This document shows, one piece after another, positions 1 through 64,000 of a stretch of 64,000 nucleotides of DNA. The number at the start of each line of letters is the position of its first letter. Within the stretch, counting starts at the first letter, position 1. A model generated the notes under the pieces. The model was not told the DNA's origin. It did no database searches and saw only the letters and a list, made by a program, of their open reading frames with translations. The stretch spans positions 62,001 through 126,000 of the IMG/VR virus record IMGVR_UViG_3300009093_000035; one strand, 5' to 3'. The translations under genes were made by a program, and so were the position numbers.

Positions 1-238
1 AGGTCGTCCCGCCGGTCTCCTTCGCCTTCGCGAAGGCGTAGGCACCCGCGATCGCGTTGCCAGTGCAGCTACCGAGCTGGCCCTGGTCGTAGACCGGGGG
101 GCAGGTCCCGCGAAGGTCGATCTTCGTGGGGAGGAGATCCTTCCGAATCGGGGCCGCCGCGAAGATGTGGTCGCGGTGATCCGGGAGATCCGGGTGCCAT
201 CCGTAGTTCTTCTTCGACACTGAACTCTTCTTCACCAT
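1..238 (-). CDS. Papain-like (C1A) cysteine peptidase, N-terminal part, runs off the left edge (not in the ORF track)
   Basis: Manual translation from ATG at 238 (GGAGG upstream): MVKKSSVSKKNYGWHPDLPDHRDHIFAAAPIRKDLLPTKIDLRGTCPPVYDQGQLGSCTGNAIAG. It has the GWxPDxPDxRD pro-segment, DLR, oxyanion Gln and catalytic Cys (QGQLGSC) of bacterial C1A peptidases. Confidence 0.88.
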   Translation of the reverse strand, partial: MVKKSSVSKKNYGWHPDLPDHRDHIFAAAPIRKDLLPTKIDLRGTCPPVYDQGQLGSCTGNAIAGAYAFAKAKETGGTT

Positions 239-341
239 GGTGTATCCTCCAAAGCCCCAACGACCTATACAGGCCATAGGTGAGCTAAAGGGAATCCATG
301 ATTTGAGAGTCGATTAGGGCGTAAAGGCCCTCGACATTCTC

Positions 342-476
342 ATGATACGCATACTCCTATTCCTACTCGCTGCGTCCATGGTCTCAGGGTGTTACTTCAA
401 CCTAGACGCGCTTCGCGGGACGGGACGTTTGGACGTCGGAGCGTCCGCAGACGCCGGAACCGACTCGGCTGATTAG
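342..476 (+). CDS. 44-aa predicted lipoprotein (not in the ORF track)
   Basis: MIRILLFLLAASMVSG|CYFNLDALRGTGRLDVGASADAGTDSAD*: hydrophobic signal peptide, lipobox VSGC, acidic DAG-containing tail. Fills the gap exactly and converges on the stop of the 473 gene. Confidence 0.6.
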   Translation: MIRILLFLLAASMVSGCYFNLDALRGTGRLDVGASADAGTDSAD

Positions 477-3400
477 CTCGGACCCGCCGAGCTGTAGTTC
501 AGAGTGGCGCTGTAGATCGAATCGTCGGCCGGAACCGACCCGTTCGAGGCCAGCACAACCAGCCAGTACGTGTGAGTGGTGAAGTCGAGGGTCTCGGGAG
601 AACCTGGAGTGACCGACACGTTCTGTTCGGTCGTAGTACCGTTGTCGGTCGTGTTGGCCAGAGAAGTCGGAGCTGTACTGGTTCCGTCTCCCTTGTACAA
701 GACGAACAACATCCGATCTCCAGCCGTGGGCCTCACAGCTCCAGGCTTCACTCTCACGGTGATGGAACTGAGCACATCCCCGTTCGAGAGGAACTGAGAG
801 AGGTCCAGTTTCGCCAGCTGGTTGGAGCGAGTCGGAGAGTTCTTCGAGGTGATACCCGCTCCGATACCCGGGTAGTACCAAGGAGCCGAAGGGACCGCCA
901 CGAGATCCGAAGTGATTCCTTCTGCCTGGAATCCTTGGGCCGAGATCTTCTTCGTTCGGACCGCCGGAGTCGTGTAGAGGAAGTTCCCTCCCACGACGTT
1001 GGCCGACGCCGACACGTTCACGCCCGCGGAGATATTCCCGGTCGGAGCCGAGATGTCGCCCAGCGTGATGACTCCGCCGAGGAGATCGACGCGGAAGACC
1101 TCGAAGGCCTTTCCGCTGAAAGGGGCTCCGATGCTGATCGTGTTCGAGGTGACTCGGATCGCAGCGGCGTTCGCTACGGAGGTCGGGTCCGGGGCCGAGA
1201 TGTGGAGACCGACCGAGGTGTCGATGTTCTGGACGCCCGCCACAATCGAAGGACGATGGCTGCTCAGGATGCCCAGGTAGTTGTAGTAGTCGTCCGCCCC
1301 GAAACCCACGTACGAGGCCGAGTAGAAGCGACACGTACCAGTGGTGGGCGCTACGAACACAGGCGCCGAACCATCCAGCCTAATCAGCTGGAAGTCGCCC
1401 TGGTTGGCTACCGCCCCGGGGTTGCTACAACCTACCAGACGATAGAGACCTCTGACGTCGGAGACCGGAACAGCGTTGTAGCTGAGGACCTCGACGAGCG
1501 TTCCACCGCTGAGGTCGACCTTACGGTGGGTGAACCCGGCTCCAGCGGCGATATGAAGGGTGTCGGTAGCCGACGCGGTGAAGTTGAAAGTGGCTGTCCC
1601 CGCCGTCCCCATCCCGTTCGAAACGAGAGAACTGTAGTCGTAGCTACGGGAAGGGGCACCGACTCCGATGTTCGTCGTCTCTATCAGGTGACCCATGCCG
1701 AACGCAGCGCCCCCGAGCGAGGGGCTCCGAACGACACGAGTGAGGAAGGGTCCTCGGAACAACTGGTCAGAAACCGGAGGCGTGAGATTCACCGAGGTGA
1801 GGCGACCGAAGGTATCGAAGGAGTTCGCCGAGACGGGGGTCTTCTCCGCCGACCGGTACCAGAACTCCAAACTCTCGGTAGATCCGCCCGCGTCGGGGCC
1901 ATCCTGTACGATCGCAGATCCAGCGAAGAGACGAAGCGTAGGCGGGGGACCTTCGCTCGTGATCCAAGTCCCACCTTGGGTGGCGAGGATGGGGGCGAAA
2001 CCGAAGCCGGTGAAGAACCGAGGACGGAACGCCGTACAGCCCTTGTAGAGGCTCGCCGGAATCACCGGGGTCGTCCCGTCGAGGTTTCGAACGGTGTAGT
2101 GGGTCGGGCTCCCGTTCACCTGGGCGTGGAAGACGTAGAGACCGAGTCCGATGATCTGGATCAGGTCCAGATCGTTCATGAGATACGTCCGATTCGTAGA
2201 CCCGCCGTCGTGGAACTGATTTCCACCGGTGGTGACTACGATCTCGTCCGTCCCGCTGGCGCTGATGTCGAACTGGTAGCTCGAAACGTTACCCAGGACC
2301 GTGTATCCGGCCTGGGGCGCGAAGACGCGGCGGTCCATGTATCCGGCGAAGTTGTCCTGACCGGTGAACGGAATCACGCTGCGACGACCGATGAAGTCGT
2401 AGCCCACCTTCTTCGAAGTGGGGTCTGATCCCAGGTCGTACCGGGAAAGGAACTGGGACTGGAAGCCCGCCTCCGCGTCGCCCGGGAGAGTAGAGGAGCC
2501 GGCCGGTCGAACTTCGATCGGACCCACGTCCGAGTTGATCACTCGTCCAGCGTGGTAAGCGTCGTCGAGATCGCCGCCGAGCGGATGGATGATGACCGAA
2601 CCGTCCGCTCCGAAAGAGACGTCGGTGTGCTTGAACTGGAGAGACGAGATCCTCTTCGAAGAACCTCGAACCGTGTCCGCGGATACCGTCAGCGGAGCGT
2701 ACTCGCGGAAGGACCGCTGAAGAACGATCTTCCATCCGGTCGCGGGATCGAGAGCGACAGCCCCGCCCGGTCCCGTGATACCGTTGAGCTGAACCCCGGC
2801 TCCGGGAAGAGTGGCGTACTGGTACGCGTACGGACCGAGCCTCGTCGTGATAACTCCGCCCGAGTTTTGAACCAGGAAGAAGAACCCGGCAGGAGGGATT
2901 TCCGTGACGAGGGGAAGGGTCGTCACGAGTTGGGCCGAACCCACCGGGTTCAGGGTCTGAGCTGTGAGAGGCTGGGTGATGATCCGGCGCCCGAAGACGT
3001 CGGCGTAGTCACTGTCCCCGAATCCGGAAAGCTCGGAGAGGGTGCTGCTGGCCGAGACACGAACCCCTCCGCCCGTCTGACCGTCCTCCATGGAATAGGG
3101 GACGAAGGCCGCGAAGAGAACGACTTCGTGACGTGGGTTGTTCGGAGCGAAGAAGGGATCGAGAGTCGTCGGGAAGACGTCGCTCCCCGGCTGAGGCGTG
3201 TGGGAGAGGTACGCCACGCCTGCGGAGTAGTCCACCTCGATGAACTGGGGCTCGTTGATCGACGGATCGAGAACCAGGTTGTTCCCGTCGATCGGACGGC
3301 TGAAGTCCGGGACCACGTCTCCGCCGACGGTGAGCTGCTTTCCCGGGAAGAAGACCGTCCGGAATCCGAGGTCGAGAAGATTCCCGGGGTCTTCTCCGGA

Positions 3401-4888
3401 CTTCGTGTTGAAAATCGCCCGATCGGGGGACGACGGAGGGACGAGCGCCGGACCAGAGGTATCCCGATACGAGATCGAGGGGCCGGAGGTCCTCGGGTCG
3501 ATCAGGTTCGTCAACCGAGCCGAGGCCAGGTTGTTGATGTTGAAGTTGGGGTCGAGGAAGAACGACGAGATGTTGTCGTAGACCTCCAACGTCACCGGTA
3601 CAGGAGACCCGGTCGCGATCGGGCCGTTTCCGTAGAAGACGGCTCCCGTATCCGGGTTCGCCTCTACGACGCGGCGGAGGGTGAGGTTCGTCGGAGGACC
3701 CGCTACGACATTCGTGATCTCGAAGTAGCCGTAGGCGCTCGACGGGTCTCCCGAAGCCAAGGTGGTAGAGGCGTCGTCGACCAGGTTCGTGACTCGAACG
3801 ATTCTTCCGACCGTGAAGATCGTGTTGAGGACCGGAACGCTGATGTGCCACTCGTCGGCCCCGTACGGACCGCCGACCGGGATTACCGCGTCCACCTGAG
3901 CGAGGGGGCGGGGGATCGGAAGCTTCACCGAAGTCCCGAAGTGAGCCCCTGAGGCCGCCGGAATCGTTCCCGCGACGTCGAACCCGCCGGTGATCCAGGT
4001 TCCGGTTACCGCCCCGGACTTCAGCGGAGGCATGTACTCGGAGTTGGCGCTCGTCTCCGGAGGCATGAAGACGAAGGTTCGATTCGCCTGGACCTGGCCG
4101 GTGATCGGGGCCGGGAACGCCGCCATCCGAGCGACCTTCGGGCGAACCAGGGTGACTGCTCGGCAGCCGTTACCGCTCCCGAAGTAGTTGACGAGAGGCT
4201 TCTCCGCATGAAGCGTGAAGGTCTGTCCGCTCATGAGAGCGATACGGAAAAGCTCGAACGGAGCCTTCCCCTTAAAGTTCGGAAGGATCGGTGTCCGACC
4301 CCCGGCCAACGAGCCCGTGAATCCTTCTCCCGTGAAGGAGAACATCACGTAGAGGCCTCCGAGGGCCTCGAAGTCCGAGATCGCGTTGATCCCGTACGCG
4401 TCCCCCGGAAGAGGGGTAGCCGACCCAGGCATCGGGTACGGACCCGCTTCGAGCGTCAGGGTGTTGGCCCCGAGGTTCACCGCCCACTGCCAATCGCAGT
4501 AAGGCGACTTCAGGGTAGGGCCGACGACCTCCCAGGAGATCGGATGGCCGATTAGGGAAGGTCCCTTACCGCCGAACCGGTTCGTGTTCGCGGCGTACGG
4601 AACGAAGTCGACGTCCGGGACTCCGGGAAGACCGAGACCCAGCTGGAAGCTGTTTCGCGCCGGAGTCACGACTCCGGTCTGGATTCCGAGATCTGTAGTC
4701 CCCGTGTAAGGGAATCCGGAAGACCCTACCCAGGCTCCGAGACCGCCCTGGACGATAGGAGCCGACTGGGCCTGTCCGGACTGAACGGAGTCCCTACGCG
4801 TCAGCGGCTCGTTCCAGGGTTGAACCCCGGTAGCCGTGCTGATAGCCTGTTGGAACGCCTTCTTGAGTTTGTCGAGTGTGTCGGTCAC
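473..4888 (-). CDS. Very large virion structural protein (baseplate wedge / tail-fibre-like)
   Basis: Open frame 473..5002; likely start GTG at 4888 after AGGGA/GGA. Gly/Thr/Pro-rich beta-type composition, located distal to the hub and tape measure genes. Confidence 0.6.
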   Translation of the reverse strand: MTDTLDKLKKAFQQAISTATGVQPWNEPLTRRDSVQSGQAQSAPIVQGGLGAWVGSSGFPYTGTTDLGIQTGVVTPARNSFQLGLGLPGVPDVDFVPYAANTNRFGGKGPSLIGHPISWEVVGPTLKSPYCDWQWAVNLGANTLTLEAGPYPMPGSATPLPGDAYGINAISDFEALGGLYVMFSFTGEGFTGSLAGGRTPILPNFKGKAPFELFRIALMSGQTFTLHAEKPLVNYFGSGNGCRAVTLVRPKVARMAAFPAPITGQVQANRTFVFMPPETSANSEYMPPLKSGAVTGTWITGGFDVAGTIPAASGAHFGTSVKLPIPRPLAQVDAVIPVGGPYGADEWHISVPVLNTIFTVGRIVRVTNLVDDASTTLASGDPSSAYGYFEITNVVAGPPTNLTLRRVVEANPDTGAVFYGNGPIATGSPVPVTLEVYDNISSFFLDPNFNINNLASARLTNLIDPRTSGPSISYRDTSGPALVPPSSPDRAIFNTKSGEDPGNLLDLGFRTVFFPGKQLTVGGDVVPDFSRPIDGNNLVLDPSINEPQFIEVDYSAGVAYLSHTPQPGSDVFPTTLDPFFAPNNPRHEVVLFAAFVPYSMEDGQTGGGVRVSASSTLSELSGFGDSDYADVFGRRIITQPLTAQTLNPVGSAQLVTTLPLVTEIPPAGFFFLVQNSGGVITTRLGPYAYQYATLPGAGVQLNGITGPGGAVALDPATGWKIVLQRSFREYAPLTVSADTVRGSSKRISSLQFKHTDVSFGADGSVIIHPLGGDLDDAYHAGRVINSDVGPIEVRPAGSSTLPGDAEAGFQSQFLSRYDLGSDPTSKKVGYDFIGRRSVIPFTGQDNFAGYMDRRVFAPQAGYTVLGNVSSYQFDISASGTDEIVVTTGGNQFHDGGSTNRTYLMNDLDLIQIIGLGLYVFHAQVNGSPTHYTVRNLDGTTPVIPASLYKGCTAFRPRFFTGFGFAPILATQGGTWITSEGPPPTLRLFAGSAIVQDGPDAGGSTESLEFWYRSAEKTPVSANSFDTFGRLTSVNLTPPVSDQLFRGPFLTRVVRSPSLGGAAFGMGHLIETTNIGVGAPSRSYDYSSLVSNGMGTAGTATFNFTASATDTLHIAAGAGFTHRKVDLSGGTLVEVLSYNAVPVSDVRGLYRLVGCSNPGAVANQGDFQLIRLDGSAPVFVAPTTGTCRFYSASYVGFGADDYYNYLGILSSHRPSIVAGVQNIDTSVGLHISAPDPTSVANAAAIRVTSNTISIGAPFSGKAFEVFRVDLLGGVITLGDISAPTGNISAGVNVSASANVVGGNFLYTTPAVRTKKISAQGFQAEGITSDLVAVPSAPWYYPGIGAGITSKNSPTRSNQLAKLDLSQFLSNGDVLSSITVRVKPGAVRPTAGDRMLFVLYKGDGTSTAPTSLANTTDNGTTTEQNVSVTPGSPETLDFTTHTYWLVVLASNGSVPADDSIYSATLNYSSAGPS

Positions 4889-4961
4889 AGAAGTGGGTCC
4901 GTCCCTGGAAGAGGCATAGCTGCTAAACCGCTCTACCCTCGATGGGGCGTAAGGTCCTACC

Positions 4962-5285
4962 GTGAAAGTAGTCCTAACCGAGGAACAGCAACGGTGGTGC
5001 ACCCAGGAAAACCTGGGTGCTGGGTTCGACGACGATGATCCGAACCTCGAACAGTTTTACCACGTATGCGAGACGACCCCCGACGATCGGGTGAGAGCGA
5101 TTTGCGACTCTCCCAGGTTGTGGTGCGGACAGGGTCGTGGTCACGTGTGGCCCGCACTAGAAGAAGCTGACCCTCCCGATCTCCGACAACAACGTTCGGA
5201 CCTGTGGGCTCGAATCACGTGTGAGGCGTGCGTGGCTCGGCTCCGGTCGCGAGGGTGTCCGGGGCTCGAAGAAGTCTTCGCGTGA
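4962..5285 (+). CDS. Hypothetical Cys-containing protein (107 aa)
   Basis: GTG start preceded by TAAGG; its stop overlaps the next start (GTGA). Confidence 0.55.
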   Translation: MKVVLTEEQQRWCTQENLGAGFDDDDPNLEQFYHVCETTPDDRVRAICDSPRLWCGQGRGHVWPALEEADPPDLRQQRSDLWARITCEACVARLRSRGCPGLEEVFA

Positions 5286-5905
5286 CTCTCATCCAGAATT
5301 TCCAATCGCTGTCTCAGGACCAGCGATTCCTGAGGACGTCGGTCTTGGGAGATCTCTACCAAGAAGAGATTCGATTCCTGGATTTCGACGTCGCCCACGT
5401 AAGAGAAGGGATCTCGAACAACATCGTCGTGTACCTGACGGTAAGGATTCTCACAGAAAACCTCCCCTCCGGAACGACTTGGAAGTTCTCGGAATCGACC
5501 TTCAAGAAGACCGGGAGACTGTCCGGATCCAAATTCGTCTCCCAATCAAAAGACGACTCGGCACGAGAGATCGCCCAGGTCATCGAGAATCTCGCCTATC
5601 AGATCTCCCCCTACCTCTACGAGGTTGATCCTCGGATAGGTAGAGACATCGGGGAGAACCCCTTCCCCGAGTCTCCGCTCTTCGATCCCACGCTTGAGAT
5701 CCGTCGACCGGCCCATAACGCCTCGGTCTACTGGAAAGCGCGTGCGGAAGACCCTTCCCCAGGTCCTGATGCCTACGAAGCCCAGGACTCCGACCGGTGC
5801 GCGTTCTGTTCCGAGAGCGTAATCTGGGCCCCGTCCCCCGAGGAAATCCTCTGGGGAGGTGGGAATCTGGGCTGGGTCCACCAAATCTGCGCCCCCTGGA
5901 TCTGA
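5282..5905 (+). CDS. Hypothetical protein (~207 aa), Cys-x2-Cys ... His-x2-Cys at the C-terminus
   Basis: In frame within ORF 5228..5905; GTG at 5282 is coupled to the upstream stop. CAFC ... HQIC suggests a small Zn site. Confidence 0.55.
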   Translation: MTLIQNFQSLSQDQRFLRTSVLGDLYQEEIRFLDFDVAHVREGISNNIVVYLTVRILTENLPSGTTWKFSESTFKKTGRLSGSKFVSQSKDDSAREIAQVIENLAYQISPYLYEVDPRIGRDIGENPFPESPLFDPTLEIRRPAHNASVYWKARAEDPSPGPDAYEAQDSDRCAFCSESVIWAPSPEEILWGGGNLGWVHQICAPWI

Positions 5906-6079
5906 TTACCCTCTGAAAAACCGAAAGATCTCAACCATAGGGCGATTAGGCCCCGATAAGTCAGTTTCCCGTCTCAAGAATCCCACGATAGGAGGTGGAG
6001 CAACCAGCTCGTTAGATCCCTAGAACGTATGGAATCTATTTCGGTTTCAACGTTCCGAGAACGAAAGGACTCGGTTCTT

Positions 6080-7219
6080 ATGTCGAAGAAAAAGTGGATG
6101 GGGGTTTCCCTCATCGTGATTGGTTTCGTAGTCGCGTTCATCTCCTGCGCAGAGTACCCGAGCGGGTCTGGGGCCGAGCCTCCGGACTCGGCGGTGATCG
6201 ACGTTCCTTCGGTTCCTGTTCATGTGCCCACCGAAGAGGAATCTCGACAGGCCGCCGAAGAGATGCGGCTCACCGTCGAGCGACACATCGCTGAGATGGA
6301 AGAGCGCGCGCGAACCTCCTCCCAGACCTTCACCGACGAAGTCCCTACCGTCCACGGAAGCGTCTCGGGTCCCCCTCGACGTCATCTGACGTCCGTCCAA
6401 TCAGCCCCCAGCGTCTTCCCGAACGCCTCCGGCCCCTTCAATCGCCGGTGGTCCGAAGAGCGACTGATCGGAAACAACCAAGCCCTCTACGACGCCTGCC
6501 TTCTCGTGTTCTCGCGGGCCGTAGTGAACGAGGCAAACTGGATCCATCGTGAGTGCGGGACCGGAGAGCCGGGACCCTGCGATCCGCGCGATGACCACAA
6601 CCATGCCGAGCTAGACGGCCCGGCGATGTTCCAGGTCTTCCGGTACACCCGCTACAACCACGAGACGTTGCTCGGGGCGATGCGTCGTCACATGAACTAC
6701 GTAACCGAGGAAGTCGAAGCTCGGCGTCCCCGTACTCGTTGGATCTCGGAGCTGGACCTCGAAGGAAACCGCCCCCCTCACTTCCAGGAGACGGATTCCG
6801 AAGGGAACCCTCTCAACTGGGAACGAGACTACCTCCCGCGATGGCGCGACATCCTGGAGATGTCTCGTCGCCTCTTCGCCGGACGAGGGGTCGGGGGATG
6901 CAGCCAGGCTCCCCTCGTCACCTGGGGAGGGCGATGCGAAGACCGCCACGGGGCGTGCGACGACAGCTTCGGCTGGAACCGAGGCCTCGTTCCCTACGAG
7001 TGCGCTCAGGTCGGAACCGGACCCGAGGCTATTCGATCCAGTAACCGCTTCTGGTGTAGCCCGGGCACCGGGTCGTGTCCTAGGGACGCTCAGCGCCCCG
7101 GGGCCGCCGTCTCTGAGGCTACGAACCCCGAGCCCTCTCCGGACATCGTAGAGGCTCCTAGCGAGGCTCCCTCGGTAGCAGAGATCCCGGAACACTCCCC
7201 TCTCGCTCTTGCCCCTTAG
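6080..7219 (+). CDS. Membrane-anchored/lipoprotein, possible SleB/Hydrolase_2-like cell-wall enzyme
   Basis: ATG at 6080 after AAAGGA. N-terminal basic + hydrophobic segment ending FISC, Pro/Glu linkers, Cys-rich C-terminus. CLLVFSRAVVNEA loosely resembles the CLAxxIYxEA start of Hydrolase_2. Confidence 0.45.
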   Translation: MSKKKWMGVSLIVIGFVVAFISCAEYPSGSGAEPPDSAVIDVPSVPVHVPTEEESRQAAEEMRLTVERHIAEMEERARTSSQTFTDEVPTVHGSVSGPPRRHLTSVQSAPSVFPNASGPFNRRWSEERLIGNNQALYDACLLVFSRAVVNEANWIHRECGTGEPGPCDPRDDHNHAELDGPAMFQVFRYTRYNHETLLGAMRRHMNYVTEEVEARRPRTRWISELDLEGNRPPHFQETDSEGNPLNWERDYLPRWRDILEMSRRLFAGRGVGGCSQAPLVTWGGRCEDRHGACDDSFGWNRGLVPYECAQVGTGPEAIRSSNRFWCSPGTGSCPRDAQRPGAAVSEATNPEPSPDIVEAPSEAPSVAEIPEHSPLALAP

Positions 7220-10200
7220 ACCCGACGCCCGATCTGAGTCGAGATAGCGTTCAGACGCTGGATGTTCTGACTCGTCGGGTCCGTAGCTCCCTGAAGATCG
7301 CCTCCCAACTGATTGACGGTCGTAGTCGCCTGGGAGGCGATCCCCAAGATGCCCTGGATGCTGTCGAAAGCCGAGCGTCGGCCTTGGGAAGAAAGAGCCG
7401 AACCGCGGAGAGCCGACTGAGACAACGTCCAGGAGTCGGCCGCCAGACGCATCTGCTGAGCAACCCACTGAGACGCCTGATCCGGAGCGTCGACCGACAC
7501 GAAGGTGTTGTTGTTCGAGCCGCTCATGTACGCTGCGAGGAGGAGATCCGCCTCCGCGCCACGACAACTACACGTATCGTGCTCCTCGAACGGAGTGAGG
7601 TCCGAGAGTCGGAAGGCGGCGTTCGTGACAGGAAGATGAGTGATGGCGTCTCGTGAGCTCATGACGTAGTTCGCGAGCCCGCTCGCGATCATCGCCGTCT
7701 GCTCTTCTTCCTGAGACTCGGGGTTGTCCTCACGGAAGATCCGAATCGCGATGTCTGCGCCCGGACTCCGAACGAACTGATCGTCCGAGGCGATCTCGCG
7801 AAGAGCCTGGAGAGCTTCCGGGCCGAGAGTAACGCGCCCATCCACCACGGGAGCCCCCGATCGACGAACGGCGTCTGCGAACCGGTAGGCGAGGTCCGGG
7901 TCCACGTACTGGAAGGGATCCGTACCCATCAGGACTTCGTAGTTGCCTCCGGGCTCGATGCTGAGCCCGCGACCGTACTGATAGGTCCCGTAGTGCTCGT
8001 ACCCCACGGCGTCCGAGACGGGGAAGACCGGGGAGAACGTATGGACGGGCTCCTCGATCACGCCCCGCTCCGTGGCGAACACGAAGGGAAGGGGCCCGCT
8101 CGGGAAGCGACCTCCGAAGAGCGCCGTGATGTCTCTCGACCAGCGAGATAGGGCTCCGGAGAGCTGAGTGGCGGCGACGCCCGAGATTTCGAGACCGCCC
8201 GTCGTAGAAGCCGAAGTCCTCCGAGCCGAGGAAGAAGTCGACCCGAGGTTCTGGTCCGAGAGGGCGGCCGAAAACAGAGCGCTTCGACGTCCGATCTGCT
8301 CTTGTCCTGCGGCCGTGTTCGGGTCCGCACCGGTGTAAGCGGCGGAGAGTGCGTCGATGTTTTCCTGTGAAGGATCGGCGGTAACGGCGACCATCGCGTT
8401 CTGGACCCGCGGGAAGCCGTTCACGTAGTTCACGAAGGAGTCGTTGCTGAACCCGACCGGATCGTTGTCGAACGCGGAGAGTCCGGCGGGCGTATCGACC
8501 GCTCCGAGGACCTGGTAGTAGCCGAACGAGGTCTGACTGAGGATCATCGCCTGGTCGTCCGGATTCGGATGGGAGGCCAGAGCGTCGTCGAGATCCGCCC
8601 GCGTCGTTCGCCCTTCGTGGGGGATGTCGATCCCTCGACGAGCTAGACGTCCGTACTCGATTCGAATCGCCCGCGGGTTCGCCGGGGTACCGGACTCGAT
8701 CGAACGCGTCGCTCGAACAACGTCCGCCGAGATCGTCCCTCGACCCGAGATCCGAGACGCCAGCTGAGAGTCCGACTCGGTAGCGGGAGCCGGAGTCGGC
8801 GCCGTCGTAGTGGTCGTCCCGCTCACCGGAGTCTCGGTGTCCACGATGTGGATCGCCTGATTGATCGCGGCGGAGTTCGCCTCGGAGACCTGCTGGATGA
8901 GAGCGTTACCCTTGTTGATGCAGATCGTACGGATGTTCGTAGCGACGCCGATCGCCGTCGAGGTGACGTCGGTTCCTGCCGGAGCCTCAGCGTGGTTGTT
9001 CGGAGTCCCGCCGCTGATGTCCGTCCCTTCCACCGGAACGTCACCCGTCCCGAGAAGACCCGTGACGTTGTCTCGGGCGAGGACTCGCGTCAGAAGCTCC
9101 CCACCGGTGATCGCGACGTTGGTGTTGAGGGCGAGCGAAACTACCTGGGCGTAGAGACGATCTCCGAGCGCGCGACCGAGCGCGCTACTAGCCGTAAGGC
9201 ACGAACGGAACGCTCGGATGACGCTCGCGGAAGACTCTCCCGGATCGAGCCGGAAGACGCGTCGAGTCCCGAAGCGACTCGCGCTTCTCTGCTCGAAGGA
9301 GAGAGCGAAGATCTGATCCGTCGGCGTAGGAGTGGGGACCTGGGAGACGAATGTTCGAACGTTCAACCCCTGGACCGGAGTCACGTTCTCCAGCTTCACG
9401 AAGTCCCGAAGCTGCTCGTCCGTGAGATTCGTTTCGAGGTCGTCATCGTCGCGAGAGAGCGCCGCAATCCCCACGGTCGAGAGCGAGGGCTCCGAGGATT
9501 CGGTCGCGGAAGTCTCAGAGGCGAGAGCAGGATCCGAGTCCGAAGAAACAGGCGTCGTCGCGTCGGTCGTAGCGCGAGCGGTAGCGCCCGACTCCGAAGT
9601 GAGGGAGATGTACCCCTGCTGATCGGGGCTCGGATGAGCCGACGAGTAGTACCGGTAGTAGCCGGGCGTGTTCAACCCGAGGCTCGCCTTTCGGTCGTTC
9701 AGAAGATCGAGGATCGTCGAGGAGTCGTTCAGGGCTCCCGTCGAATCGACGCTCATGTCTCGTCCGGCGCTCGCCGGATTCCTCTGACGAACCTGGTTGA
9801 TCAGGTAGTTCACGATCGCCGTCAGTCGGATATCCACTCCGCTGAGGTTGATGTTCGAATCGGCGCGGAGGTCCTGGAACGTCCCGTCCCCGGTGAGGAA
9901 GGTGTTGAGGCCCGCTGCTTCGGCTCGGAGGCCCGAGATCAGCTCTCGGATCGCGGTACGACGGTCTGCGGACGTGTTCGCGTTCTGGTACTCTCGTTCG
10001 AGGACCTGGATCCGTCGCGAAATCACCGTGATTCTCTGGCGGACCGTTCCGCGAACGGCGATCAGAGACCCGAGACCTTGGCGGAGCTGGTCGGGGGTGA
10101 TTGTGATGTTCGTAGCGGGACCTACCTGGATGATCCAGGGGCCAGCGATGATGTCTTCTCGCGAGCGAGATCCGAGAGTACTGACAGGCGTCGCCGAAGT

Positions 10201-12270
10201 GACCTCAGCAGTCGGCGCGGTAGCCGTCGACCCCGTATCCACAATCGAGGTCTCGGGGAGATCCAGGCTGGAGAAGTCGGTCGTATCGACCGTCCGATAC
10301 CCTAGAACGCTCGCCCCTACGAGGATCTGAGCGAAGTTCGAAGCGAGAAGCTCCAGACGAGCCGCTGAAGAAGCTACGCCGCCGCGCTCCCCGCGGCCCT
10401 GGAGACCGCTCTCTTCGGCGTCGAGCCCGAAGAAGAAGAACAGGGGATTGATCCGCTCCGGGTCGAGCGCCATGACGACGTTCGGGAAGCCGAGGACTCG
10501 CGGGATCCCACTGTTGTCAAGGTACTGGAGCGACCGAGGAGGAAGACTCGTCTGACCAAGATCGATCGAGGCGATCCCGTTCCCGCTCGGATCTCCCGGT
10601 GGGATGAACTTCCGACGCCGAGCTACGAGGTTCAACGTCGTTGTGCAGCTCCCGCCGAAGGTGAAGGCGTGGGAGACCGACTGGACGTAGTAGAAGCAGT
10701 CGATGTGAGGGATGTAGACGGGGAAGCCCTGACGGATCTCCGGGCGAAGCGGAATCGTCACCGAAGCCGCGTTCATCCCCTGGTTGATGCGGTCGAGATT
10801 CGCGACGGCCGCGTAGTAGGCCGAACGCGCGTTCGAGTAGTAGTTCGACTCCAGCGATCCTTCGCGCCAGCCGAACTGAGCGATCAAGCGGTAGTCGTAG
10901 TAGGTCGAACGGACGCCCCATTCCGCCTCGTCGACCGCCCCACGGATGTTCTGGAAGGGGCCGCCGCGAACCGTCGCGTACGTCGCCTCAGGCTCCGTCT
11001 CGGAGAACGAGATCGAAATCACGTCTTCCGGTTCGATCCGATAGACCCGAGACGAACTCGTATCCAGGTTGTAGAGGGGTGGCTTGAAGACCAGGTCCCC
11101 ATCCATGTCCTGGTAGAACTCGTAGCCGCAGATGTTCGAGACCTGGGTGGCGATGTCGAGCTTCGTCTCGTACGTCGTCTCGAAGAAGTTGACCTGACCC
11201 CACTGAGAGATGTCGTTGACGAACGCCTGCATCTGGGGAACCACGACACCGTAGTCCCGCCCGGTTCCGCCCGAGGAAGCGAGAAGTCGAAGATCCGCGC
11301 CCCTAAGGATCCGCCCGTCCCCGTCCCGATCGATCAGGTTGAAGGCCGCCGCGGACGACGCGAGGGGGTCTCGCTCGGGCCTAGAAGCCCCCGTCACGAC
11401 CGAGATAAGACGGGCGTCCCCTCCGCCCAAACGGGCGAGGTAGGCCTGCGTAGAGCCCGAGAACAGTTGTCCTGAGGCGCCGTGCATCCGGAGCCCGTAC
11501 ATCCCCTGCATGAACCGGCGTTCCCAGTACCGGATCGCCATCGAGTACAGGGAGTCCCCGGAAGCGGTCGAGACCGCCTGCATGTTCGTCCGGCTCTGGA
11601 GCGCGAACCCGACTCCGGAAGCTGCGCCGGCCGTATCCCTGTAGAGCGAGTAGATGATGGAGAACGGGCTCATGCCCGTGAAGATGTGACCGCGGAGGTT
11701 CGTCCGGACCCCGGAGTTGTTCGGTCGAGCGCCGAAGAACGAACCGTTGGAGGCGATCTGCATGTACTGCCAGAAGTGCAGCATGCCGGAACACGTCATC
11801 GATCCAGAGAAGAAACCCCCCGAATACTCGTGGGAGACCTGGGTGACGACGCCATGGAAGGCCGGGTAGTAGGGGTACTGAGGGATGTCCGAGAGACGAA
11901 CGCCCGCGACGCTCGCCGAGGCGGGATCAGCGTCCGGATCCGCGAGCCCCGTCATCGGGAAGTACCCGCGGAAGTAGATGTGGACTTCCAACCCGTTCCG
12001 AAGAAGCGTGTTGCCGTCTCGGAAGATGGAATCCCCGTATGAACGAGGAATCGAGAACGAGATACTGGCCGAGGAGGCGCCCGCGTCGACCCCTGCGTCC
12101 ACCGACACGCTTGTCACGAACTGCTGGATGTCGATGTTGTGACGGCACGTGGGACAACCCGCGAGGCTCGTATCCCCGTTGAGGTACACGAGCGCGTCGG
12201 GGGTCCACTGGATGACCTTCCGGCGATTCGGGGCGAAGGTCCCCGCATACGGTCTGTCGAGAAGGCTCAT
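7216..12270 (-). CDS. Baseplate hub / tail-associated protein with internal muramidase-like segment (1684 aa)
   Basis: Position after tape measure and tube initiators. N-terminal hub-like region (GYEFYQDMDGDLVFKPP). Internal RSIESG ... IEY ... SFGYYQVLG matches the N-acetylmuramidase (DUF3380) pattern ES ... FE ... SWGxFQIMG. Confidence 0.7.
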   Translation of the reverse strand: MSLLDRPYAGTFAPNRRKVIQWTPDALVYLNGDTSLAGCPTCRHNIDIQQFVTSVSVDAGVDAGASSASISFSIPRSYGDSIFRDGNTLLRNGLEVHIYFRGYFPMTGLADPDADPASASVAGVRLSDIPQYPYYPAFHGVVTQVSHEYSGGFFSGSMTCSGMLHFWQYMQIASNGSFFGARPNNSGVRTNLRGHIFTGMSPFSIIYSLYRDTAGAASGVGFALQSRTNMQAVSTASGDSLYSMAIRYWERRFMQGMYGLRMHGASGQLFSGSTQAYLARLGGGDARLISVVTGASRPERDPLASSAAAFNLIDRDGDGRILRGADLRLLASSGGTGRDYGVVVPQMQAFVNDISQWGQVNFFETTYETKLDIATQVSNICGYEFYQDMDGDLVFKPPLYNLDTSSSRVYRIEPEDVISISFSETEPEATYATVRGGPFQNIRGAVDEAEWGVRSTYYDYRLIAQFGWREGSLESNYYSNARSAYYAAVANLDRINQGMNAASVTIPLRPEIRQGFPVYIPHIDCFYYVQSVSHAFTFGGSCTTTLNLVARRRKFIPPGDPSGNGIASIDLGQTSLPPRSLQYLDNSGIPRVLGFPNVVMALDPERINPLFFFFGLDAEESGLQGRGERGGVASSAARLELLASNFAQILVGASVLGYRTVDTTDFSSLDLPETSIVDTGSTATAPTAEVTSATPVSTLGSRSREDIIAGPWIIQVGPATNITITPDQLRQGLGSLIAVRGTVRQRITVISRRIQVLEREYQNANTSADRRTAIRELISGLRAEAAGLNTFLTGDGTFQDLRADSNINLSGVDIRLTAIVNYLINQVRQRNPASAGRDMSVDSTGALNDSSTILDLLNDRKASLGLNTPGYYRYYSSAHPSPDQQGYISLTSESGATARATTDATTPVSSDSDPALASETSATESSEPSLSTVGIAALSRDDDDLETNLTDEQLRDFVKLENVTPVQGLNVRTFVSQVPTPTPTDQIFALSFEQRSASRFGTRRVFRLDPGESSASVIRAFRSCLTASSALGRALGDRLYAQVVSLALNTNVAITGGELLTRVLARDNVTGLLGTGDVPVEGTDISGGTPNNHAEAPAGTDVTSTAIGVATNIRTICINKGNALIQQVSEANSAAINQAIHIVDTETPVSGTTTTTAPTPAPATESDSQLASRISGRGTISADVVRATRSIESGTPANPRAIRIEYGRLARRGIDIPHEGRTTRADLDDALASHPNPDDQAMILSQTSFGYYQVLGAVDTPAGLSAFDNDPVGFSNDSFVNYVNGFPRVQNAMVAVTADPSQENIDALSAAYTGADPNTAAGQEQIGRRSALFSAALSDQNLGSTSSSARRTSASTTGGLEISGVAATQLSGALSRWSRDITALFGGRFPSGPLPFVFATERGVIEEPVHTFSPVFPVSDAVGYEHYGTYQYGRGLSIEPGGNYEVLMGTDPFQYVDPDLAYRFADAVRRSGAPVVDGRVTLGPEALQALREIASDDQFVRSPGADIAIRIFREDNPESQEEEQTAMIASGLANYVMSSRDAITHLPVTNAAFRLSDLTPFEEHDTCSCRGAEADLLLAAYMSGSNNNTFVSVDAPDQASQWVAQQMRLAADSWTLSQSALRGSALSSQGRRSAFDSIQGILGIASQATTTVNQLGGDLQGATDPTSQNIQRLNAISTQIGRRV

Positions 12271-13493
12271 GTTCGGCGACTAGTGACTACGGTCCCTGTC
12301 GTGGGCGACACACCTACGGTCGCTCCGGACCAGGGTTGAGCCGGAGTCGATCCCCCTACCGTGGGGGCGGTGAAGATCTGATTGCTGGACCCGAGGAACG
12401 TCCGAGAGAGGCGCGATCCGGGGGAAGGCGAGTTCGAGGCCGAGGGGTTGTAGAAGTTGCTGCCCGGGGCGTTCTCCGGCGAGATCGAAACGCGCTGACC
12501 GGCCTGGTCGTAGGTCCGGATCGCTACGAACTCGATCTCGAACTTCAACCCACCGTTCTGAAGGGTCTCCTCTTCGGAGTACGAAAACGAATCCATGTGA
12601 CCCACGTACACGTTCTGGTCGTACTCGATCGCGAGGTTACCCACCATGAGCGAAGCCCGCGAGCGCCTACCAGTCGCGTTCGCGGTGAGGTCAGAGATGT
12701 TACCGCCGCTCTGGTACAAGGCCAGTACAGCCATGAGCTGCTGGTACGAAGCCGAGTCTCGCTTCGAGGCGTACTGGACTCCGGAGGCGACATTCTGGGA
12801 AGCCGACGTCTTCATCGCGTTGAACGCGCCGATCGTACAAGAGAAAGAGATTTTCTCCAGTTCTTCTCCCCAGGCCTGGTAGATGTACCCGTATCGGTTC
12901 CGCTCCTGGAACTGGGCGATCTTCGAGTAGTTGATCGTGAATGAGCTAGGGTTGATGTACAGAACAAGAGGCGGGATGTCGAGGATTCGACGAAGCTGGA
13001 GAAGGATCGATAGAGCCGAGGCGTCGTTCGCCAAGGCCGGAAGGATCCTCGACCGGGGCGCTCCGGGAACCGTCGGGGAGATCGCCTGATTCTGAGTGAG
13101 GTTGGCGATCCCAGCTTCGATCGAAGAGACGCTCGCCGAAGTCAGGCCCGGGATCGTCGTCCCTGCCTTCAGGAGATTCGTGTAGGTCTCGTCGGCTACC
13201 TCAACCCGACGAGCGTTCAACCCGCGGATCGCCCCGGCGTAGTCGACCGGGTTTCCGACCGAAGTGTTCACCCCGTCCGAAGTTGTACTGCTGGGAGTCG
13301 CGACGGGGATGACGTTCGTCCGGTCCCCGAGAATCAGAGGCGGGAGAACGCGAATCACGAACGGAGAGAAGGCTCGGAGACTCGCCTTCGAGCCGTCGAT
13401 CGGAATCGTGACCTGAGTCTCGTACTCACGTTCGAAGTTCGGCCCGGTGGGGAGTCCTTCGAAGAAACGAGCTGGTTGAGTCGGATTCGGCAT
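12267..13493 (-). CDS. Baseplate/tail-tube initiator-like protein (paralogue of 13495..14154)
   Basis: LVLYINPSSFTINYSK ... WGEE ... ASYQQLMAVLALY aligns by eye with the neighbour; position between tape measure and hub. Confidence 0.6.
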   Translation of the reverse strand: MPNPTQPARFFEGLPTGPNFEREYETQVTIPIDGSKASLRAFSPFVIRVLPPLILGDRTNVIPVATPSSTTSDGVNTSVGNPVDYAGAIRGLNARRVEVADETYTNLLKAGTTIPGLTSASVSSIEAGIANLTQNQAISPTVPGAPRSRILPALANDASALSILLQLRRILDIPPLVLYINPSSFTINYSKIAQFQERNRYGYIYQAWGEELEKISFSCTIGAFNAMKTSASQNVASGVQYASKRDSASYQQLMAVLALYQSGGNISDLTANATGRRSRASLMVGNLAIEYDQNVYVGHMDSFSYSEEETLQNGGLKFEIEFVAIRTYDQAGQRVSISPENAPGSNFYNPSASNSPSPGSRLSRTFLGSSNQIFTAPTVGGSTPAQPWSGATVGVSPTTGTVVTSRRT

Positions 13494-13494
13494 C

Positions 13495-14154
13495 TCAGGT
13501 CCCCGTTCGGTTCAGGGGTACCAGAGGGACGTTGATAGTCCGAAGTACGTGCTTCTCGTTGTCGACCGTGAAATTGCCGGTAAGAGTGAACTGGTAGGGC
13601 TTCTCCGCGGTCTCCTCGACCGAAAGATTGGCGAACCATCCGTTCCACGTCCCACCGTCGAACGACATGCGGATCTGGCCCTGGAGAGCGATCTGACCGT
13701 AGGTGTCGTAGATCGCCCCGTTGTTCTTGAAGAGGGCGAGGAAGTCCAGGTACTTGTCGTAAGCGATCGTGTCTCGACGAGTCCCACCCACGCCCGTAGC
13801 CTGCATGGAAGCGGGAAGGATGTTCGCGTTCGAGGCGGTAGGTCCGGTGATGTTCGAGAGCCCCGCGAAGAGACGAACGAACCCGCCTGTGGCGAGGTTG
13901 AGGGCCACTTCCGAGGGAGCTTCCCCCCAATGGGCCTCTACGAATCCGCCGAAGGTCTGGACCCGTTCGATCACCTTCGTGTAGGTGATCTGCATCGAGC
14001 TGGGGTTGACGTGAAGGACGAGCTTCAGATCTCCGAGGAGGGACGTTCGACGATCCGGCGCCAGGATGTCGAACACGACCGGACGCTTCCCCGTACCGGC
14101 GAACTCGTCGGCAGGAGACTGGAACGCCGATCGGACGATCGAACGATCAGGCAC
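13495..14154 (-). CDS. Baseplate/tail-tube initiator-like protein
   Basis: LVLHVNPSSMQITYTK ... WGEA ... IAYDKYLDFLALF; directly follows the tape measure gene. Confidence 0.6.
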   Translation of the reverse strand: MPDRSIVRSAFQSPADEFAGTGKRPVVFDILAPDRRTSLLGDLKLVLHVNPSSMQITYTKVIERVQTFGGFVEAHWGEAPSEVALNLATGGFVRLFAGLSNITGPTASNANILPASMQATGVGGTRRDTIAYDKYLDFLALFKNNGAIYDTYGQIALQGQIRMSFDGGTWNGWFANLSVEETAEKPYQFTLTGNFTVDNEKHVLRTINVPLVPLNRTGT

Positions 14155-17100
14155 GCGTCGTCACTCTCCCCGGAGTCACTCCGGATTCTCGGAGAACACG
14201 CTTCACGACGTCGAAGACTCGGCGTTCGTCGCCGCCGTAGATGTGGAAGTTGTTGTTGATCGTACCGCCCCCAGCTCCGGCCCGGTCGAGCGCTCCGCCT
14301 TCCTTCGAACCCACGAGCACGTCAGCTGAATCGATCGGAGTGATCGACCCTCGGACTCCCCCGCCGCGGTAGATGAAGTCGTTGACTTCCGGAGCGATGT
14401 CAGGGGACGTCCCAGCTTCGGACCCTGTGTCCATCGGGAAGCGGTGGGCGCGACCCGCCGTCGCCGCCCCACGAGCGCCAGGCATGATACCCAGATTCGC
14501 CAAAGACCCTGCCAGAGCCGAGCCCTCTTCGAACCCGCCAGATCCGGAGATCGCCGCCTGTAGCTCAGGGGTCAACGTCCCGGTCTGGAAGTACGTGTCG
14601 AGAGCCTCGCTCGCTTTCTCCGGGTCGAGGCCCGAAGCGAAGGCGAGAGAAGCGAACTGCTGCTTCACCTGTGCGGCTACGATCGCATCCGGAAGGTCGG
14701 ACTTCGCGATCATGTCGCCGACCTTTCGGTCCTTCGTCATGATCTTCGTGAGGTGCTTGTTCGCCTCGTCGCCGATCGTCTCCATCGTCGAGCGGGTTTC
14801 CGCGTGCTCGTCCCGGGTAACCGCCGACGAAGCGTCCAAGGTCTTCACGATCGGATCCGTCACGAGAGCCGCCTGCTCTTCCGTCGCCGCCGTTACGGCC
14901 TGACCTCCGCCGCCGCCCCCGCCTCCGAGACGGGCCCGCGCGCGCTCCTCGACACGACGGGCGGCCTCCGAGCCGCTCAACGTGTAGGACTGAGTCGTGG
15001 TCGTAGCCGCCGCGTCGGCAGCGTCGAGACCCGAGCGACCCATGGCCGCCCCGGACATATGACCCCCACCCGCAACCGTCTTCGTTCCGGTGAGGCCCGA
15101 ATAGTCTCCGGACGAGAGCTTCCGGAGTTCGGTGGAGACCTCCGACATGATCGCCCGAGACTCCTCCGCCGTCCGACGGGCCGAAGCCAACTGAGCGGTT
15201 TCCTCCGGGGAAAGAGTCCCCTGAGCCTCTTTCGTCGAAAGCTGGGAGATCGTCCGACTCGCCTGAGACCCCGAGTCCATCGCCCGCCGTGAGGTATCCT
15301 GAAGAGCGCCTCGGGCGGAGATCGCGGCCTGACGAGCTTCAGAGCCTCCTCCGAGACCCAACGTCTTCGAGAGCCAGGTGATCAGGGGTTGGCCCACGTC
15401 TTCGTAGAGACCTCGGACGTAGAAGAGGATCTTGTTCTCCAGGATGTCGGCGATCGTCGTCGTCGCGTCGAACGCATCGTATGCGAGACTCATCGCCTCG
15501 TCCCGAGCCTCAGTGACTTGGGTGTCTCCCCGTTCGATCGTCGCCGTGAGGAGATCCATCGACGAGGTGACGGCCGCTCCATTCTGATCCGCGATCTCGC
15601 CGTTCTTCGTGATGTGAGCCCCGAAGCGCTGATCCTGTTCCTTCTGAAGGGCTTCCAGTTCGGCGGCCGTGGCGGGAGGATGCTGAGCAGACGTCTGGAG
15701 CAGCCGGTAGCTTCCCTCGGAAGCTCGGGCGAGAGCCTGGTACTGCTCGATCTGAGCCCCAGACATGCCCGTGATCTGCTCCGCAGCCATGCGGTCGATA
15801 CCCGTGAGCTCATCGAGAGGACGGCCAAGGATAGCCATCGCACTCTGGAGCTTCATCGCAATCGTAGCTCCGGGGTCGAGGCCCGACATAGCGTCAGCCA
15901 TGTCCGCCATCTCTCCGGTCGTACCCCGAGCGACGGTCGTGAGCTGATCCAACTGGCGACCAAGAGAAGAGACGGTCTTGTCGGTCGAACTCTCGAACGC
16001 GGCAGTGATGACCTCCTGGTCGCTTCGGGAAAGGTTGGCCAGCTCCTTCACCAGCGTCTGACCCGAAGTATCCTCGCGAGCCGCCTTCGAAATCGACACG
16101 CCAGACTGACCGGCCATCTGAATCGCGCGGTCGATCTCACCCTGATTCATCGTCTGAGAGAGGTCTTGAAGGAAGCTGCTCGCCTGGCGCTGGGCGCTCC
16201 GGTCGATCACGTTCTTCGTACGACCCTGACCGGTCGTCATGATCGCTCGGTAACGATCGGACGTCGAGACGTCCTTGTACCCGCCGGCCGCGCCTCCGAT
16301 CACCTCAGCAGCCTGCTTCTCACCCAACGTCTTCGTCATCTTGATGAGAAGGTCCGCCGTCTGGTCGAGATGGGTGTTGAGGGACGCCTGCCCCGCGGAC
16401 GCCTGAGTGATCAAGGAGTAGAAACGACGGGTCGAGAAGCCCGCGTCCGTTGCCTGCTTCGCGACGAGAGCGAACTGACCGGTCACGTTCTCCAAGCTGA
16501 AAGCGAGCGTGTCCGTGTACTCTGCGAGAGTCCCCGCGAACTCCGAGACCCCGACGCCGAGAGACTTCGCTACGGAGACCGTCGAACGCATCGCGACCTG
16601 GAGTCGGTTCTCCGCGTCCGCCGCGTCTACTGCGCCCTTCGTGAAGCGACCGAGCGAGTAACCGCCCGCGTCGAATGCATCGAAGACCCCGAGGGCCTCC
16701 TGTTCGGTCAGGCCGAGAGTCGCGGTGAGGTCCTGAACAGAGTGGCGGATCACCTTCAGGTTGTCGTCGAGCGTGGGCATCCCCACGTTCATGACGCTTC
16801 GAGTTCCGAACGTGTTGATGACGCTCTTGTTGAACTCCTTCACCTCCTTGTCCATCTCGAACAGGACCGCCCCGAGGGCTCCCGCTAGGATGACCAGAGG
16901 TCCGAGAACCGTAAGGGCCGCCCCGAGGCCAGTAGCGAGAACGCCCATGGCTCCACCAACCGCTCCGAGACCCTTCGCCATCTCGGCGAGGTTTCCGATC
17001 CCCTTCCCGAGGCCTGCCGATCCTCCTGACAGCATCTCTCCGATGTTGATGTTCTGGAGACCGGAGCGAAGGTTCGTGATGCTTCCTTCGAGGCGTTCGT

Positions 17101-17689
17101 TGAACTCGTCGGCACCTTTGATGGCGTCGCGACGAAACATCTTCATGAACTCGGCCGCGCGCTCCGCCCCCCGGACAACCTGATCGGTCGTTCGGTCGAG
17201 AGCCTTTGCCGCCTTCAGTTGCTCGGTGGTGATGGCTTCGAGTTCCTGGTTGGCCGCACGAAGTGCCTCCGAGAACCCTTCCATCTCGTTGTTGTTCAGC
17301 TGCTGGAGGAGCTTGCACTTCTCCTTGAAGAGGTTCCGCTCCGCCGTCTTCCGCGCCTTGATGTCCTGGGAGAGGGTCTCCGAGTTCAGATCTCGCGTCA
17401 GGTTCGCGAGCTTCTCCTGGACCTCTTGGAGCTTTCGTCCGACCTTCCCGGCGTTCTGAGCCTCTTGGGCGTAGGAGAGAGCCTGGAACTTCTTCTCCAA
17501 CTGAGTGCGCTTCTTCTCGAAGTTCTTCAGCCCATTCATGTAGCCGACGAAGGACCGCTTCTTGATCCCGGCTTCGAGGGCCTTGGCTACGACCGCGCTC
17601 GACTTGTCACCAGCCTTCTTCGCTTCCCGGACGAAGTCCGAGAAGTCGGCAGACATCCTAATTACATGGTCTGTCGTCTGGTTTGACAT
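14147..17689 (-). CDS. Tail tape measure protein (1180 aa)
   Basis: Long helical Ala/Gly/Lys/Glu-rich protein with a central hydrophobic Gly/Ala stretch; canonical position after tube and chaperones. Confidence 0.85.
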   Translation of the reverse strand: MSNQTTDHVIRMSADFSDFVREAKKAGDKSSAVVAKALEAGIKKRSFVGYMNGLKNFEKKRTQLEKKFQALSYAQEAQNAGKVGRKLQEVQEKLANLTRDLNSETLSQDIKARKTAERNLFKEKCKLLQQLNNNEMEGFSEALRAANQELEAITTEQLKAAKALDRTTDQVVRGAERAAEFMKMFRRDAIKGADEFNERLEGSITNLRSGLQNINIGEMLSGGSAGLGKGIGNLAEMAKGLGAVGGAMGVLATGLGAALTVLGPLVILAGALGAVLFEMDKEVKEFNKSVINTFGTRSVMNVGMPTLDDNLKVIRHSVQDLTATLGLTEQEALGVFDAFDAGGYSLGRFTKGAVDAADAENRLQVAMRSTVSVAKSLGVGVSEFAGTLAEYTDTLAFSLENVTGQFALVAKQATDAGFSTRRFYSLITQASAGQASLNTHLDQTADLLIKMTKTLGEKQAAEVIGGAAGGYKDVSTSDRYRAIMTTGQGRTKNVIDRSAQRQASSFLQDLSQTMNQGEIDRAIQMAGQSGVSISKAAREDTSGQTLVKELANLSRSDQEVITAAFESSTDKTVSSLGRQLDQLTTVARGTTGEMADMADAMSGLDPGATIAMKLQSAMAILGRPLDELTGIDRMAAEQITGMSGAQIEQYQALARASEGSYRLLQTSAQHPPATAAELEALQKEQDQRFGAHITKNGEIADQNGAAVTSSMDLLTATIERGDTQVTEARDEAMSLAYDAFDATTTIADILENKILFYVRGLYEDVGQPLITWLSKTLGLGGGSEARQAAISARGALQDTSRRAMDSGSQASRTISQLSTKEAQGTLSPEETAQLASARRTAEESRAIMSEVSTELRKLSSGDYSGLTGTKTVAGGGHMSGAAMGRSGLDAADAAATTTTQSYTLSGSEAARRVEERARARLGGGGGGGGQAVTAATEEQAALVTDPIVKTLDASSAVTRDEHAETRSTMETIGDEANKHLTKIMTKDRKVGDMIAKSDLPDAIVAAQVKQQFASLAFASGLDPEKASEALDTYFQTGTLTPELQAAISGSGGFEEGSALAGSLANLGIMPGARGAATAGRAHRFPMDTGSEAGTSPDIAPEVNDFIYRGGGVRGSITPIDSADVLVGSKEGGALDRAGAGGGTINNNFHIYGGDERRVFDVVKRVLRESGVTPGRVTTRA

Positions 17690-18891
17690 TAGTACGTGGG
17701 CTTCCGCCGAGCGATCAGATCATTCAGAGAAGGACGCTTCTCCACCTCGACTGGAGGTGCTACAGAGGGTTCGCTATAGACAACAAGCTTCCCGTCCTTC
17801 GCTTGAAGGGCTCCGGGGTCTGGGGCGTCTCTCAAGTAGCGGTTGAAGACCTTCGAAATAGGGTTCGATTCGACGATGAAGCGGGCCCCAGGTTTTCCCT
17901 TCTTCTGGAGGAGCGAAGAGACCTGGTCCTGGGTAAGGCCGACGAGGGACGGGATCGGAGCCCCCAGAGTCTTCTCTTCTTGCTCGCGACGCTCGCGGGC
18001 CCTTTCGAGAGACTCGGCCGATTCGATCTCAGCTTGCTCGTACTGGACGCGAACGCGCTCCTTGTAGTCGGAGACGACCTTGTCGTGGAAGTCCTGCTCT
18101 CCGGCCACCCACCGACGCATCTCCTCCGCCAGTTCCGAAGCCGAACGAGGCTGGCTGACCAGGAGAGAGGGATGGACAGCGCTGTCCCCGTTCTCGTTCA
18201 GAACCCCGATGTGAAGGTAGAACGCCCGGTCCTGGACCTCGGAACGTCGGGTACGTTCCGACTCGTGACGGGTCTTATCCTTCCCGTCCAGTTTCTTCGC
18301 GCCCTTCGGCGATTGAACCGAAACGAGGGTCTTCGTGAGGACCCACGAGTAGTCGTCGTTCAGTCGGTCGTCTTCGGATCGGTTCCACTGGACCCAAGCC
18401 GACTGGAACGGATTCAGACCCAGGCGCTCGACTCCGGGGATCCCAGCCTGAGACCAGACCGGGAAGTTCCCGTTGTTCGTGGACTTCCAGAGCCTTCGAG
18501 ACTCCTCTTCGTAGAGGTAAGACTCGAAGACCTGATTGGCCGCCTTCATCCGAGAAAAGAAACTGAGACACTGACAGAAGACCGCCCGTACGACCGACTT
18601 GTGAGCTGACTTCAAGACGTCGAGAGCGACCTTAGTGGAGTATGGGTAGGACTCCAGAAGGGGAATCCCGTCCACCATCCAGATACTCGCCGCTGCGATC
18701 TGGAAGGGCCACTCCGGTCCCCCCTCCTCCGCCGCCATGCGTAGGAGGTTGAGGTCGTTCGAAGACAGAGACCTCAACCCCAAAGTCGTCTTCCCGAACC
18801 TCACCCGAGACGTGAGGAATCCGGGGACGATCAGAGGAGCCAGGTCCTCGTAGATAGGCCCCCTCTGTTCCTTACTGGTGGAGGGAAGCAC
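17689..18891 (-). CDS. Tail assembly chaperone-like protein 2 (400 aa)
   Basis: Between tube and tape measure; N-terminal LGLRSLSSND resembles IWLRGLTPDE of the upstream gene. Confidence 0.55.
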   Translation of the reverse strand: MLPSTSKEQRGPIYEDLAPLIVPGFLTSRVRFGKTTLGLRSLSSNDLNLLRMAAEEGGPEWPFQIAAASIWMVDGIPLLESYPYSTKVALDVLKSAHKSVVRAVFCQCLSFFSRMKAANQVFESYLYEEESRRLWKSTNNGNFPVWSQAGIPGVERLGLNPFQSAWVQWNRSEDDRLNDDYSWVLTKTLVSVQSPKGAKKLDGKDKTRHESERTRRSEVQDRAFYLHIGVLNENGDSAVHPSLLVSQPRSASELAEEMRRWVAGEQDFHDKVVSDYKERVRVQYEQAEIESAESLERARERREQEEKTLGAPIPSLVGLTQDQVSSLLQKKGKPGARFIVESNPISKVFNRYLRDAPDPGALQAKDGKLVVYSEPSVAPPVEVEKRPSLNDLIARRKPTY

Positions 18892-18918
18892 GGCTTCGGG
18901 TCTCTCTCCGAGCCCCGC

Positions 18919-20196
18919 TTACTTCCGGCTGATCGGCTTGAAGCGGGGGTTGACGTTCTTCGAGGGAGGGTTGGTGACAACCGGCGGAGAGGCCGGGGCC
19001 GCCGGGGTCTTCCCGCGATCCGTCATGACCTGCTCCGGCATCTTGTAGACTTCCTTCCCATCCCTCATCCCGCTAAGGACAGGCTTCGGTTGGGCGGCGA
19101 TCTCCTTCTCGACGGTCTTCGCAGCGAGGTGGGGCGGAATCCTCCCTCGGCTCTGACGCATCTCCATGACCCGCTTGTTCTCTTCGAGAACGGCGGCCTC
19201 CATGGCGTCCGGATCGTTCGAGTCGACGAACGAAGAGGCCGGACCCTTCGGAAGGGTCGGTTCCGACGTCCCGGAGGCCGTAGGAGCGGTCGGGACGCCC
19301 GGAGGAGGCGGAGGAACGGGTCCCGTTGCTCGGGCGAATACGGGCTTCCGGGGACCCGCGGGAGGCTCAGGAGCCGACTCCTCCTCGTTCGCGGTTTCGA
19401 TCTCCGCGAGACGTTCGAGATCGTCGTAGAGCTTCTCTCGGGCCGCCTGCTGCTCTTCGGACTCCCCGGGCTCCTCTTCGGACCCCGACTCCTCCTCGAT
19501 CTCCCGCTCGACTTCCGACGGGATCACGACGGTCTCGGCCTCCAAGGTAGTCGTCCGCTGGTCGTCCTCCGCCGGAGCGGCCGTGGTGGTGGGACGGATA
19601 CGCGTCTTCTTCACCGCCGCGACCTGACGACGATTCGCCGTCCGGGAATCGGCGTTGGAAGCCGCCGTTCGACCCTTCTCATCCTTCAGCTCTCGAATCC
19701 GCTCTTCGAGACGGGCGATCTCCGCGTCGTGGTCGACCGGGTTCACCTCGATCAGGCCTTCGGCTTCCTTCTCGATCGAGTCCATCAACTCACCGAACTT
19801 CGTGTAGACAGCGACCTGCATCGGCCGAGACCACTTCCCGACGAGGTTCTGAAGGACCTCGTGACGGCGCTGCTTCACCTTCTGGCCGTTCTGAAGAACC
19901 TCCCCGGTCTCGATGAACTCCTCGTTCCGGAAGTCCAGGTCTCCGATCTGAACGATCGAGTAGCCGAGCGAGGCCTTCCGGAATCGATCCAGGTACTCCA
20001 GAGCACCGACCTGATCGGTGAGATCTCCCCCATCGACGATCGAGGCGCGAGCGCTCCGCTGGACGTCGATCTCCTCGTCCGGAGTCAGACCGCGCAGCCA
20101 GATCCTCGTCCCCAGTACGTCGAAGTCCAGCTCCCCTTTGCCCACAGAGGCCAAGGGGGCCATCGCTGTCTCTAGATCCTTCAGGGAAAGTCCCAC
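18919..20196 (-). CDS. Tail assembly chaperone-like protein 1 (425 aa) with acidic/Pro-rich low-complexity C-half
   Basis: Immediately downstream of the tube gene; globular N-domain followed by a disordered E/P-rich tail. Confidence 0.55.
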   Translation of the reverse strand: MGLSLKDLETAMAPLASVGKGELDFDVLGTRIWLRGLTPDEEIDVQRSARASIVDGGDLTDQVGALEYLDRFRKASLGYSIVQIGDLDFRNEEFIETGEVLQNGQKVKQRRHEVLQNLVGKWSRPMQVAVYTKFGELMDSIEKEAEGLIEVNPVDHDAEIARLEERIRELKDEKGRTAASNADSRTANRRQVAAVKKTRIRPTTTAAPAEDDQRTTTLEAETVVIPSEVEREIEEESGSEEEPGESEEQQAAREKLYDDLERLAEIETANEEESAPEPPAGPRKPVFARATGPVPPPPPGVPTAPTASGTSEPTLPKGPASSFVDSNDPDAMEAAVLEENKRVMEMRQSRGRIPPHLAAKTVEKEIAAQPKPVLSGMRDGKEVYKMPEQVMTDRGKTPAAPASPPVVTNPPSKNVNPRFKPISRK

Positions 20197-20227
20197 GGGG
20201 CGCTCCTTCGATCCCCGAAAACGGATT

Positions 20228-20255
20228 CGGGGAGCCTGGTTACCCAGACTCCCCG
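20228..20255 (-). terminator. Hairpin after the tube gene, overlapping an alternative hairpin at 20213-20232
   Basis: CGGGGAG/CTCCCCG arms; competing CCCCGAA/TTCGGGG arms share the CCCCG segment; followed on the minus strand by AATCCGTTTT. Confidence 0.45.
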
Positions 20256-20282
20256 ACTCTACCGTTCAGACGTGGGACTCGA

Positions 20283-21074
20283 TCAAGCGAGAGAGCCGAC
20301 GCCCACGCCACCCGGCGAGCCGCCGTAGCGGATCGAGCCGAGCTGATCCACCGTCGGGTCGTTGCCCGTCGGGAGGAACTCGCCGTACAGCGAGGCGAAG
20401 TCGTGAACGTCGCTCACGGTGACGTCGCCCGACTCCATGACCTGGCCCTGGTCCTGGGCGAAGGTCGCCGACCACGAAGTGAACCAGCACGCCTCGTACA
20501 TCGTGATGACGGCCGAGTGACCCTGGGTCGCGCTGCCGTAGGGCGACGGATCCGGGAGAGTCGTCGAGGGGTACGCGACGCGCTGGGTGCCGCTCCCGAA
20601 GCCGAAGTCCGCGCCGGTACGACCGACGTTCGCCGCTCCGAGGTCCTGGTCCACGAGGGACGAGAACACCAGCTGCTGCTCGATGTCGAACGGCCAGCGG
20701 TGGTGAGCGAGAGACCGAACCGGACCGTCCACGCCGCCCGCATAGCCGGTCGCCTGCCAGAGGTTCTGGAGGTACAGGAGTGCGCGCTCGATCGAGCCGG
20801 TCGTGGGCTCCGTCACGGACGGTACGAGTTCGGCGATCATGTCACCGAAGCCGATACCACGAACGGTGTCGACGTTGCGGCTCTGGGACGGGCCGAACGA
20901 GGAGACGACGCCCATCTGGAAGAGCGTCTTCTGACCCGACCCGTAGGTGGGGGCCAAGAGGCGCGTCTTCTGACTCACGGCGACGCGAGTGTTCGGAGAA
21001 GTCCCGAAGTCGTACAGGTACGAACTTCCCTGTACGCCATTCGCCGGGGAGTTGTCACGGTTGCTCATACCCAC
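20283..21074 (-). CDS. Tail tube protein (263 aa)
   Basis: Downstream of the sheath; IAELVP ... IERALLY ... WPFDI ... YEACWFTSWS pattern typical of myovirus tubes; very strong GC3 codon bias. Confidence 0.75.
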   Translation of the reverse strand: MGMSNRDNSPANGVQGSSYLYDFGTSPNTRVAVSQKTRLLAPTYGSGQKTLFQMGVVSSFGPSQSRNVDTVRGIGFGDMIAELVPSVTEPTTGSIERALLYLQNLWQATGYAGGVDGPVRSLAHHRWPFDIEQQLVFSSLVDQDLGAANVGRTGADFGFGSGTQRVAYPSTTLPDPSPYGSATQGHSAVITMYEACWFTSWSATFAQDQGQVMESGDVTVSDVHDFASLYGEFLPTGNDPTVDQLGSIRYGGSPGGVGVGSLA

Positions 21075-21105
21075 GCTCCTTCATAAGGAAACGAACGAGC
21101 TGGCT

Positions 21106-21618
21106 TCAGCCCATCTTCTCCAAGTCGTCGATGATCGAACCCAAGGCGTTCATCGCGTAGTGAAGGTGGCCCAGGCTCTTCTTCGCCTCGCCCTTCTTCA
21201 TGATCTTCGCCGCTTCCGACAACGAGGGCGAGATCTTCCTGGAAATCTCATCGATCGCCGCCTTCACCCAAGGGTTCTTCGGCGAAGGAAAGGCCTCGAT
21301 CTCGGCGAACTTCTCGGCCACCCGCTCAGGAGAAGCGCTTCGTGCGTACGGCATACCCTCTTCGTCACCCTTCTCGGATAGGAACTTGTGCCAGGCGGCC
21401 TTCGCTTCCGCTCCGGTCATGAACGTCTTCGTCGAGGGCCAGTAGAGAACGTCATCGCCTCGGGCGAAAGATCGGCCGAGACCGTCCACTCCCGGGTACT
21501 TCGCCTTCATCCAGCGAGGATCGTTCGAAAGAGTACGACCGTACCCGGCCACTCTATCCACCAGCCGTTCGGCCATGGACAGGAAAGCCGGGTCGGACTT
21601 TGACGAGGGGTTCGACAT
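21106..21618 (-). CDS. Hypothetical protein with RVA-type tags
   Basis: Contains LVDRVAGY and RSASPERVAEKF; GGAG upstream. Confidence 0.7.
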   Translation of the reverse strand: MSNPSSKSDPAFLSMAERLVDRVAGYGRTLSNDPRWMKAKYPGVDGLGRSFARGDDVLYWPSTKTFMTGAEAKAAWHKFLSEKGDEEGMPYARSASPERVAEKFAEIEAFPSPKNPWVKAAIDEISRKISPSLSEAAKIMKKGEAKKSLGHLHYAMNALGSIIDDLEKMG

Positions 21619-21619
21619 C

Positions 21620-21943
21620 TCAGCTCTTCAGAGCGATCGTGTCGGCCACGTCGTCGCGGATGTCCTTCATCGTCGAGAGAGTGGCGTCGAGAAGCTTCAC
21701 GGCGGTGAGGAGATCTTCGCCGGAAGACATTCGAGCCTTGCTCAAGATCTTGAAACACTCCCAGACGTTGAGGTTCGCTGCCTTCAGTTCGACGGCGCGT
21801 CCTTCGAGGAAGCGACGCTGGATGAGGGACATTTCGCCCCAATCGACCCGCCCCTCCTTCAGGAGGGGAAGGATCGAAGGACGAAGCTCCGGCTTCGCGT
21901 GAGCGAGACGGATCAGCTTCGAACGAAGGTGACGTTCCTTCAC
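21620..21943 (-). CDS. IRLAH-tag protein (107 aa)
   Basis: N-terminus LRSKLIRLAHAKPELRPSILPLLKEG. Confidence 0.8.
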   Translation of the reverse strand: MKERHLRSKLIRLAHAKPELRPSILPLLKEGRVDWGEMSLIQRRFLEGRAVELKAANLNVWECFKILSKARMSSGEDLLTAVKLLDATLSTMKDIRDDVADTIALKS

Positions 21944-21952
21944 GGGCTCTCC

Positions 21953-24900
21953 TCAGGAGGGGTTCTGGACAGAGACGCGGAACGTCATCTGGATGTAGAG
22001 CAGCGGGAAGACCGGGACGTAGAAGGCGTTCACGAGAACCGCCGTCGGATCTTCCGGGTCGGTCGCCACGGTGATACCCGTGAAGCTCGTGATGATCTGT
22101 TCCTGGACCGCTCGCTTGAACATCTCGGAGAGACGTCCCTCGATCTGGCCGAGGATCTGCGGGAGGAACTTGACACCGATGAACGGGTCGAGTTCCGCTC
22201 GCGCGCGCTTCTGCATGTCGTCGGCGATCTGGATGACCGTCGGGATCCTCGACAGGATGTTCGACATGTCCGACGTGAGGCCGTGTCGGATCCGGAGGAA
22301 GGGAAGACGCTCCTCCAGGACCGTGACGCCGCGCTGAGCGACCTGGTTGGCCTGGACCGCGTCGAGACGCCGCGCGAGAGCCGTGAAGCCCGAGAGCTGG
22401 CGACCCGTCCACGGCGTGGCCGAGTCGATCGAGGGCGAGGTCGTGCTCGCCGCGACCGCAGCCGCGAGGTAGCGACCGTCCGAGAGGTACTGCTTCGAGT
22501 TCCCCAGGGCGTCGGTCAGCGAGAAGGTGACGATGTCCGGGTAGATGAACCGGACGCGGCTCGCGCCGGTCGCCTGAGCGATCGTCCCGGCCTGGATCGG
22601 CTGGGTGCCCGAGGCGTAGCCGAAGATCGCCGTCCGCTCCGCACGGTAGCGGATCGAGGACTGGACGTCGCAGTGGATGGCCGTCTGCTTCGCGAGGTTC
22701 GCCGTCGCCGGGGTGAGGAGGACGATCACGGTCGGGGAGATGTTCCCCGGCAGAGAATCGCCTTCGAGCGCCCGGAGAGCGTCGAGGTACGTCTGCTCGC
22801 TCGCCTGGGACGATCCCGGGGTCTTCTTGACCTGGTAGGTCGCGATCACCGAGGAACCGTTCAGGAACGAGAAGTAGGCCGCGAGGGAGAGCGGGTTGTC
22901 GGGGCTGACGTCACCGTACTCCGCCACGACGTCCGAGAGACGCGAGAAGAACTTCGGGGTGAAGTCCTGCTTCTCGAAGTTGTAGCTGACGTAGTAGACC
23001 GTTCCGATCGAGGGCTCGTCGCCCGTCTTCTTGAAGGTCTCGACGAAGGCCGAGTCGCCCACGACCACGCCGTTCGTGTTCGTGACGATCAGCTCGATAC
23101 CCGGGACCGCGAGGGTCGGGATGTTGCCGTCGGTGGTGAAGGTCTTGCTCGACCGGAAGGTGAGCGTCGCGAGGGCGCCAACCGGGTACGGGATCCCGCC
23201 GTCGCGCGGAAGGATCGTGAAGACCAATCCCGTCACGTCGTCGTAGTAGGTCTGACCCACCACGCCGTCCTGACCGACGCCGTTGTTGAAGACCGAGGTG
23301 TTGGCCGAACCCGAGCCCGAGGTCGGATCCGACGAGGTCACGAAGAACCCGTCGATCGCCGCCTCGCCCGAAGCCCCGTCCGCCGACGTGATCAGGAGCA
23401 TCGTCCCGGTCACGAGAGCGTTGTGGGACGTGGCGTCGGCGAAGTCGATCGAGGAACCGACTCCGAGCGTCTGGCTCTGGAAGTAGAGGTAGACGTTGTT
23501 CGTCGAGTCCTTCTGGATACCGGCGAGAGCGCGGCCCGCGAAGTAGTTCACGTCCGGGGTCGCGAAGGCGGTCATGAAGGTCACGAAGGCGCCAGACGCC
23601 CCCGCGTGGTTCATGAGCACCGAGCCCATCTGGAGCGCCGAGACCGACGTCGGAGCCGCCGAGCTGTCGGGGGTGAACCCGAGGGTGTCGTTCGCGCTTC
23701 CCGATCCGATCACGAGGGTCGAAGCCGGACCGACTCCGCCACCGGTGAGGCGAATCGAAGCGCCTTCCTGAAGGACTCCGACCGTCGCGGAAAGACCCGC
23801 CGCCACGATCGCGGCGTTGATCTGGCCGAGGACCGAGCCCGCGACCGTGACCGGCCCGAGAGCCGTATCCGTCCCGGGACCCGAGGCCGCGAAGACGCAG
23901 GTCACGAGACCGCCGCCCGCCGTGAAGGTCAGGACGTTGTTCGCGGGGTTGCTCGGATCCGACCCGTCGAAGAAGGTGACGTTCGGCTGACCGTCACGGC
24001 TGTCGCCGAACGTCGCCGCAGCGACCTGACCGCCCGACCAGCCCGTGAGGGCGAGAAGGGTGGGGGCCTTCACGTTCGCGCCGTAGGCCGCTTCCGCCGT
24101 GACTCCGTTGAGGAGACCGGACTTCACCGCGCCGGTTCCACCCTGGAGGGTGATTCCGGCCTGGGCGAGAGCGGAGTTGAAGGCGATCGAGTTCCCGCCG
24201 ATGAAGAGGCGGTTCCGGAGGATGATCCGGTCGTAGGGGAGGCGACCTGCCGTCGTCGTCACCGTGTAGCGACGAGCGATCGGGCCGTTGTAGACCTTGA
24301 CCTGGTCGCCGTTCGTCGCAGCGGCCGTCGAGAGACCGGCCAGGATCGCGAAGTCGCGAGCCGGAGTGGCGTTCGTGATGAACTCCAGGTAACCCGCAGC
24401 GTCGGCGCCCGCGAGCGTCGCCCCAGACCACGTCGCACCCGTGACGGTCGTCGTCGTGGTGATCGAGTTCGAGCCGAGGCCCTGGCTCTTCGCCGTGACT
24501 CGCATCGTCGTACCGGGGCCCTGAGCCGCCGAGACGACGGGGTTGAGCGTGGTCGAAGCCGCGTAGGTCGAGCCAGCGCCCGTTCCGAGGTTGATGGCGT
24601 TGATCAGGTTCGTGATCGAGGCCGCCGTCGACCCGCCGATCAGGACGTGTCCGTCCACGTCGGTGAGGACGGTCTGGAAGGTGTAGACCTTTCCGTTGAT
24701 GGTGACGGTCTGGGTATCCGTCGGCTGACCCGTGAAGGTCAGGAGACCCGTCGACCGAGCGATCGTGAGGGTGAACCGGATCTGACCCGAGGCGAGAGCC
24801 GAAGCCGTCACCGACCCGAGGAGACCGCCCGTGGCGTTGATCGTGGCCAGCTGGGTGTTGAGCTGGGCGACGAGAGCGCCTACCGAGGCGTAGGTGCCGG

Positions 24901-27259
24901 GGGTGAGGGTGACCGTCTGGATACCCGACGCGCCGGACACGCTTCCCGTGTAGTGGAGAGAGAGGCGGTCGTACTCGTTCGCCGCGACGGTGTACGCGGT
25001 GAACTGACCCGCTCCGTCGTAGCGGGACTCGTGACCCGCCGTGAGAACCGCCGCGTTGATCGCGGAGACCCAGGTAGCCGCCGTCGCCGATCCGACGGTT
25101 CCCGTCGAGACCGAGACCGGGACGCCGTCCACGACCATGTTGATCGTGTCGTCGACTCCGGAGGTGAGGCCGTAGGTGGTCTCACCCGTCGCCGGGTCGT
25201 ACTTGATCTCTTCGCCGAGAAGCGAGGCGAACGCGCCGGCTCGATTCCCGCCCGTCGGAGACGAGAGGTCGATACCAGCCGCGATACCCGTCTGGGCCGG
25301 AAGCCCGTCGATCGTGAGACGGAGGGCGTCGGAGATGTTGTCGATCGTGTAGTACGGCTGCGGGCCGAGGTTGGTGAACCGGGCCGGGGTCTCGTCGCTT
25401 CGAGCGAACTCGACCGTGACGGTCTCCTCGACGGGGACGCCGCCTTCGATCCGCGCGTCCGGGAAGAACTCCGAACCCGAGGGGAAGTTGATCTGGACCG
25501 TCGTGAGGTCAGAGCCCTTCCCCGTGAGGAACACGTCGAATAGCGAGGCTCCTGACCCGTTCACGAGGGAGTAGGTTCCGATCCCGCCCGCGCCCGCCGT
25601 CACGTTCGTGAGCGTGTAGGCGTGGCTCGAACCGATGTTCGCCTGGTCGACGAGGGTGTTGTAGTAGAAGGTCGCGTAGACCGAGGCGCCTTCCGGCACC
25701 GGGGACTTCAGCGTGATCGAGGAAGTCGTGTCGTCGACCTTCAGGACCGTGACCACCCCGCGAGCGAGAGCGTCCTGGACGCCGAAGCCCCAGTAAGCCT
25801 TGATCAGGTCCGGACGGGTCGTCGCGAGATCCGAACGGCCGTTCGAGACCGTGAGGAAGAGCGACTCACCGAGCGGGTTGCCGCGACCGTTGCCCGTCGT
25901 GGGCTGGAACGGAAGCTGGAAGACCGTCCGACTCTCGACCGCGACCGGGCCGGTGTTGTCCACCGTCGGGGTGCAGGAGGCCATGAAGACCTGGTTGTCG
26001 ACGAGCGTCGCCTGGATCTGGGACGTACCGAGCGTCACTCCGCCTTCGGTGTGGGTCGCGGGGGAAACGAGCGCCGCCGTACCCCAGACGATCACGTCAT
26101 CCTTCAGGACGTACGAGACGCCCTGGACGAAGGTGCCGGCCGTCGACCCGTCGGGGGTGAGACCAACCTGGGTGATCGCCGTGACGCCGATGTTGGCGAG
26201 GTAGTCGAACGTGTCCTGCCAGGTGTTGAAGTAGTAGCGGATCTTCACCGTCGAGGTCTTCGCCGGAGCGAAGGGGAGCGTCACGGCGCGAGCCGTTCCG
26301 TTCACAGCGCTCGGGATGACCTGGACTCCGTCCACCGTGACGACCACGTCCGCCGGGTTCGTCGTCGTGAGACCGCCGCCGTTCCCGTCCACGATCGGGC
26401 CGTTGAACACGTAGAAGGTACGGTTCCGCGACGTCGAGGCGTTCGGCACGAAGCCGAGCGTCGTATTCGCCGTCCCCGTTCCGATCACGATCGACTGGTC
26501 CGCCGAGAGGCGGAGGCAGACCTGACCGAGGTTGTTCACGAAGGTCGAAGCGACCAGCGAGCCGATCCCCGCAGTCCCGTTGATCGTGGCCGCCACGACC
26601 GCCGCCGACACGGACGGGGCCGACGAGGGCATCGTGACCGTGACGAAGGAGAGCCCGTCCACCGAGAAGGTGAACTGGTCGTTCGCGCCGAGGATGAAGG
26701 CGAAGTTCTGGCCGGCCTGGCCATCGATCACGGCCGCGTCCGAGGAGACCTGGTCCGAGACGTCGTCCGTCGTCAGGGTGTCGGTCCGGTCGAAGAAGTA
26801 GGTGCAGCGGACCGAGTCCGTCGGAAGCGGCGCCTCCGCGATCTCGACGATCCCCTTCGCCGCGTCGAGTCCGAGGACCACGACCGGGAAGTTGTTGATC
26901 AGGACCGAGACCGAACTCGTGTCGGTCGCGAGCGTCCCCGTCCCGTCGCCCGAAACGAGCGGAAGGTTGCGGACCTGGAACTTCGTGATCGTCCCGTCGA
27001 AGTCACCGAGGGTGACCAGGCCGCTCGGGGAAACGTTGAGAACCGCCCTTCCCGACTCGTCCTCTTCCGTGACCTGCTGGTCGATCGTCGAGGACGAGCC
27101 TCGGACCACCGGCAAGTTCTGACGAGACAGGATCTCCGTACCCGTTCCGACGAGAACGGTGATACGGGCGGGGACAGGCACCGGTGTGTTCGGGACCCCG
27201 AAGAACGTCTGGGTGTAGACGCCCGGGGGTGCATATCCGCCACGAAGAAGACTCGGCAT
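21953..27259 (-). CDS. Contractile tail sheath protein, unusually large (~1768 aa)
   Basis: N-terminal PPGVYT motif; C-terminal sheath domain (LAAAVAA ... RIRHGLT ... ADDMQKRARAELDPFIG ... VNAFYVPVFPL); long beta-rich insertion; followed by the tube gene. Confidence 0.88.
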   Translation of the reverse strand: MPSLLRGGYAPPGVYTQTFFGVPNTPVPVPARITVLVGTGTEILSRQNLPVVRGSSSTIDQQVTEEDESGRAVLNVSPSGLVTLGDFDGTITKFQVRNLPLVSGDGTGTLATDTSSVSVLINNFPVVVLGLDAAKGIVEIAEAPLPTDSVRCTYFFDRTDTLTTDDVSDQVSSDAAVIDGQAGQNFAFILGANDQFTFSVDGLSFVTVTMPSSAPSVSAAVVAATINGTAGIGSLVASTFVNNLGQVCLRLSADQSIVIGTGTANTTLGFVPNASTSRNRTFYVFNGPIVDGNGGGLTTTNPADVVVTVDGVQVIPSAVNGTARAVTLPFAPAKTSTVKIRYYFNTWQDTFDYLANIGVTAITQVGLTPDGSTAGTFVQGVSYVLKDDVIVWGTAALVSPATHTEGGVTLGTSQIQATLVDNQVFMASCTPTVDNTGPVAVESRTVFQLPFQPTTGNGRGNPLGESLFLTVSNGRSDLATTRPDLIKAYWGFGVQDALARGVVTVLKVDDTTSSITLKSPVPEGASVYATFYYNTLVDQANIGSSHAYTLTNVTAGAGGIGTYSLVNGSGASLFDVFLTGKGSDLTTVQINFPSGSEFFPDARIEGGVPVEETVTVEFARSDETPARFTNLGPQPYYTIDNISDALRLTIDGLPAQTGIAAGIDLSSPTGGNRAGAFASLLGEEIKYDPATGETTYGLTSGVDDTINMVVDGVPVSVSTGTVGSATAATWVSAINAAVLTAGHESRYDGAGQFTAYTVAANEYDRLSLHYTGSVSGASGIQTVTLTPGTYASVGALVAQLNTQLATINATGGLLGSVTASALASGQIRFTLTIARSTGLLTFTGQPTDTQTVTINGKVYTFQTVLTDVDGHVLIGGSTAASITNLINAINLGTGAGSTYAASTTLNPVVSAAQGPGTTMRVTAKSQGLGSNSITTTTTVTGATWSGATLAGADAAGYLEFITNATPARDFAILAGLSTAAATNGDQVKVYNGPIARRYTVTTTAGRLPYDRIILRNRLFIGGNSIAFNSALAQAGITLQGGTGAVKSGLLNGVTAEAAYGANVKAPTLLALTGWSGGQVAAATFGDSRDGQPNVTFFDGSDPSNPANNVLTFTAGGGLVTCVFAASGPGTDTALGPVTVAGSVLGQINAAIVAAGLSATVGVLQEGASIRLTGGGVGPASTLVIGSGSANDTLGFTPDSSAAPTSVSALQMGSVLMNHAGASGAFVTFMTAFATPDVNYFAGRALAGIQKDSTNNVYLYFQSQTLGVGSSIDFADATSHNALVTGTMLLITSADGASGEAAIDGFFVTSSDPTSGSGSANTSVFNNGVGQDGVVGQTYYDDVTGLVFTILPRDGGIPYPVGALATLTFRSSKTFTTDGNIPTLAVPGIELIVTNTNGVVVGDSAFVETFKKTGDEPSIGTVYYVSYNFEKQDFTPKFFSRLSDVVAEYGDVSPDNPLSLAAYFSFLNGSSVIATYQVKKTPGSSQASEQTYLDALRALEGDSLPGNISPTVIVLLTPATANLAKQTAIHCDVQSSIRYRAERTAIFGYASGTQPIQAGTIAQATGASRVRFIYPDIVTFSLTDALGNSKQYLSDGRYLAAAVAASTTSPSIDSATPWTGRQLSGFTALARRLDAVQANQVAQRGVTVLEERLPFLRIRHGLTSDMSNILSRIPTVIQIADDMQKRARAELDPFIGVKFLPQILGQIEGRLSEMFKRAVQEQIITSFTGITVATDPEDPTAVLVNAFYVPVFPLLYIQMTFRVSVQNPS

Positions 27260-27408
27260 GGTTCTCGCGCTCCTGAGTCTCGGGTTCAAACCGAGCTACC
27301 ACGGATGAATTCAACCTCTCCCGTCTATTGGAGAGGAAACGAAAAGCGCGAGAGATGGGGTACGTAGTTCGAGTAGGGTTTGGCCACGGCGTCCGAAGCG
27401 CCGGGAAA

Positions 27409-27876
27409 TCATGGGCGAAGGACGGCCTTCTTCTGGTGTTCGGATACCTGAGGAAACTTCTCCCGGAGCGCCTTCTCCATCTTGGAGTGGAACGAACGAG
27501 TTCGTTCCGAGGCGGCCCTCTGCTTGGGAGTCATGACTCCATAGGAGCCATCGATCTTCTTCGCGAGGTCGTATCCGGTCTTCCCGGACGCCTCGATCAC
27601 ATCCCTCTTCGCCTTCTGTCGAGAAGCGATGGTCTTCCACTTCGTCTTGGAGTCCTCGCCAACGATCCGATCGATCTGGTAGTCGTGAGACGAGATCCCC
27701 GACATGGGAGCCGAGAGACCCTCGGTCGCCACCGATGAAGTGACTGAGAACCCACGAGGCATCGTCTTCTCCGCCGGGGCTCCGCAAGACTCACACTTCG
27801 TCGAGTTGGTCGCACCCGCGACCCTCGCCGAGAAGTTCAGTCCGCAAGATCCACACTGGTATCGGAAGACTGGCAA
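27409..27876 (-). CDS. FmdB-like zinc-ribbon protein
   Basis: MPVFRYQCGSCG ... CESCG at the N-terminus, followed by a basic extension. Confidence 0.7.
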   Translation of the reverse strand: MPVFRYQCGSCGLNFSARVAGATNSTKCESCGAPAEKTMPRGFSVTSSVATEGLSAPMSGISSHDYQIDRIVGEDSKTKWKTIASRQKAKRDVIEASGKTGYDLAKKIDGSYGVMTPKQRAASERTRSFHSKMEKALREKFPQVSEHQKKAVLRP

Positions 27877-27923
27877 CCGGTTCTCCTATCCTTCGAGGGT
27901 AGAAATAGACGCGTCACCGCAGA

Positions 27924-29042
27924 TCATTTGATCTCTTCGAAGTCAGCCTTGCCGACGAACCAAGGATCTCGGAAGGGACTGAGGGCCAGATCCTTCGGAA
28001 CGTTCTTGATGCTCTCCTGGTAGGAGAAGATCCGAGAGACGATTGGGACGAAGAGGAACCAATCCGATTGGACTGTAACGGACATTGACGACCCGTAGAA
28101 GTAGTCGTCCCCGTTCTCGTCGTAGATCTCCTCGGTCTCTCCGCCCATGGAGACGTCCTGGATGTCGATCCCCTCTTCGATCAGATTCGGCCGAAGGATC
28201 GCCCAGAGGAACATGGCCGTACTGTCCGAGATCTCCGCCTGAGAGTTCACGTCCCGAGCGACGATGTCGATGTCGACCCCCAACTCCCACTTCCCGCCGT
28301 ACTCCAGGTACGCGGGCTCCCGGATCGCCGAGACGAGGATCGCCCAGCGATCTCCCTTCTTGTATCGATGCCCGAAGACCATGGTGACGCCCGGGATCGC
28401 CTTGTTCATCCCCGAGCGAGGGAGAACCTTCCAGGGTCCTGTGCTAACCCCCGCCGTCCGATAGTCGGCCGAGAGAGCCATGTTGTTTGCCAACGGCGTG
28501 TTAAGGAAGATCGTGGTCTGATCACTCCCCACCACGTAGTCGACCCCTGGCTTCAGTTCGCGGGCGCTGGGCAGCTCGTAGATCCGAAGACTCCCCTCGT
28601 AAGGGACGGCCTGGATCGAACCTTCCGAGTTCGTGGTCATCGTCACCCGCTCGTCTCGAACGTCGAGAAGAGGGTCGATGTAGAACTCATCCTCCGAAGT
28701 CATCTCGCAGTAGTAGACGCCCGGAGCTACGGGGAAGCGTCCCCCGTTGTCCTGGATCGCGATCGCATCCTCTCGAACCCACTCGACCGAAAGGCCCGGG
28801 TACCCGGGGATTCGGGCGAGGGTCACGTACGAGGCGACCGTACCCATGAAGTTGTCCGGAGAGAACTGAACCTTCGTCGCCTGTCCGGTCTTCAGGATGA
28901 TGCCGAACTGTGGGCGCTCTTCGAAGCTGTACTTGCCCTGGATGTTATCTACCAGGTCCTGATACTTCGGGTCGAGAGACCAGAAGGCTCGGAGTTCCTT
29001 GATGAACCGCCTGCGAGTCGCTTCGGTGAGATGGAAGTACAA
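27924..29042 (-). CDS. Neck / tail-completion-like virion protein (372 aa)
   Basis: Position upstream of the sheath; no diagnostic motif recognised. Confidence 0.45.
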   Translation of the reverse strand: MYFHLTEATRRRFIKELRAFWSLDPKYQDLVDNIQGKYSFEERPQFGIILKTGQATKVQFSPDNFMGTVASYVTLARIPGYPGLSVEWVREDAIAIQDNGGRFPVAPGVYYCEMTSEDEFYIDPLLDVRDERVTMTTNSEGSIQAVPYEGSLRIYELPSARELKPGVDYVVGSDQTTIFLNTPLANNMALSADYRTAGVSTGPWKVLPRSGMNKAIPGVTMVFGHRYKKGDRWAILVSAIREPAYLEYGGKWELGVDIDIVARDVNSQAEISDSTAMFLWAILRPNLIEEGIDIQDVSMGGETEEIYDENGDDYFYGSSMSVTVQSDWFLFVPIVSRIFSYQESIKNVPKDLALSPFRDPWFVGKADFEEIK

Positions 29043-29086
29043 AGGGTCCTCCCTTCTACCGAAGCAAAGACAGGCTATTCCCTAGG

Positions 29087-30115
29087 CTACTCGTCGTATT
29101 CCTGAAGGGCCTGGATGAGGAGCCCGTTCGCGACCGCGTTCAGCTGGTCCGTAGCGAGACGAACCTCGCTCACCTCGATCGGGAAGCGCTTCCGCTTCTT
29201 CTCGAAGACCGAGTTGAAGAACTCCAGGAAGCCCTCCGGCTTCGAGGTTCCGCCGGAGACGATGATGGGGATCGCCTTCGGGATCGCGAACTTCCCCTCG
29301 ATCGACTTGAACTGGAGGGCGATCTGGTCGAGGACGTACTCGACGAGGTTCTTGTAGTAGAAGGTGACCGCTTCCTGCTCCCGACCGACGGGCTTCCTCA
29401 GGTCGATCCCCTTCTCCTTCATGGCGCAGATCCGAGCCGCCGTTGATCCGATCGACTTCGCGGCGCCGTTGTCGATCCAATCGCCTCCGCGAGCGACCGA
29501 GAAGGAGAGACCCTCGACGGTAGTGACAGCCAACGAGACGTTCGTCATGCCGCTCCCGAACGAGAGAGCGATCCCGGAGAAGCCTTCCTTCGCGGTCTCG
29601 GCGTAGATGATCGCGAGGGCCTCGTTCCCGGCATGGGCCGTGTACCCGCACTCGGTGACGATCCGGTCGAAGACCCCCTTGTGGTACACGACATCGCGAC
29701 CGGGCTGATCGACGGGAGCCGCTGGGATCGAGAAGAAGCAGTGCTCCCCCTTCGCCTTCGGATCTCCGAGAACGTTCTTCACGAGAAGACCGAGGACCGA
29801 GAGCGAGTCGATCTCGGTCGAGGAAACGAGACCCCCCGAGAGCGGACGGCGAGCCTCCTTCCCGAAGAGATTCGCCATGTCGAGGGCCGCGTCCCCGAGA
29901 ACGAGGATCTCATCGTCCCTCTCGACGTACGAAACGTTCGAGAGCTTCAACATCTTCTTCGCGTCGGAGGGCATGTCGAGGAACGCGTCGCGCATCCGAG
30001 ACGTGTCGATTCCCTTCGCGCTCTTCCGAGCCGAAACGAGGTTCATCGTCCCGACGTCGAGACCGACCCCGAGGTACTGAGCCGTCTTCTCCGCTGCCGC
30101 CTGCTTCTCAGCCAT
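29087..30115 (-). CDS. Actin/Hsp70-fold ATPase (MreB/FtsA/EutJ-like), 342 aa
   Basis: Phosphate-1 GLDVGTMN, connect-1 NEALA, phosphate-2 LSFGSGMT, GGDWID, adenosine IIVSGGTS, connect-2 AVANG, all in the correct order and spacing. Confidence 0.85.
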   Translation of the reverse strand: MAEKQAAAEKTAQYLGVGLDVGTMNLVSARKSAKGIDTSRMRDAFLDMPSDAKKMLKLSNVSYVERDDEILVLGDAALDMANLFGKEARRPLSGGLVSSTEIDSLSVLGLLVKNVLGDPKAKGEHCFFSIPAAPVDQPGRDVVYHKGVFDRIVTECGYTAHAGNEALAIIYAETAKEGFSGIALSFGSGMTNVSLAVTTVEGLSFSVARGGDWIDNGAAKSIGSTAARICAMKEKGIDLRKPVGREQEAVTFYYKNLVEYVLDQIALQFKSIEGKFAIPKAIPIIVSGGTSKPEGFLEFFNSVFEKKRKRFPIEVSEVRLATDQLNAVANGLLIQALQEYDE

Positions 30116-30833
30116 GGTTCTTGTCCTTCTTCTTTCGGGCGTTCCGGAGGGCCGCTCCCGCTTCGTCTACGCTACCGGTCTCGGTGACCGCCTTGTTGGT
30201 CTGAATGTCCTGACTCCCGTCCGGAACAATGTTCGTGGGGATGAACATCTCGTCGGGGGGAGCGTCGAGTGGAGATCGAGAATCACGTTCCGTTGAGACC
30301 GTCACGACTCGATCGAACCGGACCTCCTTCAACGCCTCTTTCACCGCATCGGCTACGGCTGTGGCGATCTCCTCCGTGTTGACCTTCGTAGCCGGTACCA
30401 TCCCCTCGAAAGGCTTCAACTTCTCCGAGAGAACCCGCTCGAAGGACCTCAACTGCTCCCCGAGCTTCTGGACCTCAGTCGAAAGACTCGACACGATCTT
30501 GAGGACGAGCGTCTGATCGGTTGGAACCGGAGCGGGAGCTTCGGGTTGAGGCGGAGGAGGAAGGCCAGGGTGGACCGCCGCACGACTCGCTGCCCTCAGA
30601 TTCGGACTCATCCGAGCGGTTGAGACAGGTAGGGATTCCGGCTTGATGGTGCCCCTCATGATCTTCACCCCCACCACACCCTGAGACTTCAACGACTCCA
30701 GGTCCCTCGACTTCGAGATCGCTGAAAGGGTAGTTCGAAGCCGAGTCCCCTTCGCCATCCGTAGATCGAGGTCCAGGATGTGGGCGGAGTCGCCCAGACA
30801 CACCAGTTCTACTTCTTCGCCGGGGGGGATCAT
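30108..30833 (-). CDS. Hypothetical protein, overlapping the start of the actin-like gene
   Basis: 241-aa ORF overlapping both neighbours; Pro-rich linker and coiled-coil-like segment. Confidence 0.65.
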   Translation of the reverse strand: MIPPGEEVELVCLGDSAHILDLDLRMAKGTRLRTTLSAISKSRDLESLKSQGVVGVKIMRGTIKPESLPVSTARMSPNLRAASRAAVHPGLPPPPQPEAPAPVPTDQTLVLKIVSSLSTEVQKLGEQLRSFERVLSEKLKPFEGMVPATKVNTEEIATAVADAVKEALKEVRFDRVVTVSTERDSRSPLDAPPDEMFIPTNIVPDGSQDIQTNKAVTETGSVDEAGAALRNARKKKDKNHG

Positions 30834-31420
30834 TTCAGGGTTCCTTCCAAGATCCTACTGATCGACCGGTTCAGGAACTGATCCAAGCAATCCTTCTGAG
30901 CCCTCCGAAAGGCCCGCTCTATGAAGGTGTGCTTGGCGATTCCGGGGTGGATCCAGGCCTTGTCGGTAGTGAGAGGAGCGGTACGGATGACCACTTTACC
31001 GTCGTCCCCACGAAGAGGAACCTTGTAGACGCCTTGGGCTTGGGTAAGCCACTTCATCTTGTACGGGCCGTTCGTACCTTCTTGGATGAGTCGGATCCAC
31101 GGCCAGGTACAAACGATGTCAATCGTGTTGTCCTTGATCTGGTAGGAGAAGGACTTGAAGAAGTCGTCGGTGACGGGGACCTGACCGGTCTTCGCTGCGT
31201 CCTTCTTCGCTTCCTGACGGATGTACTTCAGAAGACAGCGCCCGAAGAACTGGAGGTCTTTCTTCGTGAGTACGGCTCCGACCTTCCGTTCGAGAGGGGA
31301 GATGTACCTCTTTCGGATCGGGTCGGTGCTGGCGTAGCGAGAGAACGGGGAAGCCGAGGGACTCGTCCCCCGTACCTTCCCGCTCATCTGTACAGGAGCG
31401 CCGGGAACGATGTTGGCCAT
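30830..31420 (-). CDS. Neck/head-completion-like protein (196 aa)
   Basis: Basic protein ending WIHPGIAKHTFIERAF, reminiscent of HK97 gp10-like / neck proteins; operon context. Confidence 0.45.
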   Translation of the reverse strand: MANIVPGAPVQMSGKVRGTSPSASPFSRYASTDPIRKRYISPLERKVGAVLTKKDLQFFGRCLLKYIRQEAKKDAAKTGQVPVTDDFFKSFSYQIKDNTIDIVCTWPWIRLIQEGTNGPYKMKWLTQAQGVYKVPLRGDDGKVVIRTAPLTTDKAWIHPGIAKHTFIERAFRRAQKDCLDQFLNRSISRILEGTLK

Positions 31421-31423
31421 GGG

Positions 31424-32797
31424 TTAGTAGTTCTGGTTTTCGCCAGTACCCGTACGCCAACGCTGCTGTACCGGACCCGGAACGTTGTCCTTGTTGGTCG
31501 CCTCGGGAAGATCTGCGTCCGGGGTAACCGGCCACGGCGGATCCGTACGAGCGTCGTAGGTCTCGCGGGGCGGGTTGTACGTGTACCGGGTCTGGGGCCA
31601 CGGAAGGTTCGGCGAAGCGATCGTTCCGTCGATCGGGACCTCGTATCGAATGTCCTGAGAGTCGAGGTACTGAATGGTGAAGTGCTGCTGCAGGACGTTA
31701 CCACGATTGGTGGGACGTCGGACCGGCCCGAGCGAGTACCGGTCGTTGTTCTGTTTGATCACGAAGTCGCGCTGGGAAACGATCGGAGTGAAGGTCATGA
31801 ACACGTCGTAGGAGTGTTCTTTCCGCCGTCCGTTCGGTCCCTGAGAGATCTTCCTCTCCGCGTCGTCCGGAGCCATGATGATGTCGTAGGGGCCTTCGAA
31901 GCCTCCCACGAATCCGGTCCCGTAGCAGATCTTGCATCGGCTCGACGGTTGCTTCGAGTAGGCCCGGACGCGCGCATCCAGCTCCAACCTACACTCGCAC
32001 CGACGACCCGCCACCTTCCTCACAAAGAGCTTCACCCGCTCCCCGCCCTCGGTGAGGATCCAGTTGTTCCGGCGAATCGCCTCGCGCCAGATGTAGTCGA
32101 GCTGTTCGATCTGCATGTCCGACGCAGGCATCGTAACATTCAGAGGAGTCTCGACTAGACCTCCTGGAGCGTCATCACTCTCCGCAACCGTAGTGACGCG
32201 GTAGAAAGACTTCTTGTCCACCCCCGGCTGGACGAGGTTCTTCAGGGTGTAGTAGGTCACGAGGACTTCGTCGTCCGGCCCCGTAGGCAACGGGGCGAAG
32301 GCGAAGCGATCGTTCCTGGGGTCGATGTCCCCGGCGTCTCCTAGCGTGATCTCGTTCGAGGGACCGAACACCTCGAAGATACGGGCCGGGACGCCATTGA
32401 TCGTGACGATCACGTCTTCGAGGGAATTGGCCGGGGTCCCTTGGGTCCTCGGCTTGTACATGGGGTAACGAGTCCGTAGCGTCCACCGACGCAGGTTCGG
32501 GGCGTTCCCTCGCGACTGCCATCCCGTATCCCAGGGAATGATCTCCTGGTTCACGAGGGCGACGTCGGTGTAGTCTCGGAAGAAGGTTCCCCCGACCGGA
32601 AACGAGTTCACTCGACGGAAAGGACCGCGGTCGGAGGCGTCCGAACGATAGACGTTCACACCTACGACCGCGTACGAAGAGTTCCCTCCGAGAAGAGAGG
32701 GATCATCCCACCGAATGTCGAAGACACCCTTGTCAAACGGGCTCACCACCATGACGTTCATGGGGGGGAGGGGATACGTGATAGGGTCCCAGACCAT
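31424..32797 (-). CDS. Neck / head-closure protein with N-terminal FN3-like domain
   Basis: ORF 31424..32818 (likely start 32797 after AAGGGA). DIRWDDP ... VGVNVYRS is FN3-like; C-terminal CxC ... CxxCxGTGF-G-GF pattern seen in phage neck proteins. Confidence 0.55.
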   Translation of the reverse strand: MVWDPITYPLPPMNVMVVSPFDKGVFDIRWDDPSLLGGNSSYAVVGVNVYRSDASDRGPFRRVNSFPVGGTFFRDYTDVALVNQEIIPWDTGWQSRGNAPNLRRWTLRTRYPMYKPRTQGTPANSLEDVIVTINGVPARIFEVFGPSNEITLGDAGDIDPRNDRFAFAPLPTGPDDEVLVTYYTLKNLVQPGVDKKSFYRVTTVAESDDAPGGLVETPLNVTMPASDMQIEQLDYIWREAIRRNNWILTEGGERVKLFVRKVAGRRCECRLELDARVRAYSKQPSSRCKICYGTGFVGGFEGPYDIIMAPDDAERKISQGPNGRRKEHSYDVFMTFTPIVSQRDFVIKQNNDRYSLGPVRRPTNRGNVLQQHFTIQYLDSQDIRYEVPIDGTIASPNLPWPQTRYTYNPPRETYDARTDPPWPVTPDADLPEATNKDNVPGPVQQRWRTGTGENQNY

Positions 32798-32825
32798 GGC
32801 TTCCCTTTCGGGAAGCATAGGTTGG

Positions 32826-33161
32826 TTAGTGGGTCGGGGCTGTCTGGAGGTTCTTCGACGGCAGGATCACCACCGTCCCGTCCGGGGTCATCTGCCAGGG
32901 TGTCCCCGGCGCGATCCCGAGACGCGAAGCCGCAGCGTTCATGAGGCCCTGAGCCTTCTCCTGAACGTCGCTGAGAGACGTGAGGAGACCGGCCTTCCGG
33001 ACTTCCATCTGACCGATGGTCTGGACCAGCTCCTGGGCCTGGCGGTGGAGTCGGGTGAGGTTCTCCACCTCTTCCGGAAGAAGCTTCTGAGCTTCTGCGG
33101 CGGCCTTCGTCGTGTCGGCCTTCGTCATGTCTTCGGCGGTATTGGGGTTCTCGTTGCTCAT
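32826..33161 (-). CDS. Small coiled-coil hypothetical protein (~111 aa)
   Basis: MSNENPNTAEDM... start at 33161 within ORF 32826..33452; heptad-like helix. Confidence 0.6.
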   Translation of the reverse strand: MSNENPNTAEDMTKADTTKAAAEAQKLLPEEVENLTRLHRQAQELVQTIGQMEVRKAGLLTSLSDVQEKAQGLMNAAASRLGIAPGTPWQMTPDGTVVILPSKNLQTAPTH

Positions 33162-33201
33162 TCTCGTTCCCTTTCCTAGGAGCGAAACTCTACCGACCAG
33201 A

Positions 33202-34683
33202 TCAGCCGTTCGGAAGGACCGGCAGGCCCTTCTTCGGCTTCGCCGGAACCGGAGGCGAGTAGACCCCGATCTTGAAGTCAGGCATACGGAGCGCCTTCGC
33301 AGAGCCGTACAACTCCGAGCCGCACCGCGCCTTCCCCGGCTCTTCCTTGTTGTCATCCGAACAGGAGAGACAACCCGTCGGCGGGCACTCCTCGACCTCG
33401 GTGAACGGAGCGCCCGGGGTCTTCCGAGTGAACATCGGAACGCGATGCCCATGGCACTGGTCGGCGGTTAGGAACTCCTTCCCGATCGATACGCCGGTCT
33501 TGTTGATAACCTCTCCCGCCTCATTCCGGACCATCTTGTACTCGTAGCACGTCGCGTACGTGAGACCGAGTCGCTTCGCCGCCGCCTGATAGAGACGATG
33601 ACCGACGATCCGATACTCCTCGGCGATCGTCTTCTGGCCCCCGATGTTCTCCGTGAACAGGCTCTCGAAGACCTTCCCGCGCTCGTCCCCGAAGCGAGAC
33701 TGAATACGCTTCACCATCGCCGGAGCCCAAGAGTAACCGGCCTCGACGAACTTCACGATGACGTGGTCGGCCCCGGCCGCCCTCAGCATCTCGAAGATCT
33801 CGATCACACCCGTATGGTCCACGACACCGGGAAGGATCGGATTGACCTGGATGGAGACGTAGATTCCGCGCTTCTTCAGCTCGCGGATGTCGTCCATGTG
33901 CTCTTCGAGAGAAGCCGCCCCCGGAGAGAGCTTCTTCCAATCCTTCGGGTTCGCCGTGTTGATCGACTTCTGGGCGTAGCTGTACGGGTTCTTCTGGAGC
34001 ATATCGATCGCCCAGCCCGGATACCGGAGACGCGAAAGGAAGAAGATCGGAAGACCCGCGTCCACGAACGCCTGAGCGCCATGCTGGGTGTTGTGGTAGT
34101 AGTTCTCCAAGGGGAGGAACGGATCCGTGAAGCTGGAGAAGTAGCCGGCCGCCGAGGTCTGCATCTTCCCCAGGGCCTTCTTAACCTGGTCCCCGTAGCC
34201 CATCGGGACGCTCACGAGCCCGGAGCCTCGGTAGCCCTTGAAACCGGAGTTGATGTAGCAGAAGGCGCAGCCCACCGTACAGAAGCCTCCGTACGGCTGG
34301 GTGAGGATCGCGTCCGTGAAGCACGGACGGTCTCGAACCCCCTTCGGTTCGGTCTTCGCCTTGTACCAACCCTGGAGCGGGCGCATCGCGTCGATACGGA
34401 TGTGTGGGATCGGATCGAGGAAGACCTGAAGGACGTGCTTGTCTTCGTCCTTCGCGCCCCGGACCATCCCGATCCTCATCTTCCGGGACCGTAGGCCAGT
34501 CTCGGGCTCGACCTCGATGTCCCCCGCTACGTCCTTCGGCTCGGGACGCATGAAGAAGTCGTAGGCCTTCCTAGTGCTCTCCGCGACCCCGCCGGTAGCC
34601 AGCGCCACCTCGTCGGCGACCGCCTCTTCAGGGGTCTCTTCGTCGGCGTTGTTCTCATCCAGCCACGTCAGGATCTGGTCCAT
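33202..34683 (-). CDS. Radical SAM enzyme (SPL-like fold), 493 aa
   Basis: QPYGGFCTVGCAFCY (CxxxCxxC), SFTDPF, VQVNPILPG-type motifs; extra C-terminal Cys cluster (QCHG ... ECPPTGCLSC ... RCG). Confidence 0.88.
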   Translation of the reverse strand: MDQILTWLDENNADEETPEEAVADEVALATGGVAESTRKAYDFFMRPEPKDVAGDIEVEPETGLRSRKMRIGMVRGAKDEDKHVLQVFLDPIPHIRIDAMRPLQGWYKAKTEPKGVRDRPCFTDAILTQPYGGFCTVGCAFCYINSGFKGYRGSGLVSVPMGYGDQVKKALGKMQTSAAGYFSSFTDPFLPLENYYHNTQHGAQAFVDAGLPIFFLSRLRYPGWAIDMLQKNPYSYAQKSINTANPKDWKKLSPGAASLEEHMDDIRELKKRGIYVSIQVNPILPGVVDHTGVIEIFEMLRAAGADHVIVKFVEAGYSWAPAMVKRIQSRFGDERGKVFESLFTENIGGQKTIAEEYRIVGHRLYQAAAKRLGLTYATCYEYKMVRNEAGEVINKTGVSIGKEFLTADQCHGHRVPMFTRKTPGAPFTEVEECPPTGCLSCSDDNKEEPGKARCGSELYGSAKALRMPDFKIGVYSPPVPAKPKKGLPVLPNG

Positions 34684-34718
34684 CGAGTTCTCCTAGAGCG
34701 ACACCACGAATAGGGCCT

Positions 34719-35657
34719 TCATTGACCACACAGAAACACACGACCTTCGTCTCGGTAGATGGTCTTATGACCTTGACGTACCCCGGTCCAGTCGTTGAAC
34801 TCCCCCAACCACTCTTTGGGGAAGACTCGCGCTCGCGCTTTCCAGAAGGGGGACGTCTCGACCACATCACTCTGAAACGGAATTCCAGCTTGTCGAGCCG
34901 GAAGATGGGTCATCTGAAGATCGATGTCATGACCACAATAGTAGTGGCCCTTGCACAGAGAGTTGAAGTCGCACAAGGCCGTCTCCAACTGATCGAGCCC
35001 GGAGAAGGCTACCCCGGCCGTCCGAGAATCTTCGAGGAGAGCCCTCTGGAGCGAGAGATTTGTCGCGCACTCTTTCCAGGACTGTCCGGTGAGACGAACC
35101 ATCCCAGGGATCGGACCCGCGGTCTCCGACCCACCTCCGACCCCTAGGTCTGAGGCCGTGATCGGAAAGTCGTGGACGTGAGCGAGTAGGTCTGCGAGCT
35201 TGTACGAGGACCAGGGACCCGCGTGGGGGATCTTCTGGAACCCCTCGCGAAGCGAGTCCCACCCTTCCGGTCCGCCGGCCTTCGTCAGCCCTTCCAACCA
35301 AGAGGAGAGGTTCCCTCCCGAGGCCTCCAGAACCTTCTCCAGATGAGCCAGAGATAGGAGGTTGCCACGGAAACCTCAACGCTCTGTCCCCGTGGAGAGT
35401 CCTTGAACCTTCTCAGGAGACGGCAACGCCGGGTCTGGGTACAAGTCCCAAACCCGGCTCGCCGAGCCCAAAGAGTACCACGTCACGTAGAGGAGCGTCC
35501 GCCAGAGAGACCTCTCTTTGTCGAGGCCTTCGGCTTGGTAGATCTCCTTCAGCAGCGGGTACGTCGGATCGAGATCTCCTGAGGAGAGCTGGCCGTTCGC
35601 GAAGATACAGAAATCCGCGAAGAGCTGCTTCGCCTCAGGAGCTATCGCTTCCGTCAT
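34719..35657 (-). pseudogene. Amino-acid:DNA transferase (ADDT / aGPT-Pplase2 family) interrupted by one in-frame TGA at 35376-35378
   Basis: ORFs 35376..35657 and 34719..35297 share a frame with no other stop between them. Combined they read GDLDPTY ... WRTLLY ... TGTER*GFRG ... GPWSSYKLADLL ... GP ... LETALCDF ... GHYYCGHDID. Confidence 0.8.
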
Positions 35658-35667
35658 CCAGCGTACG

Positions 35668-38136
35668 TTACGCTGCGACGGGAGGCGTGGTCGAGTAGTG
35701 CTCGGACTTCACGTACACGGTGATCACGAGACCATTCGGAAGAACGAAGAACGTCCCCTCTTCCTTCTCGGCCTTCGTGAGCTTCGCGTCCGGGAACTTC
35801 GTCGTGAACTGCTCGGAGGTGTAGGCGATCGCGTCGAGCGAGTCCGGCACGAGACCCGTCGCCCCGACGTAGAACGCGAGGGGACGGATCCGGTCGTAGA
35901 ACGACTCCACGACGCCTTCGATCCCTTCCAGCGCGTCGTGAACCGCCGCGACAGCCTCGTCACGATCCGCCCCGCGGACCGTCTTCATGAAGTCCTTCCC
36001 GTCGAAGTCCGGGATCAGCTTCATGGTCTTCTGGAGGTCGTCCTCCGACCCGAGACCGAGGAAGCCCTCGTAGATCGGGTACGAGATCGTGTCCACGTAG
36101 TTGAGCTGGGTCCGAGCGGAGAGCTTCTTCACCCCGGTCTTCGCACCGCGAGCGATCTGATCGAGAGTCGGCTTCTCCACTTCCTTCCCGAGGAACTCCA
36201 TGGTGAAGCGACGCTGGAGGTACTCGTTCCCGGAACTGAGCTTCGTCACCGCGGTGAGGCTGGGGACACCGACGTCGATCTTGTACGAAAGACGCGTGTC
36301 GACCTTTCCTTCGGCGATCGCCTTCGCGAGGTCCGCGTACTCGGTCGTCATCGGAGGAGTGAAGTTGAGGGCCGGGCTGAGGTAGTGGGTCTTCAGCTCT
36401 GCGACCTGCTCCGTGGTGTACGAAGCCGACTCGCCCTTGAACATCCCTCCGAGGATCTTCGAGAGGACCGTCAGCTTCGCGAGGCCCACGACCTCGTCCG
36501 GCGAGATCGTGTCGAAGGACGTGTCGTACGCGATCAGCGGAAGATCCGAGAAGTCGATCACGAAGGGCTCGTTCGGCTTGTACTCGCCGGTGACGACGCC
36601 GAGATCCTTCAGCTCGCGGAACGTCCGCTTGTCCGAGGTACGGAAGATGAGCTGGTTGACGTTCAGCGACCCGTCCCCCACGAGCGTGTAGTTGTTGAAG
36701 GAACGGAGCTTCGAGAGGTCCACCCCGGAGACCGAGGCGACCTTCGTCGTCCCGCCGACCGGGTAGATGTCGATCTCTTGGGAGACGAGCATGTTGACCG
36801 TCGCGTTGTTGCGATTGATCTCGAACTTGTTGACCGAGACCCACTCCTCGCCCGCGTTGCGGTAACGCTGCTCGTACTTCGGGGGAGTGACCGTCCCGTC
36901 TTCCTCACGTGCTCCCGGGATGCGCTTCACTCCACGGCGCTTGTAGCCCGCGAGGAGCGTCTTCAGGTTGACCGAGAGCGACGAGGAGCCCCGGTCGAGG
37001 ACCGAGAGAACCGCGAGAACCGAAGCCCCGTTCGACGGAAGACCGAAGTCGACCGAACGATCGTACTTCATCCCGCCCGCGAGAACGTCCTCGATCGCCG
37101 CTGCAAACGCCGCGACGTCCGACGAGACGAGAGCCTTCGCGTGCTTCTTCAGGAGGTCGCCGTTCTTCGAGGCCACGACCGCGTACTTCGCGGCGTTGAG
37201 GCGGCCTTCGCTGATCGCGGCGCGGGCGTACGCGAGGATCGCGACGGCCGAATTCGTGTCGAGAGTCTCCGGAGCCTTCAGCTTCTCGTAGGTCTCCTCG
37301 GAGATCTCGAAGTAGCGGAAGGCCACTCGATCGTCCTTCTCGGAGAGACCGCGAACCACGATCCCCTCCGTCGACCCGAGGACCTTCCGAGCCGCGACCG
37401 AGGCGAACGTGACGTAGTCGGCGTCGCCGATCCCCGCCTCCAGGGCCGGAGACATCGAGCCCGCGAGGAGCGCTGTCGCCCCGTAGAGGGCGTCGTAGAC
37501 CTGCTTCACGTTCTTCGCCTGGATGCACGAACCCGAGAGGGCGTTCGAGATCGAGGAGAGGAGGTTGAAGTCGCAGTAGTCGCGGTAGGCGATCGTGTTG
37601 ACGAAGACGTTCGGGTGCTTCTTCAGCGCCGTCGTGACGGCGGCGATCGCCGCGCTCTCTGCCGTCGGGGACCGATCGTTCGCCCATCCGTCCGTGTGAA
37701 GCGAGACGCACGTCGTCTCCTTGTCGTCGATCAGGGTCTCCGCCATCACGAGGCCCTGGGAGATGCAGGTCATCGCCGTCGCCCGAATCGAGCGGATCTC
37801 CTTCAGCTGAGGGCTGTTCGCCTTCATGACGTCCGCGACCGTCGCTCCCTTGAAGTGGAGCTTCACGTCGCCCGAGGACGAGTAGGTGATGAGAGAGACC
37901 TTCAGGGTCGGGTCGTCGAACTCACCGAGGGTCAGGAGCTTCTCGACCATCGACTTCAGATCCGCCAAGTCGTAGGCCATCGAGCCCGACCGGTCGATCA
38001 CGAAGATGTGATGGGCGGGGTTCTTCTTGGCGATCGCGGCCTGAGACGAGAAGTCGTCCCGCTCGACACGGAAGAACGTCAGGGGCTTCCCTGAATAGGA
38101 GCGAAGCGCGAACTTGGTTGTCTCGGATTTGGACAT
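35668..38136 (-). CDS. vWA-domain protein (822 aa)
   Basis: HHIFVIDRSGSM MIDAS motif, AMT and LHTDG downstream; large uncharacterised C-terminal region. Confidence 0.85.
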   Translation of the reverse strand: MSKSETTKFALRSYSGKPLTFFRVERDDFSSQAAIAKKNPAHHIFVIDRSGSMAYDLADLKSMVEKLLTLGEFDDPTLKVSLITYSSSGDVKLHFKGATVADVMKANSPQLKEIRSIRATAMTCISQGLVMAETLIDDKETTCVSLHTDGWANDRSPTAESAAIAAVTTALKKHPNVFVNTIAYRDYCDFNLLSSISNALSGSCIQAKNVKQVYDALYGATALLAGSMSPALEAGIGDADYVTFASVAARKVLGSTEGIVVRGLSEKDDRVAFRYFEISEETYEKLKAPETLDTNSAVAILAYARAAISEGRLNAAKYAVVASKNGDLLKKHAKALVSSDVAAFAAAIEDVLAGGMKYDRSVDFGLPSNGASVLAVLSVLDRGSSSLSVNLKTLLAGYKRRGVKRIPGAREEDGTVTPPKYEQRYRNAGEEWVSVNKFEINRNNATVNMLVSQEIDIYPVGGTTKVASVSGVDLSKLRSFNNYTLVGDGSLNVNQLIFRTSDKRTFRELKDLGVVTGEYKPNEPFVIDFSDLPLIAYDTSFDTISPDEVVGLAKLTVLSKILGGMFKGESASYTTEQVAELKTHYLSPALNFTPPMTTEYADLAKAIAEGKVDTRLSYKIDVGVPSLTAVTKLSSGNEYLQRRFTMEFLGKEVEKPTLDQIARGAKTGVKKLSARTQLNYVDTISYPIYEGFLGLGSEDDLQKTMKLIPDFDGKDFMKTVRGADRDEAVAAVHDALEGIEGVVESFYDRIRPLAFYVGATGLVPDSLDAIAYTSEQFTTKFPDAKLTKAEKEEGTFFVLPNGLVITVYVKSEHYSTTPPVAA

Positions 38137-38199
38137 GAGGAAGAGATCTCCTGGTGAGAGATCTCTTTACGCCTCAACCAACTTGGTAGCCCACCCGAT

Positions 38200-38679
38200 T
38201 CAGCGAGACTTCTTCTTCAAGTAGTCGGAAGCGCCCTTTGCCGTGAGCTTCGCGTTCTCCGCTACTTCCTTCGCGGCCTCCTGAATCAAGTTCTCGATAT
38301 CCGAGACCTTCTCGTCGGCGTCCAACAAGGTGTCGACGACCTCTTGAGCCTTCTTCGAGTTCATGTCCGCGAGAGCTTCCATCATGTCGCCATACAGCTC
38401 ATCGAGTTCCCCCTGGCCGACCTCGGCGGTCTTCCCAAGAAGCGGAAGGATCTCCGAACGGATCTCCGGCTTCTCGTGAGCGAGACGAATCAGGGATCGG
38501 CGAAGAGAGGAATGCTTGTTCACTTGGATAGCCCGTTCTTGGTTCTCGGCTTTGTCTTTGGAGGGATGGCGTCCCAACAGCCGGTCCCCGTCGCTCGTGT
38601 AGAGACACCACTTCTGCTCGTCGGCGGGACGGTCGTCCTGATCGGAGGGACGACACTCATGGATGACCGCCTTCTTCAT
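38200..38679 (-). CDS. IRLAH-tag protein (internal tag), 159 aa
   Basis: Small N-domain KWCLYTSDGDRLLGRH..., then LRRSLIRLAHEKPEIRSEILPLLGKTA, then an acidic helix. Confidence 0.8.
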   Translation of the reverse strand: MKKAVIHECRPSDQDDRPADEQKWCLYTSDGDRLLGRHPSKDKAENQERAIQVNKHSSLRRSLIRLAHEKPEIRSEILPLLGKTAEVGQGELDELYGDMMEALADMNSKKAQEVVDTLLDADEKVSDIENLIQEAAKEVAENAKLTAKGASDYLKKKSR

Positions 38680-38682
38680 CGC

Positions 38683-39123
38683 TCAGTCGATGAAGCCGTA
38701 GTCCCGGCCGCGACCGGAATCGTTGGACCAACCCCACCGACCCTCTTCCGGGTCGAAGCCGACGCGACCGATCGACTTGCCGTTCGTGCCGCCGTTCGGA
38801 TGGACGTAGTCCCAAGAAAGAGACCCGCCGAGGCCGCCCTGGGCGTCCGACCACCACTCGATCGAGATCGAGATCTCCGAGAAGAGAGACGAGAAGCCCT
38901 TCGGCACCTCGACCTTGACTGAGTTCTCGTTGAGGTTCGACCACTTCACCGGAGCGTCGATCTTCTTGAGAAGAACGTTGATCGCTTCGAGGGCCTTCTT
39001 CTTCGCCTCGTCGTCGAGCTGAGGAAGCCGACCGGCCTTCTTCTCCAGAAGGGGAAGGATCTCCGAGCGGATCTCGGGGTTCGCGTGGGCGAGACGAATC
39101 AGGGAACGACGGAGGGATGCCAT
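38683..39123 (-). CDS. IRLAH-tag protein, 146 aa
   Basis: MASLRRSLIRLAHANPEIRSEILPLLEKKAG. Confidence 0.8.
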   Translation of the reverse strand: MASLRRSLIRLAHANPEIRSEILPLLEKKAGRLPQLDDEAKKKALEAINVLLKKIDAPVKWSNLNENSVKVEVPKGFSSLFSEISISIEWWSDAQGGLGGSLSWDYVHPNGGTNGKSIGRVGFDPEEGRWGWSNDSGRGRDYGFID

Positions 39124-39156
39124 GCCTCCGCCGTTTCAAAGAGAATCCACCGAGGG

Positions 39157-39759
39157 CTACTCCGCGGCGATCCCGTAGAACAAGAAGCCGACCGCCGAGC
39201 CCTGGAGCACGATGTCTCCACGGACCTCCCAAGAGCCGAACCCGAACTTGTCCTTCTCGCCCGTGTCTCGGACACTTCGGATCTTCCCCGGAAGAGCGCC
39301 GCTCGCCCGAGCCCAAGTCCCGAAGGCGGATCGAGCCTCCTCGTCCGAATCGGCTCGAAGCACGACCTTCTTCGCCTTCGTCTCAGCTCGGCCGGAGACG
39401 ACTGGGATCGCAAACGCCGGACCCGACTTCGGGTTGTGTCTCACGTCCTGATTGGCGTAGGTCTTTGCCTCCGCAAGGGTCATGCCCTTCGCCCTGAGGA
39501 CGAACCCCTTCCCGGCCTTCTCCAGGATCGTCCCCGAGTACCCGCCCTCGGAATCGTCGTCACGATACGACCGAACGTCGTTCTCCGCGTCCTGTACGAG
39601 CTTCTCGAAGACCTTCTTCGGATCCGTCCCCTCGCCGTACTCCTGGAACTCGGCGCCGCCTGCGGTCTTCGAGAGGAGCGAAAGAAGTGCCGGTCGTAGC
39701 TCGGGCTTCGAGTGCGCGAGACGGATGAGCTTTCGACGCAGCTTGAGGTCGGGGGTCAC
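39157..39759 (-). CDS. IRLAH-tag protein, 200 aa
   Basis: LRRKLIRLAHSKPELRPALLSLLSKTAG. Confidence 0.8.
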   Translation of the reverse strand: MTPDLKLRRKLIRLAHSKPELRPALLSLLSKTAGGAEFQEYGEGTDPKKVFEKLVQDAENDVRSYRDDDSEGGYSGTILEKAGKGFVLRAKGMTLAEAKTYANQDVRHNPKSGPAFAIPVVSGRAETKAKKVVLRADSDEEARSAFGTWARASGALPGKIRSVRDTGEKDKFGFGSWEVRGDIVLQGSAVGFLFYGIAAE

Positions 39760-39793
39760 AGACCTCCGACCTCAAAGGAACTCCACCGAAGGT

Positions 39794-40492
39794 TCAGGGC
39801 TGAGGCGTCGTCGGCTTCTGGAGCCGTTCGGAGACCTCGATGATCTGGTGGGCCGGAATCCAGCGCGTATCCCGCTCCAGAGGCGGGCGAACGTTTCGAC
39901 CAGTGTTCTGGTTCATCGTCCAGAACACCCAGCGAAGACGGTCCTCCTCTTCGCGCGAGCGGAACTTCTCCTTCACGACCCCGACCTTCCCGGTCTTGAA
40001 GTTCACCCCGTTCACGGTCTCTTCGCGAACCGGGCCGTCCTTGTACTGGATCCGAACCTTGTCGCCCGGCTTCAGGTTCAGCTCTTCGAGCTTCTTCCGA
40101 CCCGGCTCCGCAGCGTCGTCCTTCGCGTCCATCCGGTCCTGACGACGGTCGAGAAGCTCGGCCTTCTCCTTCTCGGTCTTCGCCTTGTCGGCCTTTCCGA
40201 CGTAGCGGATCACCTTCGCGTTCGCGTCGTAGCGGGAACCCTTCGCGGGGAAGCGAAGGTCCCCCGCCGACGAAGAGAGCAGAAGTTCGGCGTTCCCGGT
40301 TCGCTTCGTCGTGACGCTGACGATCGTAGCGGGAATCCAACCCTTCCGCGTCTGGACTTCGACGGAGTCCCCTTCGTGGAAGTACCCGTCCGAAGGCGCA
40401 GCTTCCTTCAAGATCGGGATGAGGTGCTCGCGAAGCTCGGGCTTCTCGTGAGCGAGACGGATCGTCTTCGAGCGGAGTTCGTCGTCGTTCAT
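39794..40492 (-). CDS. IRLAH-tag protein with two SH3/KOW-like repeats, 232 aa
   Basis: LRSKTIRLAHEKPELREHLIPILKEAA; GDSVEV ... WIPATIV and LKPGDKVRIQY segments. Confidence 0.8.
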   Translation of the reverse strand: MNDDELRSKTIRLAHEKPELREHLIPILKEAAPSDGYFHEGDSVEVQTRKGWIPATIVSVTTKRTGNAELLLSSSAGDLRFPAKGSRYDANAKVIRYVGKADKAKTEKEKAELLDRRQDRMDAKDDAAEPGRKKLEELNLKPGDKVRIQYKDGPVREETVNGVNFKTGKVGVVKEKFRSREEEDRLRWVFWTMNQNTGRNVRPPLERDTRWIPAHQIIEVSERLQKPTTPQP

Positions 40493-40519
40493 GGTCGGTT
40501 CCTCCTGAGATCGATTCGC

Positions 40520-41311
40520 CTAGAACCGACCGCTTACGCTCAGGTACGCTCGCGTAGGGGTGCCTTCGGTCGCCGTGAACTCGAAGGCGAAGGAGAGGCC
40601 CGTTCCGATCAGCGCGATTCCGGAGACCGCGTACATGATGTTCGCCCCGAGCGCGAACGAGGAGATCTCACTGATCTGGGCTTCGGAGCACCCCGAGACC
40701 GTCTGCCCGCACGTAGCGGACAGATTCGAGTAGAGGTCCGAGGCGTGGACTCCGAGACCGATCGCTATCGCCGCCGATACCAGGGTCAAGGCTCCGGCCG
40801 CGATCGTGAAGGTGTAGTCGCCTCGCGGAACCGTAAGAACGGGCTCCTCGGGCTCCGGGAGGGCCTCTACGGGCGGTTCCGGGGTCGGGGCGACGTCCGG
40901 CTGGGGCTCTGGCTCCGGGGCTACCGCGGCCTCCGAGGGCATCCGCGCGAGGCGCCCAGTGAGGTCGGAGATGACCGTCCGTACGGTAACGGCGTCCGAA
41001 GCCTCCGGAAGCTCCCGAAGGTACCGCTGGTACGCCGCCAGGGCGCGCTCCAGGAGGGGGCGGGCGACTGCGTCCGGTAGGGCTCCCGCCGCCCGCTGAT
41101 AGCAGGCGCCGACGTTGTAGAGAAGCTCGGAAGCGTGGACGATCGCGAAGCTCTGCTCGAACTCCTGGGCGCAGTCGATCCAGCGCGATTCCGCGAACGC
41201 GCGATTCCCGCTCTCGAAGTGGGCGCGGGCCGACTCCTCTCGGGTCTGGGCCGAGACCGCCGCCGGGAACACCAGAAGCGAGAAGACGAGAAAAACGTGT
41301 AGATTTCGCAT
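40520..41311 (-). CDS. Exported TPR-repeat protein of myxobacterial type
   Basis: Signal peptide MRNLHVFLVFSLLVFPAAVSA; ARAHFESG ... LLYNVGACY TPRs; Pro-rich linker; C-terminal hydrophobic hairpins ending VSGRF. Confidence 0.75.
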   Translation of the reverse strand: MRNLHVFLVFSLLVFPAAVSAQTREESARAHFESGNRAFAESRWIDCAQEFEQSFAIVHASELLYNVGACYQRAAGALPDAVARPLLERALAAYQRYLRELPEASDAVTVRTVISDLTGRLARMPSEAAVAPEPEPQPDVAPTPEPPVEALPEPEEPVLTVPRGDYTFTIAAGALTLVSAAIAIGLGVHASDLYSNLSATCGQTVSGCSEAQISEISSFALGANIMYAVSGIALIGTGLSFAFEFTATEGTPTRAYLSVSGRF

Positions 41312-41334
41312 AGGGACGTAACCTTTCGCTCGTA

Positions 41335-41361
41335 TAACGAACGAGACGGCCGTCCCTACAC
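41335..41361 (-). promoter_or_regulatory. GTGTAR-N14-TTCGTTA element, copy 1
   Basis: GTGTAG ggacggccgtCTCG TTCGTTA, upstream of the TPR gene. Confidence 0.6.
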
Positions 41362-41364
41362 TAC

Positions 41365-42804
41365 CTACTTCCAGTAGCAAACGAGGGAGATGTCCCCGAT
41401 CGAGCCGGAGTAGGAAATGGTTACCGAGGTCGGTCCGGTCCCGGAGGCCGATACGGTCCCTACCCCGATCCCGTTCCTCGGGGTAGCCATGCAGTAGTCC
41501 GGGGTCGAGGCGAAAGTGATCACGCCTGCGGCGTCCGGAGTGATGACGTCGGGGGTCGATCCGTCGGTCGTGTAGGTCCGAAGGATCTTGTCGACGTGGA
41601 CTGCCCCCGTTCCCGAAGTGATGATCTGAGTCCCCTCGATGTTGATGTTGGACCCTCGAAGATCGAAGACCACACCGTTCGCGGCGTGGATGTTGCTGGT
41701 GAGGAGGTTCGCCACATCGCAGCTACGAAGAGAAGCGTTGAGCGTATTGGACGCAGCCCCCGCCACCTTCAACTTGATCACGGAGTTGATAGTCGCGTTG
41801 TACACATCGAACGCGTTACCAGACACGTCAGCAAAAGGACTCGTCTCGAAGTCGAACGTATCTGCGTTCCCTCCGTATTGGCGATACCTCAGTATCCCAG
41901 TGAGAGAAGATCCGAGTACGTTCCGAAGACTACAACCCTTCAGACCGATATCCCCAGGGGCCCCGATCAGCTTGAAATCGCTCCCCCACCCACATGCCGT
42001 CGCGTCGAGAGACGGCGAGAAGGGAGGCTTATCCACATCTGTCGAATCGTAGGTGATGTCCGTCTTCCCGAACGTGCAGTCCGATACCTTCACGAGACCG
42101 CACGTGAAGATCTCGAACTTCGTAGCTCCGCCGATCTCGAAGTAGACGTTGTTGAAAATGGCGATACCGACGTCTTTCAGACGCCCGCTGAAGGTGGGGC
42201 CGAAGAACCCGCAGTCCTGAAGAACGAGACTTCCGGAGAAATCCCCGCCCATATAGTTCCCCCCGCCACCCGTACCATCGCAGTAGAGCGCGCGACCGGT
42301 TCCAGCCGTCACGGTCGCCCTCAGATTACGGATGCCGAGGTACTTCACATGAGAGGGAGGGACGAAGATATGAGACCCGTCGTTCCCAACGTTCTGGATG
42401 ACGGTACCTCCTGTCCCGAGGAAATCGAACCCAGCACCCTGAACCACGAGATGGTGGAGGCCTGAAGGCCAAACGGGCAAATCGGACGCCCCATTCAGAG
42501 TGTACACCCCAGGACCGATCACCAGGGTGTCCCCGTCCAAACAGGCTTGGAGGGCGCTCTTGAACGTCCCGAAGGGCTTCGAAGCGTCGCCGCGGGACGC
42601 GGACCCGTCGACTCCGGTCGGCGTGAGGTACACGGCGTTCGGAGGACCTACGATCCCTCCCGAAACGGCGAAAGCGGTTTCGGTACCCGTGTCGTCCTTG
42701 TAGTAGGGCCTCTTGTCCGTCTTGAAGTAGAAGCTCGTCGACCCGGCTGCGGGGGTGGCGGGCGTCGTGCCCACTCCAAGATTCACTAGTCCTGCTACGG
42801 TCAT
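41365..42804 (-). CDS. Tail fibre/spike-like protein with right-handed beta-helix (pectin-lyase-like)
   Basis: VYLTPTGVD ... KPFGTFKSALQACLDGDTLVIGPGVY is a typical beta-helix cap; Asn/Gly/Cys-ladder-like repeats follow. Confidence 0.65.
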   Translation of the reverse strand: MTVAGLVNLGVGTTPATPAAGSTSFYFKTDKRPYYKDDTGTETAFAVSGGIVGPPNAVYLTPTGVDGSASRGDASKPFGTFKSALQACLDGDTLVIGPGVYTLNGASDLPVWPSGLHHLVVQGAGFDFLGTGGTVIQNVGNDGSHIFVPPSHVKYLGIRNLRATVTAGTGRALYCDGTGGGGNYMGGDFSGSLVLQDCGFFGPTFSGRLKDVGIAIFNNVYFEIGGATKFEIFTCGLVKVSDCTFGKTDITYDSTDVDKPPFSPSLDATACGWGSDFKLIGAPGDIGLKGCSLRNVLGSSLTGILRYRQYGGNADTFDFETSPFADVSGNAFDVYNATINSVIKLKVAGAASNTLNASLRSCDVANLLTSNIHAANGVVFDLRGSNINIEGTQIITSGTGAVHVDKILRTYTTDGSTPDVITPDAAGVITFASTPDYCMATPRNGIGVGTVSASGTGPTSVTISYSGSIGDISLVCYWK

Positions 42805-42813
42805 GGAACTCCC

Positions 42814-43104
42814 TCAGAGAACGGCGAGCTGCCCGCCGGCTTCTACGGTGATTGCTGAACCAGCCTCGACGATGAAGGGACCTCTCACGAGGTACTGGAA
42901 GTCGGGGGACACATCCACAGTTGTGTTGGAGGAGAGGCGGAAACGGAGAGATCCGTTGCCCATTGCTCCCGCTCCGACTGGAGTCTCGGCCCCCGTGTCG
43001 TCCTTGTAGTAGACGCTCTTGTCACTGCTCTTGGCGTAGAGAGTGATCTTCCCCGTCGGAGGGGTAGGCGCCGATAGGCCGGTAGTGAGCTTCAGTTGAG
43101 CCAT
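42814..43104 (-). CDS. Small fibre-associated protein sharing an N-terminal module with 41365..42804
   Basis: LYAKSSDKSVYYKDDTGAET vs FYFKTDKRPYYKDDTGTET. Confidence 0.65.
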   Translation of the reverse strand: MAQLKLTTGLSAPTPPTGKITLYAKSSDKSVYYKDDTGAETPVGAGAMGNGSLRFRLSSNTTVDVSPDFQYLVRGPFIVEAGSAITVEAGGQLAVL

Positions 43105-43140
43105 GGAGAGTCGTATCAGACTCTCCATAGAGAGATCAGG

Positions 43141-43287
43141 CTAAGCCCGACCCGGCTTCTTTCGGAGCACCCAAATGGGAAACGCCCCGCTCGCGCTTCT
43201 CTCGGCTAGGACGAGATAGAAGTGCAGCAGGGCGCGGAAAACGGCGGGCGAACAATCGGAAAGGTCGGAGTAGTCAACGGTGTCCAT
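43141..43287 (-). CDS. Possible 48-aa ORF (not in the track)
   Basis: ATG at 43287 to TAG at 43141 fills the gap; GGAGG lies only 1 nt from the ATG, which weakens it. Confidence 0.3.
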   Translation of the reverse strand: MDTVDYSDLSDCSPAVFRALLHFYLVLAERSASGAFPIWVLRKKPGRA

Positions 43288-43324
43288 ACCTCCCTAATCG
43301 CCGCGAGGAGGGGAACCCGGAAGA

Positions 43325-43543
43325 CTATTCGTTCAGGAAGATCCGGATGGAGCACCGAGGACACCCGACGTACTTCCGGTCTGACGAGACCATGTAGAAG
43401 GGATCCTCTTCGGTATGGATCTCCGAACGACCGAAGGTGAACTCGGCCTTACATCGACCGCAGGTCGCCCGACCGATCTGAAGCTCCCCGCAGCGAGAGG
43501 CGCGAGACTGACGACGAGCTTTCCGTTGGGAGCGCCCGCTCAC
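43325..43543 (-). CDS. Small Zn-finger-like protein
   Basis: CGRC ... CPRC; GTGA-coupled to the ligase stop. Confidence 0.55.
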   Translation of the reverse strand: MSGRSQRKARRQSRASRCGELQIGRATCGRCKAEFTFGRSEIHTEEDPFYMVSSDRKYVGCPRCSIRIFLNE

Positions 43544-44658
43544 GCCTTCTCCAGGTACCGATTCCCGACGAGCTTCAAGATCACGCGGCCCAACTGAGGG
43601 TCGATCCGCTCGACCTCGGGTTTGACCACGACGCCTTCGGCGTAGTGGGGCTTGAATTTTCCCCCGCTGAGGACACTGTCGGCTTCAGCGAGAGCTTCGA
43701 TCCCCTCGGCGAGGAAAGGTCCGCGATAGACGACAGGAACGCGAGACAGACCGTCCCGACCGTCGCCTCCGAACAGATCCCGAGCGTCCATCCACTTCCG
43801 GTCCCCGAGGTAGACGTCAAAGACGAGGAACGCGGGAAACCCCTGTGGGATCCCGTAGTGCATCTTCTTCGTCGACCGGAAGACCTCGCCGTAGAGGATC
43901 TTGTCTTCGTTTGCTCGGCACCACGTCTCGATCCACGGGTTGGCTCTCAGAGCCGCCCAGAAGACCGACGGGTTCTGGCTCCGGTCCCAGGCCTTCAGGT
44001 CGAGATCTCCGCCCATCTTCCCGGTCCCGGTGTCGATCGTGACGATTCCTGGCTCGACGCTCTCGTCCGGAGGACGCTTCCATTCCGTCCGAGACCCCAC
44101 CCACATCCGACCTCCGCGGAAGGCGTAGCGGGCGCTCTCCCCGTTGATCTTCTCCGTGACGATCACCGGTTCCCCTGGAGTGAAGAGGTCTCGCCACTTC
44201 CTCTTCGTGGCCCTCTCCCCTCCGCGGAAGTTCTCCATGTCGTAGGCGGAGAGATGGGCGAGAGAATCGATCGGACGCTCGCCTTCCTGGCTCTGGATGT
44301 TCGCGTATGGATCGTAGCGGACGATCCCGAGGCGCTCCATGACGTTGTCCCCTTCGGAGACCTTGTCCTTCAACGCCCCGAGCTTCATCAGGAGCCCCTG
44401 GGAGTAGATCCCACGGAACTTCCGGACCTTGATTCGGCGATCGTCGGTCGGTAGGTAGCTCCAGAGAGACGAGAAGGGATGCTCGTTCCCCGGCAAGACG
44501 TAGTCCGGCTCGACGTAGATCGCGAGGTCTCCCGTCGCGAAGTCTTCCGTGCGGACGACGCACGTGTACCCGTCGATCTCGACAAGGCCCAGGGTATCCG
44601 CGGCGGGGTGCTTCTTCACCTCACCGAGTCGAATCACGAAGACGCCGTGGGTACTCAT
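43540..44658 (-). CDS. RNA ligase, Rnl2/DRB0094-like, with N-terminal OB (tRNA-binding-like) module
   Basis: HPAADTL N-domain; motif I TEKINGES; YGEV (III), FDV (IIIa), EGVVVK (IV), ILKLV (V). Confidence 0.88.
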   Translation of the reverse strand: MSTHGVFVIRLGEVKKHPAADTLGLVEIDGYTCVVRTEDFATGDLAIYVEPDYVLPGNEHPFSSLWSYLPTDDRRIKVRKFRGIYSQGLLMKLGALKDKVSEGDNVMERLGIVRYDPYANIQSQEGERPIDSLAHLSAYDMENFRGGERATKRKWRDLFTPGEPVIVTEKINGESARYAFRGGRMWVGSRTEWKRPPDESVEPGIVTIDTGTGKMGGDLDLKAWDRSQNPSVFWAALRANPWIETWCRANEDKILYGEVFRSTKKMHYGIPQGFPAFLVFDVYLGDRKWMDARDLFGGDGRDGLSRVPVVYRGPFLAEGIEALAEADSVLSGGKFKPHYAEGVVVKPEVERIDPQLGRVILKLVGNRYLEKA

Positions 44659-44858
44659 GGTTTCTTCTCGCTCTCGATCTCCGCCAACCGACGGAACTTT
44701 CGGATCTCCCCCACGACTCGCCAGATGTGAACATGGCAGTCGTAGCGATGAGCGCTTCCCGGAGCGTATTGATGACGAGCGGGAAGGAGGGCGGTCCGGA
44801 GCCAGGTTACTCTCCGCGCCACCTTCTCCGCCGCCGGTTCCTTGAAGATGTCGCTCAC
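44655..44858 (-). CDS. Small hypothetical protein (~67 aa)
   Basis: GTGA/ATGA-type coupling on both sides. Confidence 0.5.
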   Translation of the reverse strand: MSDIFKEPAAEKVARRVTWLRTALLPARHQYAPGSAHRYDCHVHIWRVVGEIRKFRRLAEIESEKKP

Positions 44859-45121
44859 TTCCGGAAGACGACTCCTTCGAAGTTGTCCGTGGGACGAGAG
44901 ATCAACACCCCAGCGAGGCGAAAATCCGCAGACAGGACTCGGAGATCTTGAAGGATCTGGTCGTGGCGGGAATCCCCGTTCTCCGGCTTTGCTCCTCCGC
45001 AACGCCTCCACCAGCGGTAATCCTCCAAGAGCCTCGAAGCGCCCTCGAAGTCTCGGTAGCTGAGACGTTCCAGAGCGGAAGTCAAGGTCGCTTCCGGATC
45101 CATATCCACGTTGTCGCTCAT
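44855..45121 (-). CDS. Small hypothetical protein (~88 aa)
   Basis: MSDNVDMDPEATL...; ATGA overlap with the upstream stop. Confidence 0.55.
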   Translation of the reverse strand: MSDNVDMDPEATLTSALERLSYRDFEGASRLLEDYRWWRRCGGAKPENGDSRHDQILQDLRVLSADFRLAGVLISRPTDNFEGVVFRK

Positions 45122-45516
45122 GACCCCTCGAAGATGATCTTGTGCATCTGACGAAGATGGATCCCGGTACCCGTCCAGCGACCCGGATCTGTCCAGCGGT
45201 AGTGGATCGAACTCGCCCCTTCGTAGGGACCCCGCTTCGTCTTTGGGGCGGCGTCCACCTTCGCGTTGTTCTGGGCGGCGTAGGCCATCCACTGGCGCTC
45301 CCCCTCGGCGATCGCCGTCTCTCGGTCGACCCCCTCCCAGAACATGACGTAGACCCGACGCTGGATGAAATACATCTCGGACCCGGCGACGTCCGCCCCC
45401 GACATGCTCTTCAGAGCGGTGTCGCCCAGCGCCATCGACTGGCGCATCTGGACGAAGAGCTTCTCTTCCTGCTCAGGGGTCACGGAGGCCCCTCGGACGT
45501 TCGTGTTCTGGTACAC
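45118..45516 (-). CDS. Hypothetical protein (132 aa)
   Basis: GTG start after GGAGGA; codon bias like its neighbours. Confidence 0.65.
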   Translation of the reverse strand: MYQNTNVRGASVTPEQEEKLFVQMRQSMALGDTALKSMSGADVAGSEMYFIQRRVYVMFWEGVDRETAIAEGERQWMAYAAQNNAKVDAAPKTKRGPYEGASSIHYRWTDPGRWTGTGIHLRQMHKIIFEGS

Positions 45517-45525
45517 AGGGTCCTC

Positions 45526-45933
45526 CTACGGTTTGTGAACGCCGTCGCGGAGCCAGTCGGGGAAGTAGTCCGAGACCTCCTCGGGAAGACCGTCAGCGAC
45601 CCGCGCCAAGATCTGGGAGACCTTCTCGATGTCCTTCGTGCACTCGACGGTAAGGCGCTCGAACCGAGCCACGATGTCCGGGGCGTTCCCGCAGACCCCG
45701 GTCGCCCAGTGGGCCGCCGTCTTCGCGTAGCCGGTATGGCCGTCCCGACGCTCCAGGAGCATCTCCCGCCACCCTCGAAGACCCCCGAGGGTAATCTCGT
45801 GACGCTTCTCGCCCACGACGCGGCGGATGTCTTCCCCTCGGTAGTACATCCGGTTGTAGAGACAGAAGCTGTCGATCTGGGAACGGAGGGTTCCCAGATC
45901 TTTCTTCGTCCACTTCTTCGCGCCCCGGCTCAT
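45526..45933 (-). CDS. Hypothetical protein (~135 aa)
   Basis: MSRGAKKW... start at 45933 coupled to the upstream stop. Confidence 0.6.
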   Translation of the reverse strand: MSRGAKKWTKKDLGTLRSQIDSFCLYNRMYYRGEDIRRVVGEKRHEITLGGLRGWREMLLERRDGHTGYAKTAAHWATGVCGNAPDIVARFERLTVECTKDIEKVSQILARVADGLPEEVSDYFPDWLRDGVHKP

Positions 45934-46313
45934 CCGTAGAGGACCTCTCCGAAGAAGCAGCACTGGACGAACGCGTCGCCCGTATTCGCGTCGTAGTTGT
46001 CCTGGAGGAAGTCCGAGAAGTGCTTCGGGTACTTCGCCGACAGAACCTGGAGGCCCTGAGCGATCGTCTTCCCGTCGAGACGGTGGACCTTGTCGTTCGC
46101 GTAGAAATCCTCGCAGACGACCGCTCCGCCCTGGAGGGGGAAGTCGATATAGTTGTAGATCTTCTGACCCGAAAGGGTCGGCTTGACCTCCGTGCGGGGC
46201 TTCCGATAGCCCTTGATCTTGCACCAGTAGCCCACGCCGCCTTCGAAAGCGGAACACAGCAGGCCAGCGAGCTTCTCGGAGGTGATCTCGGTCTTGACGG
46301 TGAAGTTCTTCAT
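45930..46313 (-). CDS. Hypothetical protein (127 aa)
   Basis: GAGGAG RBS; preceded by the conserved promoter-like element. Confidence 0.7.
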   Translation of the reverse strand: MKNFTVKTEITSEKLAGLLCSAFEGGVGYWCKIKGYRKPRTEVKPTLSGQKIYNYIDFPLQGGAVVCEDFYANDKVHRLDGKTIAQGLQVLSAKYPKHFSDFLQDNYDANTGDAFVQCCFFGEVLYG

Positions 46314-46337
46314 GGTGTCTTCGTCTCCTCGTCGTTG

Positions 46338-46364
46338 TAACGAACGAGGGGGGAGGTTCTACAC
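46338..46364 (-). promoter_or_regulatory. GTGTAR-N14-TTCGTTA element, copy 2
   Basis: GTGTAG aacctcccccCTCG TTCGTTA. Confidence 0.6.
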
Positions 46365-46805
46365 TCCGAAGTCTCTTTTTGGAGCGAGCGAGAGCGCCGT
46401 CTCGGTCGTCTCTTCCCCCGAATCCCAGAGAACCTTGACGCCTTCCGGAAGAACGGCCTGGACTTTCCCGAGCTTTCCCGGGACCTTACGGGAGAAGACC
46501 TCGTCGTTCTTCCCGAGAGCTTTCCGGGCTTCGGTCTCCCGGGCCGCGTCGCGAAGTTCCCCGGAAGTCCCTCCTTCGAGGGCTCGGGAGATCTCGTAGA
46601 TCGTCGCGAGCTTCGCCCGAAGACTGAGCTGGGAATCCTTCCCGAGCTTCGCGTCCACGTAGTCCGCGAGCGTCCGGCCCTTTGCGGCCAGAAACGGGCT
46701 CGGATGCGGGATCTTCGCCAGCTTCGCCCTGGTTTCCGGCTTCGAGTAGTCGGAGATCGCCCTCTCCACCATCGAATTCGGGTCGCCTTTTCCTCGTGTG
46801 CGCAT
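46359..46805 (-). CDS. Hypothetical protein (148 aa)
   Basis: ATG after AGGA; C-terminal SH3-like GKVQAV ... VKVLWD segment. Confidence 0.65.
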   Translation of the reverse strand: MRTRGKGDPNSMVERAISDYSKPETRAKLAKIPHPSPFLAAKGRTLADYVDAKLGKDSQLSLRAKLATIYEISRALEGGTSGELRDAARETEARKALGKNDEVFSRKVPGKLGKVQAVLPEGVKVLWDSGEETTETALSLAPKRDFGV

Positions 46806-46815
46806 CGTGTTCCTG

Positions 46816-46842
46816 TAACGAACGAGGGGACGTCCGCTACAC
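46816..46842 (-). promoter_or_regulatory. GTGTAR-N14-TTCGTTA element, copy 3
   Basis: GTGTAG cggacgtcccCTCG TTCGTTA. Confidence 0.6.
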
Positions 46843-47277
46843 CTTCTCGTACGCGGGCCACTCGGCGGGCCACTGGTTGAGGAGCGTCTGGATCCTCTCC
46901 AGCTGGAGCTGGATGCTCTCGACCGGGACTCCGTGGGCGTTCCGAGCCGCGAGAACTTCCGGATCGAGTTCGGACCGGAAGACGACGAACTCGACCCGGT
47001 AGCCGTGGCGCTCCGCGAGCTTCACGTAGGGAGTGATCTCGGAGACCGTCTGGTTCGTGTTGTCGAGCACGACGAGAGGGAGGCCCTCCTCGAAGGCGCG
47101 GCGAACCTTCGTAGAGCACATCTGATGGGCGTACCCCAGGAACGCGGGATTGAACTTGTACTCGTCCCCGACCATGAAGAAGTCGTCGGCGGAACAGACG
47201 TACGCGTCCGGGAGAGCGTTACACAGCGTGCTCTTACCCGAGCCGCTCGCGCCGATCAGAATCTTGAAGGTCCTCAT
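46837..47277 (-). CDS. P-loop kinase (AAA_33 / PNK-kinase-like)
   Basis: GASGSGKST Walker A, CSADDF, VVLDNTN, LAARNAHGVP; typical of N4BP2/PNK-type kinases. Confidence 0.85.
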   Translation of the reverse strand: MRTFKILIGASGSGKSTLCNALPDAYVCSADDFFMVGDEYKFNPAFLGYAHQMCSTKVRRAFEEGLPLVVLDNTNQTVSEITPYVKLAERHGYRVEFVVFRSELDPEVLAARNAHGVPVESIQLQLERIQTLLNQWPAEWPAYEKV

Positions 47278-47284
47278 AGTCCTC

Positions 47285-47311
47285 TAACGAAGGGGGGTCC
47301 TCTTCTTACAC
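47285..47311 (-). promoter_or_regulatory. GTGTAR-N14-TTCGTTA element, copy 4
   Basis: GTGTAA gaagaggacccccc TTCGTTA. Confidence 0.55.
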
Positions 47312-47347
47312 CCGGGCGTAAGGAACTGAGAAGGAGAGAAGCGCTCG

Positions 47348-47893
47348 ATGACCCAAGACCCCACCGATTTCCTGGAGAGCCGGTTCGATTTCAACGAGTT
47401 CGTGCGGAACGCGCGAATTGGTTACGCCGAGTTGTGTGGGCGTCGGGAGGCTCTCGAAGCCACGATCGCTTCCGCGAGCGAGGAGCTGGTGAGCGTGAGG
47501 GATCAGATCGAGAAGCTGGAGAAGGTCCTCGACTCGTCCGGGATCGAGGCGGAGCCGAGCCTCGCTCGTCCGCGGACCTCCTACGTCTCCGCCACGACGA
47601 ACCAGGTCATCGAGGAGCTGAGGGAGAATCTCTCCTCCCGATCCGAGATCCACCCCGAGGCCACGATCATCTCCCTCGTCATCTCGAAGCTTCCCGACGC
47701 GAAGCCGAAGTCGATCTCCGCCGCGCTCTTCCGAATGGTCCAGCAACAGAAGCTCATCCGGTCCGGCAAGCGCGGGGACTACGCCTACCAGATCCCGCTC
47801 AGTCAGAGCGAAGTGATCGAGACTCTGACCACTCCGGCCACTCCGGCCGGACCGCGAACCTCCGACGCTGGACGCGACGGGTACACGGGCTGA
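47348..47893 (+). CDS. Coiled-coil + winged-helix-like protein
   Basis: AAGGAG RBS; heptad N-half; KSISAALFRMV ... LIRSGKRGDY is wHTH-like. Confidence 0.6.
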   Translation: MTQDPTDFLESRFDFNEFVRNARIGYAELCGRREALEATIASASEELVSVRDQIEKLEKVLDSSGIEAEPSLARPRTSYVSATTNQVIEELRENLSSRSEIHPEATIISLVISKLPDAKPKSISAALFRMVQQQKLIRSGKRGDYAYQIPLSQSEVIETLTTPATPAGPRTSDAGRDGYTG

Positions 47894-47897
47894 TCAC

Positions 47898-48500
47898 GTG
47901 CTGGAGTACCCGAGCATCAGTCCAGAGCCAAGGTACGGCGGACCGTACTTCATCTGGGACAAGCTCGACGGTATCAACCTCCGGTCCGAGTGGTCGAAGC
48001 AACAAGGCTTCTACAAACTCGGAGCCCGCGCTACCCACCTCTCCGACCAATGGCGCGGAGAGGCCGGGGCGCTGATCGACTTCCAAGCAGCCGCGATGAT
48101 CAAGATCTTCAAGAAGCAAAGGTGGGATCGAGCCACCGTCTTCTTCGAGTTCTACGGAGAGAGGTCCTTCGCTGGGATCTTCCCGAGGAACTCCGCGAAG
48201 CTGATCGCTCTGTTCGACGTAGCCGGGCCCGATCGGAAGCTTCTCGACCCGAGAGACTTCTACAAGCTCTTCTACGACATCGTCCAGACCCCGAAGCTTC
48301 TCCTCCGGGGCAACTTCAACAAGGAGGTCGAGGCCGAGGTCAGGGCCGGAACTCTCCCAGGCATGACCTTCGAGGGGATCGTGGCGAAGGGCCCAGCTGT
48401 CGAGAAGGACGGCCCTCCCATCATGTTCAAGAGCAAGTCACAGGCCTGGATCGACAAGGTCCACGGCCTGTACGGGGACAAGGCGAAGTACTACCTCTGA
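47898..48500 (+). CDS. Minimal RNA-ligase-type nucleotidyltransferase (adenylation domain only, 200 aa)
   Basis: WDKLDGIN (I, KxDG), FFEFYG (III), ALFDV (IIIa), FEGIVAK (IV), MFKSKS (V). Confidence 0.8.
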   Translation: MLEYPSISPEPRYGGPYFIWDKLDGINLRSEWSKQQGFYKLGARATHLSDQWRGEAGALIDFQAAAMIKIFKKQRWDRATVFFEFYGERSFAGIFPRNSAKLIALFDVAGPDRKLLDPRDFYKLFYDIVQTPKLLLRGNFNKEVEAEVRAGTLPGMTFEGIVAKGPAVEKDGPPIMFKSKSQAWIDKVHGLYGDKAKYYL

Positions 48501-48844
48501 TGTCGGCCTATCGCGACCCCCCTGGACGTTCCCCGTGTCCGTACCACTGTCGTCAAATAGCAGCGGCCGGATGGGGTGAGGGATGGACCGGGTTGTGGAA
48601 CTGGGAGTGCGTAATGTGTAAGGCGCGCGCTCCCATGTGGAGGTGGATTCTTCTGCCCTTCCTCCCTACCCTCTCTCACATACCGCTGGGACCCGGTCCC
48701 TACCATGTAGTCGACCCGAGACTGACGGAAGCTGAAGCTCTGAGAGTCGGGTGGACGAAAGAACAGATCCAGAAAGAGCGAAAGACGGGCTTACCGAATC
48801 AGCTCGATCGGTGGAAAGAATGGACCTGGGGAGAGCTTCCTTAG
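48500..48844 (+). CDS. Hypothetical Trp/Cys-rich protein (~114 aa)
   Basis: ATG overlaps the upstream TGA; C-terminal part of ORF 47990..48844. Confidence 0.5.
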   Translation: MSAYRDPPGRSPCPYHCRQIAAAGWGEGWTGLWNWECVMCKARAPMWRWILLPFLPTLSHIPLGPGPYHVVDPRLTEAEALRVGWTKEQIQKERKTGLPNQLDRWKEWTWGELP

Positions 48845-49416
48845 AAGGTCGCCCCGAGCTTCCGTAGGTACGCGAGAAGGCCATCGACCTTCGGATTCGG
48901 TACCTTGCTCTTCTGGATATCGATGAGCTTCCCGATCTGAACCGGGTCCGTCTCCTCGATCGAGATCTCCCCGGTGTCCGAAGCCCGAAGAGTTGCAACG
49001 GGCCTCGGGAGCCTCTCGTTGAAGAACACGAAGAGGAGATCTCCGCCGGCCGGGTCGTGCTTCACGATCACCGGATCTCGGACGTAGAGACCCTTCGCCG
49101 ACCACTGGATGTCGTTCCGAACGTTGGAGATCGCCCGGTAGGCCGGCGACATGAGGAGAGCGAGGTTCGCTTCGAGCTTTGCCTGAAGGAAGTTCGCCGC
49201 TTCGTCGTCTCCGATCTCCCGAAGATGGGGGATCAGGTCGTCCGAAGTGACGAACCCGGTCGAGCGAACCGCCTCGTTGATGCGCTCCTGTAGCTCACCC
49301 GAGAACTCGGCCTTCTTCGAAACCGGCTCCTTCGCTTCCTTCAGGAGCGGTAGGAGGATCGGACGAAGCCCGGGGTTCTCGTGGGCCAGGCGGATCATCT
49401 TCGAACGGAGAGTCAT
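48841..49416 (-). CDS. IRLAH-tag protein, 191 aa
   Basis: MTLRSKMIRLAHENPGLRPILLPLLKEAK. Confidence 0.8.
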   Translation of the reverse strand: MTLRSKMIRLAHENPGLRPILLPLLKEAKEPVSKKAEFSGELQERINEAVRSTGFVTSDDLIPHLREIGDDEAANFLQAKLEANLALLMSPAYRAISNVRNDIQWSAKGLYVRDPVIVKHDPAGGDLLFVFFNERLPRPVATLRASDTGEISIEETDPVQIGKLIDIQKSKVPNPKVDGLLAYLRKLGATF

Positions 49417-49440
49417 CCCACCCCGGCCTTCATCGAAGGA

Positions 49441-50502
49441 CTAGCTGCCCAAGGCCTCTTCGAACTTGGAGGACAGGTCCGGGGAGAGCTTCCCGAGGGC
49501 GTAGAGGGCGAACAGTTCCGCGAAGAACTCCTCCACCGTCTTCGAGGAATACGGGGTAGGGAACTTCGCCACTACAGCCCGCTCTTCGAGAATCTTTCGG
49601 ACGGTCCTCTTGACTACGAATCCGCCCCCCGAGAGACCGTACCGGTACCCGTCGTCGGATTCAATTACTGGAGGCGGACCTCGGCGGTTGGAGAGAGGGA
49701 TTGGAAACACATCCCCCACTTTCGGCATCTCTACCTGGACTCCAGAGGATCGCTTCATCAAGTAGTAGAAGCGGTTGAAGGCCTCCAGGACAGGCTTCGG
49801 AGCGAACTTGTACCAGTACCGGTGTCCCAGCTCGTGACACAGGGTGTCGAGGTCGTCGAACCCTCTCTTGGCCATCGATCGGATGTAGACGTCGTCTTCC
49901 GAAAGCGAGTACCAGGCGAGAGTCCGGGCGTTCTTGATTTGACCTACGACGTAGACGTCTCCGTAGAGGACCTTCTTGAAGTCGCGGGTCGCTGAGAGGA
50001 TCCGATTCGCGCTCTCGAAGAGACTCTGGATCTCATTGAACTGATTCGCGTCCGCCCCCACGGTGTTGTGCACCTTGAAGGGTCCGACGGTCGCTTCCTG
50101 AGTTCCGCCGGATACTCGTTCGGGCCAATCCGAAGCCTCCGAAAGGAACTGGAGCCAGGGCTTGTTCTTGTCGTACCAACCGATGACGTCCTTCTGTTGG
50201 CGCTTCGAAGCGAGAAGGGCCCGCGAAGCCAACTCCAAGAACTTCTCTTTCCCAGGAGGGATCTCTCGGGTCTGAAGCAGCCACTCCACTAGCGAACGAC
50301 CCGACACGATCGTGGGGATGTACCCGTACGTGTTCAAGATCAAGCCGTTGGGCTTCGCCCTCCCCCGCTGTTCGGAGACGTTCTCGGCGAGAGAATCGAC
50401 GGACATCCGATAGTCGGACACCAGTTTCGATGGGTTGTCCCACCCCTTCGCTCGAACGTACCGAGACGCCACCCTTACCTCGCTAGGAGCGCGTAGAACC
50501 AC
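49441..50502 (-). CDS. Zincin metallopeptidase-domain protein with N-terminal RVA tag
   Basis: LCHELGHRYW (HExxH) plus downstream EEFFAELFA (third ligand, lethal-factor-like); N-terminal EVRVASRYV. Confidence 0.75.
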   Translation of the reverse strand: MVLRAPSEVRVASRYVRAKGWDNPSKLVSDYRMSVDSLAENVSEQRGRAKPNGLILNTYGYIPTIVSGRSLVEWLLQTREIPPGKEKFLELASRALLASKRQQKDVIGWYDKNKPWLQFLSEASDWPERVSGGTQEATVGPFKVHNTVGADANQFNEIQSLFESANRILSATRDFKKVLYGDVYVVGQIKNARTLAWYSLSEDDVYIRSMAKRGFDDLDTLCHELGHRYWYKFAPKPVLEAFNRFYYLMKRSSGVQVEMPKVGDVFPIPLSNRRGPPPVIESDDGYRYGLSGGGFVVKRTVRKILEERAVVAKFPTPYSSKTVEEFFAELFALYALGKLSPDLSSKFEEALGS

Positions 50503-50531
50503 CGCTCGTCTCTCCTTACGCGCCAGGGGCC

Positions 50532-51482
50532 TCAGAGGGCCTTCGAGAAGGTAGAGGAGAAGTCGGAGGCGATCGTTGCGGCTACCGTGGCTACGGCCTT
50601 CTTCGCGGTGAAGACGAGACCCATCTCTCGGTTCGAGGCAAGAGAAGCGTGGGTCAAGTTCTGAGAGCCTACGAACGCAGTCTTCCCGTCTACCACGAAC
50701 GCTTTCGCGTGGATGTAGGGCTTCGTTACGATCCGAACCGGAATCCCGGAAAGCGTCAGTTGATCCGTAGCTGCCTTCCCAGCGGGAGACTCCATCGCAT
50801 CCGACATCACGACGCGAATCGCTACCCCGCGGGCCGCCGCGGACTTCAGGGTCGCGATCGTATTGGCGTCGCTGATCTCCTCGTCCTCCAGATCGATCGT
50901 TTTCTTCGCTCCGGACAGAAGGTCGTGGATGGTCGACTTCGCGTTCAACGGAGAGACCACCAGGGAGCCCGCGTAGGTGGAGATCGGAGTCCCTGCAAAG
51001 TCCCCCTCGAAGACGGCCTCAGCGTCCGCTACGACCTTCGGAAGGGTCGCTACAACCAGGAACTCCCGATTCGACTTCAGCGCCGCCGTAGTGGCGTTCA
51101 TCGTCATGATCCAGGCGGTCTTCCCATCCAGAATCACCGACTTCTGATGGGTGAGAGAGAAGTGGGAAGGGGCCCAGACTACCTTCACCCCAGCAGCTGC
51201 TAGGACGGCGAACTCGTCGTTGTTGTTGTTCGAGAGGCCTGGGTTGAACCTCTGATTGAGGATTACTCGAACGTCGAGCCCGGCCTTCTGGCGATCGATC
51301 AAGGCGTCGATCACGGCCTGAGAAGACAGGAGGTACATCGTCATGTGTACCGAGGTCTTCGCCATCCGAATCGCCTTTACCAGGGCCACGCCAGAGTCCC
51401 CCGGCTCCACTATCACCCGAACGGAACCTCGGGGAATCGAAGCCCTTCGAATCTTCCGGTTTCTGTTCGGGTTGTGGCCCAC
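50532..51482 (-). CDS. Phospholipase D superfamily protein (two HKD motifs)
   Basis: HQKSVILD and HAKAFVVD ... GSQNL ... NREMG. Confidence 0.9.
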   Translation of the reverse strand: MGHNPNRNRKIRRASIPRGSVRVIVEPGDSGVALVKAIRMAKTSVHMTMYLLSSQAVIDALIDRQKAGLDVRVILNQRFNPGLSNNNNDEFAVLAAAGVKVVWAPSHFSLTHQKSVILDGKTAWIMTMNATTAALKSNREFLVVATLPKVVADAEAVFEGDFAGTPISTYAGSLVVSPLNAKSTIHDLLSGAKKTIDLEDEEISDANTIATLKSAAARGVAIRVVMSDAMESPAGKAATDQLTLSGIPVRIVTKPYIHAKAFVVDGKTAFVGSQNLTHASLASNREMGLVFTAKKAVATVAATIASDFSSTFSKAL

Positions 51483-51517
51483 ATACCCTTTTCAGGATAG
51501 GGAACCTACTCAAACGA

Positions 51518-51555
51518 ATTGAGGGACGGGAGGTACTTCCTCCGCGTCCCTCAAT
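51518..51555 (-). terminator. Long hairpin downstream of HU (likely intrinsic terminator)
   Basis: ATTGAGGGACG-GGAGG / CCTCC-G-CGTCCCTCAAT, 16 bp with one bulge; followed by TCGTTT on the minus strand. Confidence 0.6.
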
Positions 51556-51576
51556 CCCCTCTACGTGAGCCTCGGA

Positions 51577-51894
51577 TCAGGCGTTGACGAGGTCCTTCAG
51601 CTTCTTCACGGCCGAAGCGCGGACCTTCCGCGACGCGGGCTTCGCCGCGTACTGCTTCATCTCGCCCGTGAACGGGTTCTTCCGCTCGCCGGCCTTCTTC
51701 GCCTCGGTCACGCGGACCTTCAGCTTCAGGAGATCCGGGATCACGAACTCGCCCGGGCCCTTCTTCCCCAGCTCGCGCTGGGCCAGGCCCGAGAGGGCCT
51801 CGAACGTGTCCACGACCTGCTTCTTCGTCAGGCCCGTCTTCTCCGCGATCTCGCTCATGATCTGAGCCTTCGTCAGGCGCTTGCTGTCACTCAT
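51577..51894 (-). CDS. hup: HU/IHF-family DNA-binding protein
   Basis: LTKAQIMSEIAEKTGLTKKQV ... RKNPFTGE ... AKPASRKV; extreme GC3 bias. Confidence 0.92.
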   Translation of the reverse strand: MSDSKRLTKAQIMSEIAEKTGLTKKQVVDTFEALSGLAQRELGKKGPGEFVIPDLLKLKVRVTEAKKAGERKNPFTGEMKQYAAKPASRKVRASAVKKLKDLVNA

Positions 51895-52009
51895 GGTCCT
51901 CGTCTTTCTTGGGTCGCCACCAACAGGTGTTAGATCCGACGAGATCTTACGCCTCGACGAAGGCCTCGATCACGAATCAGACGCCAAAAACGACCTTCTC
52001 GATCACTAT

Positions 52010-52213
52010 TCAGCTCCTCAGGTGGAGGTGGAGGCCGGTGCTCACCCCGAAGAGATCCGCGAGGAAGAGAACGGCCAGGAGTACGACCACGACGACGATC
52101 AGGACTCGAACGACCTTCAGGATCATCGGATCGGTGATGAACTGCTGGGCGACCCAGAGAACGAGGCTCGCCAAGACGATGATGAGAATCAGGGAAATCA
52201 GGGTGACTATCAT
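52010..52213 (-). CDS. Small two-TM membrane protein (67 aa)
   Basis: Two hydrophobic helices separated by QQFITDP. Confidence 0.7.
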   Translation of the reverse strand: MIVTLISLILIIVLASLVLWVAQQFITDPMILKVVRVLIVVVVVLLAVLFLADLFGVSTGLHLHLRS

Positions 52214-52282
52214 AGATACCTACCTTTTCGGGTTCGAAAAGGAGGTCCGATAGCGGGGTTACGTTCCTATAGGAACTGAGGC

Positions 52283-53179
52283 TCAGAGGAACGAGCGGGG
52301 ACTCAAGACTCCGCGACCAACCGCCGGACCGAAGGCCGAACGGATACCAATCCCGTACTTCGGCTGCTGGAGACCGCGAATGAACTTCACGGTCCGAGCT
52401 TTCGCTTCGGTGGCCTTATCGAACTGAGACTCGGCGTTCTGCTTCAGAGACTCGTACTTCGCCGACTTCTCGATCGAGAGCGAAACTCCGCCGATCGAAT
52501 AGTCGAATTCGTCCGCCACCCAGTTGATCGAGAGCGCGAAACAAGCGTGAACGATCGCCTCCCAAAGGATAGCGGTCCTCCAGACAGCCTTCTCGGCGCA
52601 GAGCTTGTCCAAGGTGTTGAGATCTGGGGTCGTCGGGGGGAACATGTTCCACCAGTCGAGACCTCGTTCGAGGTACTCCAGAAGCTCGGCGTCTTCCCAG
52701 ATCTGACCGAAGACCTTGTTGTAGTTGCCGATGTTTCCCTCGGCCTCCGGCGGGCGGAAGTGGTAGAACTTGTCAGGGTTCTGATCGCGAAGAAGGAGAC
52801 GAAGCTTCGCGATCATCGAGGTCACGCAAAGCGAGTAGGTCGGGGTCGCCACGACTCCTGGAGAAACCACCGCCCACTCCTGAACCACTTGCTGAAGAGG
52901 GCTTCCAGCGTACTGCTTGAAGTTCCAGCGGATGACGTAGGTCCCAGGCGTCGCGCTCGTGGGTACTTGGAGGGAGGCGTAGTATTCCCCCACCGTCGGG
53001 TTCAGCGGGATTCGATTCGCCGACCCGATCAGAATCTCAGTCTCCGGCGGGCCGGGGCTGACGTAGTAGATCGCGTAGGTGATTTCGTACGCGTTCGAAG
53101 CGATGGAGTTGGAGTCCGTCAGGAAGATGTCGAGGTCTCCCTGACCGAGCGTCGTCCCAGGTAGGAATGCTACTGCCAT
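52283..53179 (-). CDS. Head-tail adaptor/neck-like protein with N-terminal Ig-like domain
   Basis: VGEYYASLQVP ... GTYVIRW Ig-like strand pattern; C-terminal LRLLLRD ... DYSIGGVSLSI helical adaptor-like region. Confidence 0.55.
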   Translation of the reverse strand: MAVAFLPGTTLGQGDLDIFLTDSNSIASNAYEITYAIYYVSPGPPETEILIGSANRIPLNPTVGEYYASLQVPTSATPGTYVIRWNFKQYAGSPLQQVVQEWAVVSPGVVATPTYSLCVTSMIAKLRLLLRDQNPDKFYHFRPPEAEGNIGNYNKVFGQIWEDAELLEYLERGLDWWNMFPPTTPDLNTLDKLCAEKAVWRTAILWEAIVHACFALSINWVADEFDYSIGGVSLSIEKSAKYESLKQNAESQFDKATEAKARTVKFIRGLQQPKYGIGIRSAFGPAVGRGVLSPRSFL

Positions 53180-53187
53180 GGTTCCCT

Positions 53188-53481
53188 CTATCGGGGTCGA
53201 TACTCACACCACCGAACGGCCGTGTCCAGAACGTAGGCGAAGACCGCCGAGGTCAACCCCCAGGACAACACCGATAGGACAGCCTCGTCCCACGTAGGGA
53301 GGCTTCTCTCGGCGAAACGGGAGAAGACCCACACCATCCACCCAGAGTGGAACCCGGTGCAGTAGGTGCACTTCACTAGAGCGTCCAGGAACCGATAGCG
53401 ACCTCGAAGGAAGAGCGCCTTGTTCTGAACCCCGAAAGTGATTGAGTAGGCGAACAGCAGATACATCCAGGAGGGCATCAC
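53188..53481 (-). CDS. DUF1360-like membrane protein
   Basis: Hydrophobic segments with LVKCTYCTGFHSGW (CxxC-W pattern). Confidence 0.6.
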   Translation of the reverse strand: MMPSWMYLLFAYSITFGVQNKALFLRGRYRFLDALVKCTYCTGFHSGWMVWVFSRFAERSLPTWDEAVLSVLSWGLTSAVFAYVLDTAVRWCEYRPR

Positions 53482-53894
53482 TTCTTCGCCCCTCCGAAGA
53501 ACCGACCAAAGACCCCTTGAGGGTTCGCCGGATTCGACGCCGGAAGCGGCTTCACCTCGGGCTCTTCAGGTTCCTCGAACCGAGAGGGAAGGACCTCCGC
53601 CCGAACTTCCTCTTTGGGGAAGCGAGAAGAATGGTCCACCAATCTACAACAAGACGTCTCGGACGACTCACGGAAGAGGTCAATCGAGTCGGACAGGTCT
53701 TCGGACGTTGATTCGGTGCTACAGTCGAACCCGAGCTGAATCTCTACCTTGTTGAGGGCCGTGAGGAGCATGTCTCGCTCTTCGGCCAACTCCGTAGTAG
53801 CGACTCCGTGACGGAATCGAATTTCGACGTCGAGAAGCCTTCTCATGGCTTCTCCCAACCCGATCGAGAGATTCTTTTGAGAACGATCCGACAC
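53478..53894 (-). CDS. Hypothetical protein (138 aa)
   Basis: Coupled to the downstream gene; coding-like composition. Confidence 0.6.
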   Translation of the reverse strand: MSDRSQKNLSIGLGEAMRRLLDVEIRFRHGVATTELAEERDMLLTALNKVEIQLGFDCSTESTSEDLSDSIDLFRESSETSCCRLVDHSSRFPKEEVRAEVLPSRFEEPEEPEVKPLPASNPANPQGVFGRFFGGAKK

Positions 53895-53911
53895 TCAAGT
53901 ACCGTACCCCT

Positions 53912-54268
53912 TCATCTCACGAAACGCGCGTTCAGCCCCGGAGTAGAAGACCTGGACTTCAGGTTGAGAGCCAAGGTCTCAACGATCACGTCGAGGGAAA
54001 TCGGTACCGTGGCCTTCATCTCCCCGTAGAGGACGACCCCATCCGTAAGGGACGTAGGGATGTCGTACCGGTACGAGTACCGACCAGGATCCGGAGGGGT
54101 CACCGGGAGAAGCGGGGCGCTCGCTACCAACACGATCTCGTTTCCGGTAACCGGATCGAATTGGAAGATCTTGATAGCCGGAGACAGCACCGAAATCGGG
54201 GCTCCGAGGGAGTCCAGATAGAGCTTCGTGAAGACGAAGGGTTCGCCGATGAATGCGTCCGAGGACAT
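53912..54268 (-). CDS. Small Ig-like structural protein (118 aa)
   Basis: GRYSYRYDIPTS resembles GEYYASLQVPTS of 52283..53179. Confidence 0.55.
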   Translation of the reverse strand: MSSDAFIGEPFVFTKLYLDSLGAPISVLSPAIKIFQFDPVTGNEIVLVASAPLLPVTPPDPGRYSYRYDIPTSLTDGVVLYGEMKATVPISLDVIVETLALNLKSRSSTPGLNARFVR

Positions 54269-54298
54269 CTAAGAGAGGTCCTGGTATAGGAGGACCCG

Positions 54299-54556
54299 CT
54301 ACGCGTGAGTAAGGGACTTCATGTTCCGGACCTCGTCAGCGTAGTCCAACGCGCTGACTTTCCCAGAGCGGTTGAAGTATTCGCGCTTCAGATCACGGAT
54401 CGAGTCGCCGTTCTCGAACGAAAAGAAGACCCTTCCGTTCTCGCGATTGGCCTCCAGGAACTTCACCCCCGCTACGCGAAGGAAGGCCGCATAGTACATG
54501 TCCGTCGTGCGGTAGATCTTCTCGTCGTCGGACGGCATGGGGGGTTTCTTGTCCAA
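54299..54556 (-). CDS. DUF5659-like small protein
   Basis: YRTTDMYYAAFL ... GRVFFSF pattern. Confidence 0.65.
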   Translation of the reverse strand: MDKKPPMPSDDEKIYRTTDMYYAAFLRVAGVKFLEANRENGRVFFSFENGDSIRDLKREYFNRSGKVSALDYADEVRNMKSLTHA

Positions 54557-54621
54557 GACTCTAGGCCCTCCGCGGACTCTACCCTTCGGACTTCGTTGAC
54601 AGAAACGAAAAGTCTTGACCG

Positions 54622-54652
54622 GAAAAAGCAGAAGCCGCCTTGCGGCGGCTTC
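54622..54652 (-). terminator. Rho-independent terminator after the 228-aa gene
   Basis: Minus strand GAAGCCGCC-GCAA-GGCGGCTTC-TGCTTTTTC (9-bp stem, GNRA loop, T tract). Confidence 0.85.
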
Positions 54653-54695
54653 GACCCCACCTCCGAAGAAGTGGGGGGAGGACCCGATCAGTAGA

Positions 54696-55382
54696 TCAGA
54701 GGACCGCGCCGGTGTTGTCGTACACGACGATCGCCGCGCCCGTCGTACCGCGGTACTTGAAGCCCGCGTCCGAGAAGCCGTTGATCTGGCCCTGAGCGAG
54801 CGAGATGTAGAACGACGAATCGGACACGAGGATGTCGCGGTACGTGTTGAAGTTGAAGTTGTTCGCGTTCCACGTCGCGGGCGACGTCTGCGGATGGAAG
54901 GTCGAGACGACGACCTGAACGATCGTGCCGGCCGGAACCGTGTAGGTCGCGCCCGAGAGGATCCGGAGGATGTCGATCACGGTACCGGTCGAGGTGTTCG
55001 CCGTGAGCGTCGCGCCCGCCGCCGCAGCCGCGAGGATCACGTTGATCGCCGCGAGCGTCGTCGCCGCGCCCGTCTTCATCGCCGCGATCAGGGCGTTCGC
55101 CGCCGTGGTCGCCTGAGCCGGCGTGAGAGCCGGACCCGCCGCGCCGACCTGGACGTTGGCGATCAGGTAGGCCGCGAGGCCGCTCTGAGCCGTCTTCAGG
55201 TAGCGCTGAGTCGCGCCCGTCGAGCTGAGCACGACGGTGTTCGTCACGGGCGCGCTGACGTAGCGCGGGCCCTGGGGCTGAGGATCGATGCTCTGATTCC
55301 GCTGCGAGCCGTTCGGCCAGAAGTCGGTGATCTGGAGAACCCCGTTGGGGATGTCGGTGCGGCGCTTGCAGATGAACGGCAT
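54696..55382 (-). CDS. Probable abundant virion protein, Ala/Thr-rich (228 aa)
   Basis: Extreme GC3 bias and its own strong terminator suggest high expression; located in the head/neck cluster. Confidence 0.6.
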   Translation of the reverse strand: MPFICKRRTDIPNGVLQITDFWPNGSQRNQSIDPQPQGPRYVSAPVTNTVVLSSTGATQRYLKTAQSGLAAYLIANVQVGAAGPALTPAQATTAANALIAAMKTGAATTLAAINVILAAAAAGATLTANTSTGTVIDILRILSGATYTVPAGTIVQVVVSTFHPQTSPATWNANNFNFNTYRDILVSDSSFYISLAQGQINGFSDAGFKYRGTTGAAIVVYDNTGAVL

Positions 55383-55482
55383 GTCGTATCTCTCTTTCCG
55401 GATCGAGGAGTTTGGGAAAGGTGCCTTTGAAGAGGCCTCTTCCTAAACTCCCAGAGATAGGCCGTCTAACGCCTCAATCTGA

Positions 55483-56244
55483 TTAGGCGCTGTTCACCAC
55501 AGCGATACGGATCGTGAACCAGGGATTCCCGCCCGTAGAAGCGACGAACATCTCAGGGACCCCGGCTCCGGTGAGGCTGATGTCGTCTCCGGGCATGATG
55601 ACCGTCGGAGGCACTCCGGGGTGGAAGCTCACGAAGAGCGGGAAACCTCCGGAGACCGGGTCGAGGTTCCGAATCGAGATCGTTGTGGAGTACGCCGGAA
55701 CCATGAAGTCCAGGACCCCTTCATTCAGGTAGTCCGGAAGGTTGGGCGGGAAGGCTCCCAGGGCCAGGTTCGGGGCCTTCCCGGTCACCGTGAGCACCGG
55801 CTCCTTCGTTGAGAAGAAATCGAAAGGAGGGACGATGACGATTGGACCTTCGGGAAGGTACGCGTTTGCCGCGATTGAGAACCTCTGAGCCCTCATGAAG
55901 AGCGTCTGATCGTCGGAAGGGATGTACGAGTCTCCGGCGACGACTGGAGTCGCATAGTCGTCGAGATCGAAGACACCTCGACTGAGGTCCCGACGAGACT
56001 CCTCGACTCCAGGGTACCTCTTCGCCCGAATCGACTGGCTCCGGAACTCCCCGCCGTTCGGAATCACGAACATCGGCTTCGTCCCGAACCCGCCCACGCC
56101 CATGACGTTGACCCCGTAGGCGTCGTTCAGCCGGGAGGCTCCGTTGATTCGGTAGTTCGCGACCCCTTGAAGCTTTGGGAGCGTCAAGTTGATCTGATTC
56201 GCACTCCGATACTGGACCGAAGGGATGTCTCGCTGGCGGGTCAT
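55483..56244 (-). CDS. Probable structural protein (253 aa)
   Basis: GGGGA RBS; beta-rich; no motif recognised. Confidence 0.6.
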   Translation of the reverse strand: MTRQRDIPSVQYRSANQINLTLPKLQGVANYRINGASRLNDAYGVNVMGVGGFGTKPMFVIPNGGEFRSQSIRAKRYPGVEESRRDLSRGVFDLDDYATPVVAGDSYIPSDDQTLFMRAQRFSIAANAYLPEGPIVIVPPFDFFSTKEPVLTVTGKAPNLALGAFPPNLPDYLNEGVLDFMVPAYSTTISIRNLDPVSGGFPLFVSFHPGVPPTVIMPGDDISLTGAGVPEMFVASTGGNPWFTIRIAVVNSA

Positions 56245-56260
56245 GTTCCCCTTGTAAGAG

Positions 56261-56659
56261 CTATCGGGCCTTCACCGCGCGCTCGGCTCGAACCTTGGGT
56301 TCGTAGGAAGCCCCGCTCTTCCCCTTTGCGGTCGCAAGCTTCTGGGCGTCGGCCCAGGACTCCGTACGTTCCCCGTTCACATTCGGGACGAGTCTCACCC
56401 CCGGGGCGTCCCGAACCCTTTCGGTCTGCTTCTCCCCGACTCGACGGCGCTTCGCGGCCATCTGACCGGCGACTCGGTTGTTCTTCGACGCCCACCCGTC
56501 TCCCACGAAGATCAATCCTGGGGAAGAGACCTGCTTCTTCCCGAGAGTCCCGCACTTCTCACACTTCTGAGGAGAGTCGTACTCGGCGATCGGAAGGAAA
56601 CGCTCGAACTCGTCGACCTTGCACTTCTTGTTCGGGCACTTGTACTCGTAGGTAGGCAT
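56261..56659 (-). CDS. FmdB-like zinc-ribbon protein
   Basis: MPTYEYKC ... C ... CEKCG ... SSPGLIFVGDGW. Confidence 0.8.
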   Translation of the reverse strand: MPTYEYKCPNKKCKVDEFERFLPIAEYDSPQKCEKCGTLGKKQVSSPGLIFVGDGWASKNNRVAGQMAAKRRRVGEKQTERVRDAPGVRLVPNVNGERTESWADAQKLATAKGKSGASYEPKVRAERAVKAR

Positions 56660-56663
56660 TGCC

Positions 56664-58763
56664 CTACACCTTACCGGTCGGCAGCTCCCAGTTCTTCACC
56701 ATGTCGAGAGTCGCTGCGACGTGCTTACAGACCTTGTGGATCGAGGTCGGGTCTTTGATCGAGGGCTTCGAGGCCGTGCCTCTCGGGCTCCCGTACAGGT
56801 AGTTCCCGAACTTCGCCCAGTGTTCCGGTCCCTGCCACTGCCAGAACGGACAGGAGCAAGAGACCTCCAGATCCATCCGCCCGAGCTTCGAGACGTTCTT
56901 CGCGGGCCGCGAGACCTTCATCCGAACCACGTAGGTCTCTTTCGAGGTCGCGCCCGGAACCGAGAACGTGTACATCGCGTTCTTCTGATCGAAGCGCTTC
57001 CCCTTTGGCCTCAGGGTCTTCGCTCGAAGGAGAACGTCAGTCGAAGTCTCCCCGAGAAGCTCAGCGAGACGCTTCGCGACTCTCCAAGCCGAAGCTACTC
57101 GCTGGGAAGAGGCTTCCTTGTTCACGAATCCGTGACCCGAGGGGATCACCTTCGCGGATCCGGGCGTATCCGGCATCTCTCCGCGCTCGCGGTAGACCTC
57201 GATGTCATGGCTCTGGGCCCGATCGCGGTGCTCCTGATCGGGGTAGGGAAGCGACGGGTTGACCGGAGAAGGTTCGCCCAGGTTCTGAGCCCCGGGTCCC
57301 GGGTCCATGTTGTAGCCCGGACGGTAGACCTCTCGGTAGAAGGTCGCGGCTACCGCTCGCGGATCCGGAGACCCGTAAGCCTCCTCCAGCAAGCTGAAGA
57401 AGGTGTCGAGGTCCTCATCGGTTTCGAAGACCATCCCCGAGGTGAAGGCGCGAAGCGGGACGACTTCGCAGTCTTCCGTATCCCCATCGATGTGGACGAG
57501 GAGACCCTCATCCTCGAAGCCGAGGAGATCGCCCCATCCCCACACCTCGTGGTAGAACGAAAGGGGCAAAGAAGACGAAGCCTTCTTGTCCTCTCGCTCC
57601 TTTCGCGAACGTTCAGCGATCGAGCGCGCGCCGCCCGCGGGGAGACGACGAAAGCGGTTGTGGTACTTCGGCATGTTGCGGAGGGACTTCCTCCGCTTGA
57701 ACTCGGGGCTGTTTCGGATCTTCTTGTACCGGCGCTTCGCCTGCATACGGATCCGGTTCTTCCGCCGACGGTAGTTCTTCTGGTAGTAGCGCTTCGCGTA
57801 CGACTTCTGCTTGTGTTGACGGCTGTCGTACGTCGGAAACATCCCCGCGCCCGCGGCCTCGCGGATCGCTTGGAGCATCTCCTCCTCGGACCCTTCTCCC
57901 GTCGCCGTCCGACGTGGATAGACGTTGTCCTTGTAGGGGTGGCCGTACTCTTCGCCGGGAGTCCCAGGCGTTCTCATCTTGAACTGAGACTGGGGGTTCG
58001 GCGAAGCGGGTTGGCCCTTCGTAGCCGGGCCTGGGGTGTTGTAGACGGGAGGACCGTGACGGTGCTCCACCAGGTCCACGTTGTTGTCCGTCGTCTCCGG
58101 AAGGGACCTCTCGCGGTCCGACTTCCAGGTCTCTCCGGGGGCGTGGTAGATCGAATCCCCGAGAGGATCGTTGATCCCCTTCGCGGGCTTCTCGTCTACG
58201 AAGGTACGGACCCCGGCGAGATCAGCCGCTGGAGCTTGGTACCCAGCGCCGCGAATCTGACACCCTCCGGCCGGAGCTTCCGGAGTCTTCCGGTTCTTCC
58301 AGTAGGTGGTGATGAGAGACGGCGTCCCCTTGTGGGACCCGAATCCGAAGACGAAGAACAATCCGGACTTCGGATCGACCCACTCCATCTTCTGACGATC
58401 GGACTGGAGGAGCTGCCGGTAGCGCGGATCTCGCTTCCGCTTCCAGTCCTCGATCTCCGAGACGAAATGGGAAAGCGCCTCGCGAAGATCTCGAATCGTC
58501 ACGGACCGAAGGTCCATCCGATACTGAGAGTGGGGAGTGAGAACGAACTGATTGAAGGGGTGAGGGCCGCGTTCGATCAGCGGGTCGTAGACCTCGTGAG
58601 CCTGCTGGTTCGTGAGGTCCTGGTCTCGATCCACAAGCGACACGAGTTCCTCGGCCTCGCCTGGGGGAAGCTTCTCCTTCAAGATTCGATCTACAACCCG
58701 GCACGGACCTCCGGCGAGTCCGAGCGGAGGTTGAAGATCCGCGTACTTGAAGAGGAGCGCCAT
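56664..58763 (-). CDS. Multidomain protein with C-terminal SWIM zinc finger and RVA tags (699 aa)
   Basis: VSCSCP ... CKHVAA (SWIM); very basic Arg/Lys segment; KEASSQRVASAWRVAKRL. Confidence 0.75.
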   Translation of the reverse strand: MALLFKYADLQPPLGLAGGPCRVVDRILKEKLPPGEAEELVSLVDRDQDLTNQQAHEVYDPLIERGPHPFNQFVLTPHSQYRMDLRSVTIRDLREALSHFVSEIEDWKRKRDPRYRQLLQSDRQKMEWVDPKSGLFFVFGFGSHKGTPSLITTYWKNRKTPEAPAGGCQIRGAGYQAPAADLAGVRTFVDEKPAKGINDPLGDSIYHAPGETWKSDRERSLPETTDNNVDLVEHRHGPPVYNTPGPATKGQPASPNPQSQFKMRTPGTPGEEYGHPYKDNVYPRRTATGEGSEEEMLQAIREAAGAGMFPTYDSRQHKQKSYAKRYYQKNYRRRKNRIRMQAKRRYKKIRNSPEFKRRKSLRNMPKYHNRFRRLPAGGARSIAERSRKEREDKKASSSLPLSFYHEVWGWGDLLGFEDEGLLVHIDGDTEDCEVVPLRAFTSGMVFETDEDLDTFFSLLEEAYGSPDPRAVAATFYREVYRPGYNMDPGPGAQNLGEPSPVNPSLPYPDQEHRDRAQSHDIEVYRERGEMPDTPGSAKVIPSGHGFVNKEASSQRVASAWRVAKRLAELLGETSTDVLLRAKTLRPKGKRFDQKNAMYTFSVPGATSKETYVVRMKVSRPAKNVSKLGRMDLEVSCSCPFWQWQGPEHWAKFGNYLYGSPRGTASKPSIKDPTSIHKVCKHVAATLDMVKNWELPTGKV

Positions 58764-58766
58764 GGC

Positions 58767-59336
58767 TCAGTACTTCAGGTCGAGCCCGAGGCGAATGTCG
58801 TCGGGGGTAGGAGTACGGGAGCACAGGCCAACCACGATCACATCCGTACCGCCCGTGGCGAGAAGGAGAAGCGCGTCGGGGTCCTGACAGAGGAGACCGT
58901 TCTCGCTGATCTTCAACGGGTCGTTGATCGTGTAGACCGCCGGACCCCCGGCTCGAACCCCGAAGGCGTCCAACGCGATCTTCTCGTAGTTGGTGAAGAG
59001 AAAGCGCCCGCCGCCGACGATGAGGGTAATGACGCTCGCCCCCGAGGCCACCGCAGCGAAGTCGCTCTTGTTCTGGTAGCTGGTGTAGTTTCGGTACGTC
59101 GACCGGCGCGGGTCGTTGTAGTTCTCCGAACCGTAGAGGATGAACCCGGTCGTGTAGATTCCACCGCTCTTCTCGACCGTGAACTGAGAGACGGGAGGAA
59201 CCTGAACGTCGGCGTAGTCGACCCACTGGCCTCCGAGCCATCCGGTCGAGCGAAGAATCGGCCCAGCAGTAGCGGTGAACTTGTCACCCTGCTTCAGGAC
59301 CATCACGTCGTCGTCGGTCTGATCCGCGGCTCCCAT
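58767..59336 (-). CDS. Probable head-associated structural protein (189 aa)
   Basis: Beta-rich; C-terminal VIVVGLCSRTP ... LGLDLKY resembles capsid cement/decoration folds (weak). Confidence 0.45.
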   Translation of the reverse strand: MGAADQTDDDVMVLKQGDKFTATAGPILRSTGWLGGQWVDYADVQVPPVSQFTVEKSGGIYTTGFILYGSENYNDPRRSTYRNYTSYQNKSDFAAVASGASVITLIVGGGRFLFTNYEKIALDAFGVRAGGPAVYTINDPLKISENGLLCQDPDALLLLATGGTDVIVVGLCSRTPTPDDIRLGLDLKY

Positions 59337-59338
59337 GA

Positions 59339-60094
59339 CTACACGAGCTTCTTGTGCTTGGGGAGTTCGTCGCGACCTTCCGGTAGACCCTTCGTTCCGG
59401 GCTGCTCGGTCTCGATCACGTACCGGTTGAGGGTCGAGAACTGTCTCCCACCCGGAAGAGTCTCGATCTCGGACGGATCCAGAGGCGCGTTGTTCGCTTC
59501 CGACTTCGCCTCGGATACGGTCCGATCAGCTTCGGAATCCTTCACCGACTTCACCGCGACGCCAGGCTTGTTCGAGACCGCGTTCGATTCGGAGAACTCC
59601 CGAACCTCTCTCATCTCCGGATTCCCGAAGAAGTAGGCCTCAGCCGTCGGGGCCGCCCCGGGAGGGGCCTCCGCCGCCTCTAGGAAGCGCTCCGCGACCC
59701 GATCGGGGCCGGCGGATAGGAACCGGTGGGCGACCCGCTCGGGGGCGGATTCCTTCCCCCGGGAGCCCGCGAAGGGAGCCGTCTTCAAGGATTCGTCCAC
59801 CATCTCTCGGTCGTCCAAGGAAATCCGCCCCCGCAAGAAATCCTCGCCCATGACCGTCATGGCGTAGGACGTCCGGTCGAGAGCCCGCTCGGCCGCGCTC
59901 AGACGCGCCGGGAATCCCTGTAGGATGTCCCCGGCGACCTGGTAGAGATGGTCCCTAGCCTCGGAGTCGTCCACCATCGCCTGGACCCTATCAGCCATGA
60001 GGCGGATCCGGTGGACCTCGATACGCGCAGACGTGATCCCCTCGGCGAGAAGGGACCACGCTACTTGACTGGAGGCGGTCTTGCGTTGACTCAC
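59339..60094 (-). CDS. Protein with tandem RVAxRF tags (251 aa)
   Basis: KTASSQ at the N-terminus; PERVAHRFL and PDRVAERFL. Confidence 0.7.
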   Translation of the reverse strand: MSQRKTASSQVAWSLLAEGITSARIEVHRIRLMADRVQAMVDDSEARDHLYQVAGDILQGFPARLSAAERALDRTSYAMTVMGEDFLRGRISLDDREMVDESLKTAPFAGSRGKESAPERVAHRFLSAGPDRVAERFLEAAEAPPGAAPTAEAYFFGNPEMREVREFSESNAVSNKPGVAVKSVKDSEADRTVSEAKSEANNAPLDPSEIETLPGGRQFSTLNRYVIETEQPGTKGLPEGRDELPKHKKLV

Positions 60095-60142
60095 GGCTTC
60101 ATAAGCCGCCAGCCCATAGCCTTAATCTCGTTGGGACCGAGA

Positions 60143-61294
60143 TCAGGCCGTCGCGGCGGCGACCTTCTGGCGGTGGGCCAGGTTGATCCGCGCGTGCTTC
60201 TGGACGGCCGCCGTTTCGACCGCGAGGACGCGCTCGAAGTGGTCCGGGTTCTTCTCGAAGAGATCGCAGGCGAGCTTCACGCGCTGGAGCCAGTGGATCT
60301 TCATGTCCCACTTCAGCCCGCCGCCGAGATCCATTTCGTCCCCGGCGAGGATCACTTCCTCGATGGTCTGGGGCTTCTTCGGAGCCGGAGAGACCGCCTT
60401 CGTGGCCTTCACTTCCGCCTTCGGGGCCTCCGGTTCTTCCGAAACCTCGGGAGCCTCGATCGGACCTCCGTTCACGGCTTCAGCCGAAGCGGTCGCCTTC
60501 GCTCGACGCTGCTCGGCGATGATGCGAGCGCGATCTTCGGGGTTGAGCGTGTCGATGATGTCCTCGACCTTGTCGGCGCTCGCGGCGTGGATGTCGGAGC
60601 CCTTCTTCGATTCGGTCGAGAGGATCGTCGAGGTCTTCGCGATCGTGGGCTTCTGGATCTCGGGCTTCTTTCGAGGACCCTGGTCCAGACGCGCCGTCTC
60701 TCGGGCCGCCTGGGCGCCGTCGGAGATGATCGTCCGACCCTTCGCCGGAGATCCGATCTTCCCGATCACGGTCGCGTCCTCGTTCCCCGTTGCGTCCGAT
60801 TGGACTTCCATGACGCGCTTCGTCGAGGGACCGACCGATCGCTCTTCCTGGTCCTGGTTGTGGACGGTGCGGCTGAAGGTCGCCGTCTTCGCCAGGGCCT
60901 CGGAAACGTTCGCCGAGGCTGCTGCCGCTTCCTTCCCTTTCCGCGTCGCCGGACCCATGTCCTTCTCGTCGTCGGTGACGGTCGTGGGGGAGATCCGAGC
61001 GGCCTTCCCCTTGTCCTGAGCCGAACGAACCTTCACGTCCGCCGCCCGAGGCGTGTACGTAGAGGTAGTGTCCCCCGACGGAACGAGCCACCCCACCCTC
61101 ACGCCTCCGCGTAGCTCGGGGTAGTTGTGGTCCGCGCCGCCCAGCCTGAGGGTGGTCCCGTCGAACTGGATGACGTCGCCCGGGCGAATGTCCGTGCTCA
61201 GCTTCCCGAGGTGGACCTTCACGGTGGCGCGGAAGGAGTAGAACTCCCCTGTGGTGTACTGAATTTCTACGGACGCTGGAACGGTCGAGGTCAT
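60143..61294 (-). CDS. Hypothetical protein, charged/low-complexity core (~383 aa)
   Basis: Start at 61294 after GGAGGA; small globular ends joined by a K/E/A/T-rich linker. Confidence 0.65.
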   Translation of the reverse strand: MTSTVPASVEIQYTTGEFYSFRATVKVHLGKLSTDIRPGDVIQFDGTTLRLGGADHNYPELRGGVRVGWLVPSGDTTSTYTPRAADVKVRSAQDKGKAARISPTTVTDDEKDMGPATRKGKEAAAASANVSEALAKTATFSRTVHNQDQEERSVGPSTKRVMEVQSDATGNEDATVIGKIGSPAKGRTIISDGAQAARETARLDQGPRKKPEIQKPTIAKTSTILSTESKKGSDIHAASADKVEDIIDTLNPEDRARIIAEQRRAKATASAEAVNGGPIEAPEVSEEPEAPKAEVKATKAVSPAPKKPQTIEEVILAGDEMDLGGGLKWDMKIHWLQRVKLACDLFEKNPDHFERVLAVETAAVQKHARINLAHRQKVAAATA

Positions 61295-61342
61295 GAGACA
61301 GAGTCCTCCAAGCGGGACTCTACCGAGCATCCAATGTCTTGA

Positions 61343-62551
61343 TCAGCCGGGGAGATACTCCGCGGCGATGGACACCACTTCCTTCTTGCTGAGGCCGCTC
61401 GGACCGATGAGATCGGCCACCTCGCCGTCGTAGAGAACGGACATGGCGAGATCGTGGGCGACACTCTCGATCCCCTCGCCGGAATCCCCCGGGTCCCAAT
61501 CAGACCGAGCGTCCTTTGCCCAGGCCTGAATCGCCTTGAAGAGTTTCGACTTCGCCGCCGACTGGCTGAGAGGACGCTGGAGAGCACTCGGATCTACGAC
61601 TCCCTTCGGAGCCTTCTTGATCGCGCCCCTCTTCAGGAGGTCTCGGATGAACTCGTTCGGAAGACTCTTCTTCTGCCAGGACTGCTGATCCGGATTCAGC
61701 ACCTCGGCCATGAAGGCGTCTCTCTTCACCTTCGGCATCCCCGCCGCGATCAGACCCCCGACGATGTCCTGAGCGAGGCCCACGTAGGCGTTCAGGTTGT
61801 CCCCGTAGATACGAACCTCGGTTCGAGGGTACGCTGCGAAGCGCTCGACCACGCGGGCCGGGCTCGCGGTCTTCTTCAGGTAGATCTTGTCTTCGAGCGT
61901 TCCGAACCCCGTAGCCCCCGTGTACCACCCGTTCGGAAGGCGCGCAGAGGTGATTCCCGGAACCGGCGGTTCGGGAGTCACGTAGATGTAGTCGGCCGTG
62001 AGCTTCGTGACGATCAACCCCTGGCCGGCCTGGAAGCCTCCCCGAGAGAGCTTCACCGGTTCCGTCACTGTGAGACGGTCATTGACCGCGAGCTTCGGCG
62101 GAAGGGTGTACCCCTCTTCCTTCATCTTGAAGTAGCGCGGGTACGCCTGACGGACGGTTCGCTCGTTCGAAGCAATCATCGAGTCCGAGTAGGTCTTCCC
62201 GAAGAGAAGCGGATACCACTCTGGGTGCTCGAAGAAGGGGATCGAGGCCGCCTCGTCCTCCTCGAACCAGACGTATCCGCCGGCCTTCTCTCCGATTCGG
62301 TAGGCCGGAGCCGAAAGGACCTTCCGAGCCACGCCGTCCGAGATCCCCATCCCCCCGTGGCTCGCAGTCGAGACCCAACTCACCCCTCGAAGCGAAGGAT
62401 GGTCGTACATCGTCTGGACCGTTCCCCACGGAGACTTCGGAGCCTTCGGATCGTTGTAGCTCCAGTTGCGAGTACGGGGAGAAGCCTTCTTGTCCATGAC
62501 GCCCGGCTCCTTGTCCCAGTTCGCGAGTTCTTCGTAGGTAGCGATGCTCAT
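61343..62551 (-). CDS. Multidomain protein with N-terminal DUF7007-like domain and RVV/RF tag (~402 aa)
   Basis: SPWGTVQ ... VSTASHGG ... WFEEDE pattern; KKASP and KKTASPARVVERF separate the domains. Confidence 0.7.
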   Translation of the reverse strand: MSIATYEELANWDKEPGVMDKKASPRTRNWSYNDPKAPKSPWGTVQTMYDHPSLRGVSWVSTASHGGMGISDGVARKVLSAPAYRIGEKAGGYVWFEEDEAASIPFFEHPEWYPLLFGKTYSDSMIASNERTVRQAYPRYFKMKEEGYTLPPKLAVNDRLTVTEPVKLSRGGFQAGQGLIVTKLTADYIYVTPEPPVPGITSARLPNGWYTGATGFGTLEDKIYLKKTASPARVVERFAAYPRTEVRIYGDNLNAYVGLAQDIVGGLIAAGMPKVKRDAFMAEVLNPDQQSWQKKSLPNEFIRDLLKRGAIKKAPKGVVDPSALQRPLSQSAAKSKLFKAIQAWAKDARSDWDPGDSGEGIESVAHDLAMSVLYDGEVADLIGPSGLSKKEVVSIAAEYLPG

Positions 62552-62553
62552 GA

Positions 62554-63807
62554 TCAGAGCTTCTTCATGACGTCGGTCCACTCTTCGAGGGACTTCCGGT
62601 TCCGACCCACATCGGCCTCCGTAGCGGGCTGGACCACTCCGTTGATCGTGAATCCGGAGCTGCCGTTGGCGTTCGCCTCCAGGAGCTTCTCGTAGAGTTT
62701 CACCTTCATCGGGACGAACTTCTTCAAGATCGTCGTGTCCGCTCCGGGGAAGTCCGAGAGGAACTCCGACATCTGAGCCGCCTCGGAATACTCCCCGAGG
62801 CCGGTCCACTGAACGTGGCCCTTCTCGTCGAGGTACATCGCTCCGGCGAACTTCAGGTAGGTCGAAGCCTTCGGCTTGTTCCAGCGGCCCGTCTTCGGGT
62901 CCATCGTCTGGGAGAGGAAACGGTAGCCCTTCCCGGAGTTGAACTCCAGCCAGAACTTCGCCTGGGTTCGGAGCTTGAACCCGTAGGGGTAGTCGTCGAC
63001 CACATAGGCCGAGTTCGGATCAGTGTGGCCGTAGAGGGGCTTCTTCGTCGAGGCCTTCTTCTCGAACTTCCCGCCCTTGGACTCGATCTTCTTCCGATCC
63101 GCGTCGGTGAGCCGATCCTTCTTGGCCTTGGAGTCCATCATCTCCTGCCACTCGGCTTCGTCTTCGTTCTTCGCCGGTCGCCAGGCGATCACTTCCTTCT
63201 CGGAAGCGGCGTGGTTCGACGGCATCCAGAGATCGTTCTCCTTCGCCGCGAACTCCTCCAGCTTCTGGAGGAACTTCATGTCCGCATCATCGAGAGCCTC
63301 GTAGGCCTCGTCGAGCGTCTTGTACTTCTCGTCGAAGTAGTCCCCCACCATCGCCAAGAACTTCTTCTCCACGTCGGACTCGGCGCCCTTCATGTGGTTC
63401 TTGATCCCCTTGATCATGCTCTGAGTCATGATCCCGCCCGTCTTCGAGAGGAGGGGGAGGAGAAGGGGGCGAAGCTCGGGCTTCTCGTGAGCGAGCCGAA
63501 TCGTAGCTGAACGGAGGTTGGTCATGGCTCGCTTCTCGTTGGGATGTTCTCGGAGATACCGCTCGCGAATAGAGGGATTCTCCCACTGAGGGAAGATGAA
63601 CTCCATCCCCTCCTGCTCGTAGGGAACGCGATTCTTCTTCAGCCAAGCGACGAACAGGTTGGCGGTGCCCCTGGTCCCCCACTCGACTACCGCCCGCGAA
63701 TCGTTCGCCTGGGGATTGCGCGTCGAGTAACTTGAGTTGCCGAACGTGTTCTCATCGTCCGCATCTCTCATCGCTCTGACGAGATCTTCGAATTCGTGGA
63801 AAGCCAT
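62554..63807 (-). CDS. Multidomain IRLAH-tag protein (417 aa)
   Basis: Internal EKRA-MTNLRSATIRLAHEKPELRPLLLPLLSKTGG; C-domain YGHTDPNSAYVVDDYPYGFKLR after EKKAS. Confidence 0.75.
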   Translation of the reverse strand: MAFHEFEDLVRAMRDADDENTFGNSSYSTRNPQANDSRAVVEWGTRGTANLFVAWLKKNRVPYEQEGMEFIFPQWENPSIRERYLREHPNEKRAMTNLRSATIRLAHEKPELRPLLLPLLSKTGGIMTQSMIKGIKNHMKGAESDVEKKFLAMVGDYFDEKYKTLDEAYEALDDADMKFLQKLEEFAAKENDLWMPSNHAASEKEVIAWRPAKNEDEAEWQEMMDSKAKKDRLTDADRKKIESKGGKFEKKASTKKPLYGHTDPNSAYVVDDYPYGFKLRTQAKFWLEFNSGKGYRFLSQTMDPKTGRWNKPKASTYLKFAGAMYLDEKGHVQWTGLGEYSEAAQMSEFLSDFPGADTTILKKFVPMKVKLYEKLLEANANGSSGFTINGVVQPATEADVGRNRKSLEEWTDVMKKL

Positions 63808-63808
63808 C

Positions 63809-64000
63809 TCACTCCACCACGATCACGACGGAAAGATCGCGGACGACGGGGACCGCCCCGTACACCGCGAGCTTCGGCTTCACCTTCTTCAGGAGGGCGC
63901 TGAAATACGCCTCGTGGACTCTCTGGTCGAGGTGGCTGACCTTCTTCTTGTAGGCCCAATCGGTGTACGGGAAAGTGAGGTCGAACCAGTACTGAGCCTG
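63809..64000 (-). CDS. C-terminal end of a gene entering from the right edge
   Basis: Open frame QAQYWFDLTFPYTDWAYKKK...VVIVVE* ending at TGA 63809-63811, 1 nt before the next ATG. Confidence 0.65.
   Translation of the reverse strand, partial: QAQYWFDLTFPYTDWAYKKKVSHLDQRVHEAYFSALLKKVKPKLAVYGAVPVVRDLSVVIVVE

What the first reader, a model, noticed from the sequence alone, without database searches (positions are those of the whole stretch)
21106..62551. Second short tag, (S/A)-x-x-R-V-A-x-R-F/Y, in five other proteins
Seen directly: SPERVAEKF (21106..21618), EVRVASRY (zincin, 49441..50502), SSQRVASAW/RVAKRL (SWIM protein), PERVAHRF and PDRVAERF (59339..60094), SPARVVERF (61343..62551). None of these proteins carries the IRLAH tag, and several copies lie just after KxAS/RSAS. 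Inference: a second amphipathic docking helix marks a different cargo class or the same pathway.
Basis: partly seen in the sequence, partly recalled or inferred. Interest (0 to 1): 0.7.

Follow-up and report, generated by a model that had tools for sequence, protein, structure and literature searches.

The report
Cleavable cargo tag in jumbo phages
A 12-residue peptide motif (basic-x-Ala-Ser, then Arg-Val-Ala-x-Arg-Tyr/Phe-Leu/Met) recurs at the ends and domain junctions of enzymes in a large clade of uncultivated jumbo phages, and most likely serves as a removable address label that loads these enzymes into the phage head.

Summary
RVAxR[FY] occurs 7 times in the 248-kb record, against 0.11 expected, with varied codons. 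A scoring matrix trained only on relatives recovers the window's copies. The motif recurs in four related jumbo-phage genomes with 38-64% GC, often at the same place in orthologs. It is absent from an unrelated 58%-GC jumbo phage. So it is not a composition artefact. Copies lie at extreme N-termini, extreme C-termini or between domains of proteins carrying domains typical of virion-packaged effectors (InPase, HAD+TopoIB, C39 peptidase, ART-PolyVal). They also occur in head-module proteins between the portal and protease genes. The upstream "KxAS" is a separate and stronger signal: RxAS is the most over-represented of 7668 a-x-b-c patterns. It clusters at conserved positions in the scaffold and in the prohead protease, which has the herpesvirus-assemblin/T4 gp21 fold. 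My best reading (confidence 0.5) is an amphipathic docking helix plus an adjacent Ala|Ser cleavage site. That resembles a T4 capsid-targeting sequence or a herpesvirus scaffold tail, but it works at either end or internally. The receptor is unknown, because the one complex prediction gave no answer. Zero overlap with IRLAH is uninformative (0.4 expected), and the two tags swap at one orthologous junction.

The parts
21106..21618 (-). 170-aa protein next to the giant tail-sheath gene. It has a conserved N-terminal domain, then the tag, then a variable C-terminal part.
   Evidence: Orthologs in G001 and G002 are conserved up to ...NPYARSAS, keep the tag (RVVATF, RVASKY), and then diverge or end.
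21304..21345 (-). RVA tag copy ARSASPERVAEKFA (aa 92-105), with RSAS immediately upstream.
49441..50502 (-). 353-aa HExxH (zincin-like by motif only) protein with an N-terminal tag.
   Evidence: The GTG start has an AAGGAG ribosome-binding site. Pfam finds no family.
50455..50496 (-). RVA tag copy LRAPSEVRVASRYV (aa 3-16).
   Evidence: (score 16.4, 0.03 expected per proteome).
56664..58763 (-). 699-aa multidomain protein with a C-terminal CxC...CxH (SWIM-like) module. The tag lies directly in front of that module.
   Evidence: The G001 and G002 orthologs keep ...NKEAS..RVAKRLAE.
57063..57122 (-). Tandem RVA tag copies NKEASSQRVASAW and RVAKRLA (aa 548-567), preceded by KEAS.
59339..60094 (-). 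251-aa protein with a helical N-terminal domain followed by a long region of low conservation that holds two tags.
   Evidence: Orthologs in G001 to G003 keep RVARRY, RVARRF and RVAKM at the same place.
59681..59758 (-). Two RVA tag copies, GKESAPERVAHRFL and SAGPDRVAERFL (aa 113-138).
   Evidence: (top score, 26.8).
61343..62551 (-). DUF7007-domain protein (402 aa from the ATG at 62551; an alternative start lies at 62581). The tag sits between DUF7007 and a C-terminal domain.
   Evidence: (PF22653, E 1.2e-14). Similarity to the G001 ortholog ends at the tag.
61835..61876 (-). RVA tag copy KKTASPARVVERFA, preceded by KTAS.

Best explanation
The motif is a short linear peptide of about 12 residues with consensus [KR]-x-[AS]-S-x(0-2)-R-V-A-x-R-[YF]-[LM]. 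It is specific to a large clade of uncultivated jumbo myophages. I read it as a cleavable head-targeting tag made of two parts.

1. The RVAxRY(L/M) part folds as a short amphipathic helix. It docks the tagged protein onto a component of the assembling prohead (scaffold core, capsid protein or portal; which one is unknown), so the protein is enclosed in the head.
2. The adjacent [KR]-x-A-S is then cut by the phage's assemblin-fold prohead protease, probably between Ala and Ser as in herpesviruses. This frees the cargo from its anchor.

The cargo proteins are enzymes of the kind other phages deliver with their DNA: TopoIB/HAD, InPase, peptidases, ADP-ribosyltransferase and a poly(A) polymerase-family (PolyA_pol) nucleotidyltransferase.

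Shown: the motif is real, it is selected at the protein level, it is conserved across the clade, its positions are known, the domain families of its carriers are known, [KR]xAS is enriched and sits in the scaffold and protease, and the protease has the assemblin fold.

Inferred: docking, packaging, cleavage at [KR]xAS, and the scissile bond.
For: (1) The motif is real and not compositional.
- 7 copies against 0.11 expected, none in the off-frames, and varied codons.
- It is enriched in relatives with 38%, 45%, 56% and 64% GC.
- There are 35 non-redundant strict copies across relatives.
- A matrix trained on relatives recovers the copies in this record.
- An unrelated jumbo phage, RSL1 (58% GC), has none.

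(2) It behaves as a short linear motif.
- 9 of 26 strict copies lie within 12 residues of a protein end, against 9% expected.
- The others sit exactly where similarity between orthologs stops.
- Flanking sequence varies while the core is kept.
- Conserved positions 0, 1, 2, 4, 5 and 6 with variable 3 and 7 fit a helix buried on most faces.
- AlphaFold2 draws the copy in the g148428 family as a short helix within a low-confidence linker.

(3) The carriers fit the cargo idea.
- This record: InPase (PF18823), HAD_SAK_1+TopoIB, Peptidase_C39 and DUF7007.
- Relative G003: ART-PolyVal, a lone HAD_SAK_1 and PolyA_pol.
- InPase and ART-PolyVal were defined on 'polyvalent' proteins predicted to be packaged in virions (PMC5512222).
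- The TopoIB protein and other tagged genes lie between the portal and protease genes.

(4) There is evidence for a cleavage module.
- RxAS ranks 1st and KxAS 4th of 7668 patterns over five genomes, and only K/R, A and S are enriched at their positions.
- Both are absent as an excess in RSL1.
- The top holders in every genome are the scaffold and protease orthologs.
- The sites sit at conserved positions in variable or disordered stretches.
- The protease model matches herpesvirus assemblins (Z up to 11.1) and T4 gp21 (Z 9.9). Assemblins cut at Ala|Ser, with the M-site just before the capsid-binding tail (PMC4498786).
- 36% of tags have [KR]x[AS][SA] within 9 residues upstream, against 2.5% baseline.
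- By my count from the sequences printed, 9 of 11 C-terminal tags have it directly adjacent.

(5) The same grammar appears elsewhere in the head module.
- The scaffold ends with [KR]xAS followed by LSKLWESAPDVSKVFG.
- The g149033 family ends with [KR]xAS followed by xFGLFxxK.
Against: - No proteomic, structural or genetic data exist for any member of this clade.
- The only complex prediction (tag with capsid protein, protease domain and scaffold core) scored 0.31 against a mark of 0.32. It counts neither for nor against binding.
- AlphaFold2 does not pack the motif confidently against any domain.
- N-terminal copies often lack a clean [KR]xAS on their cargo side.
- Internal copies would stay attached to the downstream domain after cleavage, so for them 'release' is only partial.
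- About 46% of strict copies read RVA[SA], which itself fits [KR]xA[SA]. The helix and the protease site are therefore not cleanly separable.
- The [KR]xAS statistics are inflated by paralogous tag families, for example about 23 MRRSAS N-termini in G003.
- The record is probably only about half of the genome: CheckV estimates 56% completeness, and identical capsid protein and g83106 sequences are on record from a 472,929-bp contig.
Confidence: 0.5

Rival explanations
1. RVAxRY(L/M) is itself an extended, high-affinity recognition or cleavage site, with R-V-A at P3-P1 and S/A-R-Y-L at P1'-P4'. The enzyme would be the prohead protease, or the phage's own C39-like or HExxH peptidases. Its job would be to cut fused multidomain proteins at their junctions, with no docking role.
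For: - 16 of 35 strict copies have S or A after RVA, so they match [KR]xA[SA].
- RVAS occurs at the conserved N-terminal site of the protease and near the scaffold C-terminus.
- Tags lie at domain junctions.
- Polyvalent proteins are proposed to be processed by their own peptidase domains (PMC5512222).
Against: - More than half of the copies have E, H, Q, R, G, L and other residues after RVA, whereas the genome-wide excess is strict for Ser (KxAS 246 against 132; KxAT 98 against 103).
- The conserved scaffold and protease sites lack R-[YF]-[LM] downstream.
- Many copies lie 2-8 residues from the C-terminus or 5-6 residues from the N-terminus, where cutting would achieve nothing.
- The spacing of conserved positions fits a helix, not an extended strand.
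Confidence: 0.2
2. The helix docks to something other than the prohead. Candidates are a host hub protein, a phage replication or transcription compartment, or another tagged protein through oligomerisation. The nearby [KR]xAS would then be unrelated or regulatory, for example a basophilic Ser phosphorylation site.
For: - The receptor is unidentified.
- Some carriers (PolyA_pol, TopoIB, HAD) could equally act inside an infected cell.
- R-x-x-S resembles basophilic kinase sites (my own knowledge).
Against: - Tagged genes sit inside the head module.
- [KR]xAS concentrates in the scaffold and the protease.
- The carrier domain families (InPase, ART-PolyVal) are ones predicted to be virion-packaged.
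- The same 'site plus tail' grammar ends the scaffold itself.
Confidence: 0.13
3. The motif is a neutral 'seam' left by repeated gene fusion, fission and module shuffling among paralogous leader or trailer sequences. It is kept by descent and has no binding function of its own.
For: - Tags mark the points where orthologs stop being similar, and where fusions differ between genomes. Examples are HAD alone against HAD+TopoIB, a 202-aa g148428 against 1000-aa fusions, and the RVA/IRLAH swap.
Against: - The six core positions are kept across genomes whose GC ranges from 38% to 64%, while the neighbouring residues are free.
- In the g148428 family, R, V and A are kept in 105, 105 and 84 of 112 homologs.
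- Synonymous codons vary.
- Such purifying selection on a seam needs a function.
Confidence: 0.1
4. The motif is a chance or compositional artefact of an Arg/Val/Ala-rich, GC-biased proteome.
For: The record has 61% GC, and R, V and A are common.
Against: - Shuffles, off-frame translations and permuted motifs all fail to reproduce it.
- It recurs in 38% and 45% GC relatives.
- It is absent from RSL1, which has 58% GC.
Confidence: 0.02

Closest known systems
Capsid targeting sequences (CTS) of phage T4 internal proteins and Alt, and the longer propeptides of phiKZ/SPN3US-type giant phages
   Same: These are short peptides that direct otherwise unrelated proteins, including an injected ADP-ribosyltransferase, into the prohead. 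The prohead protease then removes them at its consensus site. Paralogs share the tag while the rest of the protein diverges (PMC5694885).
   Different: - The T4 CTS is strictly N-terminal and 10-20 residues long, and it ends in L/I-x-E. phiKZ and SPN3US use S/A/G-x-E or A-x-E sites.
- Here the tag works at the N-terminus, the C-terminus or internally.
- It has a different sequence.
- The putative site is [KR]-x-A-S.
- Several tag classes coexist: RVA, IRLAH, and MRRSAS...RIARLE in relatives.
- Function here is inferred only.
Herpesvirus scaffold C-terminal tail with maturational (M) site, cut by assemblin
   Same: - The protease has the assemblin fold.
- There is an Ala-Ser motif immediately upstream of a short C-terminal peptide. 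In herpesviruses that peptide binds the major capsid protein and is cut off to release the scaffold (PMC4498786).
- The scaffold of this clade ends in exactly this arrangement, and C-terminal RVA tags copy it.
   Different: - The herpesvirus P3 residue is hydrophobic (V/L/I-x-A|S), whereas here it is Lys or Arg.
- Herpesviruses use the device on scaffold and protease only, not on a panel of enzymes.
- Binding of the RVA helix to the capsid protein is untested.
Encapsulin cargo-loading peptides
   Same: These are short terminal peptides that load diverse enzymes into an HK97-fold shell. They occur at either terminus and are modular.
   Different: - Encapsulin peptides have other consensus sequences and are not removed by a protease.
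- Encapsulins have no scaffold, portal or DNA.
- No sequence similarity to them was found here.
Polyvalent proteins and MuF/portal-fused effectors of phages (Iyer et al. 2017)
   Same: The domain repertoire overlaps (InPase, ART-PolyVal, HExxH peptidase, papain-like/C39 peptidase, HAD). The genes are encoded next to portal or head genes. Packaging and injection are predicted.
   Different: - Those proteins are proposed to reach the head by fusion to MuF or portal domains, or as giant fusions.
- This record has no MuF domain.
- The effectors here are mostly separate one- to three-domain proteins that share a short peptide instead.

Membership tests
T4-type capsid targeting sequence | N-terminal propeptide of 10-20 residues | tested here: not met
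   Copies are N-terminal, C-terminal or internal. Only some are N-terminal: the HExxH protein here, and the ART and HAD proteins in G003.
T4-type capsid targeting sequence | Removed by the prohead protease at its consensus site next to the tag | tested here: inconclusive
   [KR]x[AS][SA] lies within 9 residues upstream of 36% of tags, against 2.5% baseline. That this is the protease site is inferred. No cleavage data exist.
T4-type capsid targeting sequence | Necessary and sufficient to bring a protein into the prohead | not testable with these tools
   This needs reporter fusions or virion proteomics. The complex prediction gave no answer.
Herpesvirus-type 'M-site plus capsid-binding tail' | Protease with the assemblin fold | tested here: met
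   The AlphaFold2 model of the protease domain aligns to VZV, PRV, HSV, EBV, HCMV and KSHV proteases (Z 7.0-11.1) and to T4 gp21 (Z 9.9). These fill the top 36 rows. The Foldseek E-values alone were weak.
Herpesvirus-type 'M-site plus capsid-binding tail' | Ala|Ser scissile motif directly upstream of a short C-terminal tail | tested here: met
   This is met as a sequence pattern only. Examples are the scaffold C-terminus and, by my count from the sequences printed, 9 of 11 C-terminal RVA tags. Cleavage itself was not tested.
Herpesvirus-type 'M-site plus capsid-binding tail' | The tail binds the major capsid protein | tested here: inconclusive
   Complex prediction scored 0.31, below the 0.32 mark, and the controls were not run.
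Encapsulin cargo-loading peptide | Terminal peptide that binds an HK97-fold shell protein and is not processed | not tested
   No sequence comparison with encapsulin peptides was run. The differences rest on my own knowledge of their consensus. The association here with a putative protease site and the internal copies would also be atypical.
Polyvalent / MuF-linked packaged effectors | Effector domains from the polyvalent repertoire | tested here: met
   PF18823 InPase, PF18760 ART-PolyVal, PF10307 HAD_SAK_1 and Peptidase_C39 (PMC5512222).
Polyvalent / MuF-linked packaged effectors | Fusion to a MuF or portal domain, or 2-15 domains in one polypeptide | tested here: not met
   PF04233 is not found in the record. 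Carriers here have one to three domains, although relatives have 2163-2808-aa portal-adjacent fusions.

The most novel reading that the evidence does not exclude
A widespread clade of jumbo phages (more than 2000 capsid-protein clusters in metagenomes) would programme the protein content of its capsid with a modular peptide grammar. The grammar has several classes of short docking helix: RVAxRY, IRLAH, and MRRSAS...RIARLE in relatives. Each can be placed at either end of a protein or between domains, and each is paired with a herpesvirus-like [KR]-x-Ala|Ser scissile site read by an assemblin-fold protease. Dozens of enzymes could then be loaded, released and injected, and new cargo could be recruited simply by acquiring a 12-residue tag.
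Probability: 0.4. Interest if true: 0.8.

Novelty: new variant of a known kind. Interest (0 to 1): 0.62.

Why it matters
How giant phages choose which of their many proteins go into the head and on into the host is largely unknown outside T4 and the phiKZ group. If this reading is right, it has four consequences.

- A defined 12-residue tag that works at any position, paired with a defined cleavage motif, would allow sequence-based prediction of the packaged and injected proteome for thousands of uncultivated jumbo-phage genomes.
- It would point to the early host-takeover enzymes: topoisomerase IB, ADP-ribosyltransferase, pyrophosphatase and peptidases.
- It would give a portable handle for loading foreign proteins into large capsids, as the T4 targeting sequence did.
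- The Ala-Ser site together with an assemblin-fold protease would add a concrete functional parallel between tailed-phage and herpesvirus capsid maturation.

Tried and rejected
- **DNA-level element** (promoter or repeat) behind the peptide: rejected, because codons differ between copies.
- **Composition artefact:** rejected.
- **The search for related loci with single tagged proteins:** found nothing useful. I reached the relatives through the portal protein instead and fetched whole records.
- **PHROG scan of ten large window proteins:** only a photolyase and one family of unknown function matched.
- **PDB sequence searches** with the protease and g148428: no hits.
- **Complex prediction** of a natural C-terminal tag against capsid protein, protease domain and scaffold core: no answer.
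- **Does the SH3-like domain of g148428 bind its own RVA helix in cis?** AlphaFold2 gives two well-folded domains but a low-confidence linker and helix (pLDDT 53-68, pTM 0.43), so there is no support.
- **Capsid protein N-terminal KTAS as a cleavage site:** not conserved (KTPQ and KTAA in relatives; the family consensus is KTAA), so it is not claimed.
- **Are [KR]xAS sites denser in RVA-tagged proteins away from the tag?** No.
- **Wide homolog search for the 170-aa tagged protein:** only 5 relatives were found. The distant ones carry a different basic motif instead of the tag.


Full report
**What the window is.** The window is bases 62001-126000 of a single 248,579-bp record with about 61% GC. 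Nearly all genes are on the minus strand. ORF 21953..27259 encodes a 1768-aa tail sheath. Its nearest record in the phage collection is an uncultured 485-kb phage (60% identity), followed by the acidobacterial jumbo phage Tunturi 5 (33%). I made my own gene calls (297 genes). Outside the window the head module runs in this order:
- large terminase, 155946-157793
- portal, 153492-155273
- a 154-aa protein
- a 1078-aa HAD+TopoIB protein
- two 202-aa proteins
- prohead protease, 146982-148427
- an acidic scaffold-like protein, 145459-146985
- HK97-type capsid protein, 143445-144323

The capsid protein has more than 2000 homologous clusters in metagenomes, on contigs up to 527 kb. An identical capsid protein sequence is on record from a 472,929-bp contig, and CheckV rates this record 56% complete. 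'Genome-wide' below therefore means about half a genome.

**The observation.** All seven quoted copies are present at the stated places.
- RVA.R[FY] occurs 7 times in the called proteome against 0.11 in shuffles. No shuffle out of 1000 reaches 7.
- It occurs 0 times in the five non-coding frames.
- It is the only one of 240 permutations of the same letters with more than 2 hits.
- The codons for R, V and A differ from copy to copy, so this is not a DNA repeat or promoter read through.
- The copy in the HExxH protein is inside the protein. The GTG at 50502 has an AAGGAG ribosome-binding site, and the G002 ortholog begins MSSAYFVATRFL.
- Six more carriers lie outside the window: a 515-aa InPase-domain protein with the tag at its C-terminus; the 1078-aa HAD+TopoIB protein with two strict copies and one degenerate copy; a Peptidase_C39 protein; a 696-aa protein with the tag 20 residues from its end; and 518-aa and 187-aa proteins.

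**Relatives.** The portal protein retrieved 25 related IMG/VR loci. I fetched five whole related records: G001 at 56% GC, G002 at 64%, G003 at 45%, G004 at 38% and G005 at 68%.
- The motif is enriched in G001 to G004, for example 6 copies against 0.13 expected in G003. It is not enriched in G005, the most distant relative.
- Pooling everything gives 35 non-redundant strict copies. Their flanks add information: Ala at -2, Ser or Ala at -3, a basic residue at -4 to -6, and Leu or Met at +6.
- A matrix built only from relatives finds 8 sites in this record at 0.03 or fewer expected per proteome.
- An unrelated jumbo phage with similar GC, RSL1, has no copy in 100 kb.

**Anatomy.** Copies occur in three kinds of position.
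- At extreme N-termini: MMKPYQRVANRYM, MRNLVARVATKYM and MKPYQRVALRYA in G003, and the HExxH protein in this window.
- At extreme C-termini: ...RVVSRYLR*, ...RVAARFERNLY*, ...RVASRYMSLAH*, ...RVAAKYLGRSL*, ...RVASRFMETKKSL*.
- Between domains.

Of 26 strict copies in called proteins, 9 lie within 12 residues of an end, where a uniform spread predicts 9%. Alignments of orthologs show the tag exactly where similarity ends. In the 170-aa, DUF7007 and C39 proteins, the N-terminal domain is conserved, then comes the tag, and then the sequences diverge or stop. The conserved positions 0, 1, 2, 4, 5 and 6, with free positions 3 and 7, fit a helix with V/A/Y/L on one face and an Arg pair beside it. 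S-P-E and A-P-E in front are typical helix caps. AlphaFold2 draws the copy in the g148428 family as a short helix inside a low-confidence linker.

**Who carries it.**
- In this record: InPase, HAD_SAK_1+TopoIB, Peptidase_C39, DUF7007, an HExxH protein and a CxC..CxH protein.
- In G003: an ART-PolyVal ADP-ribosyltransferase, a stand-alone HAD_SAK_1 and a PolyA_pol enzyme.
- InPase and ART-PolyVal were defined on phage 'polyvalent' proteins predicted to be packaged and injected (PMC5512222). T4's packaged Alt is an ADP-ribosyltransferase with a cleavable targeting peptide (PMC5694885).
- In relatives the portal-adjacent gene is a 1240-2808-aa fusion that holds a TopoIB domain and several tags.
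- The small protein just upstream of the protease has an SH3-like domain, then a linker, then RVAxA[FYH]V, then a zinc ribbon, and a [KR]xAS precedes the RVA helix in about a fifth of its homologs. It keeps R, V and A in 105, 105 and 84 of 112 homologs.

**The KxAS part is a signal of its own.**
- Over five genomes, RxAS is the most over-represented of 7668 a-x-b-c patterns (282 against 128). KxAS is fourth (246 against 132). Only K/R, A and S are enriched at their positions.
- RSL1 shows no excess.
- In every genome the richest proteins include the scaffold and protease orthologs.
- In ten scaffold orthologs at 36-75% identity, the Ala and Ser of one site are invariant, and every ortholog has Lys or Arg at -3.
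- In 70 proteases at 40-63% identity, an N-terminal R-x-A-[SA] is kept (R in 54, A in 40, S or A in 46). It lies in a stretch that AlphaFold2 leaves disordered. 31 of the 70 have a second site just after the catalytic domain.
- The protease model aligns best to herpesvirus assemblins (Z up to 11.1) and to T4 gp21 (Z 9.9).
- Assemblins cut at Ala|Ser, and their M-site lies just upstream of the scaffold tail that binds the capsid protein (PMC4498786).
- The scaffold of this clade ends with [KR]xAS followed by a conserved LSKLWESAPDVSKVFG. A second acidic head protein ends with [KR]xAS followed by xFGLFxxK.

I therefore infer that [KR]-x-A-S is the maturation cleavage site. Three caveats apply: paralogous tag families inflate the counts, no cleavage has been observed, and a basophilic phosphorylation site cannot be excluded.

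**Link between the two parts.** 36% of strict tags have [KR]x[AS][SA] within nine residues upstream, against 2.5% for arginines in general. By my count from the sequences printed, 9 of 11 C-terminal tags have it directly adjacent. Away from the tag, tagged proteins are not richer in sites than other proteins.

**Mechanism proposed.** The helix docks the protein to the assembling prohead, and the protease then cuts at the adjacent site and detaches the cargo. This is the logic of the T4 capsid-targeting sequence and of the herpesvirus scaffold tail, applied to a panel of enzymes and usable at either end of a protein or at a junction.

The receptor is unknown.
- One complex prediction (capsid protein, protease domain and scaffold core against a natural 28-residue C-terminal tag) scored 0.31 against a mark of 0.32. 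It must not be counted either way.
- The scaffold core helix (KAAKCIRIAxxxLG[KR]xAS) resembles the tags, which makes co-assembly with the scaffold a lead.

The main rival is that RVA[S/A]RY is an extended protease site, since about 46% of copies have S or A after RVA. Three things argue against it: the varied residues at that position, the absence of RY(L/M) at the scaffold and protease sites, and the copies that sit only a few residues from a protein end.

**Relation to IRLAH.**
- IRLAH (LRSxxIRLAHxxPELRxxLLPLL) is in 11 proteins here and in G001, G002 and the 485-kb phage, but not in G003 to G005.
- G003 and G004 instead have about 25 and about 15 proteins starting MRRSAS-E(I/V)IRNLEMR(I/V)ARLE-RQAS, a helix bracketed by two [KR]xAS sites.
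- Zero overlap between the RVA and IRLAH sets is expected by chance (0.4 expected).
- At one orthologous junction the two tags replace each other.

They look like classes of one system rather than markers of exclusive cargo pools.

**Verdict.** The function is inferred from context and from analogy. I class it as a new variant of a known kind, the cleavable capsid-targeting peptide.

Noticed in passing
whole record and relatives; e.g. window 21334-21345 (RSAS), 57111-57122 (KEAS): [KR]-x-A-S is enriched across the clade. RxAS ranks first of 7668 a-x-b-c patterns over five genomes. The sites concentrate at conserved positions in the scaffold and prohead protease orthologs, and an unrelated jumbo phage shows no excess. 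This is probably the maturation protease site (Ala|Ser, as in herpesviruses).
   Followed up: yes
window 21620-21943, 38200-40492, 48841-49416, 62554-63807 and seven more outside (genome coordinates): The IRLAH tag (LRSxxIRLAHxxPELRxxLLPLL) is present in 11 proteins, mostly at the N-terminus. It is shared with G001, G002 and LR745208.1 but not with G003 to G005. The 395-aa protein at window 60143-61330 ends with an IRLAH-like ...HARINLAHRQKVAAATA.
   Followed up: partly
relatives G003 (L071-L089) and G004 (L055-L070): About 25 proteins in G003 and about 15 in G004 begin with MRRSAS-E(I/V)IRNLEMR(I/V)ARLE-RQAS. This is a coiled-coil-like helix bracketed by two [KR]xAS sites, and it is probably the counterpart of IRLAH.
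   Followed up: partly
L012:5462-6985 (scaffold) and L012:9036-9641 (202-aa acidic protein): Other conserved C-terminal peptides follow a [KR]xAS site. The scaffold ends LSKLWESAPDVSKVFG in all six genomes. The 202-aa protein family ends xFGLFxxK.
   Followed up: partly
L008:2442-13553 (genome 188.4-199.6 kb): There is an array of 44 tRNA genes plus a tmRNA gene (tag peptide ANDSSYDQLAQAA). My gene caller left this stretch empty.
   Followed up: partly
whole record: The record is probably a fragment. CheckV rates it 56% complete. Sequences identical to its capsid protein and to the 170-aa tagged protein are on record from a 472,929-bp contig.
   Followed up: no
proteins P0122-P0270; G003 and G004 terminase, G005 protease: Many protease homologs are 900-1850 aa long and match in 2-5 separate stretches. 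Some terminase genes in relatives are 1040-1361 aa. These may be inteins or fusions.
   Followed up: no
proteins P0393-P0396: Distant homologs of the N-domain of the 170-aa tagged protein carry a repeated basic motif (NPRRKRTSRNP) at their ends and junctions instead of the RVA tag. This may be another lineage's junction signal.
   Followed up: no
L012:3448-4323 (capsid protein residues 180-187): The capsid protein itself contains LRVARVYM (L, R, V, A, R invariant; V and M at 90% or more; Y not listed as conserved), one residue out of register with the tag consensus RVAxRYM. This may be coincidence.
   Followed up: no
window 21953-27259; 33202-34683; 43540-44658; 50532-51410: The window holds an unusually long tail sheath (1768 aa), a DNA photolyase (phrog_9252, E 7e-195), an RNA ligase (PF09414) and a PLD-like protein (PF13091).
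   Followed up: partly

What the first reader, a model, noticed from the sequence alone, without database searches (positions are those of the whole stretch)
21620..63807. A ~23-aa peptide tag (LRxxxIRLAHxxPELRxxLLPLL) shared by seven otherwise unrelated proteins: candidate capsid-targeting / ejection address system
Seen directly: the tag occurs in 21620..21943, 38200..38679, 38683..39123, 39157..39759, 39794..40492, 48841..49416 and 62554..63807. It is at or near the N-terminus in five and internal in two. The sequences after it show no similarity to one another by eye, and it is always followed within a few residues by K-x-A/G (KEG, KTA, KKA, KTA, KEA, KEA, KTG). Established: T4 internal proteins use a short N-terminal capsid-targeting sequence removed by the prohead protease. 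Inference: this is a portable sorting tag that loads diverse cargo domains into the head, or onto one scaffold/receptor protein, for delivery into the host. I do not recognise this motif from any named family.
Basis: partly seen in the sequence, partly recalled or inferred. Interest (0 to 1): 0.88.

Follow-up and report, generated by a model that had tools for sequence, protein, structure and literature searches.

The report
Portable address peptide in huge phages
Seven unrelated proteins of an uncultured huge bacteriophage carry the same 24-residue two-helix peptide, an undescribed tag found in thousands of proteins of this phage group, which most likely docks fast-changing accessory proteins onto one common partner, probably the assembling virus head.

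Summary
Each carries L-R-x-x-x-I-R-L-A-H-x-x-P-x-L-R-x-x-L-L-P-L-L at 57-66 bits; the next best six-frame hit scores 4.4 bits. Synonymous differences show selection on the peptide, not a DNA repeat. The seven cargo parts are mutually unrelated.

The window is a huge phage: a 248.6 kb contig with an MCP 93% identical to that of the 485 kb LR745208.1. It holds the tail module. One tagged gene lies directly after the sheath gene.

The tag has no Pfam, PHROG or PDB-sequence match, and I found no paper on it. It occurs in 3183 protein clusters, 269 of them at E <= 1e-10. Only one of 50,697 phage records has it, and no isolate cellular genome.

It is usually N-terminal but also C-terminal, internal or in 2-5 copies. 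That does not fit a strict T4-type N-terminal propeptide.

Cargo turns over fast and includes domains typical of proteins delivered with invading DNA. In LR745208.1 a tagged gene lies between the scaffold-like gene and the MCP gene.

Best reading (about 0.45): a virion-loading address tag. The portable tag is supported. Capsid targeting and cleavage are unproven.

The parts
21620..21943 (-). Tagged ORF 1, 107 aa. The tag is at residues 5-28 (DNA about 21836-21931). The gene lies directly downstream of the tail sheath gene.
   Evidence: position relative to the sheath gene
38200..38679 (-). Tagged ORF 2, 159 aa. The tag is internal, at residues 58-88 (DNA 38413-38508). Residues 22-58 weakly match phrog_3684 (unknown function).
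38683..39123 (-). Tagged ORF 3, 146 aa, N-terminal tag (DNA 39022-39117). It is the second gene of a tandem array of four tagged genes. Its cargo has a homologue in L010.
39157..39759 (-). Tagged ORF 4, 200 aa, GTG start, N-terminal tag (DNA 39649-39744).
39794..40492 (-). Tagged ORF 5, 232 aa, N-terminal tag (DNA 40385-40480). The cargo has two weak SH3/chromo-like matches.
48841..49416 (-). Tagged ORF 6, 191 aa. The tag starts at residue 2 (DNA 49318-49413).
62554..63807 (-). Tagged ORF 7, 417 aa. The tag is at residues 97-127 (DNA 63424-63519). Its C-terminal 160 aa are homologous to a protein that carries the tag at its N-terminus in another phage (L021).
61343..62551 (-). Untagged DUF7007 protein. 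Its likely ATG at 62551 lies just past the stop codon of tagged ORF 7. The same domain is fused to the tag in other phages.
21953..27289 (-). Context: giant tail sheath protein, 1778 aa.
   Evidence: tblastn to annotated tail sheath genes of Tunturiibacter phage Tunturi_5, Rhodococcus phage Finch and others
20283..21074 (-). Context: virion structural protein, homologue of Tunturi_5 gp329.
   Evidence: E 5e-48
27924..29042 (-). Context: tail terminator, homologue of Tunturi_5 gp324.
31424..32818 (-). Context: minor tail protein, homologue of Tunturi_5 gp322.
52283..53179 (-). Context: head-tail connector, homologue of Tunturi_5 gp319.
   Evidence: tblastn E 3e-29

Best explanation
The tag is a self-contained peptide of 24-28 residues forming two helices broken at the invariant Pro14. 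It acts as a portable docking (address) module.

Inferred mechanism: every tagged protein is recognised through this peptide by one common phage-encoded receptor. The receptor is most likely part of the assembling head (scaffold or core, inner shell surface, or portal). The phage thereby loads a hypervariable set of accessory and anti-defence proteins into the virion, to be delivered with the DNA.

Small disordered proteins carrying several tags would be multivalent adaptors or core fillers. Removal of the tag by the head maturation protease at the K-x-A flanks is possible but is not needed by the model.

Shown: the motif, its modularity, selection at the protein level, restriction to this phage clade, the predicted two-helix shape, fast cargo turnover, and tagged genes lying in head and tail modules.

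Inferred: the existence of one receptor, its location in the head, injection, and cleavage.
For: - Discrete motif with bimodal scores: 57-66 bits against 4.4 in the window; 49-65 against 7.5 or less in LR745208.1, where 11 ORFs carry it.
- Abundant synonymous differences.
- Cargo is unrelated: 63 ORFs fall into 51 clusters.
- 15 of 23 core positions are more than 75% conserved over 404 tags, which argues for one demanding binding partner.
- AlphaFold2: the tag alone is H2-12 / H14-27 at pLDDT 81. In a two-tag protein both tags reach pLDDT 87-95, the linker is disordered and pTM is 0.28, so each tag is autonomous and tag-tag packing is not predicted.
- Clade-restricted: 3183 clusters in metagenomes, one of 50,697 phage records, and only 8 MAG contigs of scattered phyla among 185,579 species genomes.
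- Virion context: a tagged gene follows the sheath gene directly. In LR745208.1 the order is protease, scaffold-like, TAGGED, 228 aa, MCP. In the window's own phage a tagged gene lies 2 kb downstream of the MCP gene on the same strand. 8 of the 9 known tagged genes of this contig lie in the roughly 62-150 kb structural region.
- Cargo domains include ART-PolyVal, DUF5710, DUF7007, DUF2958, WGR, a weak ParB-like nuclease match, pentapeptide repeats and RelA/SpoT. ART-PolyVal belongs to the repertoire of proteins delivered with invading DNA (PMC5512222). For the others this link rests on my memory of where they occur.
- 0 of 7 tagged cargos have a homologue in LR745208.1 against 25 of 46 untagged genes (p = 0.011), although the MCP is 93% identical. 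T4 internal proteins show the same pattern of diverse cargo with a conserved targeting sequence (PMC3012670, PMC5694885).
- Tandem arrays of tagged genes recur.
Against: - There are no virion proteomics and no cultured member, so encapsidation is untested.
- Genes next to tagged genes in 37 loci are mostly replication, repair or metabolism genes; only 2 of 94 are MCPs. In LR745208.1 only 4 of the 11 tagged genes lie in the structural region.
- C-terminal, internal and multi-copy tags differ from every characterised phage capsid-targeting propeptide.
- The scaffold-like protein and the protease carry no tag, and a helix-1 sub-profile does not pick them out.
- Tags within one genome are barely more alike than tags between genomes (0.662 against 0.641, p about 0.04). 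There is thus little sign of co-evolution with a genome-specific receptor.
- The K-x-A flanks may be no more than helix extensions.
Confidence: 0.45

Rival explanations
1. Intracellular sorting or assembly tag. The peptide recruits tagged proteins to a structure that is not the virion: a replication factory, a condensate, a compartment, or a phage hub or cytoskeletal protein such as the conserved volactin-like actin. Multi-tag disordered proteins would act as multivalent scaffolds.
For: - Many proteins carry 2-5 tags separated by K/E/D-rich disordered linkers that hold further short motifs.
- Neighbours of tagged genes are mostly non-structural.
- An actin homologue is conserved in both tag-bearing phages.
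Against: - AlphaFold2 predicts no tag-tag packing (pTM 0.28).
- Tagged genes do sit inside head and tail operons.
- The cargo repertoire looks like proteins needed at the moment of entry.
- LR756511.1 has a volactin homologue (32% identity) but gave no tag match in the tblastn scan of the phage records.
Confidence: 0.2
2. Host-directed linear motif. The peptide binds one host machine (for example RNA polymerase, the ribosome, a chaperone or a protease), so that diverse phage effectors are all brought to that target.
For: - Mosaic disordered proteins built of several short conserved motifs resemble viral proteins that hijack host hubs.
- The cargo is conflict-type.
Against: - No cellular genome carries the motif, so it is not mimicry of a host ligand.
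- 24 highly conserved residues are far more than a typical hub-binding motif needs.
- The tag is nearly identical across many divergent phages.
Confidence: 0.12
3. Recognition element for a processing, degradation or handling factor: a degron for timed proteolysis, a chaperone or usher signal, or an export signal.
For: - The tag usually lies at a terminus.
- K-x-A flanks are enriched on both sides and could be protease sites.
Against: - Internal and multi-copy tags are unusual for degrons or export signals.
- None of the seven window tagged proteins shows an N-terminal hydrophobic signal-like segment before or after the tag, judged by eye from the translations.
- I did not identify any dedicated export machinery in the parts of the window I annotated.
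Confidence: 0.08
4. RiPP-like leader peptide recognised by the nearby radical-SAM-like enzyme (33202-34683).
For: - A shared leader with variable downstream sequence.
- A weak Radical_SAM match 3.5 kb from the tandem array.
Against: - The cargos are proteins of 80-400 aa, some with recognisable Pfam domains, not core peptides.
- The radical-SAM-like gene has no homologue in LR745208.1, which carries 11 tags.
- Tags also occur C-terminally.
Confidence: 0.02

Closest known systems
T4 capsid targeting sequence (CTS) of internal proteins IPI-III and Alt
   Same: - A short shared peptide on otherwise unrelated, rapidly diversifying proteins, partly anti-defence (PMC3012670, PMC5694885).
- The genes are partly arranged in tandem.
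- The peptide is portable in principle.
   Different: - The T4 CTS is a strictly N-terminal propeptide of 10-20 residues, removed by the prohead protease gp21 (PMC5694885).
- This tag has 24-28 residues and two helices. It is also C-terminal, internal or in 2-5 copies.
- I know of no sequence relation.
- Cleavage is not shown.
Long N-terminal propeptides of ejection and inner-body proteins of phiKZ-like giant phages (SPN3US, 201phi2-1)
   Same: Giant-phage head proteins are thought to be targeted by removable N-terminal regions (PMC5694885).
   Different: - Those propeptides exceed 100 residues, are shared only between paralogues and are not a common motif.
- This phage is a different lineage, related to the Acidobacteriota phage Tunturi_5, with a small 291-aa HK97-type MCP.
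Encapsulin cargo-loading peptides, the C-terminal targeting tail of the HK97 protease, and the coat-binding helix-turn-helix of the P22 scaffolding protein (from my own knowledge, not tested)
   Same: - Short terminal peptides that dock cargo to the inside of an HK97-fold shell.
- They can sit at either terminus.
- They can carry foreign cargo.
   Different: - No sequence or significant fold match.
- The scaffold-like protein of this phage has its own, different conserved C-terminus.
Polyvalent proteins of phages and conjugative elements (Iyer et al. 2017, PMC5512222)
   Same: - Overlapping domain vocabulary, for example ART-PolyVal.
- A proposed role as effectors delivered with the DNA.
   Different: - Polyvalent proteins fuse 2-15 domains in one giant polypeptide.
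- Here single domains are separate small proteins, each with the same address peptide.

Membership tests
T4-type CTS | N-terminal propeptide of 10-20 residues | tested here: not met
   The conserved core is 23 residues plus flanks. Tags also lie at C-termini, internally and in 2-5 copies.
T4-type CTS | Shared by otherwise unrelated head-internal proteins | tested here: inconclusive
   The cargo is shown to be unrelated. A head-internal location could not be tested.
T4-type CTS | Removed by the prohead protease at a defined site | not testable with these tools
   K-x-A is enriched on both flanks (64% and 36% against 3% background), but it lies within the predicted helices. A head maturation protease exists.
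T4-type CTS | Directs encapsidation of cargo | not testable with these tools
   Only gene position speaks to this.
Any curated protein family (Pfam, PHROGs, PDB sequences) | Significant profile match over the tag | tested here: not met
   NCBIfam was not searched.
Polyvalent proteins | 2-15 effector domains in one polypeptide | tested here: not met
   Tagged proteins are mostly 100-400 aa. At most one or two families matched in any of the 17 proteins examined one by one; most members of the wider set matched none.
Polyvalent proteins | Domain repertoire such as ART-PolyVal | tested here: met
   An ART-PolyVal match in one tagged protein. DUF5710, DUF7007, DUF2958 and WGR also matched. Their link to mobile-element proteins rests on my memory.
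LRV / HEAT-like repeats | The tag matches the repeat profile | tested here: not met
   LRV and HEAT profiles hit only 2 and 1 of 115 tag-bearing proteins, and none of the 7 window proteins.
RiPP leader peptide | Short core peptide and a co-conserved modifying enzyme | tested here: not met
   The cargos are proteins of 80-400 aa, some with Pfam domains. The radical-SAM-like gene is absent from tag-bearing LR745208.1.
P22-type scaffold coat-binding helix-turn-helix | Helix-turn-helix fold matching the solved domain | tested here: inconclusive
   Two helices are predicted. Foldseek gave no significant match for a 32-residue model.

The most novel reading that the evidence does not exclude
Huge phages of this clade may run a protein-sorting code built from short linear motifs. 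The 24-residue tag is the main 'address'. At least four other recurrent short motifs are shuffled within small disordered multi-tag proteins, which would act as adaptors. Together they would organise which of a rapidly changing arsenal of effectors is brought to a given phage structure, whether capsid, factory or filament. This would be a modular interaction network of a kind so far described mainly for eukaryotic cells and their viruses.
Probability: 0.15. Interest if true: 0.9.

Novelty: new variant of a known kind. Interest (0 to 1): 0.72.

Why it matters
- If the tag loads proteins into the capsid, it marks the set of proteins these uncultured huge phages deliver with their DNA. Those proteins could then be listed from sequence alone: thousands of candidate anti-defence and host-takeover proteins that are otherwise unannotated.
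- It would also be a natural encapsidation tag that works at either terminus, which is useful for loading cargo into phage-derived particles.
- If it docks elsewhere, it is still the first widespread, sequence-defined sorting peptide in a phage lineage. It would give a direct handle (peptide pull-down) on the internal organisation of phages that cannot be grown.

Tried and rejected
- Plus-strand translation of the given coordinates gives nothing.
- A DNA repeat or gene conversion is rejected because of the synonymous differences.
- Pfam and PHROGs scans of the tagged proteins gave no family for the tag.
- A sequence search of the PDB with the tag profile found nothing. Foldseek with the tag model gave no significant match.
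- The search for homologous proteins restricted to the tag region returned only 7 hits each time, because of its word and length filters.
- A cellular origin or host mimicry is rejected. A strict pattern gave no confirmed match in 185,579 species genomes. A degenerate pattern found 8 MAG contigs of scattered phyla, probably mis-binned phage DNA.
- The broad tag alignment was too variable for the search for related loci.
- Tag-tag self-association is not predicted.
- 'LIRLAS' near the protease C-terminus and 'CIRIAS' in the scaffold-like protein looked like tag helix 1, but a helix-1 sub-profile does not rank them above noise.
- A bipartite promoter motif (TCGTT ... CTAT) is not enriched. Only a short YTAT element is.
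- Genome-specific co-variation of tags is weak.
- The radical-SAM-like neighbour is rejected as the tag's partner.
- The cargo proteins have no homologues in cultured phages.
Full report
**Observation**

The coordinates are correct, but all seven ORFs are on the minus strand. Each contains L-R-x-x-x-I-R-L-A-H-x-x-P-x-L-R-x-x-L-L-P-L-L.

- A six-frame regex finds exactly these seven places.
- An HMM built from them scores them at 57-66 bits, against 4.4 bits for the next best six-frame hit in the window.
- In 30-70% of the codons that encode the same amino acid in two copies, the codon differs. The conservation therefore acts on the peptide and not on a DNA repeat.
- Five tags start at residue 2-6. 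Two are internal, at residues 58 and 97, and the upstream parts have coding-type GC3.
- With the tag masked, the seven proteins show no BLASTP similarity to one another.
- K-x-A/G follows the tag in all seven.

**What the window is**

The window is 62% G+C and nearly all genes lie on one strand. It belongs to IMGVR_UViG_3300009093_000035, a contig of 248.6 kb.

The volactin-like gene is 69% identical, and the MCP of the same contig 93% identical, to those of LR745208.1, a 485 kb uncultured huge phage.

The 1778-aa ORF at 21953-27289 is a giant tail sheath. The region is syntenic with the cultured Acidobacteriota jumbo phage Tunturi_5 (PMC11924767):

| Tunturi_5 gene | Window coordinates |
|---|---|
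| minor tail protein gp322 | 31424-32818 |
| tail terminator gp324 | 27924-29042 |
| gp325 | 27409-27876 |
| tail sheath gp326 | 21953-27289 |
| virion structural protein gp329 | 20283-21074 |
| head-tail connector gp319 | 52283-53179 |

 Tunturi_5 itself gave no tag match. The tagged 107-aa gene lies directly after the sheath gene.

**How widespread the tag is**

- A pattern scan of IMG/VR found 38 loci in about 20 large phage contigs, holding 63 non-redundant tagged ORFs that fall into 51 cargo clusters.
- A profile search of 1.84 billion cluster representatives found 3183 proteins at E <= 1e-3 and 269 at E <= 1e-10.
- Only one of 50,697 GenBank phage records has the tag: LR745208.1, with 11 copies scoring 49-65 bits against 7.5 or less for everything else.
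- Among 185,579 species genomes, only 8 MAG contigs of scattered phyla match.
- Pfam and PHROGs give nothing for the tag, a profile search of PDB sequences gives nothing, and the paper library gave no report of the motif.

**Anatomy**

Over 404 tags, positions 2-24 are strongly conserved, and A10, R17 and P14 are nearly invariant. The flanks prefer K-[DE]-A-[SA] before the tag and K-[EK]-A-[AG] after it.

In the locus set, 50 of 63 ORFs carry the tag within 20 residues of the longest-ORF start. About five more have a Met directly before the tag, and the usual form is M-[ST]-[TN]-L-R-S. Clear C-terminal tags (L030, L021), internal tags and multi-copy proteins also exist, for example L003:1813-5526 with three copies.

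The best-scoring representatives carry 2-5 tags separated by K/E/D-rich linkers that hold other recurrent short motifs.

AlphaFold2 predicts helix 2-12, a break, then helix 14-27 (pLDDT 81). In a natural two-tag protein both tags are confident (pLDDT 87-95), the linker is disordered and pTM is 0.28. Each tag is thus an autonomous element, and no tag-tag packing is predicted.

**Cargo**

Most cargo has no family. The families that did match are:

- ART-PolyVal, DUF5710 (two copies in L019:78-1463), DUF7007, DUF2958, WGR and a weak ParB-like nuclease match;
- pentapeptide repeats, RelA/SpoT, LRV and TFIIS_M.

ART-PolyVal belongs to the vocabulary of proteins delivered together with invading DNA (PMC5512222). 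For the DUFs this link rests on my memory of where they occur.

None of the seven window cargos has a homologue in LR745208.1, against 25 of 46 untagged window genes (p = 0.011). None has a homologue in any cultured phage. The tag is therefore conserved while the cargo turns over fast. This is the pattern described for T4 internal proteins (PMC3012670).

**Link to the virion**

- In LR745208.1 the gene order is head maturation protease (474 aa), K/E/A-rich scaffold-like protein (422 aa), tagged 134-aa protein, 228-aa protein, MCP. The MCP and protease assignments rest on homology to Tunturi_5. PHROG matches of the orthologues in L059 confirm them.
- In the window's own phage (L059) the same module lacks that tagged gene. 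A tagged 175-aa gene lies 2 kb downstream of the MCP gene on the same strand.
- 8 of the 9 known tagged genes of this contig lie in the roughly 62-150 kb stretch that holds the tail and head genes.
- Against this, the neighbours of tagged genes across 37 loci are mostly replication, repair and metabolism genes. In LR745208.1 only 4 of the 11 tagged genes lie in the structural region.

**Interpretation**

What is firmly shown is a portable, autonomous docking peptide, restricted to this phage clade and conserved at the protein level. Its extreme conservation over unrelated cargo argues for one common and demanding partner.

I consider loading into the head, and hence delivery with the DNA, the most likely role (about 0.45). 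The reasons are the T4 precedent, the type of cargo, its turnover, and the tagged genes inside head and tail operons.

It is not a member of the T4 CTS class. It is too long and it is not confined to the N-terminus. Cleavage is unproven, because the K-x-A flanks may simply extend the helices.

The rivals are listed below with their probabilities:

| Rival | Probability |
|---|---|
| Sorting to a non-virion structure or hub | 0.2 |
| A host-directed linear motif | 0.12 |
| A signal for processing or degradation | 0.08 |
| A RiPP-type leader, effectively refuted | 0.02 |

**Novelty**

The motif family appears undescribed. In function it is best filed as a new variant of phage cargo-targeting peptides, and the multi-motif adaptor proteins are an additional unexplained layer.

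Noticed in passing
window 29087-30115 (-): An actin homologue of the volactin family (PF25216, E 3e-72) lies inside the tail gene module, between the tail terminator and the minor tail protein. It is 69% identical in LR745208.1 and 32% identical in the 595 kb LR756511.1. This is a phage-encoded actin in huge phages.
   Followed up: partly
window 21953-27289 (-): The tail sheath protein has 1778 residues, which I judge to be several times the usual size. Only the two ends align to ordinary sheath proteins.
   Followed up: partly
P0001, P0009, P0010, P0012, P0041, P0075, P0078, P0097; L056 about 33041; L024, L029, L039: Small multi-tag proteins are mosaics of further recurrent short motifs, for example K-F-E-x-G-K-P-A-D-P-T-K-N-M-S...K-D-x-F-K, A-G-C-E-K-L-P-E-G-P-M-R-D-N-C, F-D-P-x-E-I-G...E-P-Y-M-K-G-x-F-T-Q, and G-E-V-P-E-A-F-K-K-Q-W. 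The regex scan found none of them in the window.
   Followed up: partly
window 61343-62551 (-): A DUF7007 protein whose likely start codon lies just past the stop of the tagged 417-aa gene. The same domain is fused directly to the tag in other phages, which suggests the two window proteins work together.
   Followed up: partly
L009:3079, L019:4010, L020:4001, LR745208.1 about 432.6 kb: One cargo family begins right after the tag with G-D-[VL]-I-P-F-[PAV]-G. This resembles, from memory, the D-D-D-I-P-F tip of bacterial SSB.
   Followed up: no
upstream of N-terminally tagged genes in L002-L038: A short element Y-T-A-T-[ACT]-[CGA] lies in the 60 nt upstream of the ATG in 49% of tagged genes against 13% of neighbouring genes. 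It may be a promoter element of one temporal class. A longer bipartite version was not enriched.
   Followed up: partly
L059 7339-8865; L055 6706-7974 (-): The scaffold-like protein between the protease and MCP genes is an extreme K/E/D/A-rich low-complexity protein with repeats of K-K-E-A-K-K-A-D-D. Its N-terminal region and its last 35 or so residues are conserved.
   Followed up: partly
window 33202-34683, 35668-38136, 43540-44658, 50532-51482 (-): A radical-SAM-like protein (weak match), a VWA-domain protein of 822 aa (phrog_2426), an RNA ligase with an OB domain, and a PLD-like protein with two HKD domains are interspersed with the structural genes.
   Followed up: no
window 473-5002, 7216-12270, 14147-17689 (-): Three further giant ORFs (1509, 1684 and 1180 aa) downstream of the tail genes have no Pfam or PHROG match. 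The 1684-aa ORF was also searched against PDB sequences without a hit. Two of the three are conserved in LR745208.1. They are probably baseplate or fibre proteins.
   Followed up: partly

What the first reader, a model, noticed from the sequence alone, without database searches (positions are those of the whole stretch)
29087..30833. Phage-encoded actin-fold ATPase embedded in the neck/tail morphogenesis operon
Seen directly: the actin-superfamily motifs are all present, but the phosphate-2 Asp position reads Ser (LSFGSG rather than D-x-G-x-G). The gene overlaps a 241-aa Pro/coiled-coil partner upstream and is flanked by neck-like genes. Established: phage cytoskeletal proteins are known mainly as tubulins (PhuZ/TubZ) and a few Alp actins linked to DNA positioning. 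Inference: an actin homologue co-transcribed with late virion genes may position or transport capsids, organise assembly sites, or act as an assembly chaperone, with the upstream protein as adaptor.
Basis: partly seen in the sequence, partly recalled or inferred. Interest (0 to 1): 0.75.

Follow-up and report, generated by a model that had tools for sequence, protein, structure and literature searches.

The report
Huge-phage actin gene with adaptor partner
A giant bacteriophage carries a well-conserved relative of the archaeal cytoskeletal protein volactin, paired with a small adaptor-like protein and placed next to its tail-terminator and tail-sheath genes, which suggests that some tubulin-less giant phages use their own actin filaments during infection.

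Summary
ORF 29087-30115(-) encodes a 342-aa actin-fold protein. It matches Pfam Volactin (PF25216) at 244 bits over its full length. Its AlphaFold model (pLDDT 94.8) matches the Haloferax volcanii volactin model at TM 0.91. The phosphate-2 Asp is Ser (LSFGSG). This is a subfamily hallmark (228 of 232 domains), not an accident. The residue aligns with MamK D161, whose mutation kills ATPase activity and filament dynamics.

The window lies in a 248-kb fragment of a roughly 470-kb phage. The gene overlaps by 8 nt a 241-aa partner that carries two conserved C-terminal short motifs (E-M-F-I-P and A-L-K-K-x-R-K-K). This pair recurs in every phage lineage examined.

In one large clade the pair sits in a fixed order: 464-aa gene, 196-aa gene, partner, actin, tail terminator (fold Z 11-14), Zn-ribbon, tail sheath. 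The actin is the most conserved gene of this module in most comparisons.

Phage copies do not nest inside the cellular (mostly Planctomycetota) clade, and inteins have invaded the nucleotide site repeatedly. None of six related phage records, one of them a complete genome, encodes tubulin.

Best reading (about 0.4): a filament-plus-adaptor system that positions virion-assembly intermediates. DNA positioning and a chaperone role remain live rivals. I found no published description.

The parts
29087..30115 (-). Volactin-family actin homologue, 342 aa
   Evidence: Pfam PF25216 at 244 bits, full length. AF2 model pLDDT 94.8, pTM 0.92. TM 0.91 and 37% identity to the H. volcanii Volactin model D4GU28. 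Z 29 to the MamK filament, 27.6 to BeeR, 26 to MreB.
29549..29566 (-). Phosphate-2 motif LSFGSG, with Ser185 in place of the canonical Asp
   Evidence: Translation. S185 aligns with MamK D161. Ser occurs in 228 of 232 family domains. Homologues carry inteins at four or more sites in this hairpin and the following GGDWID motif.
30108..30833 (-). Partner or adaptor candidate, 241 aa: N-terminal domain of about 55 aa, Pro-rich linker, helix-prone region, two C-terminal short motifs
   Evidence: 8-nt overlap with the actin start. An orphan family with no Pfam, PHROG or PDB match. It sits upstream of the actin gene in all ten loci with upstream sequence (adjacent in eight; a small ORF intervenes in L012 and L014) and again in L096, L098 and L003.
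30222..30251 (-). Conserved partner motif E-M-F-I-P-T-N-I-V-P
   Evidence: Translation. P199 is invariant; F197, I198 and I202 are nearly invariant in A5, although overall identity is only 18-26%. Variants are EEMFIP in L096, EGEFIPSIY in L098 and VWAIPEF in L003.
30126..30164 (-). Conserved basic C-terminal helix motif of the partner (A-L-R-N-A-R-K-K-K)
   Evidence: Translation. L229 is invariant and R233 nearly invariant in A5.
27924..29042 (-). Tail terminator (tail completion or 'gateway') protein, 372 aa
   Evidence: AF2 model pLDDT 76. VIA-align gives Z 14.4 to the phage 812 neck chain, 13.6 to an E217 neck-complex chain (8fvh_M), 13.3 to T5 p142 terminator and 11.5 to lambda gpU. More than 25 neck or terminator entries score above Z 10, then scores drop to about 5. 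Foldseek and BFVD return 'tail completion' and 'neck terminator gp12-like'. A strong GGAGG ribosome-binding site precedes the TTG start.
27409..27876 (-). Zn-ribbon protein, 155 aa, conserved in the module
   Evidence: Pfam Zn_ribbon_8 at the cut-off. Homologues lie at the same position in L002, L004, L011, L014-L017 and L096.
21953..27289 (-). Giant tail-sheath-like protein, 1778 aa
   Evidence: The nearest ESM-Atlas clusters to the C-terminal 479 aa carry Phage_sheath_1, Phage_sheath_1C or DUF2586, with scores 0.90-0.93. This is a lead, not a test. It is syntenic in all module loci.
30830..31420 (-). 196-aa module protein of unknown role
   Evidence: 4-nt overlap with the partner gene. Homologues in L002, L004, L005, L015 and L016. 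No Pfam, PHROG or PDB match. A resemblance to HK97 gp10-type neck proteins is from memory only.
31424..32818 (-). 464-aa module protein with an invariant CxC...CxxC motif
   Evidence: Syntenic and 38-70% identical across module loci. Invariant C274, C295 and C298, and near-invariant C276. Only a weak structural lead to the T4 neck protein.

Best explanation
The 342-aa protein is a volactin-family bacterial actin. With the 241-aa protein encoded just upstream it forms a two-part phage cytoskeletal system.

Proposed mechanism, all of it inferred. The actin polymerises on ATP. The partner binds the polymer through its conserved C-terminal motifs (acidic-F-I-P and the basic L-K-K-type helix). The partner uses its N-terminal domain to hold a cargo. 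Because the pair sits in a fixed order beside the tail-terminator and sheath genes in a large huge-phage clade that lacks tubulin, the most likely cargo is a virion-assembly intermediate: a finished tail, a neck, or a filled head. The system would then position or bring together these very large, slowly diffusing assemblies, much as PhuZ tubulin does for capsids in nucleus-forming phages.

Ser replaces the phosphate-2 Asp, the residue whose loss makes MamK filaments static. The filaments may therefore turn over slowly and act more as a track or scaffold than as a dynamically unstable pusher.

Shown: family membership, fold, motif state, the conserved gene pair, synteny, terminator identity, and phylogenetic separation from cellular copies. 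Inferred: polymerisation, partner binding, cargo, and timing.
For: (1) Identity. PF25216 at 244 bits. TM 0.91 to the volactin model. Volactin forms dynamic filaments in vivo (PMC10869688). The best solved matches are filament formers: MamK filament Z 29.1, BeeR 27.6, MreB about 26.

(2) Catalytic set. D20, G22, T23, E165 (equivalent to MamK E143), G187, G189, D212, D215, G288, G289 and G331 are invariant in all 17 module copies.

(3) Adaptor-like partner. Its body is poorly conserved (18-26% identity), but it keeps two C-terminal short motifs across all lineages, including L096, L098 and L003. The two genes overlap by 8 nt.

(4) Synteny. The order 464 aa, (196 aa), partner, actin, terminator, Zn-ribbon, sheath holds in the loci long enough to show it among L002, L004-L017 and L096, down to 41% actin identity. 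The terminator fold scores Z 11-14 and there is a sheath lead.

(5) Conservation. The actin is the most conserved module protein in eight of nine pairwise comparisons. In L007, for example, it is 53.5% identical, against 45.1% for the 464-aa protein, 33.6% for the terminator and 41.7% for the sheath.

(6) Inteins. They have invaded at least four sites in the phosphate-2 hairpin and GGDWID, as is typical of conserved nucleotide-binding sites of important phage genes.

(7) Phylogeny. Phage copies lie outside the cellular clade, which has 98% SH-aLRT support. The window sits in a 5-row phage clade with 95% support. Cellular loci hold none of the module genes.

(8) Copy number. There is one volactin gene and no tubulin in the window's record and in five related records, including a complete 393-kb genome with terminal repeats.

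(9) No centromere-like repeat array lies near the pair, and the genes are packed with gaps of 47 nt or less from the 464-aa gene through the Zn-ribbon gene (119 nt before the sheath gene).
Against: There are no experimental data on any member of the Ser subfamily. Polymerisation, ATPase activity and partner binding are all unshown.

The residue at the S185 position is essential for ATPase activity and dynamics in MamK (D161A; PMC5059902). H. volcanii volactin keeps Asp there, so its dynamic behaviour cannot simply be transferred.

Gene order in phages is only circumstantial evidence of function. Expression timing is unknown, and the promoter and terminator scans were uninformative.

The partner-actin pair also occurs in L098 and L003, where no neck or tail gene was detectable nearby.

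Many cellular family members are fused to ParB-type HTH or HU-like DNA-binding domains, which points to DNA cargo elsewhere in the family.

The fold of the partner's N-terminal domain and its cargo are unknown. The 464-aa and 196-aa neighbours are unidentified.

DnaK also scores Z 24.8, so the fold alone does not exclude a non-polymer ATPase.
Confidence: 0.4

Rival explanations
1. Phage-DNA or replication-compartment positioning. The pair would be a type-II-partition-like or AlpC-like system in which the partner tethers phage DNA, or a replication body, to the filament. This would keep a roughly 470-kb genome centred or segregated during a long infection or a carrier state.
For: The actin-plus-small-adaptor layout resembles ParM/ParR and AlpC/AlpA. 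Known phage and prophage actins act on DNA (PMC4446434, listed). Cellular family members are fused to ParB HTH domains (P0153, P0170) and to an HU-like domain (P0249, judged by eye). The pair also occurs outside any recognisable neck-tail context in L098 and L003.
Against: The partner shows no RHH or HTH signature in Pfam, PHROG or PDB profile searches. No iterated centromere-like repeats lie near the pair, and there is no intergenic space for them. Synteny with the terminator and sheath genes is strict across a deep clade. The adaptor is encoded upstream, not downstream as in parMRC (that comparison is from memory).
Confidence: 0.22
2. Non-polymerising actin-fold ATPase that acts as an assembly chaperone or scaffold for neck-tail completion, by analogy with Hsp70/DnaK-type or PilM/FtsA-type scaffolds. 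The partner would be a co-chaperone or client adaptor.
For: The gene lies directly upstream of the tail-terminator gene. The fold also matches DnaK at Z 24.8 and FtsA at Z 25.2. The phosphate-2 Ser suggests altered hydrolysis.
Against: The protein has no substrate-binding or extra domain; its 342 aa equal a bare MreB/MamK-size actin core. The nearest relatives by sequence and fold are all filament formers. EutJ ranks far lower (rank 47). Actin-level sequence conservation exceeding that of the structural proteins fits a polymer with many contacts.
Confidence: 0.15
3. Host take-over. The phage filament reshapes or enlarges the host cell, or interferes with a host volactin-type cytoskeleton, to make room for very large virions.
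For: H. volcanii volactin affects cell shape (PMC10869688). The family is widespread in Planctomycetota, so some hosts may own a related cytoskeleton.
Against: The host is unknown. Phage and cellular clades are well separated, with at most 46% identity. A dedicated phage-specific partner and the fixed place in the tail module are not expected for a host-mimic.
Confidence: 0.08
4. A recently captured host gene with no phage-specific role (a passenger or auxiliary gene).
For: Huge phages carry many host-like genes. Cellular homologues exist.
Against: The nearest cellular copies are only 41-46% identical. Phage copies lie outside the cellular clade. Synteny is conserved down to 41% identity. Each related genome has a single copy. 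There are 2,315 close and distant homologues, and the best 120 (all at least 67% identical) include many on contigs of 100-470 kb.
Confidence: 0.03

Closest known systems
Volactin (VolA, HVO_2015) of Haloferax volcanii; Pfam PF25216
   Same: Same Pfam family (244 bits). Near-identical predicted fold (TM 0.91, rmsd 1.7 A, 37% identity over 331 residues). Same size and four-subdomain actin core.
   Different: VolA is a cellular archaeal protein involved in the rod-to-disk shape change, and it keeps the canonical phosphate-2 Asp (G-V-D-F-G-A-G-T; supplementary Fig. 8b of PMC10869688). The phage protein has Ser, is viral, has a dedicated upstream partner and sits in a tail module.
MamK with its adaptor MamJ (magnetosome chain positioning)
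   Same: Closest solved structure by sequence profile (E 1.5e-13) and by fold (Z 29.1 to the filament form). It is an actin filament that moves or positions a large cargo through an acidic, repetitive adaptor.
   Different: Only about 20% identity, and the window protein has no MreB/MamK-type Pfam hit. MamK has D161 where the phage protein has S185, and D161A gives static filaments. The cargo is a membrane organelle.
ParMRC type II plasmid partition, and the prophage AlpC/AlpA system of Corynebacterium CGP3
   Same: An actin-like ATPase plus a small adaptor encoded side by side. These are the precedents for actins encoded by mobile elements and prophages (PMC4446434, listed).
   Different: Those adaptors bind DNA at repeated centromere or origin sites. 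Here no DNA-binding domain and no repeats were found, and the context is tail genes. ParM and AlpC belong to other actin families.
PhuZ/TubZ tubulin cytoskeleton of nucleus-forming (Chimalliviridae) jumbo phages
   Same: A phage-encoded cytomotive filament in phages with very large genomes. It is the functional analogue I propose: positioning or trafficking during virion production.
   Different: PhuZ has a tubulin fold, not an actin fold. No tubulin gene is present in this record or in five related records. PhuZ genes are not embedded in the tail module (from memory).
Saltatorellin, the MamK-like actin of Saltatorellota (Planctomycetota-related)
   Same: A bacterial actin that branches near MamK, comes from the planctomycete lineage and forms filaments on heterologous expression (bioRxiv 10.1101/817700). 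It may be the same cellular family I find across Planctomycetota.
   Different: I could not test identity of the families because I held no saltatorellin sequence. It is cellular, not viral.
FtsZ C-terminal peptide binding FtsA, and WH2 motifs binding actin
   Same: Short conserved peptides at the end of a disordered linker that dock onto an actin-fold protein. The partner's acidic-F-I-P motif and basic L-K-K-type helix look like this kind of element.
   Different: The resemblance is recalled from memory and is compositional only. There is no homology, and binding was not tested.

Membership tests
Volactin family (Pfam PF25216) | Full-length match to the family HMM above the gathering score | tested here: met
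   244.2 bits against a cut-off of 35; residues 17-336 on profile positions 3-321 of 321; confirmed on the genome record.
Volactin family (Pfam PF25216) | Fold of H. volcanii volactin (four-subdomain actin core) | tested here: met
   Model pLDDT 94.8. TM 0.91/0.90, rmsd 1.7 A and 37% identity to AFDB D4GU28 Volactin. The next hits (MreBH, MreB, salactin, MamK) have TM 0.66-0.74.
Volactin family (Pfam PF25216) | Canonical phosphate-2 D-x-G-x-G-T, as in H. volcanii volactin | tested here: not met
   The window protein has L-S-F-G-S-G-M-T-N. H. volcanii has G-V-D-F-G-A-G-T. Ser is the norm in the phage and Planctomycetota subfamily, at 228 of 232 domains. This marks a distinct subfamily rather than exclusion from the Pfam family.
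Volactin family (Pfam PF25216) | Dynamic filament formation in vivo | not testable with these tools
   Shown only for H. volcanii VolA-GFP (PMC10869688).
Actin/Hsp70/sugar-kinase ATPase superfamily | Phosphate-1 DxG, connect-1 catalytic Glu, adenosine GG and connect-2 Gly | tested here: met
   D20, G22, T23, E165, G288, G289 and G331 are invariant in all 17 module copies and in at least 94% of 232 family domains. E165 aligns with MamK E143.
MreB/Mbl (PF06723) | Match to the MreB_Mbl HMM | tested here: not met
   No PF06723 hit for the window protein at E <= 0.01. There is structural similarity only: Z about 26 at 15-17% identity.
Type II (ParMRC-like) partition system | Adaptor with a DNA-binding (RHH or HTH) domain | tested here: inconclusive
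   The partner and its alignment A5 have no Pfam, PHROG or PDB-profile match.
Type II (ParMRC-like) partition system | Centromere of iterated repeats next to the operon | tested here: not met
   Only short two-copy matches of the kind expected by chance, and no arrays, in 20000-40000 and 27000-34000. Intergenic gaps are 47 nt or less from the 464-aa gene through the Zn-ribbon gene.
PhuZ/TubZ phage tubulins | Tubulin/FtsZ GTPase fold | tested here: not met
   The protein has an actin fold. No PF00091 match occurs in the window's record or in five related phage records. The comparison is functional only.
Tail terminator proteins (lambda gpU, T5 p142, T4 gp15 class), applied to the 372-aa neighbour | Terminator fold | tested here: met
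   Z 14.4 (phage 812 neck), 13.3 (T5 p142), 11.5 (lambda gpU). More than 25 terminator or neck entries score above Z 10, then scores drop to about 5. Foldseek gives E 1e-8 at probability 1.00. BFVD returns 'tail completion' and 'neck terminator gp12-like'. There is no sequence-level match.

The most novel reading that the evidence does not exclude
Tubulin-less huge phages run an actin-based intracellular logistics system. A slow-hydrolysing, Ser-type volactin filament would, through a dedicated adaptor with short filament-binding peptides, capture tails, necks or filled heads and bring them together or array them. This would be a second, independently evolved phage cytoskeleton alongside PhuZ. 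It would be the first actin dedicated to virion morphogenesis, and it is conserved across hundreds of uncultured phage lineages.
Probability: 0.3. Interest if true: 0.85.

Novelty: new variant of a known kind. Interest (0 to 1): 0.7.

Why it matters
Phage-encoded cytoskeletons are so far known as tubulins (PhuZ/TubZ) and a few actins that handle DNA. This finding adds a large and diverse viral branch of the volactin family. A whole-library search found 1,048 clusters at 50% identity, and in the tree most rows outside the cellular clade look viral. Each phage copy examined comes with its own adaptor-like partner, and the actin is often more conserved than the structural proteins around it.

In one deep clade of 250-490-kb phages the pair is fixed between neck-region and tail genes. 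If it moves or arranges virion parts, that would show that giant phages face, and solve, an intracellular transport problem with actin. It would also give a simple two-protein actin-adaptor pair for biochemical study.

The natural Asp-to-Ser change falls at the residue that controls MamK dynamics. That makes the family a ready test of how actin-fold hydrolysis tunes filament behaviour.

The same analysis shows that the family is widespread in Planctomycetota, often fused to DNA-binding or kinase domains. I found no description of that either.

Tried and rejected
Searches that led nowhere:
- Pfam and PHROG scans of 28 further window ORFs gave no structural annotations.
- Profile searches of the terminator, 196-aa, 464-aa and partner alignments against PDB sequences found nothing significant.
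- A Pfam scan of the members of the terminator alignment found nothing.
- Terminase (PF03237), HK97 capsid (PF05065) and T4 portal (PF07230) models do not ring anywhere in the 248-kb record. The head genes could therefore not be placed relative to the module.
- Sigma-70 promoter and intrinsic-terminator scans were at or below chance, so no operon boundaries can be claimed.
- No tRNA and no Rfam family occurs in the window.
- PHROG scans of the neighbours in L098 and L003 gave nothing.
- The partner-family search was limited by low-complexity words and returned only 14 hits.

- A broad alignment was too diverse for the search for related loci. A narrower one worked.
I rebuilt the alignment without that row.

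Readings considered and rejected:
- Membership of MreB, EutJ, PilM or ParM: no family hits and a far better volactin match.
- Recent host acquisition: contradicted by the tree and the synteny.
- That the Ser is a sequencing or lineage quirk: it is present in 228 of 232 domains.
- That H. volcanii volactin shares the Ser: it has Asp.
Full report
WHAT IS THERE

The window is bases 62001-126000 of a 248,579-bp IMG/VR virus record that CheckV rates 56% complete. GC content is about 62% throughout. The exact protein also lies on a 472,929-bp contig, so the phage genome is probably about 470 kb.

On the minus strand, genes are tightly packed in this order:
- 464 aa, 31424-32818
- 196 aa, 30830-31420
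- 241 aa, 30108-30833
- 342 aa, 29087-30115
- 372 aa, 27924-29042
- 155 aa, 27409-27876
- 1778 aa, 21953-27289

The 241-aa and 342-aa genes overlap by 8 nt (ATGGCTGA). The 196-aa and 241-aa genes overlap by 4 nt. The 372-aa gene starts 44 nt after the actin stop and is preceded by a GGAGG ribosome-binding site.

THE ACTIN

The 342-aa protein matches Pfam PF25216 (Volactin) end to end, at 244 bits against a cut-off of 35. It has no other Pfam hit and no PHROG hit.

With a 44-sequence alignment, AlphaFold2 gives a model with pLDDT 94.8 and pTM 0.92. Its best match among reviewed UniProt models is H. volcanii volactin D4GU28: TM 0.91, rmsd 1.7 A, 37% identity over 331 residues. MreB, salactin and MamK follow at TM 0.66-0.74. 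Among solved structures the best are the MamK filament (Z 29.1), BeeR (27.6) and MreB (about 26). DnaK still reaches Z 24.8, so the fold alone does not prove polymerisation.

A profile of the family finds MamK first in the PDB (E 1.5e-13). That alignment places the window's E165 on MamK E143 and its S185 on MamK D161.

THE SER AT PHOSPHATE 2

Across 232 family domains the position is Ser in 228 and Asp in 2. The domains comprise 17 phage-module copies, 2 other phage copies, 96 from cellular loci and 117 cluster representatives. The local signature is S-[F/C/Y]-G-x-G-M-x-N.

The founding member differs. Supplementary Fig. 8b of Schiller et al. gives G-V-D-F-G-A-G-T for H. volcanii volactin. The phage and planctomycete proteins are therefore a Ser subfamily of PF25216.

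In MamK, D161A abolishes ATPase-dependent dynamics and gives stabilised, static filaments (PMC5059902). By inference only, Ser-type volactins may hydrolyse slowly or by a different route. The behaviour of H. volcanii volactin cannot simply be carried over.

HOW WIDESPREAD AND HOW OLD

The word-indexed search returns 2,315 homologues. The best 120 are all at least 67% identical, are unnamed or 'hypothetical', and include many on contigs of 100-470 kb. The exhaustive search of 50%-identity representatives finds 1,048 clusters at E <= 1e-3 and 321 at E <= 1e-30. Only 2 of 50,697 GenBank phage records carry the gene, both uncultured huge phages: LR745208.1 (485 kb, 69% identity) and LR756511.1 (595 kb, 32% identity).

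In species-representative prokaryote genomes at least 522 loci encode a relative. Almost all are Planctomycetota at 40-46% identity, with a few Omnitrophota, Anaerolineae, Aerophobota and one Thermoplasmatales MAG. The two best 'bacterial' hits, a Legionellales MAG contig and a Methylobacter MAG contig, carry the whole phage module and are probably phage contigs binned into MAGs.

A maximum-likelihood tree of 170 domains puts nearly all cellular loci, 32 of 34, in one clade with 98% SH-aLRT support. That clade holds no phage-module sequence. The window falls in a 5-row phage clade with 95% support, inside a 20-row, mostly phage-module group with 92% support. Cellular loci contain none of the phage module genes.

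THE PARTNER

An alignment of ten partners is only 18-26% identical to the window's copy. It nevertheless keeps four elements:
- an N-terminal domain of about 55 aa
- a Pro-rich linker
- the motif [D/E]-[D/E]-M-F-I-P-S-x-I-V-P
- a C-terminal helix ending A-L-K-K-x-R-K-K

In the window the last two lie at 30222-30251 and 30126-30164. The same two motifs are present in L096, at 41% actin identity. L098, at 36%, has E-G-E-F-I-P-S-I-Y followed by L-S-K-N-L-K. The 76-aa upstream protein of LR756511.1, at 32%, has a shortened form, V-W-A-I-P-E-F followed by K-F-G-K-K-A.

The conserved unit is therefore the partner-actin pair. The partner has no Pfam, PHROG or PDB relative. Conserved terminal peptides on an otherwise fast-evolving, partly disordered protein next to an actin gene are what one expects of a filament adaptor. 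Binding itself is inferred.

THE NEIGHBOURS

The 372-aa protein has no sequence-level annotation. Its model (pLDDT 76) matches tail terminators and neck-complex chains. Scores are Z 14.4 to the phage 812 neck, 13.6 to an E217 neck-complex chain, 13.3 to T5 p142 and 11.5 to lambda gpU. More than 25 such entries score above Z 10, after which scores fall to about 5. Foldseek on the PDB and BFVD agrees.

The nearest Atlas clusters to the C-terminal 479 residues of the 1778-aa protein carry tail-sheath families, with scores 0.90-0.93. This is a lead. The 155-aa protein is a Zn_ribbon_8 protein. The 464-aa protein has an invariant CxC...CxxC motif and only a weak structural lead to the T4 neck protein. 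The 196-aa protein is unidentified.

Upstream lie a radical-SAM protein (phrog_9252, 649 bits), a partial amino-acid:DNA-transferase match and a vWA protein. The tail genes therefore abut DNA-modification genes.

SYNTENY

The order 464 aa, (196 aa), partner, actin, (zero to two small or mobile ORFs), terminator, Zn-ribbon, sheath holds in LR745208.1, in twelve IMG/VR loci, in the two mis-binned MAG contigs and in L096, wherever the contig is long enough to show it. In eight of nine pairwise comparisons the actin is the most conserved protein. In the ninth, LR745208.1, it is narrowly second: 69.3% against 70.1% for the 464-aa protein. Two examples:
- L007: actin 53.5%, 464-aa protein 45.1%, terminator 33.6%, sheath 41.7%
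- L014: actin 51.2%, 464-aa protein 38.5%, terminator 31.7%, sheath 41.3%

In L098 and LR756511.1 no module gene was detectable near the pair. These lineages are very divergent, so this is absence of evidence rather than evidence of absence.

INTEINS

Many homologues are about 700 aa long because an intein interrupts the actin. These carry Intein_splicing plus HNH or LAGLIDADG domains. The insertions use at least four different sites: S|C-G-x-G-M, S-x-G|S-G-M, G-M-(T-N)|C, and R-G|C-G-D-W-I-D. All lie in the phosphate-2 hairpin or the following GGDWID motif. Repeated independent invasion of one nucleotide-binding loop points to a site that cannot change, in a gene the phages cannot easily lose.

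OTHER CYTOSKELETON

No tubulin/FtsZ domain is found in the window's record. None is found in five related records either, including a complete 393-kb genome with terminal repeats. Each of the six carries exactly one volactin gene.

MECHANISM

I commit to a filament-plus-adaptor system whose cargo is a virion-assembly intermediate (confidence about 0.4). The reasons are as follows:
- Every close structural and sequence relative is a filament former.
- The catalytic set other than the phosphate-2 Asp is intact.
- The adaptor-like partner is universal among the phage lineages examined.
- The pair has a fixed position beside the terminator and sheath genes in a deep clade.
- The sequence is more conserved than the structural proteins around it.
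- Tubulin is absent.
- No centromere-like repeats lie nearby.

The rivals are DNA or replication-body positioning (0.22), a non-polymer assembly chaperone (0.15), host-shape manipulation (0.08) and a passenger gene (0.03). The DNA rival is supported by ParB-HTH and HU-like fusions in cellular relatives. Nothing about timing, polymerisation, binding or cargo is shown.

KNOWN OR NEW

The literature library holds 17 papers that mention volactin, none about viruses. Jumbo-phage reviews and the huge-phage survey mention tubulin but no phage actin. Targeted searches found only DNA-handling phage actins such as AlpC and ParM-like plasmid-prophage systems.

The Saltatorellota 'saltatorellin' may belong to the cellular branch; I could not test this. 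I classify the finding as a new variant of a known kind. The protein family is known. The viral Ser-type branch with its own adaptor, and its linkage to tail genes, appear to be undescribed.

Noticed in passing
Homologues P0121, P0123, P0124, P0125, P0129, P0132, P0149, P0160, P0163, P0168, P0213, P0237, P0263 (equivalent to window residues 185-212, about nt 29480-29563): Inteins with HNH or LAGLIDADG endonuclease domains interrupt the phage volactin gene at four or more distinct sites. All lie in the phosphate-2 hairpin or the GGDWID motif.
   Followed up: yes
Loci L018-L095 (genome contigs); proteins P0138, P0153, P0170, P0172, P0249: The Ser-type volactin family is widespread in Planctomycetota MAGs, with at least 522 confirmed loci. 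17 of 79 loci hold two adjacent paralogues. Fusions occur to ParB-type HTH domains, an HU-like domain (judged by eye), a Wzz/GNVR/ParA-type kinase module and long coiled-coil N-termini. I found no description of this. It may overlap with 'saltatorellin'.
   Followed up: partly
L016 (PBLX01000019.1, 'Legionellales' MAG) and L017 (DATBQC010000391.1, 'Methylobacter' MAG): Both 18-kb contigs carry the core of the phage module: the 464-aa gene, partner, actin, terminator, Zn-ribbon and sheath. They are most likely huge-phage contigs binned into bacterial MAGs, or at best weak host hints.
   Followed up: partly
window 27409-27876(-); P0217 N-terminus; H. volcanii HVO_2014: Zinc-ribbon proteins recur next to volactin-family genes in three contexts. 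A Zn_ribbon_8 gene is conserved in the phage module. A CxC...CxxC ribbon is fused to an acidic, probably haloarchaeal, homologue. A CPxCG zinc-finger gene lies next to volA in H. volcanii. This may be coincidence.
   Followed up: no
window 34719-35297(-) and 35376-35657(-): The 192-aa ORF matches only the C-terminal part of the amino-acid:DNA-transferase family PF18724 (profile positions 131-230 of 232). A 93-aa ORF lies just upstream on the same strand, separated by a stop codon. This may be a split or frameshifted DNA-hypermodification gene. It sits beside a radical-SAM gene (33202-34683; phrog_9252 at 649 bits) and a vWA gene (35668-38136).
   Followed up: partly
L008 6900-7676, L009 2235-3011, L010 6132-6908: A 258-aa ORF lies between the actin and terminator genes in three related phage loci. 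Its N-terminus looks like a GIY-YIG homing endonuclease, judged by eye only. It is another sign of mobile-element traffic around this gene.
   Followed up: no
window 21953-27289(-): The sheath-like protein is 1778 aa long, far longer than usual sheath proteins. It has about 1,300 residues of Thr/Ser/Gly/Ala-rich sequence ahead of the sheath-like C-terminus.
   Followed up: no
window 31424-32818(-): The 464-aa module protein keeps an invariant Cys cluster (C274, C276, C295, C298) across ten phage homologues, which suggests a structural zinc site in a virion-module protein.
   Followed up: no
window 38200-40492(-): Four consecutive small ORFs (159, 146, 200 and 232 aa) all hit the same short stretch of L015 (about 2151-2255). 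They therefore share an N-terminal segment and look like a small paralogue family.
   Followed up: no
window 43540-44658(-) and 50532-51482(-): An RNA ligase (PF09414 plus a PHA02142 OB domain) and a two-domain PLD-like protein are encoded further along the same strand.
   Followed up: no
L099 (GCA_015231715.1 contig JADGBB010000041.1) 1877-3951: A bacterial genome carries two tandem volactin paralogues (336 and 344 aa) in an ordinary cellular context that includes a Na/H exchanger, a CBS protein, an Fe-ADH and YoeB/YefM.
   Followed up: no
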